Below are positions 1-34,258 of a DNA stretch of 34,258 nt, piece by piece. The stretch is from an uncultured Methanosarcinales archaeon (lineage in GTDB: Archaea; Nanobdellota; Nanobdellia; Woesearchaeales; CG1-02-33-12). The notes under the pieces are model-generated. The model was not told where the DNA came from and searched no databases. It was given only the letters and a program-made list of their open reading frames with translations. The DNA lies in the NCBI GenBank assembly GCA_964403775.1, contig CAYOHL010000003.1, forward strand, positions 1 to 34,258, in the 5' to 3' direction. Numbering within the stretch: the first letter of the stretch is position 1; each line of letters starts with the position of its first letter. The position numbers and the translations under genes were made by a program.

Positions 1-55
1 AAATGCTCATCCTCATACTAAAGTATGAGGTTTTCGCAAGCATTTCTGTGCATAA
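1..55. repeat. Palindromic nested-hairpin repeat, copy 1 (cut by window edge)
   Basis: 54/55 identical to 9370-9424; AAATGCT..CCTCATACT-aa-AGTATGAGG..AGCATTT nested inverted repeats; lies just downstream of the srp54 stop. Confidence 0.85.
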
Positions 56-74
56 TAAAATTTTGGAAATTGTT

Positions 75-1439
75 TTATGATTTAAGCTTAATATTTGGCA
101 TTCCCCTACCACTAAATTTTTTCATCATTCTTTCCATCTGCTTTGGGCTTCCGCCCTTAAAGAGCTTTGCCATCTTTTTGCTCTGCCTGTACTGTTTTAA
201 CAGCTCCCTAACCTCTCTTGTAGTTGTTCCTGAGCCCTTTGCAATCCTGTCAATTCTTGTAATGCTTATAATATCAGGGTTTTCAAGCTCCTGCTTTGAC
301 ATTGAGTCCATTATAAAGCGCCATTTTTTCAGCTTGCTTTCCTGAACTTTTAATAAGTCCTTTGGCATCTTCAGCTGGGAAAAGCCGGGAATCATTTCTG
401 TGATTTTGCTCAATGGGCCCATCTTGCTCATTGCCTGCATCTGCTCATACAAATCAATTAAGTTAAACTCCCCCTTAAGGAACCTTTTTCCTAAGTCCTC
501 TGCCTCTTCTTTTGAGATGGCTTGTTCTGCTTTTTCTAATAATGCTTCAAGGTCACCCATGCCTAAAAGTCTTGAAATAAAGCCTTCTGGCTTGAAAACC
601 TCTAAATCATCTAGTTTTTCACCAATACCAATAAGCTTTATCTTTGCATCTGTTGCAGCGCATGATGTTAAGGCTCCTCCTGCTTTTGCAGTGCCGTCCA
701 TCTTTGTTACAATTATTCCTGTTATCTTGCATGATTCATGGAATGTTTGCGCCTGTTTCTGGGCTGCCTGGCCAAGGTCTGCGCTTATTACCAGAAGATT
801 TTCCTCTGGCTTTACAGCACTGTTTATTTTCTTTATTTCCTCAATTAAATCCCTTGATAGTGCATCCCTTCCAGAGGTGTCTATAATTATTATATTATAT
901 TTATTGAATTTATTTTCAAACTCTTTCCATATTTTTAATGGATTTTTTTCCTTTTTATCAAGAAAAACAGGAACCTTTGCTTTTTTTGCTATCTGCTCAA
1001 TTTGTTCCATTGCAGCAGGCCTGTGGGTATCAAGGCCAACCAATGCAACATTATAGCCTCTTTTTGTGTAATATTTTGCGAGCTTTCCAGCCTGAGTTGT
1101 TTTTCCAGAGCCAAACAAGCCAACAAGCATTATTCTGGTTGGCTTTTTCTTGATTTCTATTTTTCCTTCTTCCCTTCCAACAAAATTCACCAGCTCCTCA
1201 TAAACCACTTTTACAAGGTATTCTTTTTTTGTGAGGCCAGCAGGGGTTTCCTCTTTTAAAGCTCGTTCTTTTATCTTGTTGCTTAAGTCAAAAACAAGCT
1301 TTACATTAACATCTGCCTGCAATAAGGCTCGCTGTATATCCTTTATAAGCTCATTTATAAGCTTCTCATCAACAAATATGGCTTTGGCTATCTTGGTTAA
1401 CGTGTTCTTTAATGAATTTCCAAGCTTCTCAAGCACCAT
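75..1439 (-). CDS. srp54: Signal recognition particle protein SRP54
   Basis: N domain ALLQADVN, GTPase motifs GLFGSGKTT, DTSGR, TKMDGTAKAGGA, RLLGMGD, Met-rich M domain RIAKGSG. Confidence 0.98.
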   Translation of the reverse strand: MVLEKLGNSLKNTLTKIAKAIFVDEKLINELIKDIQRALLQADVNVKLVFDLSNKIKERALKEETPAGLTKKEYLVKVVYEELVNFVGREEGKIEIKKKPTRIMLVGLFGSGKTTQAGKLAKYYTKRGYNVALVGLDTHRPAAMEQIEQIAKKAKVPVFLDKKEKNPLKIWKEFENKFNKYNIIIIDTSGRDALSRDLIEEIKKINSAVKPEENLLVISADLGQAAQKQAQTFHESCKITGIIVTKMDGTAKAGGALTSCAATDAKIKLIGIGEKLDDLEVFKPEGFISRLLGMGDLEALLEKAEQAISKEEAEDLGKRFLKGEFNLIDLYEQMQAMSKMGPLSKITEMIPGFSQLKMPKDLLKVQESKLKKWRFIMDSMSKQELENPDIISITRIDRIAKGSGTTTREVRELLKQYRQSKKMAKLFKGGSPKQMERMMKKFSGRGMPNIKLKS

Positions 1440-1463
1440 TTTACAGCTAAGAACAGCTTTTCA

Positions 1464-1477
1464 TTTATAAACCTTTA
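1464..1477 (-). promoter_or_regulatory. Archaeal BRE/TATA promoter of srp54
   Basis: Minus strand AAAGG-TTTATAAA about 25 nt upstream of the ATG at 1439, i.e. probably leaderless. Confidence 0.6.
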
Positions 1478-1499
1478 GAAAAGAATAGAAAAAAGAAAA

Positions 1500-3416
1500 T
1501 CAAAACTTAATCTCATTAGATTTATTATTTATAATATCCTGCATCTTTTTGATTAAGTCTTCTAGCCTTATGTTAAAATAAAGCTTTCCATCAAGTGTTC
1601 TCACTGCAACTGTGCTGTTTTTAACTTCTTTTTCGCCAACTGTAAGTATTAATGGAATCTTTTTAAGCTGGGCCTCTCTAACCTTTCTTGGCATTGTCTC
1701 TGCCATGAAATCTGTCTCAACCCTTATATTGTTTTTTTCAAGCTGTTCCTTTATTTTTTCTGCATAAGGTATGTGGCTGTCATTTATATTCAGGATAACT
1801 GCCTGTGTTGGGGCTAACCACAACGGAAACTTTCCAGCATAATGCTCTATAAGTATGCCTAAAAATCTTTCCATTGAGCCATAGATAACCCTATGAATCA
1901 TGATAGGCCTGTGCTTTTTTCCATCCTTGCCCTCATAAGTCAGGTTAAACTTTTCAGGCATTGCAAAATCAAGCTGTATTGTTCCACATTGCCATGTCCT
2001 CCCCAGGCAGTCCTTTAAATGGAAGTCTATTTTTGGGCCATAAAAAGCACCCTGGCCCTCATTAATCTTGTATTTTATTTTTTTGGCATCCAATGCATTT
2101 TTTAAGCCAGAAGTTGCCTTTTCCCATGCTTGATCAGAGCCCATTGCATTGTCTGGCTTTGTGCTCAGCTCAACCTTATAACTAAATCCAAATGTTTTAT
2201 AGAACTTATCTGTAAGGTTAATTACCCCAATAATCTCATCTTTTATTTGTGATTCTGTCATAAATATATGGGCGTCATCCTGTGTAAAGCACCTTACTCT
2301 GAACAAGCCAGCCAAAACACCTGACAGCTCATGCCTGTGAACAATTCCCATCTCACCCATCCTCATTGGAAGCTCCCTATAGGATCTTAGCCTTGTTTTA
2401 TAGATTAATATTCCTCCCGGGCAGTTCATTGGCTTTATTGCATAATCCTGGTCATCTATCTTAGTAAAATACATATTCTCCTTGTAATGGTCCCAGTGGC
2501 CGCTCTGCTCCCAGAGATTCCTGTTTAATATTATAGGGGTTATTGCCTCTGTGTAGCCAGCTTTTGCATGCTCTTTTCTCCAGAAATCCTTTAAAATGTT
2601 TATTATAACAGTTCCATTTGGATGAAAGAATGGAAAACCAGGACCCTCATCATGCACACTAAATAAATCCAATTCTTTTCCTAGCTTGCGGTGGTCTCTT
2701 TTCTCTGCCTCTTCCAATAGTTTAAGATATTTTCTTAGTTGTTCTTTGTCTGGGAATGAGATTCCATACAGCCTTTGCAGTTGCTTGTTTTTTGCATCGC
2801 CTTTCCAGTATGCTCCTGCTATTTTTGTTAATTTAAATGCTTTTATCTTTCCAGTTGATGGAACATGCGGGCCCCTGCAGAAGTCTATAAAATTGCCCTG
2901 CCTGTAGATGCTTATTTTCTCATCTTCCAGCTCCTTAATCATTTCTGTTTTATAAGGGTTATCTTTGAATTTTTTTAATGCCTGTTTTTTTGTTAGTTCA
3001 ATCCTTTCAAGCTTTAGGTTCTCCTTGACTATCCTGTCCATTTCTTTTTCAATCTTTGCAAAGTCCTCTGGTTTGAATCTTTTTTCATAATCAATATCAT
3101 AATAGAATCCATCCTCAACAGCAGGGCCTATGCTGAGCTTTGCCTTTGGGAACAGCCTTTTTATTGCATGGGCCATTAGATGGGCACTGGAATGCCTGAA
3201 AACCTCTTTGCCCTCATCATCCTTGAATGTTATTATCTTCAGCTTTGAGTCCTTGTTTATCTTTGTGCTTAAATCAACTAGTTCATTGTCAAGCTTTGCT
3301 GCAACTGCTTCATCTGCAAGCCTTTTTCCTAGCTTTCTTGCTACCTCAATTATGCTTATTCCCTTTTCATACTCTTTTACTGAGCCATCTGGAAATCTTA
3401 TTTTCATTTTAACCAT
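1500..3416 (-). CDS. thrS: Threonine--tRNA ligase, bacterial-type (TGS + editing + catalytic + anticodon domains)
   Basis: HSSAH and DFCRGPH editing motifs, AGAYW, RDHRKLG, KPMNCP, RVRCFTQDDAH, AFYGPKID, WQCGTIQLDF. Confidence 0.98.
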   Translation of the reverse strand: MVKMKIRFPDGSVKEYEKGISIIEVARKLGKRLADEAVAAKLDNELVDLSTKINKDSKLKIITFKDDEGKEVFRHSSAHLMAHAIKRLFPKAKLSIGPAVEDGFYYDIDYEKRFKPEDFAKIEKEMDRIVKENLKLERIELTKKQALKKFKDNPYKTEMIKELEDEKISIYRQGNFIDFCRGPHVPSTGKIKAFKLTKIAGAYWKGDAKNKQLQRLYGISFPDKEQLRKYLKLLEEAEKRDHRKLGKELDLFSVHDEGPGFPFFHPNGTVIINILKDFWRKEHAKAGYTEAITPIILNRNLWEQSGHWDHYKENMYFTKIDDQDYAIKPMNCPGGILIYKTRLRSYRELPMRMGEMGIVHRHELSGVLAGLFRVRCFTQDDAHIFMTESQIKDEIIGVINLTDKFYKTFGFSYKVELSTKPDNAMGSDQAWEKATSGLKNALDAKKIKYKINEGQGAFYGPKIDFHLKDCLGRTWQCGTIQLDFAMPEKFNLTYEGKDGKKHRPIMIHRVIYGSMERFLGILIEHYAGKFPLWLAPTQAVILNINDSHIPYAEKIKEQLEKNNIRVETDFMAETMPRKVREAQLKKIPLILTVGEKEVKNSTVAVRTLDGKLYFNIRLEDLIKKMQDIINNKSNEIKF

Positions 3417-3588
3417 TTAAACATCCTCCATAATCATTAGTTGGCTTAATATTCCTTAATAAAACCATAAAACAACAAAATAGTATTTAAGCTTTGTTAT
3501 AAAAATGCACTAGAACTAGCGTGTTGATAAAACCTAAAAATTCTCCAAATCAAAAGATTTAAAAGCAAGCTCAAAATACTGCATAATC

Positions 3589-3999
3589 TTGAAGATGGAC
3601 TGCAATGAAAAATCGGACAGGGAACTTGTTGATGAATACAAAAGGCTCAAACCATGGGGCTTTTCAATTAGTGTTGACCTCAAAAACTGTAATCCTGAGA
3701 CAATAAGAAGCAAAGAAAAAATAAATGAGTTTATAGTAAAGCTTTGCAAGCTTATAGACATGAAAAGGTTTGGTGAGCCGCAGATAGTTAATTTTGGCGA
3801 AGAAGAGAGAGTGGAAGGATATTCATTCACCCAGCTCATAGAAACATCCCTTGTTTCAGGTCATCTGTCAAACTATACCAATGCAGCTTACATAGACATA
3901 TTCAGCTGCAAGGAATTTAAGCCAAAAAAAACAGCAGAATTCTGCAAAGAATTCTTTAAAGCCAAGTCTTACAAAATTAATTTTGCATTCAGACTTTAA
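3589..3999 (+). CDS. speD: S-adenosylmethionine decarboxylase proenzyme family (pyruvoyl-dependent); ATG alternative at 3595
   Basis: WG..xDLKNC, GYSFTQLIETSLVSGH self-cleavage region, YIDIFSC motif, size about 135 aa. Confidence 0.8.
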   Translation: MKMDCNEKSDRELVDEYKRLKPWGFSISVDLKNCNPETIRSKEKINEFIVKLCKLIDMKRFGEPQIVNFGEEERVEGYSFTQLIETSLVSGHLSNYTNAAYIDIFSCKEFKPKKTAEFCKEFFKAKSYKINFAFRL

Positions 4000-4062
4000 T
4001 AAAATTATTTTAATCAAAAAGTTTAAAAACAAGCAAGTTAAATTTATTCTTAAGGTGTTAAT

Positions 4063-5133
4063 TTGGATTCAAGGGCTTGCATTGATTGGCTGAAGAGGAA
4101 GAATCTATTGGACAGCTGCAAACTTAACTCTGCTTACCTGAAAAATGTTTTCAAGGACTGCCTCAAGGCAAAGAATGAAAGCATTCTGATAATTGGTGAT
4201 ACTGGCTATGAGAGGAGGCATGCAGCTGCCTTGCTTGCAGGCTCTTATTATTTTGCAGCAAAAAAACTTGGGCTGCGCCCAAGGCTTTTTTTTCAGGTGC
4301 CTAAATTAAGAGGTGATTTGGCAGATAAAAGCATTGTTGATGCAATCAACTATCTGGGGGAGAGAAGCATTTTACTTCTTGCTTTGTCCAACAGGCTTGG
4401 CTCCTTAAGGGGCATGACCAAAGGCTATAGGCGCTTGTGCAGGCAGAGAAACATGAGGTTTGCATCTACAACAAGCCTTGGAACAATAGAAACAAAGGAT
4501 TTTAAGTCTTTAATAAAAACCATTAACCTGGACTATCCGGAAATACAAAGAAAGCATAAAACAGTTAAGTCAGTTATTGAAAAGGGAACAGAACTGCATG
4601 TAAGGACAAATGCTGGAACAGACCTTCACATGAAGATTGATTATAGGAAAGTCAATTCTGCAGACGGCAATTATACAAAGCCAGGCTCAGGCGGAAACCT
4701 TCCCGCCGGAGAAGTCTATTTCCCCCCAAAAAAAGAATCAGTTAATGGAAAGGTTGTTATTGACGGAAGCTCAAGAAACAGGTATGAAACAATAATAATA
4801 AAAAATCCAATAACCTTAATAATTAAGAACAGCAACCTTATTAAAGTTGATGGTGACAAAGAGGCAAATCTTTTGGAGGAAACACTGTCCTGGGCAGAGA
4901 GAAATTCCAAATATCCGTGGGGCATAAGAAAAATCTGCGAGTTTGGAATCGGCCTGAATCCAAAAGCAAAAATAATTGGCTCAACAATAGTTGATGAAAA
5001 AGCCCTTGGAACAGCGCATATTGCCCTTGGCTCAAACAGCTGGTTTGGCGGGTCTATATTCGCGATGACCCACCTTGACCAGGTCTTTAAAAACCCCAAA
5101 ATAACAGTCGATGGAAGATTGTTGGATATTTAG
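4063..5133 (+). CDS. Aminopeptidase, M29/AmpS-like (leucyl aminopeptidase T family), TTG start
   Basis: GTDL, GNLPAGEV, EFGIGLNP, DEKALGTAHIALGSN, HLDQV motifs; AGGTG RBS upstream. Confidence 0.8.
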   Translation: MDSRACIDWLKRKNLLDSCKLNSAYLKNVFKDCLKAKNESILIIGDTGYERRHAAALLAGSYYFAAKKLGLRPRLFFQVPKLRGDLADKSIVDAINYLGERSILLLALSNRLGSLRGMTKGYRRLCRQRNMRFASTTSLGTIETKDFKSLIKTINLDYPEIQRKHKTVKSVIEKGTELHVRTNAGTDLHMKIDYRKVNSADGNYTKPGSGGNLPAGEVYFPPKKESVNGKVVIDGSSRNRYETIIIKNPITLIIKNSNLIKVDGDKEANLLEETLSWAERNSKYPWGIRKICEFGIGLNPKAKIIGSTIVDEKALGTAHIALGSNSWFGGSIFAMTHLDQVFKNPKITVDGRLLDI

Positions 5134-5156
5134 TTAAGCTGCTTTTTCATGCTTTT

Positions 5157-5921
5157 CTATTTGTAATTTTCTAAAATTTTGTTTAGTGCCTCATCTAGCT
5201 TTTTACTTTCTTCCTTCCTCTTTAATATGCTATAAAGTCTTTCCACATCTTCTATACCCTTTACTTTGTCTTTTTTAACACCTATTTTTTCAGAGAATTC
5301 TTTGCCCAATTCCTTAATTTTTTCTTCATTTTCTGCAACATCAGCCAATACATAGTTCTCTAATCTTTTGGATATATTTACCACTCCTTTTTGCTGGGTT
5401 TGATAAAGACCTTCCATTGTAAGGGTTCCAAGCCTTTCAATATAATCCTTATCCACGCCACCATGTTCTGAGTATAGATATTTTAATGTTTGTTGACCAA
5501 AGTATTTATCTGCCTTCACTCCTAAAAAATTTATATAATCCTCTCCTCTTCTTTCAAGAATCTTCTCAGCAACCTTTACCTTTTCCTCATCTGTTAGCTG
5601 ACTTAGCTTTTTGCCAGTTTTTTTTATTTCTTCTGAGTGAGCTGTTGTAGATACAAGATTTTGGTCTATGGCCCAATCTTTAATTTGTTTTTCTCTTTTT
5701 TTAAGAACATCTATGGTTACTTTCTCATCAACTGTTCCTATGAGCATTACTCCAGCAATCCAGATAAGAAAGAACCCAAACAATATGCTTGATGTTGGGT
5801 TTAAGGTAGTTGTTGGTGCCCCTGCTACTGCTCCTGTTATATTTCCACTAAAATTTAGCATTAAGAACAGGCCTAAAAAAACAAGAACAAAACTTGCTAT
5901 CAGCACTCTTTTTGGTTTCAT
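5157..5921 (-). CDS. Hypothetical membrane protein (two N-terminal TM segments, charged helical C-terminus)
   Basis: 254-aa ORF; hydrophobic segments flanking an ITGAVAG motif; TATA-like TTTATATA upstream. Confidence 0.7.
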   Translation of the reverse strand: MKPKRVLIASFVLVFLGLFLMLNFSGNITGAVAGAPTTTLNPTSSILFGFFLIWIAGVMLIGTVDEKVTIDVLKKREKQIKDWAIDQNLVSTTAHSEEIKKTGKKLSQLTDEEKVKVAEKILERRGEDYINFLGVKADKYFGQQTLKYLYSEHGGVDKDYIERLGTLTMEGLYQTQQKGVVNISKRLENYVLADVAENEEKIKELGKEFSEKIGVKKDKVKGIEDVERLYSILKRKEESKKLDEALNKILENYK

Positions 5922-5997
5922 TAGGTTGACTATTTATCTTGTTATATATAAACATTTCTAAATTTTGTTTGAGTTTTTATCAAGAAACAATCATGAG

Positions 5998-7491
5998 TTA
6001 GTTAATAACCACACAATCTGTTTTTTTGAGAACATCAACGGCATAGCCCATCTTTTGCCTGTTTTCTGCGTGTATTGTCAATATTTTCTCGCCTTTTTTT
6101 ACCCTGTCTTTTACATGCTTATGGAGATATATGCCTGCACCAATGTCATGTGGTGCTCCAGCAGACCTTGCTATTCTTGATATTAAATTGTTGTCAAGGT
6201 ATTTTACAATGCCTGATTTGTTTGCCCTGAATTCATATCTTATTTTTCCAATTTTTATCTTGTCAGGGCTTATCTCCTTTCCGCCCTGTGCTTTTATAAT
6301 CTCCATCATCTTTTTGTAAGCTGCACCAGAATCAACTATCCCCAATGCCTTTCTGAAGCCATCACCCTTTCTTGCCTTTCCGCCCATCTCAAGCATTATT
6401 CCGGCCATTTTAATAGACTTTTCTCTCAAATCAAGAGGCTGCCTTGGGTCATCTTTAAGCACCCACAAAACATCCCTTGCCTCTAGTGCAGGACCAATCC
6501 CATTGCCAATAGGTTCTGAGCCATTTGTTATTATCACTTTGGTTTTTATGCCAAGCCTTTTTGATAGTGCATAAAACAACCTTTTGTATTTCAATGCCTT
6601 TATCATACTTTCTATCTTTGCTCCCCTCCCAACAGGTATGTCAATAAGCAGATGGGTTGCAGAAACAGACTTTTTCTTTGCAATCACACTGGCCAGAAGC
6701 TGTCCAACAGGGTCAAGGGATAAAGGGTACTCAACCTTTATTATCTTGTCATCTACAGGAGCAAGGTTAACAGAGCCGCCCCAGACAAGACAGGCATTTG
6801 TCTTTCTAATAATATTTTTTATTTCTTTGACTGAAAAGCATACATTGCATAGAACCTCCATTGTGTCAGCTGTTCCAGCAGGGCTTGTTATGCTCCTTGA
6901 TGATGTTTTTGGAATTGTCAAGCCAGCCGCAGCAACTATTGGAACTAAAACCATTGTTGTCCTGTTACCGGCTACGCCGCCAATACAGTGCTTGTCCATT
7001 ACAGGATATTTAGCAATCTTTAATATCTCTCCTGTAGTTATCATTGCCTTTGTTAATGAGATGATTTCACCAAGATTAAGACCATTTGTATAGCAGGCAG
7101 AAACAAAATAAGTTATTTCTATCTCACTTAACCTGTTATTGTTAATATCATCAATAATTTTATAGATTTCATCGTCAACAAGCATTTCCCCCTTTAATTT
7201 TCTCTTGATATACTGTATGGAAGCTGGTTTTTCAACAAGGGATATCTCAACAACATCACCTGATTTTGCATTTAGCTTGGTCAAAACCTCTTGATATAAT
7301 CCTATCTTGCCACTTGGAATTATTTTGCTTGATTCAGCAATATTTATTATTGCAATAATGCTCTTTCCTCTTTTTTTAATTTTAACTCTGTCTTCATAAT
7401 GAAGATCAAGTTTTAGCGCATCAAACTCGTTTAGAACTGCTACAAGGGGCCAGCCTGTTGCAATATCAATATCCTTTACAGTTAGTTTCAT
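5998..7491 (-). CDS. deoA: AMP phosphorylase (thymidine phosphorylase family, archaeal type with N-terminal extension)
   Basis: DKHCIGGVAGNRTT, KTSSRSITSPAGTADTMEVL, WGGSVNLAPVDD, GNGIGPALEA, ARSAGAP. Confidence 0.93.
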   Translation of the reverse strand: MKLTVKDIDIATGWPLVAVLNEFDALKLDLHYEDRVKIKKRGKSIIAIINIAESSKIIPSGKIGLYQEVLTKLNAKSGDVVEISLVEKPASIQYIKRKLKGEMLVDDEIYKIIDDINNNRLSEIEITYFVSACYTNGLNLGEIISLTKAMITTGEILKIAKYPVMDKHCIGGVAGNRTTMVLVPIVAAAGLTIPKTSSRSITSPAGTADTMEVLCNVCFSVKEIKNIIRKTNACLVWGGSVNLAPVDDKIIKVEYPLSLDPVGQLLASVIAKKKSVSATHLLIDIPVGRGAKIESMIKALKYKRLFYALSKRLGIKTKVIITNGSEPIGNGIGPALEARDVLWVLKDDPRQPLDLREKSIKMAGIMLEMGGKARKGDGFRKALGIVDSGAAYKKMMEIIKAQGGKEISPDKIKIGKIRYEFRANKSGIVKYLDNNLISRIARSAGAPHDIGAGIYLHKHVKDRVKKGEKILTIHAENRQKMGYAVDVLKKTDCVVIN

Positions 7492-7494
7492 TTT

Positions 7495-8586
7495 TCAGAC
7501 AATCTCTGTTTTATAGATTTCAGCAAAAGTTAAAAACAGCGATAGTATCAAAGGGCCTACAACAATTCCTATTATTCCAAACATAGCCAACCCGCCCAAT
7601 ATTCCCAAGAGTATTATTGTAGGATGAATCCTTGCCCTATCGCCTATTATTTTGGGCCTTATCAAATTGTCAATTGTTGAGATCACAATAAAGCCATAAG
7701 CAAGAAGGCCTATGCCTGCAATAGTTGCAGAAATATTATCTGATGTTAAACCAATAATGAGCTTAGATGCTCCAAGAGGGAACCATACCCATGGAGCTCC
7801 TATAAAAGGTATCATACAGGCAATTATCATAATAAGGCCCCATATAAGGGGGGATTCAATGCTAAATATATACAAGCCTAATGTACCAACCATGCCCTGG
7901 ATCAATGCTGTCATAAAGTGTCCGTATATAACAGCACGTGTAACACTGCCAAATTTTTTCACTATTTTGTTTTGGTAATGGCTTTTTAATGGTATAATAA
8001 CCTTTATCTTTTTAAGCATTAATTCTCCGTCTCTTAACATAAAAAAAGTTAAAAATACCATAACAAAAAAGCTGAGTATCCTTCTTGGTATTGTAAATGC
8101 AAAATTTGATAACAAACTTATTATGGTGTTTGTAATATTGTCAAGGGAAGAGTATATTTGTGGTTTCTTTGCTGTACTAACCAAGAAGGAGTTTAGCTTA
8201 TACAAAATATTGGAGTCAGATTCTGCCCCAATTATATCCCCCTCTGCAATCCTCTGCTTTGAATTAGCATAAACAGTTATTACTTCCCTTGTAAGTGAGT
8301 TTGCAACAAACAAAATAGGGGTGATTATTAAAATTATTATGAAAACTGTTACTATGCCCGCAGAAAGATTTTTTCTATTGGTTTTTTTATTAATCCATCT
8401 GTATAAAGGGTAGAATATATATGAAACTATAGTGCTGGTCAATATTGCAATTATAAACGGCCTGATAATCAGGAAAACCAGAAAAATAGCTATAAGAAAG
8501 AACAGCAGTATAAAATATTTTGAAAATTCCTCTTTTATTCTTCTGATATTATCAACCTCTTTAACTATTGCGAACGTAGTGAGCAA
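7495..8586 (-). CDS. AI-2E family transporter (PerM/UPF0118); true start uncertain
   Basis: Multi-TM; YPLY, IPFIGA, IDNLIRPKIIG, HP.IILLGILGG..FG..G..VGP motifs. Confidence 0.9.
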   Translation of the reverse strand: MLTTFAIVKEVDNIRRIKEEFSKYFILLFFLIAIFLVFLIIRPFIIAILTSTIVSYIFYPLYRWINKKTNRKNLSAGIVTVFIIILIITPILFVANSLTREVITVYANSKQRIAEGDIIGAESDSNILYKLNSFLVSTAKKPQIYSSLDNITNTIISLLSNFAFTIPRRILSFFVMVFLTFFMLRDGELMLKKIKVIIPLKSHYQNKIVKKFGSVTRAVIYGHFMTALIQGMVGTLGLYIFSIESPLIWGLIMIIACMIPFIGAPWVWFPLGASKLIIGLTSDNISATIAGIGLLAYGFIVISTIDNLIRPKIIGDRARIHPTIILLGILGGLAMFGIIGIVVGPLILSLFLTFAEIYKTEIV

Positions 8587-8587
8587 C

Positions 8588-8796
8588 TGGGCCTGCCCGG
8601 ACTTTCATAACCCTTGCGAGCGTTAGCGAGCGCGAGGGACTTCAATTGCAGGGCAATTGAATGTCGCTCTTTGCGTATCAAATGAGCGTAACCATTTGCG
8701 TGCCAGCTTAGCAAAGAAGCTGTTTTGAACCGGGGATATTCACCATTTTGATTTAAAATCGTCAAGGTGACATCATAGCCGCTAGATCACAGGCCC
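8588..8796 (-). tRNA. trnV: tRNA-Val(GAC) with two introns: canonical 37/38 (8746-8759, 14 nt) and T-loop 59/60 (8602-8723, 122 nt)
   Basis: Acceptor GGGCCTG/CAGGCCC-A, anticodon stem TCACC/GGTGA with TT-GAC-G, T stem CCCGG/CCGGG; BHB central helices TTGA/TCAA and TTCA/TGAA; splicing restores T loop TTCAAAT. Confidence 0.88.
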
Positions 8797-8848
8797 AACT
8801 AAAAAATATAAGATTAGAATTGATATTTAAATGTTTTGTAAAAAACCG

Positions 8849-8950
8849 AGCGAGAGTTGAACACTGCGCAGATTTTGGCCCAAAATTTGATAAAATGCAG
8901 GCGACATTCAGCTATCGCTGAAGTCCCCTAAAAAGCCCCGAGCGAGAGTT
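8849..8950. repeat. 102-bp direct repeat, left copy (att-like; contains tRNA-Thr 3' fragments)
   Basis: Identical to 13263-13364 by direct comparison. Confidence 0.95.
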
Positions 8951-8982
8951 ATAAAAAAGGTAGGAAATAAGGGAATATTTAT

Positions 8983-9144
8983 ATGATTATTTATGTGACG
9001 GGAACTATAATGTTTTTAGCTGGTGCACTTGTTATAGTGTTTATTAAATCAAAAAAGGTTTTGACTAAACAAGAGGGAATTTATCTAATATTATTCTACA
9101 TATTTTCATTAGTTGTAGAATTTGTTATCAATAAGGTGTTCTAG
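8983..9144 (+). pseudogene. C-terminal remnant of a Na+/Ca2+ antiporter (YrbG-like)
   Basis: Own translation MIIYVTGTIMFLAGALVIVFIKSKKVLTKQEGIYLILFYIFSLVVEFVINKVF*; the LTKxEG..L..FY pattern matches the last helices of this family. Confidence 0.55.
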
Positions 9145-9229
9145 AAAAAATATACTTAGATTTACACGCATCAGTTTTTAGCTATCTTTAGCCGTCTTCA
9201 CAGAATTCCTCTCATATTGTTTAAAATCA

Positions 9230-9424
9230 TAAAAATCCACAGAAAACTCCTACCAGCATCTAAAGATGCTGGTTTGACGGAGTTTTCTTTTGACAGTGGA
9301 TTTTTAGGACACAAGGAAAACATAGTTTTCCGGTGTGCCAAAAATGCAAAGCATTTTTGAGCATGCCAGAAATGCTCATCCTCATACTGAAGTATGAGGT
9401 TTTCGCAAGCATTTCTGTGCATAA
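9230..9424. repeat. Array of four nested hairpins (REP/MITE-like)
   Basis: TAAAAATCCAC/GTGGATTTTTA, AGAAAACTCC/GGAGTTTTCT, ACCAGCATC/GATGCTGGT, GGAAAAC/GTTTTCC, CAAAAATGC/GCATTTTTG, CAGAAATGCT/AGCATTTCTG; last unit also at 1-55. Confidence 0.85.
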
Positions 9425-9457
9425 GTAAAAGTTTGTCTTCAGCAGTAAGAAAATTTT

Positions 9458-9580
9458 GGCTAACATATGTGATTCACCGAAGCTGATTTTTCAGAGCTGG
9501 AGCAAATTGGGGCAACCCACAATTTGAGACCTCAAAAAATCAATTTGGAAGAAGTGAGGTGCAACCGAGCGTAGGTACAC
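9458..9580 (-). repeat. Long imperfect hairpin element ending in GTTAGCC (degenerate attC-like)
   Basis: TGATTTTT/AAAAATCA, CAAATTG/CAATTTG, GGG-CAA-CCC nested stems; side hairpin ACC-GAGCGTA-GGT; R'-like heptamer at 9458-9464. Confidence 0.4.
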
Positions 9581-9684
9581 AGCCTACTTGTTTCATAATG
9601 GGAGCAGATGATACACCTTCCATTGCAGTAGGAGCGTGTCTGGATTTCTATTGCTGACGGGAATTTCCTATGTTTGACTGGCAT
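9532..9684 (-). pseudogene. Truncated radical SAM protein (N-terminal CxxxCxxC only)
   Basis: Own translation MPVKHRKFPSAIEIQTRSYCNGRCIICSHYETSRL...; starts 10 nt after the upstream stop and runs into the hairpin element. Confidence 0.75.
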
Positions 9685-9693
9685 TTTTTGACA

Positions 9694-10596
9694 TCATTGA
9701 GATTTGAGTGTGCCCAGTATATATTCCTTAGCTTTTTTTAGTGACCCGTTAATATATAATGCTGGAACAGAGGCCACTAGGTTATCTAATGCAACTGCCC
9801 TTTTGGTAAAGAGATCCTCATTGTCAAATGATGGGTAATAAACAGGCCTCTCTGGAATCCAGAGGATGTTGGAAGCTCGGATATATGTTGATAGGGCTTC
9901 TGATAGAAGTATCTTGGCTTTCCGCGGCTTTATCTCATAGGAAGATAATTCTTTAGCAGATATGTCAATTTTGACAAGATATATCGCTGAGAGTGGTGGG
10001 TTAATGGTTGGGAATGGATTCGGGCTGCTAACCAAAACATAGTCATCATGATAAGGTGCTCCATTGAATGAATGATACTGAGCATTGACCTTCTTGATGA
10101 GAACCTCATTTGTTCCGCCGACAATTGTAGGTTGCTCTCCAGGCCGGCTTTGGATGACCGAGAGGTCTCCACTTAAAAGCTGGAATCCTGCGTGCTCGCA
10201 GAGGTCCAGTGCAATGGTGGTTTTGCCAGAGCCGCTTTCACCGAGAAAAAGTATCCCCTTATCTGAACCGGATACCGCAGAGGAATGAAGTATGTATCTG
10301 TCTGTCTGGTTAAGTAGAAGGTTGACGAATGGCAGGATTCCAATCATGAGGTTTTCCTTAGTAAATAAATCTTGTGCGAATGTAAGCTCTAGGCGAGATA
10401 TTCCTTTATCATCTATCTGGAGTATCACTCCTGGCTCTCCACTCCCGATGCTGATAATCCCGTCTATATGTCCTTCATAGTTTGGATGGTAAGAAAAGGA
10501 GGGTATGCTACAGCAACTTCCTTGGCTACCAAGGAGGTGGCCAGATTCTAACCCCTCTACTTTTAAGGTAAGGTCAAGTACTTGTATGGCTTGCAT
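9694..10596 (-). CDS. HPr kinase-like P-loop protein
   Basis: LHSSAV..GILFLGESGSGKTT..LLSGD arrangement typical of the HprK/PEPCK-like fold. Confidence 0.7.
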   Translation of the reverse strand: MQAIQVLDLTLKVEGLESGHLLGSQGSCCSIPSFSYHPNYEGHIDGIISIGSGEPGVILQIDDKGISRLELTFAQDLFTKENLMIGILPFVNLLLNQTDRYILHSSAVSGSDKGILFLGESGSGKTTIALDLCEHAGFQLLSGDLSVIQSRPGEQPTIVGGTNEVLIKKVNAQYHSFNGAPYHDDYVLVSSPNPFPTINPPLSAIYLVKIDISAKELSSYEIKPRKAKILLSEALSTYIRASNILWIPERPVYYPSFDNEDLFTKRAVALDNLVASVPALYINGSLKKAKEYILGTLKSQ

Positions 10597-10647
10597 GTGC
10601 CTTAGATATAAGAAGGATTATATAAATGTTATTATTATTTAGTGACT

Positions 10648-11208
10648 CTATTTTAGGGTTCTATTTGCTTTAAGCTTACCGGGGGAGAATATGTACTCGT
10701 AGAACTCTATTATCCTGGCAACCCTATCCATATTTCCCAAGACAGGATCCCTTATGATTACTGGTTCTCTCTTACAGGCCATCACATCAGAGATATCTTT
10801 TTTCATATACACATATTTCGGCCTCCATAAGAACCTTAAACCTGACAAGTGGTTGAGCAGGCGAATAAATGTAGGCTCGCTGTATGAGTATGTATATGCC
10901 AAGGTAGACCAGAAATTCCTGTCAAACACTACCTTTCTTATTAAGGGATTCTTGGCAGATTCTATTGCCAGGTACTCATATGCTATATTCAAGGACAGCA
11001 TATTCAACTGGCGGGTATAAGAGAATTTTCCGGGGTTAATCCTTATCTCGCTGATCACAATATTGTTGGGTTTAAGAAAGTGGTTCGAGATGTATGTTGT
11101 CTTGCCAGAGCCGGATATTCCCTCGAGAACAATAACTTTCGGATTTATTGGGAGAAGAATGTAATTGGAGAGGAATTGATCCAGCGCCTTCTTTGTTTTT
11201 TGCTCCAT
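10648..11208 (-). CDS. Thymidylate/deoxynucleoside kinase-like protein (likely start 11208 rather than 11277)
   Basis: VIVLEGISGSGKTT P-loop and VVFDRNFWSTLAY motif. Confidence 0.7.
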   Translation of the reverse strand: MEQKTKKALDQFLSNYILLPINPKVIVLEGISGSGKTTYISNHFLKPNNIVISEIRINPGKFSYTRQLNMLSLNIAYEYLAIESAKNPLIRKVVFDRNFWSTLAYTYSYSEPTFIRLLNHLSGLRFLWRPKYVYMKKDISDVMACKREPVIIRDPVLGNMDRVARIIEFYEYIFSPGKLKANRTLK

Positions 11209-11260
11209 TGTGCTTACTTTGAGAGATAAGTTTATATATTTTATCAAATAATCATCCATC

Positions 11261-11713
11261 ATGATCGATAAATACATTGTCAGGCCTTGCGTGGCAATAT
11301 TCAGGGAAAAAGAGATCCTGCTTGTGAGAAGCGTTTACAAAGGCGAAGAATTCTATGTGCTCCCTGGAGGGAAGCTGGAGGTAGGAGAGACCCTCGCTGA
11401 GTGCGCGGTCAGGGAGGTTCTTGAGGAGACACACCTAAAGGTGGAGATAGAGAAACTATTGTATCTGAGGGACTTTATAAATGAGGAGGACCATGTTGTT
11501 GATGTGTTCTTCTTGGCAAAGCTGAAGAGAAAGGAGGCACCCATAAATAGATTTAATCAATCCTTTAATGATACGGTCAAGTTTGTGGAGTTCCGTCCGC
11601 TGGCAGATCTTGGCAAACTTAAGTTTTATCCAAAGTTCTTGAGGAAGAGACTGGTGGAGGATTTCAATACTGGATTCAGAAACTGTCCGGCTTATATAGG
11701 TAAGATAGACTGA
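11261..11713 (+). CDS. NUDIX hydrolase
   Basis: Nudix box GGKLEVGETLAECAVREVLEETHL. Confidence 0.93.
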   Translation: MIDKYIVRPCVAIFREKEILLVRSVYKGEEFYVLPGGKLEVGETLAECAVREVLEETHLKVEIEKLLYLRDFINEEDHVVDVFFLAKLKRKEAPINRFNQSFNDTVKFVEFRPLADLGKLKFYPKFLRKRLVEDFNTGFRNCPAYIGKID

Positions 11714-11723
11714 AACTAGGAGT

Positions 11724-13097
11724 CTATTTTCTCATAGGTGTTTTTCCTTTCACAATCTGGGTTTTGAACAGTTTTGAATAGGCACTAAGTACCAGGGCTC
11801 TGTATGCTGAGAGGCCGTGAAGGAAATAGAAAGGAATACTTCCAATCAGCAGTTTTGGGAGCAGCCGATACCTATCTGCTGATGGAAAATCTCTTCTGAC
11901 TGATATGATACCAAAAAAGTTCACTGCGGTAAGATAGGTTATCATACTTATGACCATAAGGAGTAAGAGATATATATTTTGCTGGACTGCTGTCAGGACA
12001 AACCCTACTACCATCAGACTAGGTCCGACTATCCAGCGCACAGCATGACTAAATAGCTTGCTGCTGAGTACAAAAAGCCTTAGCCTATTCAGAGACCTCC
12101 ATTTTTGGACAATCTTGCGATAATATTGGAAGGATTGGAGAGGACCGAAGAACCAATTGGATTTCTGTAAGTAGAGGCCTCTTAAAGAATCAGGCGATTC
12201 GCAGCGGTCAAAAAATGGTATAGGAATAATTCTTACCCAAAGATAGCTCAGCCCTAGCCCAAATATGGCATCTTCATTATGTGTATCCTCCATAAATCCG
12301 CCAAGCTTGTGAAATATCTTTTCTGTGTAGACGAGACCATGGCCAATGCAGTAATTAAGTGGGTAAAGTATCCCTTTTAATGAAGGGTTGTTTCGCAGAG
12401 CTGAGAATTGGTCCAGGGCATGGGGGATCTCAAAGCCGATACTCCATCTGTTCTGCCAGGCTGTTGCACTGGCGAGCACGGCCCCTCTAAGACCCGGTGA
12501 GATAGTCTCAAGGTTTTTTGTGTAGTCCCCATATTGCTGGAAAACTTGTGCGCTAGGCGAGTTTTTGAGGTAACCGAGAATCCACCTAAAGGTATTTGGG
12601 TCGGGCCTAGAGTCGGCGTTGTATACTGCAAAGAGGGTTCCTTTGGGCTGCTTTTGCTTGAGTATCTCCCTCATGGCGTAGTTGAGTTGGAAGGACATTT
12701 TTCTTCCTGGCCCTGAATAATGATATAATTTTATACAGGAATATTTCCTGCACAGCTTCTTGGCTAGATCAATAGTATTATTTTTCTTGGAGATTGAGTA
12801 CTCTGCTTCTGTTGTGATTATGCATATCTTGAGATTCCGAAATTTAGAATAAGTATGGACAAAGTAATTTACAGTTGCCTGGAGCCTGGTTATCTCATCT
12901 AAGGCAGGTATGAGGATATAGATTCTCCTTGCAAGGTCATTTGCAGATAATGATAAGACAGGAGTGCTGGTTTTCAACCAGCGTCTTGCCCGGAGTATCT
13001 GGACAAACCAGAAGATTGAAAGAATGAAGAATAGGGCAATAATCGCATAGTTTGACCATAATACCCATGGGGTTAGTTGATGGACAAGGGGGCTCAT
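11724..13097 (-). CDS. Membrane GT2 glycosyltransferase (cellulose synthase-like motifs)
   Basis: ILIPALDE, K..QLNYA, YNADSRP, EDAIFG, QKSNW (QxxRW variant); N- and C-terminal TM helices. Confidence 0.85.
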   Translation of the reverse strand: MSPLVHQLTPWVLWSNYAIIALFFILSIFWFVQILRARRWLKTSTPVLSLSANDLARRIYILIPALDEITRLQATVNYFVHTYSKFRNLKICIITTEAEYSISKKNNTIDLAKKLCRKYSCIKLYHYSGPGRKMSFQLNYAMREILKQKQPKGTLFAVYNADSRPDPNTFRWILGYLKNSPSAQVFQQYGDYTKNLETISPGLRGAVLASATAWQNRWSIGFEIPHALDQFSALRNNPSLKGILYPLNYCIGHGLVYTEKIFHKLGGFMEDTHNEDAIFGLGLSYLWVRIIPIPFFDRCESPDSLRGLYLQKSNWFFGPLQSFQYYRKIVQKWRSLNRLRLFVLSSKLFSHAVRWIVGPSLMVVGFVLTAVQQNIYLLLLMVISMITYLTAVNFFGIISVRRDFPSADRYRLLPKLLIGSIPFYFLHGLSAYRALVLSAYSKLFKTQIVKGKTPMRK

Positions 13098-13262
13098 AGG
13101 ATAGTCATGGAAGCCATAGTTAATAAGCTTTTCCCATCATCATTAATTAGTAATTTAAAAGAGATATTTACAAGAAATTCTAATAATATATTACAACAAA
13201 ACTAAAAGTTTAGTCAAGAATTCTAATAATCCCTTGGAACCTACTTTTTTAGTTAAGCCCCT

Positions 13263-13364
13263 AGCGAGAGTTGAACACTGCGCAGATTTTGGCCCAAAAT
13301 TTGATAAAATGCAGGCGACATTCAGCTATCGCTGAAGTCCCCTAAAAAGCCCCGAGCGAGAGTT
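13263..13364. repeat. 102-bp direct repeat, right copy, overlapping the tRNA-Thr 3' end
   Basis: Identical to 8849-8950. Confidence 0.95.
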
Positions 13365-13420
13365 GAACTCGCGACCTCCACCTTACCAAGGTGGCGCTAT
13401 AGCCACTAAGCCACCGGGGC
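13348..13420 (-). tRNA. trnT: tRNA-Thr(GGT), intronless
   Basis: GCCCCGG/TCGGGGC-T acceptor, CCACC-TT-GGT-AA-GGTGG anticodon arm, GCGAG-TTCAACT-CTCGC T arm. Confidence 0.96.
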
Positions 13421-13431
13421 ATAAAAATTAA

Positions 13432-14583
13432 TCAAAAAATATCCCTGTTTTCTTCATCATCATTCTCATAATCGCTGTAATCCATTATATCTATGTTAGT
13501 ATCTTCTATTTCCTCTTCTTGCCTTTTTTTACTCTCTTCTTCCTGTTTATCTGTATAGTCTAAAACTGTTTCATAAGCTTTATTTTGCTTTGCATGCCTG
13601 TATTTCTTTTTGTTGTTCTTATCCTTCTTCCTTGGTTTAGGTTTCTTTTTTTTGATTTCCTCATCGCCTCCAGATTCTTTTTTGTAATTTTTTTCTTCAT
13701 CTTTTTTAGATTTTTTCTGTTCTGGTTCTTCAGGTTCTTGGGTAGCTTCAGTTTCTTTATTCTCTTCATCTTTTTTAGGCTTTTCCTCTTTTAAATCTTC
13801 ATGGGATTCTTCAGTCTTTTTATACTCTTTATCTAGATTCTCTCCTTTCTTTTTGTCTACTGATTCTTTTTTGGTTTCATTCTCTTCACTAAATTCAGCA
13901 GTCATATCCACATAACCCCCTTCTTCATGCTTTTGTTTTCTTCCTCTGAACAAAAACAATAAGACAGCAGCTAAAACAACAAAGCCTGCTGTCAGTATAA
14001 CATTTCTCCAGTTGATAACAACTATTTTTTTTGGTTCTAATACAACACATGAATGATTAACTGCGGTTTCATTAGGACTGCATTCCAGTTTCCTGCATTT
14101 GTAGATGCTGAATGTATTGCAGTATTCATCTTCTTCACACTCAGAGTCCTCTTTGCACTCAATCTTTGACAATGGAAGAACTGTAAAACTTTCCACAATT
14201 TTGCCGCATATCTCAAAAATCTGTTCTGGCTTATCAACATAAGACATCCTAAAACACGGAACATAATAAAAAGTATAGCCCTGTAGAGGAGCTTTAATAA
14301 GGTTTGTAAAATAAAAACTTCTAACCTCTCCTGGAGGTATAACAATATTCTCACTAACATCAAATCCAAGTATTGTGCCATAATCCCTGTCTTTTATGTG
14401 TACATCGCCAACATTGATGCTCTTGTTTATGTTATTAAACACATTAACCGTAAAAAATACTTCTGTTCCTTCAATACAATTCTTTTCCTTGCATTCATAA
14501 CTTGCATCTATTGCTGCTCCCACAAAGGCCATGTTAATTAAAAAAACTAATACAACAATCTGCAGTATTTTTGTCTTAACCAT
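13432..14583 (-). CDS. Hypothetical type I membrane/surface protein with Cys-rich ectodomain and Glu/Lys-rich tail
   Basis: Signal peptide, CKEDSECEEDEYC Cys cluster, single TM helix, low-complexity charged C-terminus; GGTGAT RBS. Confidence 0.75.
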   Translation of the reverse strand: MVKTKILQIVVLVFLINMAFVGAAIDASYECKEKNCIEGTEVFFTVNVFNNINKSINVGDVHIKDRDYGTILGFDVSENIVIPPGEVRSFYFTNLIKAPLQGYTFYYVPCFRMSYVDKPEQIFEICGKIVESFTVLPLSKIECKEDSECEEDEYCNTFSIYKCRKLECSPNETAVNHSCVVLEPKKIVVINWRNVILTAGFVVLAAVLLFLFRGRKQKHEEGGYVDMTAEFSEENETKKESVDKKKGENLDKEYKKTEESHEDLKEEKPKKDEENKETEATQEPEEPEQKKSKKDEEKNYKKESGGDEEIKKKKPKPRKKDKNNKKKYRHAKQNKAYETVLDYTDKQEEESKKRQEEEIEDTNIDIMDYSDYENDDEENRDIF

Positions 14584-14600
14584 ATTATATCACCACAAAA

Positions 14601-14710
14601 TGCGGGGGATGGGATTTGAACCCACGGACTCACTAAGAGACAGGATTTCTGCCTTGTAATTATATTTAGTCTTAAGTCCTGCGCATTTGACCAGACTTTG
14701 CTACCCCCGC
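14601..14710 (-). tRNA. trnL: tRNA-Leu(TAA) with a 24-nt canonical intron (14647-14670)
   Basis: GCGGGGG/CCCCCGC-A acceptor, CAGGA-CT-TAA-G|intron|A-TCCTG, long variable arm, GTGGG-TTCAAAT-CCCAT. Confidence 0.92.
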
Positions 14711-14751
14711 AGGATAGATAGAACAGAGAAATAGAATATATTTAAAGGTTT

Positions 14752-15315
14752 CTAAAGCTTTTTGGATGCACACCTTGTGCAGAGAAATGAGCCCTCAATT
14801 TCCCTTAGGTTTGTGGATGGAAAACCGCAAGCCTCGCACATGCCCTCTGATATAGGTCCGCCAAAAACAGGTTTTCTTGCTTCTTCTCTCAGCTCAAACT
14901 TCTCAACCATTAGCTCAAACAGCTCTGGCTGTATTTTGAGTATGTCTTTTAATGTAAGCAAGCCAATCATCTCTTTTTTGTCCATAACAGGCAGGTGTCT
15001 TACATCATAATCCTTCATCTTTTTGAGGGCGTCATAGATATCCTTCTCAGGACCTATTGTTATAACTCTTTTTATCATCACTTCACCAGCTTTCAATTCT
15101 TTTGGGTTTAGTCCTTTTGCAATAACCCTTCTTACAATATCCCTGTCAGATAATATGCCAAGAAGCTTATTTCCATCTGTTACAACAAGGCTTCCAACAT
15201 GATTTTTTAACATTTTTAGGGCACATTTCCCTATAGTTGTTTCTGGCAAAACAGAAACAGGCCTTTTTGTCATTGCATCACATATTTTATAACCTGTTTT
15301 ATATTTTGAGCTCAT
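14752..15315 (-). CDS. CBS-pair protein with C-terminal Zn ribbon
   Basis: Two CBS repeats (VGSLVV..GILSDRD; VRHLPV..GLLTLKD) plus CEACG..CTRC. Confidence 0.9.
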   Translation of the reverse strand: MSSKYKTGYKICDAMTKRPVSVLPETTIGKCALKMLKNHVGSLVVTDGNKLLGILSDRDIVRRVIAKGLNPKELKAGEVMIKRVITIGPEKDIYDALKKMKDYDVRHLPVMDKKEMIGLLTLKDILKIQPELFELMVEKFELREEARKPVFGGPISEGMCEACGFPSTNLREIEGSFLCTRCASKKL

Positions 15316-15401
15316 CTTAACCCTTAATGATAATAAAATATCTTCTACTTAATAAATTTACGTAAAATAGAAAATATATAACAAAAAGTATAATTCAGCA
15401 A

Positions 15402-17246
15402 TCAGTAATTAACCAATATTTCCACATCCTTGCCAAAGATATTTTTCATGTCTTCAAATATTGGCTCTTTTATAAAGACCTTTGACAGAGGCTCTATCTT
15501 TGATAGCTCTTTCTCAAGATCCTCAAAAGAGCTCTTGGTTATTTTTCCAAGTCCGCCATTAGGCAGTATTTCTGCCTTGCTAATCCTTTTTTCCTCCTGG
15601 TCAATGTCATGTATGATATAAGCATTTTTTCCAAGCAAAAGAACCTCCCCATACTTGTCTCCGTATTTTACTCTTATCTTTGTCCTTTCTATATCCATGC
15701 CTCTTTTTCTTTGTATATGCTCTACCATGAACCTAACAAATTCCTGAGAGCTTTTTTTAACTTTTTCAACCTCTGCCTTTGTTAATTTTTTCTCATCATA
15801 GTCTTTTTTTGCCTTCATTATGTCCTTTAATGTTCTTAAGAATTTTGCAGGTATTTTCCCATGGCTTATTATCTCCTTTTCAAATATGCTGACTATCTCT
15901 GTGTCACTAGCCCTCTCTATTCCCTCAAGCCTTAAAACATCTCTTATAACTGTAACAACAGTATCATAAACATGAAGCATTGACTCCTTTTCTTTTATTT
16001 TCTCTATCTGGCTGAATAATTTTTTTACCCTTTTAAGATATTTCTCTGCATTTTCAAGCAAGACATCAACCTCTTTACCACCGAGTTCTTTGGTTGTTCC
16101 ATGCTCAAGCTTTTTTCTAACCTCTATGTTATTTTCGAGTATTTTTATGTATTCCTCCTCTAACATTTTCTCTTTTTTTACAAACAGCTGCCTCATTAAG
16201 TCAGGGGTTTCCTTTGGGGTTGGAGGCGGAACACCATAAAGCATCAAAGCAGCCTGGCTTGGAGTTAAAATAGCCCAGAATATATCTTCCATTCCCAGGT
16301 CCCTTATCTTAAATTTAACATGCTTCAGCATCTGCTCCCCGCTGCTCATATACATATCAATTGCCTCTGCAGACGGCTTTATCTTGCCCATCTTCAACAA
16401 TTGCTTCCATGGCATAAATATCCCCCTGTCATAGAATGGAACCCCATCCCTCAGGAAAGTGAATATTATCGGATTGGCCTCCTTTATGTTGTCCCAGAAG
16501 TCTGTAAGTATATACACCTGGATATTCAGCTTGTTTTTAATTCCTGTAATTTCACCGGCTTCCATTCCCATTGTTATGATTATTGCCCTTAACTTATCTT
16601 TCAGTTCTGCCCTTGTCATCTTTTTGACGTCAGTGTCATCAACTACAATAAACACATCAATATCTGATTCAGATGTTGCCCTTCCCTGTACCAAAGAGCC
16701 TGCTAAAACATAGCTCACAATATATTTCTCAAACTTTTTAAGAACCATTGACTTATGGACCTCAGCTATCTTTACTGCAGAAAGCATTCCTGTATCATAA
16801 ACCGGGGCAGACAGCGCTATCATCTCCAGTATCTCATATTTACCGTCATAGCAGCTCTGCCATAGCTCAGAAAGGATAATTGTTTGGGGTGCAAGGTTTT
16901 TATCAACCTCTTTTGCCATTTTTTCTATAATGGATGACAGTTTTGTCTTAAGCTCATCCTTTGACATTCTCTTGCTGTCAGAATCATCAACCATAACAAG
17001 AATGTTTATCTGCTCACTGGGCTTTTCATCCTTTTCTGGCTTTTTTGGCGGCAGGAGTGCAATGCCAATTATGTAATTTTCAAACTTTTTCAGGGCTAGT
17101 TTCTTGAATTTATCAAGCCTTGATTTGATTGCTCTTAGTTTTTTCTGGGCCTCTTTCGGAAGCTTTGACTCAATTTCCTTGAACTGATTATTTTCTTTTG
17201 ATTTAATACCTTTATCATTATTTTTTTTAGTTTGTTTTTTAGCCAT
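15402..17246 (-). CDS. Nucleotidyltransferase-domain protein (tandem MNT-like domains plus helical HEPN-like region)
   Basis: GSLVQGRATSESDIDVFIVVDD Pol-beta motif with a degenerate N-terminal copy; AGGTGA RBS before ATG 17246. Confidence 0.75.
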   Translation of the reverse strand: MAKKQTKKNNDKGIKSKENNQFKEIESKLPKEAQKKLRAIKSRLDKFKKLALKKFENYIIGIALLPPKKPEKDEKPSEQINILVMVDDSDSKRMSKDELKTKLSSIIEKMAKEVDKNLAPQTIILSELWQSCYDGKYEILEMIALSAPVYDTGMLSAVKIAEVHKSMVLKKFEKYIVSYVLAGSLVQGRATSESDIDVFIVVDDTDVKKMTRAELKDKLRAIIITMGMEAGEITGIKNKLNIQVYILTDFWDNIKEANPIIFTFLRDGVPFYDRGIFMPWKQLLKMGKIKPSAEAIDMYMSSGEQMLKHVKFKIRDLGMEDIFWAILTPSQAALMLYGVPPPTPKETPDLMRQLFVKKEKMLEEEYIKILENNIEVRKKLEHGTTKELGGKEVDVLLENAEKYLKRVKKLFSQIEKIKEKESMLHVYDTVVTVIRDVLRLEGIERASDTEIVSIFEKEIISHGKIPAKFLRTLKDIMKAKKDYDEKKLTKAEVEKVKKSSQEFVRFMVEHIQRKRGMDIERTKIRVKYGDKYGEVLLLGKNAYIIHDIDQEEKRISKAEILPNGGLGKITKSSFEDLEKELSKIEPLSKVFIKEPIFEDMKNIFGKDVEILVNY

Positions 17247-17379
17247 AATCACTCACCTGATTATTTAATCATAAGATTAGCTAAAATAGGTTTATTATTA
17301 AGCATATATAAATCTTTTTAAAAAACTCAGGAGATTTTCCGGAGCATGCATAACTTAAATTAACCTTTCCCAAAGAAAA

Positions 17380-17874
17380 TTATTCCATTATGCCATGCTC
17401 TGAGTCATCTTCTACTCCTAGAAATTTAATAGCAGAAAACCCTTTTTTATAGTCTTCCCACATTTCTTCCCTTATAACAGAAGGAAAAACCTTGATGTTC
17501 TTAAGCTCTTTTTTTGAAAAGAATTTTAATTTCTTAATATAGCGCTCATCTTTCCCTTTCCCAACAATACCTTTAATAGATTTGCTGCCTTTATGCCTTG
17601 AGGAAGCTACATATAAATCAATATTATTCTCTTTCTGCTGATGAAAAATGAACTGTCTTATATAGGCAATCCTATCTAATTTTACCTTAAGGTTAGTTTC
17701 TTCTTTTACCTCTCTTTCCCCGCATTCAAAGATAGATTCAGTTCCTTTTAATCCACCGCCTGGCGGCACCCACCAGGTAAACCCTGTTATGGGGTCAACA
17801 TGCTTAACTAATAATATCTTATTATTTTCAAAGATTAAAACACCAACCCTTATCCTGTTTTCCAGTCTAACCAC
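17380..17874 (-). CDS. NUDIX hydrolase (GTG start)
   Basis: PGGGLKGTESIFECGEREVKEETNL Nudix box. Confidence 0.9.
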   Translation of the reverse strand: MVRLENRIRVGVLIFENNKILLVKHVDPITGFTWWVPPGGGLKGTESIFECGEREVKEETNLKVKLDRIAYIRQFIFHQQKENNIDLYVASSRHKGSKSIKGIVGKGKDERYIKKLKFFSKKELKNIKVFPSVIREEMWEDYKKGFSAIKFLGVEDDSEHGIME

Positions 17875-18029
17875 CTTTTATTTTTTAATATTGTAGTACT
17901 CTTGTCCCAAAAAGATAATATAATCAAGCTAAAATAAAGGTATTATAAAAAGTTATTGAAATTTGAAGCAGTAAAATTAATTAGAAAGCTTTATTAATAA
18001 AATTGATTGTTGTAATCCTATCATTGAGG

Positions 18030-18662
18030 ATGAAATACAAACTAATATGCTTTGACCTTGACGGCGTAATCTTTAAAGAGCCCAATTTCTGGCTAGAGCT
18101 GCATAAAAAATTTGGAACCCTTAAGAAAGGAAAAAAATTGACAGAAAAGCACCTTCACAATGATTATGGAAAGCTTGTTGAAGAGGTTGTTGTAAAGCTT
18201 TGGAAAGGCAGAGATGCAGGGCCTTACTATGAGCTTGTTGATTCAGTTGAATACAATAAAGGCGTTAAAGAGGTCTTTGAATATGTAAGGAAAAAAGGAC
18301 TTATAACTGCAATAATAAGCTCATCAAGCATTGATGCTGCAAAAAGAGTTAAGAGAGATTTTCAGGTTGATTATATATTTGCAAATGAACTTGTTATAAA
18401 AGATGGAAAGGTTTCTGGTGAATTTTTCTGGCCAATCGGAGCAGGAAAGGAAAACAAGGCAAGAGTAATAAGGGAGCTTTGCAATAAGCTTGGAATAAAA
18501 ACAGATGAGTGCATTTATATTGGGGACAACACTGTTGATATTGAGGCATTCAAGGAAGTCGGATTGTCAATAGCCTTTAATTCTGATTCAGATGAGCTAA
18601 AGAAAGCAGCAACATTTGTTGTTGAAAGCAGGAATCTTTCTGATGTTTTAAAATTTATTTAA
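18030..18662 (+). CDS. HAD-IB family phosphatase (SerB-like); start refined from 18003
   Basis: CFDLDGV, IISSS, FANEL, K, YIGDNTVD motifs. Confidence 0.85.
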   Translation: MKYKLICFDLDGVIFKEPNFWLELHKKFGTLKKGKKLTEKHLHNDYGKLVEEVVVKLWKGRDAGPYYELVDSVEYNKGVKEVFEYVRKKGLITAIISSSSIDAAKRVKRDFQVDYIFANELVIKDGKVSGEFFWPIGAGKENKARVIRELCNKLGIKTDECIYIGDNTVDIEAFKEVGLSIAFNSDSDELKKAATFVVESRNLSDVLKFI

Positions 18663-18683
18663 ACGAAAAAACACTAACCTTGC

Positions 18684-19691
18684 TCATTCAAGCAATTTGC
18701 TTATTGATTTTCTATGGTTTAACCTGCTGATAACCTCAGCAAAATAGTTTGCAACAGAAACCTCTTTATACCAGGGATTTTTTTCCCGGAAACCCTCTCC
18801 ATGATAAACAGCATCAGTTCCAATAACAGATGTTAAATACCCATCTTCATAAGATTCTGTTATTCTTTCTATGGCTGGCCTATTAAACAAAGCAAGACTG
18901 CAGGCTGCATACACTCTTTTGGTACTCTGCTCCTTGGATGCCTTAATAACCTCTATTAAAGTTTCAGCAGTGTCAATCATATCATCTATTATTAAAACAT
19001 CTTTCCCTTTAATTTCCCCAACTATTTGTATTGATTCAATGGAATTAGGCATATTATAGTTTCTATCCTTATAGGCAAAAACTACCTGCGCTCCAAGCAT
19101 TTTAGCGTAATATTTAGCTCTTTTGACTCCACCTGCATCAGGGGACATTACTGCTAGATTTTCAAGATTAAAATCATCCTTATTATTTTTAATATAATCA
19201 ATGATATTTTTAGAAGCATGCAGGTTTTCGAGTTTGATTTTTGTAAAAGATTCAGCAATAGTTGGATTATGTATATCTAAAGTTATAATATGGTTTGCAT
19301 TAACACTTTCAATCCATTTTGCAACCATTGTTGCGCCTATACCCTCCCTTCCTTCCTGCTTGTCCTGCCTTGCATAGGGAAACACTGGAATAACAGCAGT
19401 TATATAATCTGCGTCACTTCTATAAGCAGCATCAATAGCTGTCATCAGCGCTATCAGATTATCATTCACAGAGTAGGGGGTGACTGAATTTTCAACATCC
19501 TGAATAATATAAATATCTGCCCCCCGAATGCTCTCTTCTATAGTTGTTTTAATCTCTGTGTCTGCAAAATGCGTTTCATTAGAATTAATAATATCAATTT
19601 CCTCTCCCTTGTCCTTAAGTTTTTTTATAATCTTCTTTGCAAAAGGCCTTCCTGATTCACATGCAAGAATGCTTAATTTTCCCCTTGTCAT
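18684..19691 (-). CDS. prs: Ribose-phosphate pyrophosphokinase
   Basis: FADTE, PYARQDK, LDIH, SPDAGG, IIDDMIDTA. Confidence 0.95.
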   Translation of the reverse strand: MTRGKLSILACESGRPFAKKIIKKLKDKGEEIDIINSNETHFADTEIKTTIEESIRGADIYIIQDVENSVTPYSVNDNLIALMTAIDAAYRSDADYITAVIPVFPYARQDKQEGREGIGATMVAKWIESVNANHIITLDIHNPTIAESFTKIKLENLHASKNIIDYIKNNKDDFNLENLAVMSPDAGGVKRAKYYAKMLGAQVVFAYKDRNYNMPNSIESIQIVGEIKGKDVLIIDDMIDTAETLIEVIKASKEQSTKRVYAACSLALFNRPAIERITESYEDGYLTSVIGTDAVYHGEGFREKNPWYKEVSVANYFAEVISRLNHRKSISKLLE

Positions 19692-19801
19692 AAATATTCC
19701 CCCAAATAAGCTAGCAAATTAACTTATTTAAAAATATTTATGTCATACAAAATATTTAACAAAGAAAACAATTAAATACTACTTCTGTTAGAAAACATTA
19801 T

Positions 19802-21190
19802 ATGAAAATAAAACTTTTCGGGGCGGCCAAGACAGTAACAGGATCATGCTACAGCTTGGTTACAGGAAAAGACAAAATTCTTGTTGACTGCGGGATGTTT
19901 CAGGGAAGCAAAAAAGAAACTGCCTTAAACTACAATAAGTTTGGATTTAATCCAAAGAATTATTCAGCACTTCTTTTGACACATGCGCATCTTGACCACT
20001 GCGGCAGGATTCCAAAGCTTGTGAAAGCTGGATTTAGAGGCAGGATTTTCTGTACATCAGCAACAAAAGATTTGGCCAATATTATAATGCTTGACTCTGC
20101 AAAGATAAACCAGCATGATGTTGAGTTAGAGAACAAGAGAAGACAAAGATTGGGCCAGCCACCAAGAAAACCAATTTACACTGAGAAAGATGTTGGAAGT
20201 GCAATGAAATTATTTAAGGTGATTGAATATAATAAAACTATCCAGATTTCTAAGAATATCAATGCAACATTTTATGATGCAGGCCATATCCTTGGCTCAA
20301 GCTCTGTTCAGATTGAGGTAACTGAAAAAGGCAGGAAAAAAACTGTTGTTTTCTCAGGAGACCTTGGACAGGAGAGCACACCAATAATCAAGAGCCTGGA
20401 ATATATTAAAGAGGCAGACTATGTATTTGTTGAGTCAACATACGGCGATAGTATACATCCTCCAATAGCCGAGAGAAAGCAGGAGCTTCTTGATTTGATT
20501 CACAATACATATAATAATAACGGAAAGATTCTTATCCCTGCATTTGCAGTTGAGAGAACACAGGAGATTCTCTATGATCTCAATGAGCTGGTTGAAAAAA
20601 ACCTAATGCCTAAAATAAGTGTTTATGTTGATACCCCTATGGGCATAAGGGTAACAGAGGTTTTCAAAAGGCACCCTGAATGCTATAACAAAAAGATACT
20701 AGAGCTTCTTAATTCAGGAGACAACCCGTTTTCTTTTCCTGGATTAAAATACACACAGAATGTAAAAGATTCAATTAAGCTTAACAACTTGCATGAGCCG
20801 TGCATAATTATTGCTGGCAGCGGCATGTGCACTGGCGGAAGGATAAAGCACCATATAAAGCATCACATATGGGATAAAAGAAACACAATGCTGTTTGTTG
20901 GCTATCAAGCAAGGGGCACGCTCGGCTATTACATAAAAAAAGGGGAAAAAAGAATAAGGCTCTTGGGCACAGAGGTTGCTGTCAAGGCAAAAATTGAATC
21001 AATTGAAGGCTTTTCAGCCCATGCAGACTATAAGGGATTGCTTAACTGGCTTAGGCATTTTTCTCCAAAGCCAAAAAAAGTATTTCTTATGCATGGTGAA
21101 GAAGAGGCAATGATTCCTTTCTCAAAAAGAATTGAAAAGCTTGGCCTAAAAGCAAGGATTCCTTATATGGAAGAAGAAATCACTCTTTGA
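19802..21190 (+). CDS. MBL-fold beta-CASP ribonuclease (Ysh1/TTHA0252-like)
   Basis: VTGSC, DCGMFQG, THAHLDHCG, AGHILGS, SGDLG, ESTYG, AGSGMCTGGR, FSAHAD, HGE. Confidence 0.92.
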   Translation: MKIKLFGAAKTVTGSCYSLVTGKDKILVDCGMFQGSKKETALNYNKFGFNPKNYSALLLTHAHLDHCGRIPKLVKAGFRGRIFCTSATKDLANIIMLDSAKINQHDVELENKRRQRLGQPPRKPIYTEKDVGSAMKLFKVIEYNKTIQISKNINATFYDAGHILGSSSVQIEVTEKGRKKTVVFSGDLGQESTPIIKSLEYIKEADYVFVESTYGDSIHPPIAERKQELLDLIHNTYNNNGKILIPAFAVERTQEILYDLNELVEKNLMPKISVYVDTPMGIRVTEVFKRHPECYNKKILELLNSGDNPFSFPGLKYTQNVKDSIKLNNLHEPCIIIAGSGMCTGGRIKHHIKHHIWDKRNTMLFVGYQARGTLGYYIKKGEKRIRLLGTEVAVKAKIESIEGFSAHADYKGLLNWLRHFSPKPKKVFLMHGEEEAMIPFSKRIEKLGLKARIPYMEEEITL

Positions 21191-22160
21191 TAACTTTTTT
21201 TATCTCTTTCTGCAAGCTTCTTTTTATCATTGAGTCATGGCTTGCAACAACCTGCGCAGCAACATATGAGGCAATCTTTCCAGAGGTTTTGACATCAAAG
21301 CCGTGTGAGATTCCATAGAGAAATCCGCCAGCATAAGCATCCCCTGCTCCGGTTGTGTTTAAAGTATTTACCTTAAAGCCTTTTATTTTGTGAAAACCAC
21401 TATTATCCATAACAAGGCTGCCTTTTTCACCAATCTTAACTATCGCTATCTTACAGAATTTCTTTATTTCCTCAACTGCCTCAATTGGCTTTTTTCCAGT
21501 CAGCATTTCAGCTTCATCCTCATTTGCAAAGATAATATCAGCATAGTCCTTGATAATCATGTTTATTTTATCCCTGTGCCTTTCTATGAGTGCTGGGTCT
21601 GCAAGGTCAACTGAAATTAAAATATTATTCTTTTTTGCATGCTCCATTGCATGCAGCACTGCCTCTCTCTGTTTTTCACCATCAAGCTGGTATGCCTCAA
21701 TATGAAGGATTTTTGAGTTGCTTATATCATCAAGGTTAATGTCATTTTTGGTTAAATTCATTCCTGCTCCAAGGCAAGTTGCCATTGTTCTTTCAGCATC
21801 AGGTGTTACCATAATAACAGATGTGCCCTGAATTTCATTGCATGATTTGAGGTTAATGGTAACTCCTAATTCCTCAATTAGCCTCCGGTATTTATCACCA
21901 TGATTATCATTGCCTATCATTCCAATAAAAAGGGATTTTCCGCCCAGGCTGCATACGCTTGCAAGCGCATTTGGAACACTTCCTCCTGCAGAATCCTTTA
22001 CAGAATTAATATCCAGCATTGAGAGCAGCCTCCTGCTCTGCTCAGAGTTTATGAGGTTCATACTTGTCCTTCTTAGCCCAGTGTTTAATATGAACTCTTC
22101 ACTTACTTCTATAACCTTGTCAAGAAGGGGATATCCAATGCCTATAACATCATATTTCAT
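21180..22160 (-). CDS. PfkB family kinase (adenosine/nucleoside kinase-like)
   Basis: AGGSVPN, ERTMATCLGA, FANEDEA, NTTGAGDAYAGGFL. Confidence 0.9.
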   Translation of the reverse strand: MKYDVIGIGYPLLDKVIEVSEEFILNTGLRRTSMNLINSEQSRRLLSMLDINSVKDSAGGSVPNALASVCSLGGKSLFIGMIGNDNHGDKYRRLIEELGVTINLKSCNEIQGTSVIMVTPDAERTMATCLGAGMNLTKNDINLDDISNSKILHIEAYQLDGEKQREAVLHAMEHAKKNNILISVDLADPALIERHRDKINMIIKDYADIIFANEDEAEMLTGKKPIEAVEEIKKFCKIAIVKIGEKGSLVMDNSGFHKIKGFKVNTLNTTGAGDAYAGGFLYGISHGFDVKTSGKIASYVAAQVVASHDSMIKRSLQKEIKKVIKE

Positions 22161-22180
22161 CTCTACCCCAAATAAAAAAC

Positions 22181-22408
22181 CGCCGGGACTGGGACTTTCA
22201 CCAATGGCTGCGAACGAAGTGAACTAAGGGGATTTGGATTTTAAGCCAAATCCTCTATGCGTGCCAGCTTAGCAAGAAGCTGTGCGTAACCATTTGTTTT
22301 GAACCCAGATATCCTTTCGGAAACTGGCTGTTTTGGGCAAAACCAAATCCTATAATTAAATTGCTCGCCGCTCAAGGCCAGCGCAATGCCAGATTATGCG
22401 ATCCCGGC
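22181..22408 (-). tRNA. trnS: tRNA-Ser(TGA) with two introns: canonical 37/38 (22330-22370, 41 nt) and T-loop 59/60 (22195-22297, 103 nt)
   Basis: GCCGGGA/TCCCGGC-G acceptor, CTGGC-CT-TGA-G..A-GCCAG, variable arm TCC-GAAA-GGA, T stem CTGGG/CCCAG; BHB helix TTCA/TGAA; splicing restores TTCAAAT. Confidence 0.88.
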
Positions 22409-22433
22409 TTATAATTTAAAATTTTTATTAAAT

Positions 22434-22622
22434 TTAAATAACTTTTGCTTTACTGATTTGCATTCCAGGAGGAAGCAGGACAGGTACCCCTCCTTCTATA
22501 AGATAAATAGCATTACACTTTGTGCAGACTAACCTGCTCTTATCTTTATTATATTTAAGTGCAGCCTTGCAGACAGGGCATGCCATTATTTTAAAGACTT
22601 CTTTTGGAATCATTTTTTCCAT
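22434..22622 (-). CDS. Trm112 family methyltransferase activator
   Basis: MACPVCK..LVCTKC..YLIEGGVPVLLP signature; start refined from 22640. Confidence 0.88.
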   Translation of the reverse strand: MEKMIPKEVFKIMACPVCKAALKYNKDKSRLVCTKCNAIYLIEGGVPVLLPPGMQISKAKVI

Positions 22623-22733
22623 TTGAATTACTCTAACCAAATTAACTTATTTCTTTTAAACCTTTCGCAATGTTTTAAAAAACAATTTAACAGCCCAAAA
22701 AACAAATTCTTTTTAAATCTTTCTTTAAAAACA

Positions 22734-22748
22734 GAAAGGTTTATATAT
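22734..22748 (+). promoter_or_regulatory. BRE/TATA promoter of tfb
   Basis: GAAAGG-TTTATATA upstream of the GGGGGTG RBS and ATG 22827. Confidence 0.6.
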
Positions 22749-22826
22749 AACTTCTTATTCTTATTTATAAAATTTTGGTTTAAAATTATTTTAACTTCAA
22801 GGTATTAAATTTTGGGGGTGTTTATT

Positions 22827-23750
22827 ATGCCTAACTACATAAAAAAATGTCCTGAATGCGGAAGCATAAACCTGTTCTGGAACAAGGACAGGGGAGAAAT
22901 CATCTGCCGTGACTGCGGTCTTGTTATAGAGGACAAGATGGTTGATTTTACACAGGAATGGCATAACTTTGATAGCGACTCGTCTGAAAAAAGAAGAAGG
23001 GCTGGAGCTCCAATGACCTACACCCAGTTTGACCAGGGTTTGGGTACAGATATTGGAAGAAAAACAGATTTAAGCGCTCTGACAACAAAAAACAGAAACA
23101 AATTCTTTAGGCTGAGAAAATGGCAGTACAGGATTTCAACTGCTATTGAGAGAAACCTTAAGCTTGCACTTGCAGAGCTGAAAAGGGTTGCCTCTTATCT
23201 TAAATTACCCGGCTCTGTTGAAGAGGAGGCAGCAAGGGTTTACACTATGGCAGTCCAGAAAGGGCTTGTAAGGGGCCGTTCAATGGAGTCGGTTGTTGCA
23301 GGGGCACTTTATGCTGCATGCAGAAGGCATGAGGTTCCAAGAACCCTAGATGAGCTATCTGAGGCAAGCGGAATTGAGAAAAAAGAAATTGGAAGAACCT
23401 ATAGGTTTGTAACAAGAGAGCTTGGTATAACAATCTTTCCAAGCAATCCTTCTGATTATATAGCAAGATTTTCCTCAGCTTTAAAGCTTTCTGCAGAGAC
23501 GCAGTCAAATGCAATTGAGATACTTGAGCAGGCCCAAAAAGCAGAGCTGACCTCTGGAAGGGGCCCAACAGGAATTGCAGCAGCATCATTATATGTTTCT
23601 GCATTGCTGCACGGGGAAAAAAGAACTCAACGTGAGGTAGCTGATGTTGCCGGGGTTACAGAGGTTACTATAAGGAACAGGTATAAAGAGCTGCTTGACA
23701 AGCTTAAGCTTGAGAAGGAAATCAAGAGATTAAAGAAGAAAAAAATCTAA
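22827..23750 (+). CDS. tfb: Transcription initiation factor IIB
   Basis: CPECGS..CRDCG Zn ribbon, two cyclin repeats, GLVRGRS, GRGPTGIAAA, VTEVTIRNRYKEL. Confidence 0.98.
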   Translation: MPNYIKKCPECGSINLFWNKDRGEIICRDCGLVIEDKMVDFTQEWHNFDSDSSEKRRRAGAPMTYTQFDQGLGTDIGRKTDLSALTTKNRNKFFRLRKWQYRISTAIERNLKLALAELKRVASYLKLPGSVEEEAARVYTMAVQKGLVRGRSMESVVAGALYAACRRHEVPRTLDELSEASGIEKKEIGRTYRFVTRELGITIFPSNPSDYIARFSSALKLSAETQSNAIEILEQAQKAELTSGRGPTGIAAASLYVSALLHGEKRTQREVADVAGVTEVTIRNRYKELLDKLKLEKEIKRLKKKKI

Positions 23751-24043
23751 AACCTGAAAAGGATTTTTTCAAAATCTTCTATTCTTTTGTTTTTTATTTT
23801 AATGCCTTCTTTTCTTAACAGCCATATTTTCTTTTTTGTGCCCTTTGCATAGCCACCAACAAACCCATTTGAATTAACAACTCTGTGGCAGGGTATTATT
23901 ATTGGCCTCTTGTTTTTATGCAAGGCAGCTCCTACAGCCCTGTAAGCCTTTGTTTTTAATTTTCCAGCTATTAGTTTATATGTTGTTACCCTGCCTCTTG
24001 GAATCTTCTTTGCCAGTTTTAGAACATTTTCATTGAACTGCAT
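23747..24043 (-). CDS. MGMT/Ogt family protein (C-terminal DNA-binding/catalytic domain only)
   Basis: IPRGRVTTY, RAVG, PCHRV, GGY..G. Confidence 0.9.
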   Translation of the reverse strand: MQFNENVLKLAKKIPRGRVTTYKLIAGKLKTKAYRAVGAALHKNKRPIIIPCHRVVNSNGFVGGYAKGTKKKIWLLRKEGIKIKNKRIEDFEKILFRF

Positions 24044-24054
24044 TTTTGCTGAGT

Positions 24055-25296
24055 TTATCCTAATTCTCTTAAGATTTTGTTTAGATTTGACTTTGTCTGC
24101 TCTTTCTTGTAGGCTTTTGCCAGGTTTATTATCCTGTCCTTATTGAGCTCAATGCCTTTCTGCTTTAACAAGGCCCTTGTGCCTTTAGACATAATGAACT
24201 GGCAGAATTGGGTTATGTTTTTTGGATTTTTTGTTTTTTTGCATCTCTCAAAATCAATTAAAACAGGATTTTTATCAATTATAATATGCTTCAATGGATG
24301 GTGCATCTCTTCCTTGTCAACCTTTAGGCTGTCCATTATATAAAGCTGGTTAAATACATTTTTTATTGTCTTAATAACCCTATCTTTCTTGCTCTTTTCA
24401 ATGAAATCAAGGATAAAATCCCCCTCAACAAATTCATAAGCAAAATATTTTCTATTTGAGAAAAGCAGTTCTGGCCCAATATTATGCTTGTTTAATACCT
24501 TAATCCATTTAACCTCATTTGCAATCCTTGCCCTTGCCCTGCTTTCTGGGTTTTTTGTCTTTATAACAATTTTTTTGTTTTTTAGGCTGGCCTTGTAAAT
24601 AAGGCCGCGGTGGCCTCTTGCAAACCTTTTTATGTTTTCCACCCCTTTTTTCCCCAACCTCTTTAACAGACCTGATTTTTTTATTATGTAAACAAACAGG
24701 ATCTCAAAAAATAATTTTTTTTTATCTATTTTATTGAATTCAAAACAATAATCCTGCAGTAATTCATCAATTTTCTCCTTTTTTGTCAGCGAGCTGAATA
24801 CAATAAGAATCCGGCCATTTTCTTTTAGATACCTGCTGGCCTGAGAAAAAAACCTTTCGAGAATTTCATGACCCTTTAGCCCGCCGTAAATGCTCTTATC
24901 ATTTATTCCTTTGTCCCGGGGCAGATATGGCGGATTAAAGATAATCAAATCAAACAAAACCCTTTTTTCAAGGAACCTATGTATTTTTTTATCCTTTAAT
25001 TTTTCTAAAAAAACATATTTAAAATGTTTTTTTGCTTCTATCTTTTCAAACAAACCGAACAGATTGCTTTCAAAAAAATAAATATTTTTTATATTCTGCT
25101 TAAATGCATTTTCTCTTGCTAGTTTGATTGCATCTTTACTTATATCAACCCCAATCACTAACTTAGCTTTTTCCGAGGCTGCTATTGCCTGTATCCCGGA
25201 TCCTGTTCCAACATCCAGTACAAAACCATTTGAGTATTTCTTTACATGCCCTGCCAGCAGAAAAGAGTCCTCCATTGGCTCATAAACCTTAAACAT
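24055..25296 (-). CDS. HemK2/Mtq2 methyltransferase fused to an atypical Ser/Thr kinase-like domain
   Basis: VYEPMEDSFLL, LDVGTGSG, FNPPY; C-terminal RGHRGLIY, VIK, NE, EMHHPLKHI, IDFE. Confidence 0.85.
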   Translation of the reverse strand: MFKVYEPMEDSFLLAGHVKKYSNGFVLDVGTGSGIQAIAASEKAKLVIGVDISKDAIKLARENAFKQNIKNIYFFESNLFGLFEKIEAKKHFKYVFLEKLKDKKIHRFLEKRVLFDLIIFNPPYLPRDKGINDKSIYGGLKGHEILERFFSQASRYLKENGRILIVFSSLTKKEKIDELLQDYCFEFNKIDKKKLFFEILFVYIIKKSGLLKRLGKKGVENIKRFARGHRGLIYKASLKNKKIVIKTKNPESRARARIANEVKWIKVLNKHNIGPELLFSNRKYFAYEFVEGDFILDFIEKSKKDRVIKTIKNVFNQLYIMDSLKVDKEEMHHPLKHIIIDKNPVLIDFERCKKTKNPKNITQFCQFIMSKGTRALLKQKGIELNKDRIINLAKAYKKEQTKSNLNKILRELG

Positions 25297-25362
25297 ATTA
25301 AAAATAAATAAGAATTGGTTATTAAATCTTTTGTAAATAAAAAGAAAAATTAAATAAAAAAT

Positions 25363-25665
25363 TTATCTTCTTCTCTTTCTCCTTGCAGGCCTCCTTTTCT
25401 TTGCTTTCTTCTTGGCCTTTTTCTTCTTTCTTCTGTGCCCGCCGCGAGCCATCTTTGCTCTTGAGACATCTCCGCTCTTGTCGATAAAGTAGAGGAATCC
25501 TTTTGCTTTCTTAACTCCTGCTTTTGCCACTTTTTCCTGTCTCTTCCTGCCTTTCTTTCTTCCGCCCCTGGCCATCTCTACTCTTGAGACATCTCCGCTT
25601 CTGTCAACAAAGTATAGATATCCTGCTCTTTTCTTGACACCCACTTTTGCTACTTTCTCTGCCAT
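25363..25665 (-). CDS. Small very basic protein with internal duplication (candidate nucleic acid-binding protein)
   Basis: Two repeats of EKVAKxGVKKxxG(Y/F)LYFxDxSGDVSRxxMARGG plus K/R tail; GGAGGT RBS before ATG 25665. Confidence 0.85.
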   Translation of the reverse strand: MAEKVAKVGVKKRAGYLYFVDRSGDVSRVEMARGGRKKGRKRQEKVAKAGVKKAKGFLYFIDKSGDVSRAKMARGGHRRKKKKAKKKAKKRRPARRKRRR

Positions 25666-25806
25666 TTTTGACCTCCTTTTTGTTTTAGAACACTCCCTTA
25701 ACATAAGTCAAGGGCATTTATTTTATTGACGAGCTAGTATTTAAACTTTGCTGTTTTTTATCTTCCTTTATTGACGAAAAAACAAGAAATTAGTATACTG
25801 ATTTAG

Positions 25807-26283
25807 TTATTTATTGCTTTTTTTGAGGTTTTCATCGACTGCATTAAAGTATTCTCTAACCCTAGCTACTAATGAGGGCATTAAAAATCCATTAATCCTT
25901 TCCTCAAATATTTCGCCCATGCTTAAGAATTCTGTAATCCTATAAAGGTTATTTGTTTTTTCAACTATAAACAGTTCCTTTAATCTTCTTAGCTGCCTTC
26001 TTATGTTTGATGATGCTACCCCTATTAATTGTAACTTGTGTTTTTTTCTTGCCTGAACAACCTTATCCTTAACCTCTTCTGAGCTTAGTTTCTTTTTTTG
26101 TTTTTTTGCATTTAAAAGAACATAGAGTACATCCACAACCACATCACGGGAATCTCCTGGCTGCAAAAGACCTATGCTTAGGCATAGCTTCCTGATAACC
26201 TCTCTTCTAGTCTGCTTGTGGGGCCTTTCATAGCGCCTTAATGTTATCTCTGCAATGGGCATGTCTTTTGATATTTTTTTCAT
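25807..26283 (-). CDS. Hypothetical protein, probable winged-helix DNA-binding
   Basis: ASSNIRRQLRRLKELFIVEK..LYRI wHTH-like pattern. Confidence 0.7.
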   Translation of the reverse strand: MKKISKDMPIAEITLRRYERPHKQTRREVIRKLCLSIGLLQPGDSRDVVVDVLYVLLNAKKQKKKLSSEEVKDKVVQARKKHKLQLIGVASSNIRRQLRRLKELFIVEKTNNLYRITEFLSMGEIFEERINGFLMPSLVARVREYFNAVDENLKKSNK

Positions 26284-26342
26284 GATTAAATAATTTAATA
26301 ATAATCTTATATTTATAAGTTTTGTTTACAAAATCCAAGAAT

Positions 26343-26465
26343 TTATTTTAGGGTATAGTTGCACTTCAGGCAGATATGTGCTCCAAGCCTTTCATCAAAC
26401 CTTGTGTTTACACCATAATCTAACACAGTCCCGCACTTCGGGCACTTTGGTTCCAAGAACTCCAT
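26343..26465 (-). CDS. Small Zn-ribbon protein (40 aa, absent from the ORF track)
   Basis: Own translation MEFLEPKCPKCGTVLDYGVNTRFDERLGAHICLKCNYTLK*; two CxxC. Confidence 0.7.
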   Translation of the reverse strand: MEFLEPKCPKCGTVLDYGVNTRFDERLGAHICLKCNYTLK

Positions 26466-26595
26466 AGATTCAAATAGATTAAGATTTTCCAACCAAGATC
26501 CCCACAGCTAAACCATAGGGATATCACTATATAAATCTTTCGAAATCATCTTTAAAAAACAGCATTTAAATAAAACATTCTTTTAACAAAAAGCC

Positions 26596-27183
26596 CTATA
26601 CCTTAATAAACTTTTTATGCCCTCTGCACGAAAACCAATCTCCCAAATCGCTGAAGAAAATCAAATCAGGGTATTTCCTTAGATGTTCCATCTTGTTGTT
26701 AACTATGAGGTCAACCTCTCCTGTAAAAACATTATTTTTTTGTTTGAAATGGTTTGCAACAATCTCATCACTTATCCTAATGCGATAATTATCATACAGT
26801 TGTTTATTGAGGCCATATGATTCCAGCATATCACCTATAATATAAGAATCATTCTTGCTTAATATTCCTAAGATTTTCTCATCCTTTCCTAAATACTTCC
26901 CCACTATTGAAAGATTTCTTAGTTCAACATCTTTTATATTTTCTTTGAAAATAGAATAAGGAAGCCCTTCTAAAACAGAGAGCACCTTAATAAGTTCTTT
27001 TCCACTATCTTTCCCAAAAATTTCCTTTAATAAGTATATTTTTTTGTTTTTATGGAATTCCTTAACTTTCTTTTTGTCTTCCTGATACTTTATAGCAATT
27101 TTAAATAAATCATTAAGTGTATGCTTCTTGATTAATGTTCCATCAAAGTCAATAAGAGCATCTATTCTTTCATCAATTGCCAT
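26596..27183 (-). CDS. HAD-superfamily-like hypothetical protein
   Basis: IDFDGTL motif I, ILS motif II, VANHF; motif IV degenerate. Confidence 0.6.
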   Translation of the reverse strand: MAIDERIDALIDFDGTLIKKHTLNDLFKIAIKYQEDKKKVKEFHKNKKIYLLKEIFGKDSGKELIKVLSVLEGLPYSIFKENIKDVELRNLSIVGKYLGKDEKILGILSKNDSYIIGDMLESYGLNKQLYDNYRIRISDEIVANHFKQKNNVFTGEVDLIVNNKMEHLRKYPDLIFFSDLGDWFSCRGHKKFIKV

Positions 27184-27188
27184 CTTAA

Positions 27189-29645
27189 TCAGTTGAAATA
27201 TGTATCGAGCCTGCTCTGGTCAATGCCTTTTATCAAGAAGTCTTTTTCAAAGCCCAGAACCTCAAATATCTTTTCAACAGAGGGAATAATCTGGTTGTTT
27301 ATATAATAATCCGGGTCATAATCATCCTTGCTTATATCTTCTGGAAGCTTGGCCCTATCCCTTATTTTTTCTTTATTTTTTCCCTTTGTTATGACATACT
27401 CTATAAGTGAGCCAGGGCCAACAGAAATACCTCTGTCCATCATAATTTGGGCTACTGCAACATGCGGCCCAATTGCATCATATTCATTTACTGCTTTTTG
27501 CAGCTGAGTGTGTATAACAACCTTTTCAATGGGAATCTTTCTGTCTTTAACAGCTGTGATAATGCTTTTTACATAGTCGAATGCCTTTTTTGGGTCTCCC
27601 TGCTTTAGGATTATGTTTAAGACCTCTCTTTGTGTTTCCTTTGCAATAAATGACCAGTTCCTCCTTATTGTTTCAAAACCCTTTATCTTTATCTGGCCAT
27701 CCTCTGAAAGCAGGGCATATTTTTTCTTTGCACCATACGGTCCCTCCTTTGCTGATACAAAAATCCCCCTTGGGTAGAATCCCTCATACTCCAGCTCCAT
27801 CAGGCCAGGAAGATTGGCGTTAATTGACTCAATGAATTTCTTTGTGTCATTTTTTATTTTTCCATCTAACAGTAGGAATATGGAGTCTGTATCAGAATAC
27901 AGCACCTTAAAACCTGTTTTTTGCGCACTATCAATAACCTCTTTTATATAATATCTCCCATAGGCTGTTATGCTCCTTGCACACTCTATTGAGTACCAGC
28001 GAGCTCCAAAAAACCCCATATAGCCATACATTGAGTTTCCGATTGTTTTTAATGCATACTGCCTTGCATTAAACAGCTTAAGTTTTTTCTTGTCAATACC
28101 TTTCATAATCTCCTTGATTCTCATTCTTCTTGTTATAATCGCCTCCAGCACTGTTGAAATGAATCCCTTTTTCTTTAAGCAGAACCAATACTTATCAAAA
28201 CCAGGGACATGTTTTTTGTCTTCACAGCACTTGCAGTTAAATGTGTCAGGTGATATGTTATGAGAGGTTATTATGCTCGGATACAGGCTCCTGAAATCAA
28301 AGATGGTTATGTCACTGTATAAGCCTGGAGTAGGCTTGAAAACAAAAGCCCCTACATAGGTTTGCTGCCTTCTTTTTTTTATCTGGTCATGAGTTGGCTT
28401 GTTTGGAACAATCTCATTGAGGTTTTTTGCCTGCTTTATAAGATACCATTCATCTAATTGTGAGAAACTCATCCTGCTTACATCAGCTATTGGAAGCCCG
28501 ACTATCTTGACAAGCTCAACAATATTAGGCATAATTTCATTGCAGAGCATAAATGTCAGTTTTGAATCCTGCAGGTTATAATCGCAGAACTTACCAAGGT
28601 GCTGTGGTTTTTTGTCCCATGTATAAGCGAGATCCCCAAGATTTATATCTCCTTTTTTCTCACCCAGCATCTCTTCTGCAACAGAGCCAAGCGAATAGCT
28701 GTCTGTTTCAAATGTTGTGCCCATGATTCTTTTTATAAATTTGAATATATCCAGATGGGCAATTCCAGTAATTTTTGTAGTTGCGATTCCTTTTTTGCTG
28801 ACGTTTATTGAGCTGTAATCAAGGCCAATATCAAGATTTATATTGTATTTTCTTGCCCTTGCTTCAATGTAAGGAAAATCAAACCCATCAGAAAAATAGC
28901 CAGTTATAATGTCCGGCTTGTAGGATTCTATTATTTCCTTAAACCTGTTTATCAGCTCCAGCTCGCTGCCGACAAACTCCATATAATTTTTAGTTGTCTT
29001 AAATTTTTTCCATGTAACCACTTTTTTTAGTTTATCACCATAAAAACTCACCATCAGTATCGGATTTTTTTCTTCATCAATCACCCTGCCTAATGGGTTG
29101 TATGTTTCTATGTCAAATGCAAGGATATTTGGGTTTTCTATTACATCATCACCAAGCTGCTCTATTTTATCTGCTTTCATAACAGAAACCCTTGATTTCT
29201 TGTTTATAAACTCGCCAGAGGTTTTGCATAGTGTCAATGGAATTATCTCCTTGTCTATGAGATATCTTCTTGTAAACTGGATGTCAAACTCATATGTTTC
29301 AACATCAAGGTTTTTTATTTCATTTCTTATAATAGGGATATCCCTTGGCAACTTTGTGAATACCTTCAAGGCATTTACATTCTTTCCAAGCAATTTTTTA
29401 CTGCATGGCTCTGTTTTTGTCACTGTGCTTATTATCCCATTTCTCTCAACCCTTGTTTTTTCTATTTTTTCCCTTATCTTGTCTATGTTGGCTTTTTTTG
29501 GAACAACCAGAAAATATGGCTCAAAACCCTCATCCCTGACACAAATCTGCTTTCCATCAGCTGTTTTTCCAAATAGGTTTACAACTGCCTTGTCCTGCTC
29601 CACACTATAGCTTGCATCTATTGGGTAAAACTCTATTTCAACCAT
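27189..29645 (-). CDS. polB: Family B DNA polymerase (archaeal PolB3-like)
   Basis: Exonuclease FDIET, GFDFPY, YNLQD; polymerase DFRSLYPSII, KTIGNSMYGY, YSDTDS, KKKY; no intein. Confidence 0.97.
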   Translation of the reverse strand: MVEIEFYPIDASYSVEQDKAVVNLFGKTADGKQICVRDEGFEPYFLVVPKKANIDKIREKIEKTRVERNGIISTVTKTEPCSKKLLGKNVNALKVFTKLPRDIPIIRNEIKNLDVETYEFDIQFTRRYLIDKEIIPLTLCKTSGEFINKKSRVSVMKADKIEQLGDDVIENPNILAFDIETYNPLGRVIDEEKNPILMVSFYGDKLKKVVTWKKFKTTKNYMEFVGSELELINRFKEIIESYKPDIITGYFSDGFDFPYIEARARKYNINLDIGLDYSSINVSKKGIATTKITGIAHLDIFKFIKRIMGTTFETDSYSLGSVAEEMLGEKKGDINLGDLAYTWDKKPQHLGKFCDYNLQDSKLTFMLCNEIMPNIVELVKIVGLPIADVSRMSFSQLDEWYLIKQAKNLNEIVPNKPTHDQIKKRRQQTYVGAFVFKPTPGLYSDITIFDFRSLYPSIITSHNISPDTFNCKCCEDKKHVPGFDKYWFCLKKKGFISTVLEAIITRRMRIKEIMKGIDKKKLKLFNARQYALKTIGNSMYGYMGFFGARWYSIECARSITAYGRYYIKEVIDSAQKTGFKVLYSDTDSIFLLLDGKIKNDTKKFIESINANLPGLMELEYEGFYPRGIFVSAKEGPYGAKKKYALLSEDGQIKIKGFETIRRNWSFIAKETQREVLNIILKQGDPKKAFDYVKSIITAVKDRKIPIEKVVIHTQLQKAVNEYDAIGPHVAVAQIMMDRGISVGPGSLIEYVITKGKNKEKIRDRAKLPEDISKDDYDPDYYINNQIIPSVEKIFEVLGFEKDFLIKGIDQSRLDTYFN

Positions 29646-29777
29646 TTTAGTGCTAAAAGACTAGTTTATATATAAAGCTTATGAAACTATTTTTAGGAAT
29701 ATAATGCCTTTGTTAAATAAAAATGACAAGAAAAATTTGCAATACATTTAAATATAATCCTCTTTTTATTATAGTTT

Positions 29778-30689
29778 ATGGTTTATGATTTAATTATAAT
29801 AGGGGCAGGGCCTGCCGGCCTTTCAGCAGCTATTTATGCATCAAGATATAATCTGACTACTCTTGTTATGGGTAAGGAGATTGGAGGAATGGCAGCCGAT
29901 GCCTACAAAATAGAGAATTACCCTGGCTTTAAGTCTGTTTCAGGCATGGAATTAATGAACAGATTTAAAGAGCAGGCCAATGGCATTGTTGATATAAAGC
30001 GTGAGAATATTGTTGAATTAAATAAAAATGATAATTTTATAATAACAACCAAAAAAGGAGTTTATAAATCAAAAGCAGTAATAGTTGCTTTAGGAACAAA
30101 AAGAAGAAAACTTAACATTCCAGGGGAACAGGAATTTATTGGAAGGGGGGTAAGCTATTGCGCAACATGCGATGCTGCTTTTTTTAAGGACAAGGTTGTT
30201 GGTGTTGTTGGCGGCAATGATGCTGCTGCAATGTCTGCATTGCTGTTGGCAGAATATGCAAAAAAGGTTTTCATAATCTACAGAAAGGAAAAAATAAGGG
30301 CAGAGCCATTAAGAGTAAGCCAGCTTGAGAAAAACAAAAAAATAACTGTAATAAACAGTACGAATGTTGTTGCTGTTAATGGCAGTAAGATGATGCATTC
30401 AATTGCTCTTGACAGGGAATTTAACCATAGCAGGAAGCTTGCCCTTGACGGGCTGTTTATTGAGATAGGCTCTGTCCCATCAACTGCTTTGACAAAAAAA
30501 TTAGGCATAAAACTAGATGAAGAGGGCTATATCATAGTTGATTCTTCACAAAAAACAAATATTAATGGAATTTATGCTGCTGGCGACATAACCTCTGGCT
30601 CTAACAAATTCAGGCAGATAATAACAGCAGCCTCAGAAGGGGCAATAGCAGCACATTCTGTTTATGGATTCCTCAAGAGCAAGAGTTAA
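29778..30689 (+). CDS. trxB: Thioredoxin reductase
   Basis: GAGPAG, IENYPG, GVSYCATCD, GIYAAGD, QIITAASEG. Confidence 0.93.
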   Translation: MVYDLIIIGAGPAGLSAAIYASRYNLTTLVMGKEIGGMAADAYKIENYPGFKSVSGMELMNRFKEQANGIVDIKRENIVELNKNDNFIITTKKGVYKSKAVIVALGTKRRKLNIPGEQEFIGRGVSYCATCDAAFFKDKVVGVVGGNDAAAMSALLLAEYAKKVFIIYRKEKIRAEPLRVSQLEKNKKITVINSTNVVAVNGSKMMHSIALDREFNHSRKLALDGLFIEIGSVPSTALTKKLGIKLDEEGYIIVDSSQKTNINGIYAAGDITSGSNKFRQIITAASEGAIAAHSVYGFLKSKS

Positions 30690-30690
30690 A

Positions 30691-30873
30691 ATGAAACTTT
30701 ATGAAGAATGGAAAAAGGATGTTGAAGAAAAATTAAGAAAGCTAAGTCTTGATAAAATTCCAACAATAGTAAAAAGATGCCCAAAATGCAGTTCATTAAG
30801 CTTGGAGTTTGACCAGAAAACAGGGCGTGTTTTCTGCACAAAATGCGGCTTTGAGATTTTTCTTCCAAAATGA
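30691..30873 (+). CDS. Small Zn-ribbon protein
   Basis: CPKC..CTKCG; ATG immediately after the trxB stop. Confidence 0.75.
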   Translation: MKLYEEWKKDVEEKLRKLSLDKIPTIVKRCPKCSSLSLEFDQKTGRVFCTKCGFEIFLPK

Positions 30874-30885
30874 AGAGGTGTTAAA

Positions 30886-31440
30886 ATGGCATTACATTAT
30901 AATCAGCAAAGAGTAGGGGTATTTGTTGACATACAGAACTTGTATTATTCTGCAAGAAATATGTACCATTCAAAGGTTAATTTCAGGGAAATATTAAAAG
31001 AGGCTGTTGGAAACCGCTCTCTGATAAGGGCAATAGCATACTGCATAAAGGCAGATGTAAAGGATGAGAAAAACTTTTTTGACAAGCTTGAGCAGATAGG
31101 CTTTGAGGTAAAGTCAAAAGATCTGCAGATATTTCCTGGCGGCGCAAAAAAAGGTGACTGGGATATTGGCATTGCAATGGATACAATAGAGCTTGCACCA
31201 AAGCTTGATACTATTATTTTAGTAAGCGGGGATGGTGATTTCTGCCCTTTGGTCCAGCATTTAAGAAGAGCCCTTGGGTGCAGGGTTGAGGTGATAGCAT
31301 TTGGGAGGACTGCATCATCAAAACTTACAGAAGATGCAGACAGCTTCTTTGACCTTGACAAAAACAAGAAAAAATTTTTGATTCCTCTAAAGAAAAAGAC
31401 TGAAAAACTGAATACAGAGAAAAGCAGGGAAGATGTATAA
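30886..31440 (+). CDS. NYN domain protein (LabA/DUF88)
   Basis: FVDIQN, KGDWDIGIAMD, SGDGDF. Confidence 0.92.
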   Translation: MALHYNQQRVGVFVDIQNLYYSARNMYHSKVNFREILKEAVGNRSLIRAIAYCIKADVKDEKNFFDKLEQIGFEVKSKDLQIFPGGAKKGDWDIGIAMDTIELAPKLDTIILVSGDGDFCPLVQHLRRALGCRVEVIAFGRTASSKLTEDADSFFDLDKNKKKFLIPLKKKTEKLNTEKSREDV

Positions 31441-32239
31441 AATAAAAGAGAAGAAATTTCTTGCAGAAAAAACAGTTATGATGAAGGTAATTTCTCCTGA
31501 TATTGCAAAAAAGGCAAAACCTGGAAATTTTGTCATTCTAAGAACTGATGAGAAAGGGGAAAGAATCCCATTAACAATTGCAGACCATGACTTAAAGACA
31601 ATAACAATTATTTTTCTTGTTGTTGGAAGAACAACAGAGGATTTATCAAAACTGAATAAAGGGGATTATGTCCTTGATGTTGCAGGCCCTTTAGGTAATC
31701 CAGTGGAAATTAAGAACTATGGGACAGTTGTTTTTGTTGCAGGCGGGCTTGGAATTGCTGCAATCTACCCCCAATTAAGAGCATTGAAAAAAAATAACAA
31801 AGTAATATCAATAATAGGCGCAAAAACAAAAAAGCTTCTTTTCCTTGTTGATGAAATAAAGGAAAATTCCAATAAGACAATAATCTGCACTGATGACGGT
31901 TCTTTTGGCAGAAAAGGGTTTGTCACAGAGGCATTAAATGATTTAATTAAAAATGAAAAAATTGACATGGTTATTGCGATAGGGCCGCCTATTATGATGA
32001 AGGCTGTTTCTGATCTTACAAGAGATAAGAAAATAAAAACAATAGCTTCCATTAACACAATAATGGTTGATGGCATAGGAATGTGCGGCAGCTGCAGGGT
32101 CAAGGTTAAAGATGAGATAAAGTTTGCATGCGTTGACGGTCCTGAGTTTGACGCCCATGATATTCATTGGGATGAGTTTCTTAAAAGAAATTCAAGGTAT
32201 AAGGAAGAAGAGCATGAGTGCATGCATTTGAAAAAATAA
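31433..32239 (+). CDS. nfnA: NfnA/SudB-like small subunit (FAD/NAD-binding, 2Fe-2S)
   Basis: ERIPLT, GPLG, GGLG, TDDGS, MVDGIGMCGSCR..ACVDGPEFD. Confidence 0.88.
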   Translation: MYKIKEKKFLAEKTVMMKVISPDIAKKAKPGNFVILRTDEKGERIPLTIADHDLKTITIIFLVVGRTTEDLSKLNKGDYVLDVAGPLGNPVEIKNYGTVVFVAGGLGIAAIYPQLRALKKNNKVISIIGAKTKKLLFLVDEIKENSNKTIICTDDGSFGRKGFVTEALNDLIKNEKIDMVIAIGPPIMMKAVSDLTRDKKIKTIASINTIMVDGIGMCGSCRVKVKDEIKFACVDGPEFDAHDIHWDEFLKRNSRYKEEEHECMHLKK

Positions 32240-33582
32240 TGAAAAACGAAGAACAAAGGCAAAAAGAGCAAAATCCTGAAGAGAGAATACATAATTTTGA
32301 TGAGGTATCTTTTGGGTACACAAGAGAGCAGGCCGTAAAAGAAGCAAAAAGATGTTTGCAGTGTCAATTACCTTTATGTGAGAAAGGATGCCCTGCCGGC
32401 ATATCAATAAAAAAATTCATAAACCATATTGCATGTGAAGAGTTTGACCTGGCCTTGAAAACAATACTTGAAAAAAACAGCCTTCCGGGAGTATGCGGAA
32501 GGGTTTGCCCAGCTGAAGAGCAATGCAAAAAATCATGCATAAGCAGGCCTAAAATAAACATAGAACTTCTTGAAAGATTCGCTGCAGAAAATGCAAAAAA
32601 AATTGTTAAGAATATAAAAAAAACAGGCAAGAGAATTGCTGTTGTTGGCTCTGGGCCTGCTGGATTGGCATGCGGCTCAGAGCTTGCGTTAATGGGCAAT
32701 GAGGTTGTTGTTTATGAGGCACTGCACAAGCCAGGCGGTGTTTTAACTTATGGGATTCCAGAGTTCAGGCTATCAAAAAAGATTGTTATGGATGAGATAA
32801 ATTACATAAAAAGGCTAGGTGTTAGTATAAAACTTAATTCTGTTGTAGGAAAACTATTTGGGGTTGATGAGCTCCTTAAAAAATATGATGCTGTTTTTAT
32901 TGCAACAGGGGCAGGCCTTCCGTACTTTTTGGGTATTGATGGGGAAAACCTTAGTAATGTTTATTCTGCCAATGAATTCTTAACAAGAAACAACCTCATG
33001 AAAGCTTACAAGTTTCCTGAATACACAACGCCTGTTAAGAAAGCAAAAAAAACAGTTGTTATTGGAGGGGGAAATGTTGCTGTTGATGCTGCAAGGGTTG
33101 CCAAACGCCTTGGCTCTGATGTTACACTAATTTACAGAAGGTCAAGAGCTGAAATGCCTGCTAGGGATAAGGAGATAAAGCATGCAGAGGAGGAGGGTAT
33201 TAAATTCATGTTTTTGGCAAATCCTCTTAAAATAATCGGAAAAGATGATGTTGAGGGCATTGAATGCATAAGAATGAGACTTGGAAAGCCAGACTATTCT
33301 GGAAGGAGAATGCCCCTGCCTGTAAAGGGCTCTGAATTTAAAATAGCCTGTGATCAGGTTATTGTTGCAATTGGCCAGGGCCCAAATCCTCTTATCGGAA
33401 AAACAATAAGTTTAAATACAGGAAAAAAAAGAAACATAGTAGTTGATACTAATTACCAAACATCAATTAAAAATGTTTTTGCAGGCGGAGACATAATAAC
33501 TGGCTCTGCAACAGTCATAAAAGCAATATCAGATGGCAAGAAAGCTGCAAAAATAATTGATGAAAAACTAAAAAGAGGTTAA
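32239..33582 (+). CDS. nfnB: NfnB/SudA-like large subunit (GltD-like, 4Fe-4S, FAD, NADPH)
   Basis: RCLQC..C..GCP, CGRVCP..QC..C, GSGPAG, YGIPEFRL, GGGNVA.D, FAGGD; TAATG coupling to the upstream gene. Confidence 0.88.
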   Translation: MKNEEQRQKEQNPEERIHNFDEVSFGYTREQAVKEAKRCLQCQLPLCEKGCPAGISIKKFINHIACEEFDLALKTILEKNSLPGVCGRVCPAEEQCKKSCISRPKINIELLERFAAENAKKIVKNIKKTGKRIAVVGSGPAGLACGSELALMGNEVVVYEALHKPGGVLTYGIPEFRLSKKIVMDEINYIKRLGVSIKLNSVVGKLFGVDELLKKYDAVFIATGAGLPYFLGIDGENLSNVYSANEFLTRNNLMKAYKFPEYTTPVKKAKKTVVIGGGNVAVDAARVAKRLGSDVTLIYRRSRAEMPARDKEIKHAEEEGIKFMFLANPLKIIGKDDVEGIECIRMRLGKPDYSGRRMPLPVKGSEFKIACDQVIVAIGQGPNPLIGKTISLNTGKKRNIVVDTNYQTSIKNVFAGGDIITGSATVIKAISDGKKAAKIIDEKLKRG

Positions 33583-33583
33583 A

Positions 33584-33985
33584 ATGAAAGAACTAAGGAC
33601 AAAGTTGATACTCCTGTTTTTATTTGTTGTATTATCCATAATTGTTGTTAACACAATGAGCACAATAGGAACAATACTCCTTACATACCTTATTGTAATA
33701 TCAGGAATATACATAAGCTTGGCATATATGGTGATAACCTTTATATTACATAAAAATAAAATGCCAACAGAATCATGGATAATGTTTTCAGTTGTTGCAA
33801 TATTTCTTGCAGCAAGCGCTTTTTTTGGAAGGTTTATGAATAACCTTCTTGTGGCTGAGCAGTTCCTTGCAATGAGCATGATACTTTTGTTTGTTGCAGC
33901 CCTTGTAAAGTTCTGGGGCACTATGAGCCTTACTGAGAAAAAGAAAAATCAATTAAAACAAAAAAAGAAGATAAATTTCAGATAG
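33584..33985 (+). CDS. Hypothetical 4-TM membrane protein
   Basis: Four hydrophobic segments, basic C-terminus, GAGGT RBS. Confidence 0.7.
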   Translation: MKELRTKLILLFLFVVLSIIVVNTMSTIGTILLTYLIVISGIYISLAYMVITFILHKNKMPTESWIMFSVVAIFLAASAFFGRFMNNLLVAEQFLAMSMILLFVAALVKFWGTMSLTEKKKNQLKQKKKINFR

Positions 33986-33987
33986 AA

Positions 33988-34236
33988 TTATAACTCAACC
34001 TTCATAAGATTTATTTCCTTTATCAGATTAATATATCCCTCAACAACCTTCTTGCTTTTTATCTTGCTTATCTTTTCCTGGACTTTGGTGAGAAAATTTG
34101 CTATCTTTTTCTTGTCTTCATCCTGATTCTGCATAACAACATTGACATAACTATCTAAAATAGACTCACCATTAAATTTTATATTAATGTTTTTTTCCAT
34201 TTTCTTGAGGTCATTAAAAATATGCTCTGCAACCAT
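33988..34236 (-). CDS. Hypothetical protein
   Basis: 82-aa ORF convergent with the previous gene, host-like composition. Confidence 0.5.
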   Translation of the reverse strand: MVAEHIFNDLKKMEKNINIKFNGESILDSYVNVVMQNQDEDKKKIANFLTKVQEKISKIKSKKVVEGYINLIKEINLMKVEL

Positions 34237-34258
34237 TTCAGGATAGTCTATTAAAGTG

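What the first reader, a model, noticed from the sequence alone, without database searches (positions are those of the whole stretch)
8602..22297. Two tRNAs carry long T-loop (59/60) introns built from shuffled shared hairpin modules
Seen: tRNA-Val (8602-8723) and tRNA-Ser (22195-22297) are interrupted at the same position with the same flanks, TTCAAA|ACA...TGAAAG|T. These give a TTCA/TGAA helix with two 3-nt bulges, and cleavage restores the 7-nt loop TTCAAAT. Both contain module A (ACAGCTTCTT[T]GCTAAGCTGGCACGCA; 8697-8723 vs 22258-22283) and module B (CAAATGGTTACGC; 8686-8698 vs 22284-22296), ordered A-B in Val and B-A in Ser. Each then has a private hairpin and a GCTCGCTAACGCTCGC / GTTCACTTCGTTCGC-type motif. 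Known: non-canonical archaeal tRNA introns exist but are usually short. Inference: combinatorial assembly points to a mobile cassette family that hides in tRNAs by supplying its own BHB ends.
Basis: partly seen in the sequence, partly recalled or inferred. Interest (0 to 1): 0.88.

Follow-up and report, generated by a model that had tools for sequence, protein, structure and literature searches.

The report
Modular hairpin introns in tRNA T-loops
Two essential tRNA genes of a tiny freshwater archaeon are each split in the T-loop by a 100-120-base intron built from hairpin modules of a repeat family that has colonised about 40% of this genome's tRNA genes, which makes the origin of archaeal tRNA introns testable.

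Summary
tRNA-Val(GAC) (8796-8588, minus strand) and tRNA-Ser(UGA) (22408-22181, minus strand) each carry a short anticodon-loop intron. Each also carries a long insert after T-loop nucleotide 59 (122 nt and 103 nt). Removing the inserts in silico gives normal tRNAs.

The flanks build a 3-4-3 bulge-helix-bulge motif with the T-stem, and the intron's own ends supply the outer helix.

The modules are not private to these two genes. In this 0.88-Mb Woesearchaeales MAG, 15 of about 40 tRNA genes carry the same family at 59/60. These include all Val, Pro and Glu genes found. All 12 other genomes of its family carry it, and it was not found in other families searched, apart from one weak relative.

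Module content differs between orthologous loci and is shared between unrelated tRNAs. The same arrays also lie 2-3 nt behind tRNA 3' ends, beside duplicated 3' exons, and occasionally elsewhere.

EndA is a single alpha4-like gene, and RtcB is present.

Best reading: genuine BHB introns made of a recombining, probably mobile, hairpin-repeat family. Splicing and the transfer mechanism are inferred, because no RNA data were available.

The parts
8588..8796 (-). tRNA-Val(GAC) gene, 209 nt, in three exons (8796-8760, 8745-8724, 8601-8588)
   Evidence: ARAGORN calls Val(gac) i(38,14) after in-silico removal of the T-loop insert.
8746..8759 (-). 14-nt intron next to the anticodon, as placed by ARAGORN
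8602..8723 (-). 122-nt intron after T-loop nt 59. BHB: T-stem CCCGG/CCGGG, central helix TTCA/TGAA, bulges AA|A and AG|T
8697..8723 (-). Module A: hairpin CAGCTT-CTTTGCT-AAGCTG plus tail GCACGCA. Its 5' arm also belongs to the outer helix
   Evidence: The stem covaries in other copies (CAGCTG/CAGCTG).
8672..8698 (-). Module B: hairpin CAAATG-GTTACGCT-CATTTG plus tail ATACGCA
8616..8671 (-). Core hairpin type I (GAGCGAC-A-TTCAATTGC...GCAATTGAA-GTCCCTC) plus D motif GCTCGCTAACGCTCGC
8602..8615 (-). Closing arm plus 3' half of the BHB (AAGGGTTA TGAA AG)
8570..8587 (-). Remnant (GTTGCTCACTACGTTCGC) of the 3'-trailer array that orthologous loci carry in full
   Evidence: compare L003/L040
22181..22408 (-). 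tRNA-Ser(UGA) gene, 228 nt, in three exons (22408-22371, 22329-22298, 22194-22181)
   Evidence: ARAGORN calls Ser(tga) i(39,41) after removal of the T-loop insert.
22330..22370 (-). 41-nt intron next to the anticodon, as placed by ARAGORN
22195..22297 (-). 103-nt intron after T-loop nt 59. BHB: T-stem CTGGG/CCCAG, central helix TTCA/TGAA, bulges AA|A and AG|T, outer helix CAAATGG/CCATTGG (6 of 7 pairs)
22284..22296 (-). 5' half of module B, which serves as the 5' strand of the outer helix
22258..22283 (-). Module A (ACAGCTTCTTGCTAAGCTGGCACGCA)
22210..22257 (-). Core hairpin type III (AGAGGAT-TTGG...CCAA-ATCCCCT) plus D motif GTTCACTTCGTTCGC
22195..22209 (-). Closing arm plus 3' half of the BHB (AG CCATTGG TGAA AG)
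13256..13420 (-). tRNA-Thr(GGT) 13420-13348, then a 71-nt hairpin element of a diverged sub-family (13347-13277), then a copy of tRNA-Thr nt 53-73 (13276-13256)
8846..8949 (-). Second copy of the same unit: tRNA-Thr nt 58-73 (8949-8934), the 71-nt element (8933-8863) and a T-arm copy (8862-8846). Together with the first copy it flanks a 4.3-kb island (8950-13255).
   Evidence: An island-free joint 8848->13263 occurs in one metagenome contig.

Best explanation
Both genes are working tRNA genes with two introns each. The long insert is a bulge-helix-bulge (BHB) intron between T-loop nucleotides 59 and 60.

How the motif forms. The T-stem is one flanking helix. T54-R57 pair with YGAA near the intron's 3' end to form the 4-bp central helix. 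A58-A59 plus the first intron base, and the last two intron bases plus T60, form the two 3-nt bulges. The intron's first hairpin arm pairs with a matching closing arm to form the second flanking helix.

Processing. A single alpha4-like EndA cuts both bulges and RtcB joins the exons. The excised intron is probably circularised. All of these steps are inferred.

What the intron is made of. The body is a string of hairpin modules: A and/or B, one core hairpin with a conserved mismatch and a bulged A, the small D hairpin GCTCGC-N3-4-GCTCGC, and sometimes further hairpins. These modules belong to a dispersed DNA repeat family confined to one Woesearchaeales family.

How it spreads. At the DNA level the family spreads and reshuffles among tRNA T-loops and tRNA 3' trailers, and rarely into other intergenic DNA. 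This happens by recombination between shared modules, or by an unidentified tRNA-3'-end-targeted insertion process that duplicates the 3' exon.

Why it is tolerated. It survives inside essential genes because it carries what a strict BHB needs. I judge it more likely a tolerated selfish element in a 'safe harbour' than a functional RNA.
For: Shown by calls.
1. Removing the inserts gives tRNAs that ARAGORN accepts, for 14 genes in G000. Two more, Lys-CUU (C28) and Arg-UCU (C35), I read by eye. Of about 40 tRNA genes, 16 have a 59/60 insert (21 over Rfam's cut-off, 3 more, plus these 16). Fifteen of the 16 belong to the family.
2. No Val, Pro, Glu or Asp gene without an insert was found.
3. Among 71 introns the central helix follows the T-loop: TTCA:TGAA 31, TTCA:TGGA 4, TTCA:CGAA (mismatch) 3, TTCG:CGAA 14, TTCG:CGGA 4, TTCG:TGAA (G.U) 11, TCCG:CGGA 3, TTCG:TAAA 1.
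4. An intron's own 5' and 3' ends pair better than shuffled partners: -8.50 against -6.17 +/- 0.27 kcal/mol, and 0 of 500 shuffles reach the observed value.
5. Of 62 distinct core hairpins, 59 fold with z < -2. D-motif positions 5 and -5 are G:C in 52 and A:T in 10, never mixed.
6. Distribution. The family is present in 12 of 12 other genomes of the family. An exact scan for module A over all species genomes hit 70 loci in 14 assemblies, all titled Woesearchaeota, Nanoarchaeota or (mislabelled) Methanosarcinales, plus one 2-kb contig in an Actinomycetota bin. In the order-wide search, 4 of 201 genomes gave a hit (G000, 2 of 2 other genomes of the family, and one weak relative, G204).
7. Turnover. 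Eight orthologous Val(GAC) loci have near-identical exons but different module sets. The best match is the orthologue for 34 introns and a different tRNA for 33, out of 67.
8. Contexts outside introns. Of 81 module-A copies, 64 are in T-loops, 11 are in trailers starting 2-3 nt after the discriminator, and 6 are elsewhere. Of 97 copies in metagenome contigs, 59 were auto-classified as T-loop, 13 as trailers and 25 as other.
9. Tandem [intron + 3' exon] units occur in C9 and C85 and in L067, L058 and L029. L083 has an intron-less Val(CAC) with a trailer array.
10. A live insertion polymorphism with duplication of the tRNA 3' end exists at tRNA-Thr in this window.
11. EndA is a single 199-aa gene with the N-terminal and catalytic domains. 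It aligns without gaps to M. jannaschii alpha4 EndA. RtcB is present.
Against: - No RNA evidence: no listed holder of the stretch is an RNA run, so neither splicing nor a circular intron was observed.
- The census that produced the helix counts demanded at least 3 of 4 central pairs and a perfect T-stem, so the percentage paired is partly circular.
- The sequences are related, so the shuffle test overstates the signal.
- The Val intron's outer helix is weak. An alpha4 enzyme is said to need a strict motif (passages of PMC3239211).
- All genomes are short-read MAGs. Contigs break in the arrays, and one locus (L032) joins an Arg 5' exon to a Val 3' exon. Some module orders could therefore be assembly errors.
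- No recombinase or transposase tracks the family.
- Module A is far better conserved across three genera than a neutral passenger should be, which points towards function.
- The loci sampled were chosen by an exact module-A match, so the proportions are biased.
Confidence: 0.78

Rival explanations
1. The arrays are a functional small-RNA family that rides on tRNA transcription. Processing by EndA (for the intron, released as a circle) or by RNase Z (for the trailer) frees the RNA, as C/D box sRNAs are freed in Nanoarchaeum equitans. The hairpins and the conserved single-stranded motifs (loop CUUGCU, tails GCACGCA and AUACGCA, GCUCGC repeats) would be protein- or RNA-binding sites.
For: - Arrays occupy exactly the two places from which tRNA processing releases RNA: T-loop introns, and trailers starting 2-3 nt after the discriminator. 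All 11 module-A trailers were in sense orientation, and 13 more were found.
- The hairpins show compensatory changes.
- Module A is nearly invariant across 14 assemblies.
- Precedent: in N. equitans, C/D sRNAs sit in the tRNA-Met intron and directly behind tRNA-Val (passages of PMC3491384).
Against: - Related elements lie inverted behind tRNAs: the G006 Val trailer, the tRNA-Thr element in this window and G204.
- Copies lie in non-tRNA DNA, some antisense to neighbouring genes.
- Module content is freely swapped and deleted between orthologues. Short derivatives of 42-45 nt survive (L048, L070).
- There is no Rfam match.
- 0 of 71 introns have a C box.
- No target or partner is known.
Confidence: 0.22
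2. The arrays are what remains of, or are non-autonomous versions of, integrative elements that recombine with the T-loop-to-3'-end segment of tRNA genes (att-site cassettes). Integration gives tRNA - element - duplicated 3' exon. Loss of the upstream 3' exon then turns the element into an intron, provided its end can form a BHB.
For: - tRNA-Thr(GGT) site. Three relatives have an empty site. L036 has a 79-nt hairpin element plus a 21-23-nt copy of the tRNA 3' end. G000 has the element, the copy and a 4.3-kb island flanked by 117-nt repeats. One metagenome contig joins across the island.
- L029 has an intact Val(CAC), then an array, then a perfect second 3' exon. L083 has an intact Val(CAC) and an array. 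Other genomes carry the array as an intron.
- Tandem 3' exons occur in C9, C85, L067 and L058, and decayed ones in L034 and L082.
- G204, from another family, has two tandem [element + 17-nt tRNA-Pro 3' end] units.
- A similar model is in print for Caldiarchaeum tRNA-Thr(GGU) (abstract of PMC3293823).
Against: - There is no integrase in the island.
- Both Xer-like recombinases are order-wide.
- No viral contig carries module A.
- Homologous recombination between an intron array and a trailer array explains the tandem units equally well.
- The direction of the Val(CAC) series is not resolved. T-loop introns are already present in the second genus (L106), so the intron-less forms may be secondary.
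- The Thr element belongs to a diverged sub-family.
Confidence: 0.3
3. The hairpin modules are REP/PATE-like elements moved as single-stranded hairpins by the IS200/IS605-type Y1 transposase encoded in the genome.
For: - A complete Y1_Tnp gene lies at C74:2587-3015.
- The modules are hairpins with conserved tails. Insertions show no terminal inverted repeats and sit 3' of similar short sequences.
Against: - The transposase was found in only 7 of 12 genomes of the family, at 32-49% identity. It is also in 6 of 28 other families that lack the arrays, and the best homologues (59% and 57%) are in such families.
- Its own end hairpins are unlike the modules, and no module hit lies on its contig.
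Confidence: 0.05
4. The two loci are disrupted pseudogenes, or artefacts of assembling a repeat.
For: - The arrays are repeats at which contigs break.
- One chimeric locus exists (L032).
Against: - In 71 introns from 14 independent assemblies (G000 and 13 of the assemblies), the 5' and 3' exons match in both T-stem and acceptor stem.
- The Val(GAC) architecture A-B-core-D recurs in the orthologue of another genome (L002/L041; 93% over 189 nt).
- No intact copies of whole isoacceptor families exist in the assembly.
- Exons are conserved while the introns vary.
Confidence: 0.02

Closest known systems
Non-canonical BHB tRNA introns at 59/60, e.g. Ca. Micrarchaeum ARMAN-2 tRNA-Cys(GCA) and tRNA-Pro(GGG) (PMC3239211; passages read)
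   Same: The position is the same (59/60 in the T-loop), and so is the logic: a BHB built with the T-arm and cut by EndA. The paper shows in-vitro cleavage of a 59/60 intron.
   Different: Those introns are short (13 nt) and the tested one is a relaxed hBH motif cut by an epsilon2 enzyme. Here the introns are 76-217 nt and modular. They are shared by 15 tRNA genes and bring their own outer helix. The genome has a single alpha4-like EndA.
Large-scale intron transposition in Thermoproteales (Fujishima et al. 2010; seen only as cited in passages of PMC4090602 and PMC4033280)
   Same: Similar intron sequences occur in unrelated tRNA genes, taken as DNA-level intron spread with an unknown mechanism.
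   Different: That case is in Crenarchaeota with (alpha-beta)2 EndA and involves many positions. Here there is one position, a modular grammar, the same units in 3' trailers and intergenic DNA, and visible tandem 3'-exon intermediates.
Caldiarchaeum tRNA-Thr(GGU) model of intron gain by integration of a mobile element (PMC3293823; abstract read)
   Same: Population heterogeneity at a tRNA locus, scattered tRNA fragments next to an inserted element, and intron gain tied to integration or recombination.
   Different: That element is 1.8 kb and encodes a recombinase. Here the units are 70-200 nt, no enzyme has been identified, and the fragments are 3' ends beginning in the T-loop.
tRNA-linked C/D box sRNAs of Nanoarchaeum equitans (PMC3491384; passages read)
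   Same: Small structured RNAs placed in a tRNA intron or directly behind a tRNA, so that tRNA processing releases them. The paper calls them mobile.
   Different: No C or D boxes are present here (0 of 71 introns), there is no Rfam match, and inverted copies exist.
Bacterial REP/BIME mosaic elements with RAYT transposases (recalled, from no call)
   Same: Dispersed hairpin units combined into mosaics with conserved linker motifs.
   Different: No associated Y1 transposase tracks the family. The elements are overwhelmingly inside or behind tRNA genes and carry splice signals.

Membership tests
Archaeal BHB (EndA-spliced) tRNA intron | A 4-bp central helix flanked by two 3-nt bulges, with cleavage after the second bulge base on each strand | tested here: met
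   Both window introns have TTCA/TGAA with bulges AA|A and AG|T. Of 71 family introns, 67 have 4 of 4 central pairs, but the census required at least 3. For Val, the MFE fold prefers a 1-nt 5' bulge.
Archaeal BHB (EndA-spliced) tRNA intron | Flanking helices h and h' (the strict hBHBh' form) | tested here: met
   h is the T-stem. h' is the intron's 5' arm paired with its closing arm: 6 of 7 pairs in Ser and weak in Val. An intron's own ends pair better than shuffled ends, with 0 of 500 shuffles reaching the observed value.
Archaeal BHB (EndA-spliced) tRNA intron | Removing the intron restores a canonical tRNA | tested here: met
   ARAGORN calls Val(gac) and Ser(tga) after in-silico removal, and the T-loop becomes TTCAAAT.
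Archaeal BHB (EndA-spliced) tRNA intron | The genome encodes the splicing endonuclease and the ligase | tested here: met
   EndA is at C83:530-1129, matching PF01974 and PF02778. RtcB is at C1:23638-24894.
Archaeal BHB (EndA-spliced) tRNA intron | A spliced tRNA and an excised intron are observed | not testable with these tools
   No RNA run holds the stretch, and the runs laid were DNA contigs only.
Transposed or shared tRNA intron family (Thermoproteales type) | Near-identical intron sequence in tRNAs of different identity | tested here: met
   The Val(GAC) and Arg(CCU) introns of G000 are 96-98% identical over 90-101 nt. For 33 of 67 introns the best match is in a non-orthologous tRNA.
C/D box sRNA housed in a tRNA intron | A C box (RUGAUGA) and a D box (CUGA) at the ends | tested here: not met
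   0 of 71 introns contain RTGATGA.
IS200/IS605-derived or REP-like elements | Co-occurrence with a cognate Y1 transposase whose ends resemble the elements | tested here: not met
   The transposase is in 7 of 12 family genomes and 6 of 28 other families. Its ends are unlike the modules.
Integrative element or att-site remnant at a tRNA gene | A direct repeat of the tRNA 3' segment flanking the insert | tested here: inconclusive
   Met at tRNA-Thr in the window, at L036, L029, C9, C85, L067 and L058, and G204. Not met for the ordinary T-loop introns, which have no duplication.
Integrative element or att-site remnant at a tRNA gene | An integrase associated with the element | tested here: not met
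   None in the 4.3-kb island. Both tyrosine recombinases of G000 are conserved order-wide.
MITE | Terminal inverted repeats and a short target-site duplication | tested here: inconclusive
   The 5' arm and closing arm are inverted repeats, but they double as the RNA helix h'. No short target duplication was seen at T-loop junctions.

The most novel reading that the evidence does not exclude
The hairpin arrays are non-autonomous mini-elements that insert at the T-loop-to-3'-end segment of tRNA genes and duplicate the 3' exon. Because the element's end can pair with T54-R57, the transcript can be spliced to either 3' exon. The upstream copy then decays and a new BHB intron is born.

This Woesearchaeales family would then show all stages of archaeal tRNA-intron birth and turnover among living congeners: empty site, tRNA + element + duplicate, tandem 3' exons, and clean intron.
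Probability: 0.3. Interest if true: 0.9.

Novelty: new variant of a known kind. Interest (0 to 1): 0.72.

Why it matters
How archaeal tRNA genes gain introns is an open question. The reviews read here call the transposition mechanism unknown (PMC4090602). A 2026 Asgard survey found no general route of arrival (abstract of 10.64898/2026.10.13.758758).

This lineage offers a tractable case. One repeat family occupies one position and about 40% of tRNA genes. It turns over rapidly between congeneric genomes, and intermediate forms are present (trailer arrays, tandem 3' exons, an empty/filled site at tRNA-Thr).

It also bears on enzyme specificity: a plain alpha4-like EndA may serve many non-canonical introns if the intron itself supplies a strict motif.

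It has a practical side as well. It may contribute to standard tools reporting missing tRNAs in Nanobdellota and DPANN genomes (passages of 10.64898/2026.05.13.725050 and PMC5829648). In this genome, ARAGORN finds no Val, Pro, Glu or Asp tRNA at all.

Tried and rejected
- RNA evidence. The look-up of sequencing runs listed no RNA holder. Read laying on four DNA runs gave contigs only. They break inside both introns and show no clean intron-less allele. The short 'skips 97' joints at 22200->22298 have 20-nt sides and other letters in between, so they probably come from related loci.
- Known RNA families. Rfam found nothing in or near the introns.
- C/D box reading: rejected.
- IS200/RAYT link: rejected on distribution.
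- Family-specific tyrosine recombinase: not found; both paralogues are order-wide. I did not search serine recombinases, Cas1-like or other enzymes.
- Viral carriage: 0 hits for module A in viral contigs.
- A single alignment of all core hairpins. MAFFT misaligned the types, and RNAalifold returned only the D hairpin. I therefore folded the units one by one.
- C100 as a split-tRNA 3' half. This could not be resolved because the contig ends inside both arrays.
- A 434-aa frame through the array in L035 is a low-complexity antisense frame, not a gene. The conserved flank is the C-terminal end of a gene on the other strand, which I recognised as a LamG-type motif from memory only.
- C19 and C12 candidates are not tRNAs.
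- Literature. Searches found no description of long modular T-loop introns in Woesearchaeales or DPANN. Subscription papers (e.g. Fujishima 2010) and supplements were not seen. The supplementary tRNA tables of PMC5829648 and PMC3239211 might list similar genes.

Full report
WHAT IS THERE.

The window is contig C3 of a MAG of 882,920 bp in 100 contigs, with 35.8% G+C, 92% completeness and 1% contamination. Relatives found by an exact scan carry titles such as 'Candidatus Woesearchaeota archaeon' and 'Nanoarchaeota archaeon'.

Both features lie on the minus strand.
- tRNA-Val(GAC) spans 8796-8588. It has a 14-nt intron beside the anticodon (8759-8746) and a 122-nt insert (8723-8602) after T-loop nucleotide 59.
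- tRNA-Ser(UGA) spans 22408-22181. It has a 41-nt anticodon-side intron (22370-22330) and a 103-nt insert (22297-22195) at the same T-loop position.

ARAGORN and Rfam miss both genes. Once the T-loop insert is removed inside a script, ARAGORN calls Val(gac) and Ser(tga) over the full length.

THE SPLICE MOTIF.

In both genes the T-stem is followed by TTCA, AA|A and then the intron. The intron ends in TGAA and AG|T before the other T-stem strand. This is the 3-4-3 bulge-helix-bulge geometry with the cuts after the second bulge base, and it leaves the loop TTCAAAT.

The second flanking helix comes from the intron itself. In Ser, CAAATGG pairs with CCATTGG (6 of 7 pairs). In Val the helix is weak, and the MFE fold draws a 1-nt 5' bulge instead of a 3-nt one.

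Across 71 introns of the family, the base opposite T-loop position 57 follows it:
- TTCA with TGAA or TGGA: 35.
- TTCA with CGAA (mismatch): 3.
- TTCG with CGAA or CGGA: 18.
- TTCG with TGAA (G.U) or TAAA: 12.
- TCCG with CGGA: 3.

Intron starts and ends also match. CAGCTT goes with AAGCTG, CAGCTG with CAGTTG, and CAAATG with CATTTG, CATTGG or CATTAG. An intron's own ends pair at -8.50 kcal/mol against -6.17 +/- 0.27 for shuffled partners, and 0 of 500 shuffles reach the observed value.

Two cautions apply. The census demanded at least 3 of 4 central pairs, and the sequences are related.

NOT TWO GENES BUT A FAMILY.

A short-word BLAST of the two inserts against the genome hit 13 other contigs, and nearly all hits sit in the T-loop of another tRNA gene.

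In-silico splicing followed by ARAGORN recovers 14 T-loop-interrupted genes in G000:
- Ser-UGA, Ser-GGA.
- Val-GAC, Val-UAC, Val-CAC.
- Ile-UAU.
- Glu-UUC, Glu-CUC.
- Pro-GGG, Pro-UGG, Pro-CGG.
- Gly-CCC.
- Arg-CCU.
- Asp-GUC.

Several of the names are my own reading of the anticodon where ARAGORN mislabels the gene. I read Lys-CUU (C28) and Arg-UCU (C35) by eye, because further introns defeat ARAGORN. The Asp intron is only 18 nt and is unrelated to the family.

Adding 21 genes over Rfam's cut-off and three more with D-loop introns, the genome has about 40 tRNA genes. Sixteen of them have a 59/60 insert and 15 carry the family. All copies are in sense orientation. No Val, Pro, Glu or Asp gene without an insert was found, so these genes must be functional.

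GRAMMAR OF THE INTRONS.

Each intron is a string of hairpins.
- Module A is CAGCTT-CTTGCT-AAGCTG plus GCACGCA.
- Module B is CAAATG-GTTACGCT-CATTTG plus ATACGCA. A and B look like variants of one unit, and hybrids exist.
- The core hairpin has a lower stem with one mismatch, a bulged A and a variable upper stem. It comes in at least four sequence types related by compensatory changes, for example GAGCGAC/GTCCCTC, GGCGGGC/GCCCACC and AGAGGAT/ATCCCCT. Of 62 distinct units, 59 fold with z < -2.
- The D motif is GCTCGC-N3-4-GCTCGC. Its positions 5 and -5 are G:C in 52 units and A:T in 10, never mixed.
- Optional further hairpins follow, and then the closing arm and YGAAAG.

DISTRIBUTION.
- Intron-module hits occur in 12 of 12 other genomes of the family, across three genera. 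In 28 other families of the order there were only weak hits in 5, and the one such hit listed (G029) covers only the 5' exon.
- One array used as a query hit 4 of 201 genomes of the order (G000, 2 of 2 other genomes of the family, and one weak hit, G204).
- An exact scan for module A over one genome per prokaryote species gave 70 loci in 14 assemblies. All were of this group except a 2-kb contig in an 'Actinomycetota' bin that carries a tRNA-Arg with the intron, probably mis-binned.
- No viral contig has module A.
- Metagenome contigs have many copies.

The position itself is older and wider than the family. Of 23 Val genes from other families of the order, 19 have a plain 7-nt T-loop. The other four have unrelated 59/60 introns of 12, 21, 35 and 44 nt. 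The 59/60 site is already in print for ARMAN-2 (PMC3239211).

TURNOVER.

Eight syntenic Val(GAC) loci in the genus have near-identical exons but different introns: A-B-core I-D, B-core I-D, A-core II-D, B-core II-D and so on.

In an all-against-all comparison of the sampled introns, the best match is the orthologue in 34 cases and an intron of a different tRNA in 33, out of 67. For the window's Val intron, the orthologue of another genome scores 173 bits (94% over 115 nt) and the Arg-CCU intron of the same genome scores 161 bits (96% over 101 nt), so they are about equal. The window's Ser intron shares only module A with its orthologues and matches other tRNAs' introns best.

The sample was chosen by an exact module-A match, so it is incomplete.

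OUTSIDE THE INTRONS.

Of 81 module-A copies in the 70 genome loci, 51 fall inside introns found by the census. I classified the other 30 by eye: 13 more T-loop introns, 11 arrays in 3' trailers starting 2-3 nt after the discriminator, and 6 in non-tRNA DNA. In metagenome contigs, 97 copies split into 59 T-loop introns, 13 trailers and 25 others. By eye, about 11 of the others are T-loop variants or truncated copies and about 12 are non-tRNA.

Several loci carry tandem [array + 3' exon] units: C9 and C85 in G000, and L067 and L058 elsewhere. In C9 the second 3' exon does not fit the gene's own T-stem. L034 and L082 carry decayed copies.

Val(CAC) shows a series of states:
- L083: an intact tRNA followed by an array.
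- L029: an intact tRNA, an array with a BHB 3' half, and a perfect second 3' exon.
- G000, L019, L079 and L082: the array as an intron.

L032 joins an Arg 5' exon to a Val 3' exon. This is either ectopic recombination or a misassembly.

A LIVE INSERTION SITE IN THE SAME WINDOW.

Window positions 8834-8950 and 13248-13364 are a 117-nt direct repeat. Read on the minus strand, the order is:
1. tRNA-Thr(GGU).
2. A 71-nt hairpin element that resembles the B'/core sub-family, but inverted.
3. A copy of tRNA-Thr nt 53-73.
4. A 4.3-kb island encoding two P-loop kinase-like proteins, a NUDIX protein and a glycosyltransferase, with no integrase.
5. A copy of tRNA-Thr nt 58-73.
6. The same 71-nt element.
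7. A T-arm copy.
8. The spacer to tRNA-Val.

In three relatives Thr and Val are 48 nt apart with nothing between them. One relative (L036) has a 79-nt hairpin element plus a 21-23-nt duplicate of the tRNA's 3' end. Another (L006) has an element without the duplicate. One metagenome contig joins 8848 to 13263, which is the island-free form.

A genome of a different family (G204) has tRNA-Pro followed by two tandem [A-like element + 17-nt tRNA 3' end] units.

So insertion at tRNA 3' ends, with duplication from the T-loop onward, is going on in this group.

ENZYMES.
- EndA is a single 199-aa protein with a lysine-rich N-terminal tail, the N-terminal domain and the catalytic domain. Its best solved relatives are the N. 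equitans alpha subunit and M. jannaschii alpha4 EndA. It aligns to the latter without gaps and lacks the 6-residue insert of the former. No second subunit was found at E <= 1, in a genome that is 92% complete.
- RtcB is present.
- An IS200-type Y1 transposase (C74) and two Xer-like recombinases do not track the family.

INTERPRETATION.

I take the inserts to be real BHB introns (inferred, confidence about 0.8). They are made of a lineage-specific dispersed hairpin-repeat family that recombines or moves among tRNA T-loops and trailers. They persist because they supply a strict motif for an unspecialised EndA.

Whether the RNA does anything is open. The tight conservation of module A and the processing-friendly positions argue for a function. 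The inverted and non-tRNA copies, and the free swapping of modules, argue against one.

The most interesting reading not excluded is that insertion with 3'-exon duplication is how these introns are born. It parallels the Caldiarchaeum model (abstract of PMC3293823).

LIMITS.
- There are no RNA data.
- All genomes are short-read MAGs in which these repeats break contigs.
- Loci were sampled by an exact module-A match.
- Several tRNA identities and context classes were read by eye.
- Fujishima 2010 and Williams-type work on integrase sublocation are recalled or seen only through citing reviews.
- Supplements were closed.

Noticed in passing
window 9220-9430 (+): A second, unrelated hairpin-rich dispersed repeat in two units. 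It gives 28 matches at about 20 loci in the genome, most of them at contig ends, including window 1-65. Depth is 100-217x in four metagenome runs against 4-16x around it. There is no Rfam match.
   Followed up: partly
window 8950-13255: A 4.3-kb island between 117-nt direct repeats that contain tRNA-Thr 3' ends. It encodes two P-loop kinase-like proteins, a NUDIX protein and a GT2 glycosyltransferase, and no integrase. It is absent from the syntenic site of three relatives and from one metagenome contig.
   Followed up: partly
G000 C47:1152-1250, C26:4752-4849, C67:3918-4062, C28:2259-2541: tRNA-Phe, Gln(CUG), Ile(GAU) and Lys(CUU) carry D-loop introns with similar ends (GCCTGG|AAAAT...GTTTGGG). 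This looks like a second position-specific intron family. The Lys copy is expanded to about 80 nt.
   Followed up: no
G000 C83:530-1129 (L013): EndA begins with a roughly 27-residue lysine-rich tail (MAKEKKAKSKEKKEEPKEKKSKSKKKKVKA) that is absent from the solved alpha4 enzyme. It may be an extra RNA-binding surface.
   Followed up: no
G000 C74:2587-3015: A complete IS200/IS605-type Y1 transposase gene with its own end hairpins. Its closest homologues (57-59%) are in other families of the order, which suggests horizontal movement.
   Followed up: partly
L109 (G107:C21), positions 1459-1730: A complete tRNA-Val(UAC) gene appears to lie inside an insert in the D region of another Val-like tRNA gene (a 272-nt 'gene').
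   Followed up: no
L127 (G204:C20:23400-23748): In a different family, tRNA-Pro(CGG) is followed by two tandem units, each an A-like hairpin element plus a 17-nt copy of the tRNA 3' end. Part of the locus is masked with N.
   Followed up: partly
L032 (CAZXME contig), positions 1-240: A chimeric gene: a tRNA-Arg(CCU) 5' exon, then an array, then a tRNA-Val 3' exon. This is either ectopic recombination between introns or a misassembly at the repeat.
   Followed up: no
G000 C9:2555-2737 and C8:19508-19708: tRNA-Pro(GGG) reads C33 instead of the near-universal U33 if its 13-nt intron is placed at 37/38. The genome also has a tRNA-Ile with anticodon UAU.
   Followed up: no
G000 C100 (whole 1551-bp contig); L035, L063: Arrays flank an AAA-ATPase gene on both sides. 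In relatives an array abuts or truncates the C-terminal end of a gene on the other strand. The motif FNGxIDDVRI there recalls LamG-type domains, from memory only.
   Followed up: partly

Follow-up and report, generated by a model that had tools for sequence, protein, structure and literature searches.

The window, by which we mean the whole 34,258-nt stretch of DNA that was analysed, carries on its minus strand a tRNA-Val(GAC) gene (8588–8796) with two introns: a canonical one of 14 nt and one of 122 nt at position 59/60 in the T-loop (8602–8723). The latter was delimited by reading and by T-loop pairing. Plain ARAGORN and Rfam both miss the gene unless the T-loop intron is removed; from the spliced sequence, without 8602–8723, ARAGORN calls tRNA-Val(gac) with i(38,14), and the joined exons fold as a cloverleaf. 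The intron consists of a box5 hairpin, an hp1 hairpin with a TTGATA linker, a signature hairpin, a GCTCGC box and an end reading ...TGAAAG. Rfam returned no family for the region, the best matches having E = 2.6 and 6.9. The site 3′ of tRNA-Val(GAC) exists in five different versions across five genomes.

On its other side, the ancestral Thr–Val spacer (8797–8845) still adjoins the original 3′ end of a tRNA-Thr gene (8846–8862, minus strand), which is 4 nt short when compared with the intact Thr–48 nt–Val arrangement of relatives; in G002, G003 and G009 this spacer of about 48 nt is uninterrupted and holds no element. Here it is followed by a 67-nt Thr-type element (8863–8929, plus strand; 41 bits with our covariance model, R1) composed of an hp1-like hairpin, TTGATA and a signature hairpin, and then by a copy of the tRNA-Thr 3′ end with a TTTT trailer (8930–8950, minus strand), the left border of an island of about 4.3 kb (8951–13255). 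Beyond the island lie a duplicate of tRNA-Thr positions 53–73 with one mismatch (13256–13276, minus strand; identified by comparison with tRNA-Thr), a second 67-nt Thr-type element (13277–13343, plus strand), inverted relative to tRNA-Thr, and an intact tRNA-Thr(GGU) gene (13348–13420, minus strand), found by both a tRNA finder and Rfam. The island is thus set between two element-bearing 117-nt direct repeats (8834–8950 and 13248–13364), which are 95% identical at a spacing of 4414 nt. It contains small ORFs, a hairpin-array repeat, an HprK-like P-loop protein, a kinase-like protein, a NUDIX protein and a GT2 glycosyltransferase. One contig from run X6 skips exactly 4414 nt, although this island-less form is a single contig assembled through a 102-nt repeat and could be an assembly path; the same run also has contigs with the island. 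The proposed tie between the hairpin and the island ends is borne out by these repeats and by the island-less form in that run.

The pattern GCGACATTCA-N(4,30)-TGAAGTCCC has three exact matches in the window, one on the minus strand (8636–8667) and two on the plus strand (8901–8927 and 13315–13341), and none in any of 100 dinucleotide-preserving shuffles of the window. The initial annotation had described an intron hairpin that recurs inverted outside tRNA genes, with arms, bulge and mismatch in common and a swapped apex, and both parts of that description stand. The two plus-strand hairpins are identical because both lie inside the 117-nt direct repeat, and since they belong to one direct-repeat pair they count as one independent event. 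With its two outer pairs, the intron copy spans 8634–8669 on the minus strand (R1, 62.5 bits). In both predicted folds, a 1x1 mismatch separates the two outer pairs from three further ones, and a one-base bulge comes between these and the stem; the folding energies are −15.3 kcal/mol (z = −6.3) for the intron hairpin and −14.0 kcal/mol (z = −4.6) for the Thr-adjacent one. Their apices differ (ATTGC-CCT-GCAAT versus GC-TATC-GC), and pairing is kept in both. The Thr-adjacent copy also has the upstream hairpin and TTGATA linker of the intron core; it is a complete, diverged element and more than the hairpin alone, a point that had been missed before. We rejected the Thr-adjacent copies (8863–8929 and 13277–13343) as tRNA introns: they are inverted and lie 3′ of an intact tRNA-Thr, not between exons.

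Nine exact copies of the pattern are present in this genome (G000), against zero in a reversed control. R1, the covariance model whose construction the initial annotation had suggested, finds 16 copies in G000 and has matches in 20 of 101 related genomes (G000 counted), which is incompatible with a single local inverted duplication. All 10 genomes of the genus, including G000, and both genomes of a sister genus match, as against 0/1 for the third genus of the family and 8/88 outside the family, each of these eight from a different family of the order. The richest genome, G065, has 23 copies. In the alignment, 97.4% of cells are paired and 9 of 15 pairs vary on both sides; the covariation score is 0.351 versus 0.127 for shuffles (0/500 as high), and slid controls reach at most 0.10. 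Two outer pairs unused in retrieval behave in the same way: in 59 copies, one is GC 39 times, AU 16 and GU 2 (unpaired 2), and the other AU 25, GC 17 and UA 16 (unpaired 1). Helices covary on both sides of a fixed core made up of G-C, a C.C mismatch (rarely U.C or C.A), G-C, A-U, C-G and a bulged purine. Because the retrieval pattern preset GYRRCATT...AAGTCCC, these letters are invariant in the 59 aligned copies partly as a result of how the copies were collected, and the core is tested only by a few model-only matches and by G028. The element family is modular, its members being strings of hairpins in which the signature hairpin is a single bead, and at L048 one element is nested inside another hairpin. 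By eye, K-turn, C/D box, H/ACA, hammerhead and T-arm mimic were all rejected, the required GA pairs or boxes being absent and only CAUU...AAG fixed. A viral origin was likewise rejected: among the IMG/VR matches listed, none of 80 for a loose pattern and none of 40 for a tighter one form the hairpin, and about 30 of the latter 40 represent one conserved phage coding stretch. No earlier description of the element was found among the titles and abstracts listed for the literature on tRNA introns in Woesearchaeota and DPANN and on T-loops, mobile elements and target-site duplication.

Two insertions away from tRNA genes occupy sites that are empty in relatives. At a HEPN-MNT junction, the insert is 99 nt long and the 17-bp target duplication exact; the site is filled in G001 and G002 and empty in G003, G004 and G007. 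An insert between rpl23 and rpl2 is complete in five genomes and broken by contig ends in a sixth (G002), with empty sites in G000, G003 and G006; its target duplication has decayed and measures about 12 bp (read by eye). This copy is antisense and is kept in five genomes, in which it and the 33-nt flank leading to the rpl2 start are nearly invariant, and the insert gives rpl2 a new ribosome-binding site and an ATG that replaces GTG. Where inverted copies sit at the 3′ end of a tRNA, 15–25-nt duplicates of the 3′ exon border them in G000, G012, G038, G006 and G065, and the duplication at tRNA-Thr covers 21–25 nt of the 3′ end. Target duplication lengths vary, from about 12 to 25 bp. In control trials with mismatched flanks, 78 of 400 also showed repeats of 11 nt or longer, because family boxes recur, so only host-derived repeats were counted; the flanking-repeat scan detected no duplication at several tRNA-trailer copies or at any of the G065 copies. 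Terminal inverted repeats are absent from all four bounded elements, the longest terminal run being 3 nt. Target duplication together with empty orthologous sites, the pattern by which MITE-type elements are recognised, is present, and copies point both ways relative to neighbouring genes. As judged from sequence comparison, the module-bearing element demonstrably moves at the DNA level.

T-loop copies account for 27 of the 76 instances, every one in the tRNA's direction and none inverted. In relatives, the central helix between intron end and T-loop has all four pairs in 36 of 41 rows, as TTCA/TGAA in 18 and TTCG/CGAA in 10, and the compensatory TTCG/CGAA form was found in an orthologous tRNA. 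The intron ends demonstrably covary with the T-loop as a predicted bulge–helix–bulge helix. In the tRNA-Val gene the T-loop TTCA pairs with the intron TGAA at all four positions, and the bulge–helix–bulge geometry is satisfied with bulges AA|A and AG|T (read by eye). The interrupted pre-tRNA would be able to form such a site because the ...TGAAAG end pairs with T54–A57, and the genome encodes both EndA (PF01974 on C83, 98.5 bits) and RtcB (PF01139 on C1, 524 bits). T-loop copies probably persist as introns because they are removed by splicing. The sequencing runs listed as containing positions 7500–14700 include no RNA run. No target duplication was detected at T-loop introns in the flanking-repeat scan, so they may have another route of origin than the flanked insertions. 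We rejected the idea that intron 3′ ends are relics of a duplicated T-loop, since xGGT precedes the pairing block in only 4 of about 37 (by eye).

We lean towards the reading that the hairpin is the signature module of small non-coding multi-hairpin mobile elements of Woesearchaeota-type archaea, some of which have been kept as T-loop introns. Such elements would be about 65–170 nt long, non-coding and multi-hairpin, without terminal inverted repeats. Their insertion sites are mostly tRNA genes, in the stretch from T-loop to 3′ end, and in some cases gaps between protein genes; 12–25 bp of the target is duplicated. Copies landing at 59/60 in the tRNA's direction would be spliced out and persist as introns. 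A Thr-associated subfamily would have gone in the other way round, with duplication of the final 21–25 nt of tRNA-Thr, so that the tRNA stayed intact. The resulting 117-nt unit of 3′ end, element and 3′ end now lies on both sides of the 4.3-kb island, which may have arrived or left when the two units recombined. The fixed core would be where a trans-acting protein docks, one that recognises a single strand in its folded form, and apex swaps may come from exchange or nesting among copies.

The initial annotation had taken asymmetries conserved in both orientations to favour a DNA recognition structure over an RNA function. That preference is not supported: none of the 27 T-loop copies is inverted, their ends covary with the T-loop as RNA, and the sense strand carries G.U pairs. 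As for the asymmetric core, it suits folded single-stranded DNA and folded single-stranded RNA alike. One can go further and place the hairpin at the RNA level only, as part of the T-loop intron (a scaffold, a splicing-protein site or a stable or circular intron RNA), with the other copies as by-products of recombination between tRNA genes that play no role in mobility. The uniform direction of the 27 copies and the covariation of intron ends with the T-loop speak for this, as do the sense-strand wobbles in the core (G.U in C28 and GCGGC variants, U.G in C8:19832) and the nine further instances of the 76 that have the same direction as a tRNA whose 3′ end is no more than 120 nt away and would be co-transcribed with it. 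Tentatively, so does the orientation of inserts between co-directional protein genes: all four resolved ones are antisense to the mRNA (by Pfam or reading), as if the sense RNA form were unwelcome in messages. Only these four loci were resolved, ORF-based direction being too noisy for the 33 instances without a tRNA; the two ORFs flanking L025 have no Pfam match. Still, we regard an exclusively RNA-level role as unlikely. It does not account for clean insertions with target duplication far from any tRNA, and the 17-bp HEPN-MNT duplication is impossible by recombination between tRNA genes. Moreover, at four tRNA-Thr loci the copies are inverted and their module is still intact, and the same is true of the antisense copy that five genomes keep.

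Another reading follows the line of the initial annotation, which had proposed a DNA recognition structure and tests for tyrosine recombinases, integron integrases and HUH/RAYT transposases. The hairpin would then be the attachment site of an integrase-driven element, or an attC- or REP-like hairpin used by a tyrosine recombinase or a HUH/RAYT enzyme, and the 117-nt repeats would be attL and attR. Parts of the locus do invite it: the direct repeats include the tRNA 3′ end, as in archaeal integrative elements; the island is present or absent within the population; and a fixed bulge and mismatch under a variable apex recall folded attC or IS200-type ends. The genome also has two tyrosine recombinases and one Y1 transposase, but all three genes are on contigs without an R1 match. 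Pfam found no integrase, recombinase or transposase among the five island ORFs of 74–457 aa, a set that leaves out smaller ORFs such as 8983–9144; a link with tyrosine recombinases or integron integrases is not supported, and an integrase-type element at a tRNA was rejected despite its repeats. Nor is the HUH/RAYT link supported: Y1 occurs in 37 of 101 genomes without co-occurring with the module. Of the 20 genomes that carry the module, 7 gave no Y1 match (the richest, G065, and G028, G003, G005, G006, G007 and G012), with the caveat that genomes are incomplete. The sole Y1 gene here (C74) has other end hairpins. An integron cassette array was rejected because the roughly six ORFs of the island run in both directions, with no recombinase among those scanned. 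REP/RAYT and IS200/IS605-type hairpins were rejected on the failed Y1 co-occurrence and on the target duplications; a length of 12–25 bp is out of keeping with the chemistry of HUH enzymes, tyrosine recombinases and integrons, and so are true duplications at sites away from tRNAs. Furthermore, the element would be older than the island, because the island-less form keeps one copy. We therefore consider an attachment site or hairpin of this kind very unlikely. No Y1_Tnp, Phage_integrase, RVT_1 or Cas1 profile is linked to the module in these fragmented genomes, and G000 (92% complete) has no match to Cas1. Among the features of a SINE-like retroposon, variable-length duplications are present and a reverse transcriptase is not, RVT_1 having no match in G000, the one genome to which that search applies.

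A host cis-element spread by duplication, such as a protein-binding, RNA-processing or stability signal like a domesticated bacterial REP that serves its neighbours in tRNA 3′ processing or rpl2 translation start, would suit the near-invariance of the rpl23-rpl2 copy and its flank, the start signals it brings to rpl2 and the recurrence of Thr-type elements at three tRNA-Thr isoacceptors, but is quite improbable given that close relatives differ in presence or absence at every examined locus, that the family is patchy across the order (8/88 genomes outside the window's family) and that position and direction relative to genes vary.

If the hairpin is the module of a mobile element, archaeal T-loop introns might even have been born from such a transposon-like element through hairpin-guided insertion, 3′-exon duplication and splicing to the downstream exon, though we offer this tentatively and judge it somewhat doubtful. 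Guided by the hairpin, the insertion machine would make its cuts within tRNA genes, in the T-loop and close to the 3′ end. Insertion would duplicate the 3′ exon, and the tRNA would survive for that reason. The host endonuclease would then splice the 5′ exon to the downstream 3′ exon, which would be possible because the element end can pair with the T-loop, and the insertion would become an intron. On contig C85 and at L076, we find the order 5′ exon, intron, 3′ exon, element, 3′ exon, each 3′ exon following a splice-competent ...CGGAA(A/G); these arrays would be intermediates of intron birth.

Several known systems resemble this family in part. REP/BIME sequences with RAYT and the end hairpins of IS200/IS605 are short, imperfect hairpins in which the asymmetries are fixed and the stems vary; their copy numbers are high, they lie between genes in both directions, and their loops act as insertion or nesting sites. 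The family described here shares the fixed-asymmetry imperfect hairpins, variable stems, high copy number, both directions and nesting in loops, but differs in lacking Y1/HUH co-occurrence, in its target duplications and in its strong tie to the tRNA T-loop and splicing. Introner-like DNA transposons create eukaryotic spliceosomal introns; unlike for those, we know of no transposase for the elements here. In IStrons (PMC4227781), a mobile element is made harmless through removal from the transcript, a property also of introners and one that the T-loop copies would share, except that a host protein endonuclease acting at a bulge–helix–bulge site would do the splicing and not a spliceosome or ribozyme. 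Archaeal tRNA-targeting integrative elements and casposons (see PMC6563490 and PMC9939771) target and duplicate the 3′ part of a tRNA, which stays whole, as here; the present elements differ in being about 67–100 nt long and gene-less, with no linked Cas1 or integrase and a variable duplication length.

The closest precedent on the intron side is pre-tRNA-Cys(GCA) of ARMAN-2, whose non-canonical bulge–helix–bulge intron at 59/60 is cleaved in vitro by epsilon2 EndA (excerpts of PMC3239211). The likeness in those excerpts extends to the T-loop position, cloverleaf exons, a 4-bp helix between T54–57 and the intron 3′ end, and short bulges, and the presence of EndA and RtcB genes here is in keeping with it. 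The ARMAN-2 intron is 13 nt long in that account, whereas T-loop introns here measure 83–173 nt and are built of interchangeable hairpin beads, of which the signature bead also occurs outside tRNAs, inverted and with target duplications. In Thermoproteales, tRNA intron 'transposition' has been described (Fujishima et al. 2010, via passages of PMC4033280 and PMC3239211), with similar introns across tRNA species read as recent spread. Intron sequences common to different tRNA species of one lineage are found in both cases; the present one concerns a DPANN/Woesearchaeota lineage and adds DNA insertions with empty sites, 12–25-bp duplications and both directions. The passages of PMC4033280 and PMC3239211 describe no such DNA insertions with empty sites and duplications.

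The abstract of a 2026 preprint on Asgard tRNA introns ends on the view that 'how they arrive remains open' (10.64898/2026.10.13.758758), and in older work 'transposition' was inferred from intron sequence similarity only (PMC4033280). The present family gives a rare handle on the arrival of archaeal tRNA introns, in that a T-loop intron module has also been caught as plain DNA insertions. Empty sister sites, duplications and nesting make intron arrival a testable question. There are practical consequences as well: because of this element family, many tRNA genes of these genomes escape the standard finders, and hairpin repeats are where the assemblies break. If T-loop introns were indeed born from such insertions, they would be an archaeal counterpart of eukaryotic introners.

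The hairpin module described in the initial annotation was matched exactly at 8636-8667 (minus strand) and at 8901-8927 and 13315-13341 (plus strand) by a pattern of two fixed arms around an N(4,30) apex, and none of 100 shuffles contained any match. The minus-strand copy lies in a 122-nt insert at T-loop position 59/60 of tRNA-Val(GAC) (8588-8796). The two plus-strand copies count as a single event, since both fall within a 117-nt direct repeat (8834-8950 and 13248-13364); this repeat bounds the island, and the module thus lies at the island ends, as the annotation had proposed. When each was folded, both hairpin versions paired in the same shape despite their different apices: two outer pairs, a 1x1 mismatch, three pairs, a one-base bulge, a stem and a loop.

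The module recurs beyond the window. In the genome holding the window (G000; 882,920 bases, 100 contigs, 36% G+C, 92% complete), the pattern gave nine exact matches and its reversed control none. A looser pattern found hairpin-forming copies in each genome of the genus; distant families yielded some as well. We aligned 59 distinct copies, built from them the covariance model that the annotation had suggested, and searched 101 genomes at E <= 0.001. Matches were found in 20: all 10 genomes of the genus (G000 included), both of the sister genus, and 8 of the remaining 88, no two of which belong to one family of the order; the one genome from a third genus of the family had none. G000 had 16 matches and its relative G065 had 23. 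Those in G065 (L075-L087) lie within long composite repeats of many small hairpins, with a tRNA called by our custom finder beside just 1 of 13 fetched copies, and no boundaries or duplication could be defined for them. In a one-genome-per-species scan, about 60 of the 116 matches listed were true hairpins, in records labelled (as deposited) Woesearchaeota or Nanoarchaeota, plus some Methanosarcinales, Methanomicrobia or Thermococci. None of the bacterial matches among those listed folds, and among the matches listed for viral contigs (IMG/VR) there was no true module copy.

Pairing holds in 97.4% of cells of the 59-row alignment, with changes on both sides at 9 of its 15 pairs. Covariation scored 0.351, compared with 0.127 in shuffles (0/500 reached 0.351) and no more than 0.10 with partners slid. 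The inner stem and core letters are partly fixed by construction, because retrieval demanded GYRRCATT...AAGTCCC and at least 5 stem pairs. Independently of retrieval, the two pairs outside GCGAC/GTCCC covary (GT..AC, GA..TC, AG..CT, GG..CC, AT..AT). In matches found by the model only, the core mismatch is always mismatched (C.C, U.C or C.A) and the bulge is A or G; the core C-G pair is replaced by U.G in one copy and by U-A in the relative G028. These two observations argue that the module is a folded single strand, in which an asymmetric core that appears fixed lies between two helices free to vary; protein docking sites typically look like this.

The copy at tRNA-Thr shares more than the module with the intron core, namely an upstream hairpin (ATTTTGG/CCAAAAT) and a TTGATA linker, and its element is homologous over its full length to one beside tRNA-Thr(CGU) in another genus (L028). 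In three relatives (G002, G003 and G009), tRNA-Thr(GGU) is followed after ~48 nt by tRNA-Val(GAC). The ancestral-type spacer still adjoins tRNA-Val in the window, preceded by a tRNA-Thr 3'-end copy (8846-8862) that lacks 4 nt. Read on the minus strand, the order is intact tRNA-Thr with its 3' end and TTTT, a 67-nt element in inverted orientation, a second copy of tRNA positions 53-73 with one mismatch, the island, a third 3'-end copy with TTTT, the element again, and finally the original 3' end and spacer. Compared with the uninterrupted Thr-Val spacer, this order indicates that the element inserted at tRNA-Thr with a duplication of 21-25 nt, leaving the tRNA whole.

The same layout, an inverted element between copies of the 3' exon that are 15-24 nt long and in some cases include the trailer, recurs at tRNA-Thr(CGU) in G012, at a tRNA-Leu in G038, at tRNA-Pro(GGG) in G065 (a 21-nt repeat from position 60) and at tRNA-Thr(UGU) in G006, where a related GCGATTCC..GGAATCCC hairpin has the module element nested in its loop. 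Within its Thr(GGU)-Val spacer, G006 has another related element. The element 3' of the G006 tRNA-Val(GAC) is inverted relative to G003, G004 and G009; as the annotation had held, both orientations occur. At this last site four relatives carry four different complete element versions, one inverted, and in the window (8565-8587, minus strand) the trailer element is reduced to a GCTCAC..GTTCGCAA box.

Insertions were also found away from tRNAs. At a junction between HEPN-like and MNT nucleotidyltransferase genes, G001 and G002 have a 99-nt element with an exact 17-bp flanking duplication; the site is empty in G003, G004 and G007, where the 17-mer occurs once. The apex of these orthologous inserts is ACTTCGT in G001 against ATTGCAGAGCAAT in G002, so apex swaps happen in place. 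In the window, a 616-aa ORF (15402-17252, minus strand) joins MNT-like nucleotidyltransferase and HEPN domains, the toxin-antitoxin-type pairing targeted by this insertion in relatives. Between rpl23 and rpl2, five genomes have a 94-nt insert with the hairpin (a sixth, in G002, is broken across contig ends), and the genes are 1 nt apart in G000, G003 and G006. By our reading the insert is flanked by what looks like a decayed ~12-bp duplicate of the rpl2 start. It supplies a new ribosome-binding site and ATG: in G001 (L038, C31, 366-459) and orthologues, a 1-nt spacer and GTG start have become a 94-nt spacer, a GAGG site and ATG, and five genomes agree at every one of the 33 nt next to rpl2. 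No terminal inverted repeats were present in the four bounded elements. The module is antisense to co-directional flanking genes in the HEPN-MNT, rpl23-rpl2 and NDK-GTPase (G091) spacers and in the G028 copies; this 4/4 placement is suggestive only. The G028 elements (L407-L410; ~95-130 nt, with a variant hairpin between two GTTAAC hexamers) lie just upstream of the gene starts to which they are antisense, three of the four at contig ends.

The tRNA-Val(GAC) gene was missed by ARAGORN and Rfam until its T-loop insert was removed. A custom search, in which candidate inserts after T-loop position 59 were spliced out and the result confirmed by ARAGORN, gave 16 candidates in G000, 12 of them with family-type introns of 83-173 nt (of the other four, one is an 18-nt intron, two are doubtful and one reads a locus in an alternative way), and many more in relatives. 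Another tRNA gene that ARAGORN and Rfam miss (22181-22408, minus strand), putatively Ser(tga) by ARAGORN after splicing, is interrupted by a canonical intron of 41 nt and by a T-loop intron of 103 nt; the latter belongs to the same family and has a different middle hairpin (GAGGATTTGGC..). The introns share an order of beads. A CAGCTT..AAGCTG hairpin comes first, in some introns followed by a CAAATGG..CATTTG hairpin and its GATAYGCA linker; next come a middle hairpin and a GCTCGC box, and the end reads ...TGAAAG. Either the signature module or one of at least three other hairpins takes the middle position; of these others, GCGGGCATTGAA..TTCAAGCCCAC seems, as we read it, to have the same mismatch-and-bulge layout. 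The four letters before the intron's last two pair with T54-A57 (4/4 pairs in 36 of 41 rows) and covary with them, TTCA with TGAA in 18 rows and TTCG with CGAA in 10, an alternation that occurs even within orthologous tRNA-Val(GAC). Cited passages of PMC3239211 describe 59/60 introns with the same bulge-helix-bulge arrangement; the bulges here are AA|A and AG|T. EndA and RtcB are encoded.

We sorted 76 distinct module instances by tRNA context. Inside T-loop introns there were 27, all in the tRNA's direction and one placed between duplicate 3' exons; 9 lay within 120 nt 3' of a tRNA in its direction; 5 were inverted at a tRNA 3' end, two of them classed as antisense introns solely because a duplicate 3' exon follows. 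One was the left repeat copy of the window, one lay upstream of tRNA-Cys (contig C35), and 33 had no tRNA call, some of these being contig-end truncations or finder failures. The annotation's observation was confirmed, and its interpretation was partly right: the element is mobile, bidirectional and at the island ends. Recognition as DNA, which the annotation favoured over an RNA function, is one of two possible readings. DNA is favoured by the insertions, the nesting, the in-place inversion at the tRNA-Val(GAC) site of G006, the copies between genes, and the same asymmetric strand being kept regardless of local transcription direction. RNA is favoured by T-loop copies that are never inverted, intron ends that covary with the T-loop, and wobbles on the sense strand. 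These two lines of evidence do not conflict: the element may move as DNA or via an RNA copy, and would persist in T-loops solely in the spliceable direction.

The enzymes proposed as movers did not fit. Neither of the two tyrosine recombinases in G000 is near a module. Y1/HUH transposases, present in 37 of 101 genomes, had no match in 7 of the 20 module-bearing ones, and the contig with the single G000 gene has no module. Searches of G000 (92% complete) found no reverse transcriptase or Cas1. The variable 12-25-bp duplications would be compatible with repair of staggered breaks around an inserted piece or with target-primed copying. A flanking-repeat scan found no target duplication at T-loop introns, which would therefore call for either a second, precise route or loss of the proximal 3'-exon copy after insertion. 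Contig C85 and locus L076 have 5' exon, intron, 3' exon, element and 3' exon, with a pairing-competent end before both 3' exons, and either splicing choice could be possible in such arrays; no locus was found in which the distal 3'-exon copy alone is functional. In G000, C85:100-400 and C9:2555-2950 are tandem arrays of this order ending in a decayed element, and the C85 T-loop, TCCGA, is compensated by CGGA at both element ends.

The island encodes an HprK-like P-loop protein, a kinase-like protein, a NUDIX hydrolase, a GT2 glycosyltransferase and small ORFs; a Pfam search of five of its ORFs (74-457 aa) found no recombinase. In metagenome run X6, 8848 is joined to 13263 in one contig of 2232 nt at depth 9; the jump equals the 4414-nt repeat spacing exactly, and 102 letters are shared. 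Island contigs occur in that run as well; contigs of the other three runs break at the repeats. We take this to be a presence/absence polymorphism that the 117-nt units mediate, a contig that runs through a repeat being weaker evidence than a single read. A second modular hairpin-array repeat of ~205 nt (9220-9430, also 1-65) contains nested hairpins, CCAGCATCTAAAGATGCTGG among them. G000 has 28 matches to it, full or partial and mostly at contig ends, and in four metagenomes its depth is 190-390x where the surroundings reach 6-16x. Its shorter copies do not have the inner hairpins, which suggests that these repeats generally tend to nest into hairpin loops.

Introns at 59/60 (PMC3239211) are already described, as are similar introns that have spread as families to different tRNAs (PMC4033280, PMC3239211). 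Among titles, abstracts and cited passages, our literature search found no intron family whose signature module doubles as an interspersed insertion element with documented empty sites, long duplications of the target, nested copies and copies in both directions. The present analysis adds empty-site and duplication evidence, a covarying core, a reconstruction of the Thr-Val locus and an island polymorphism.
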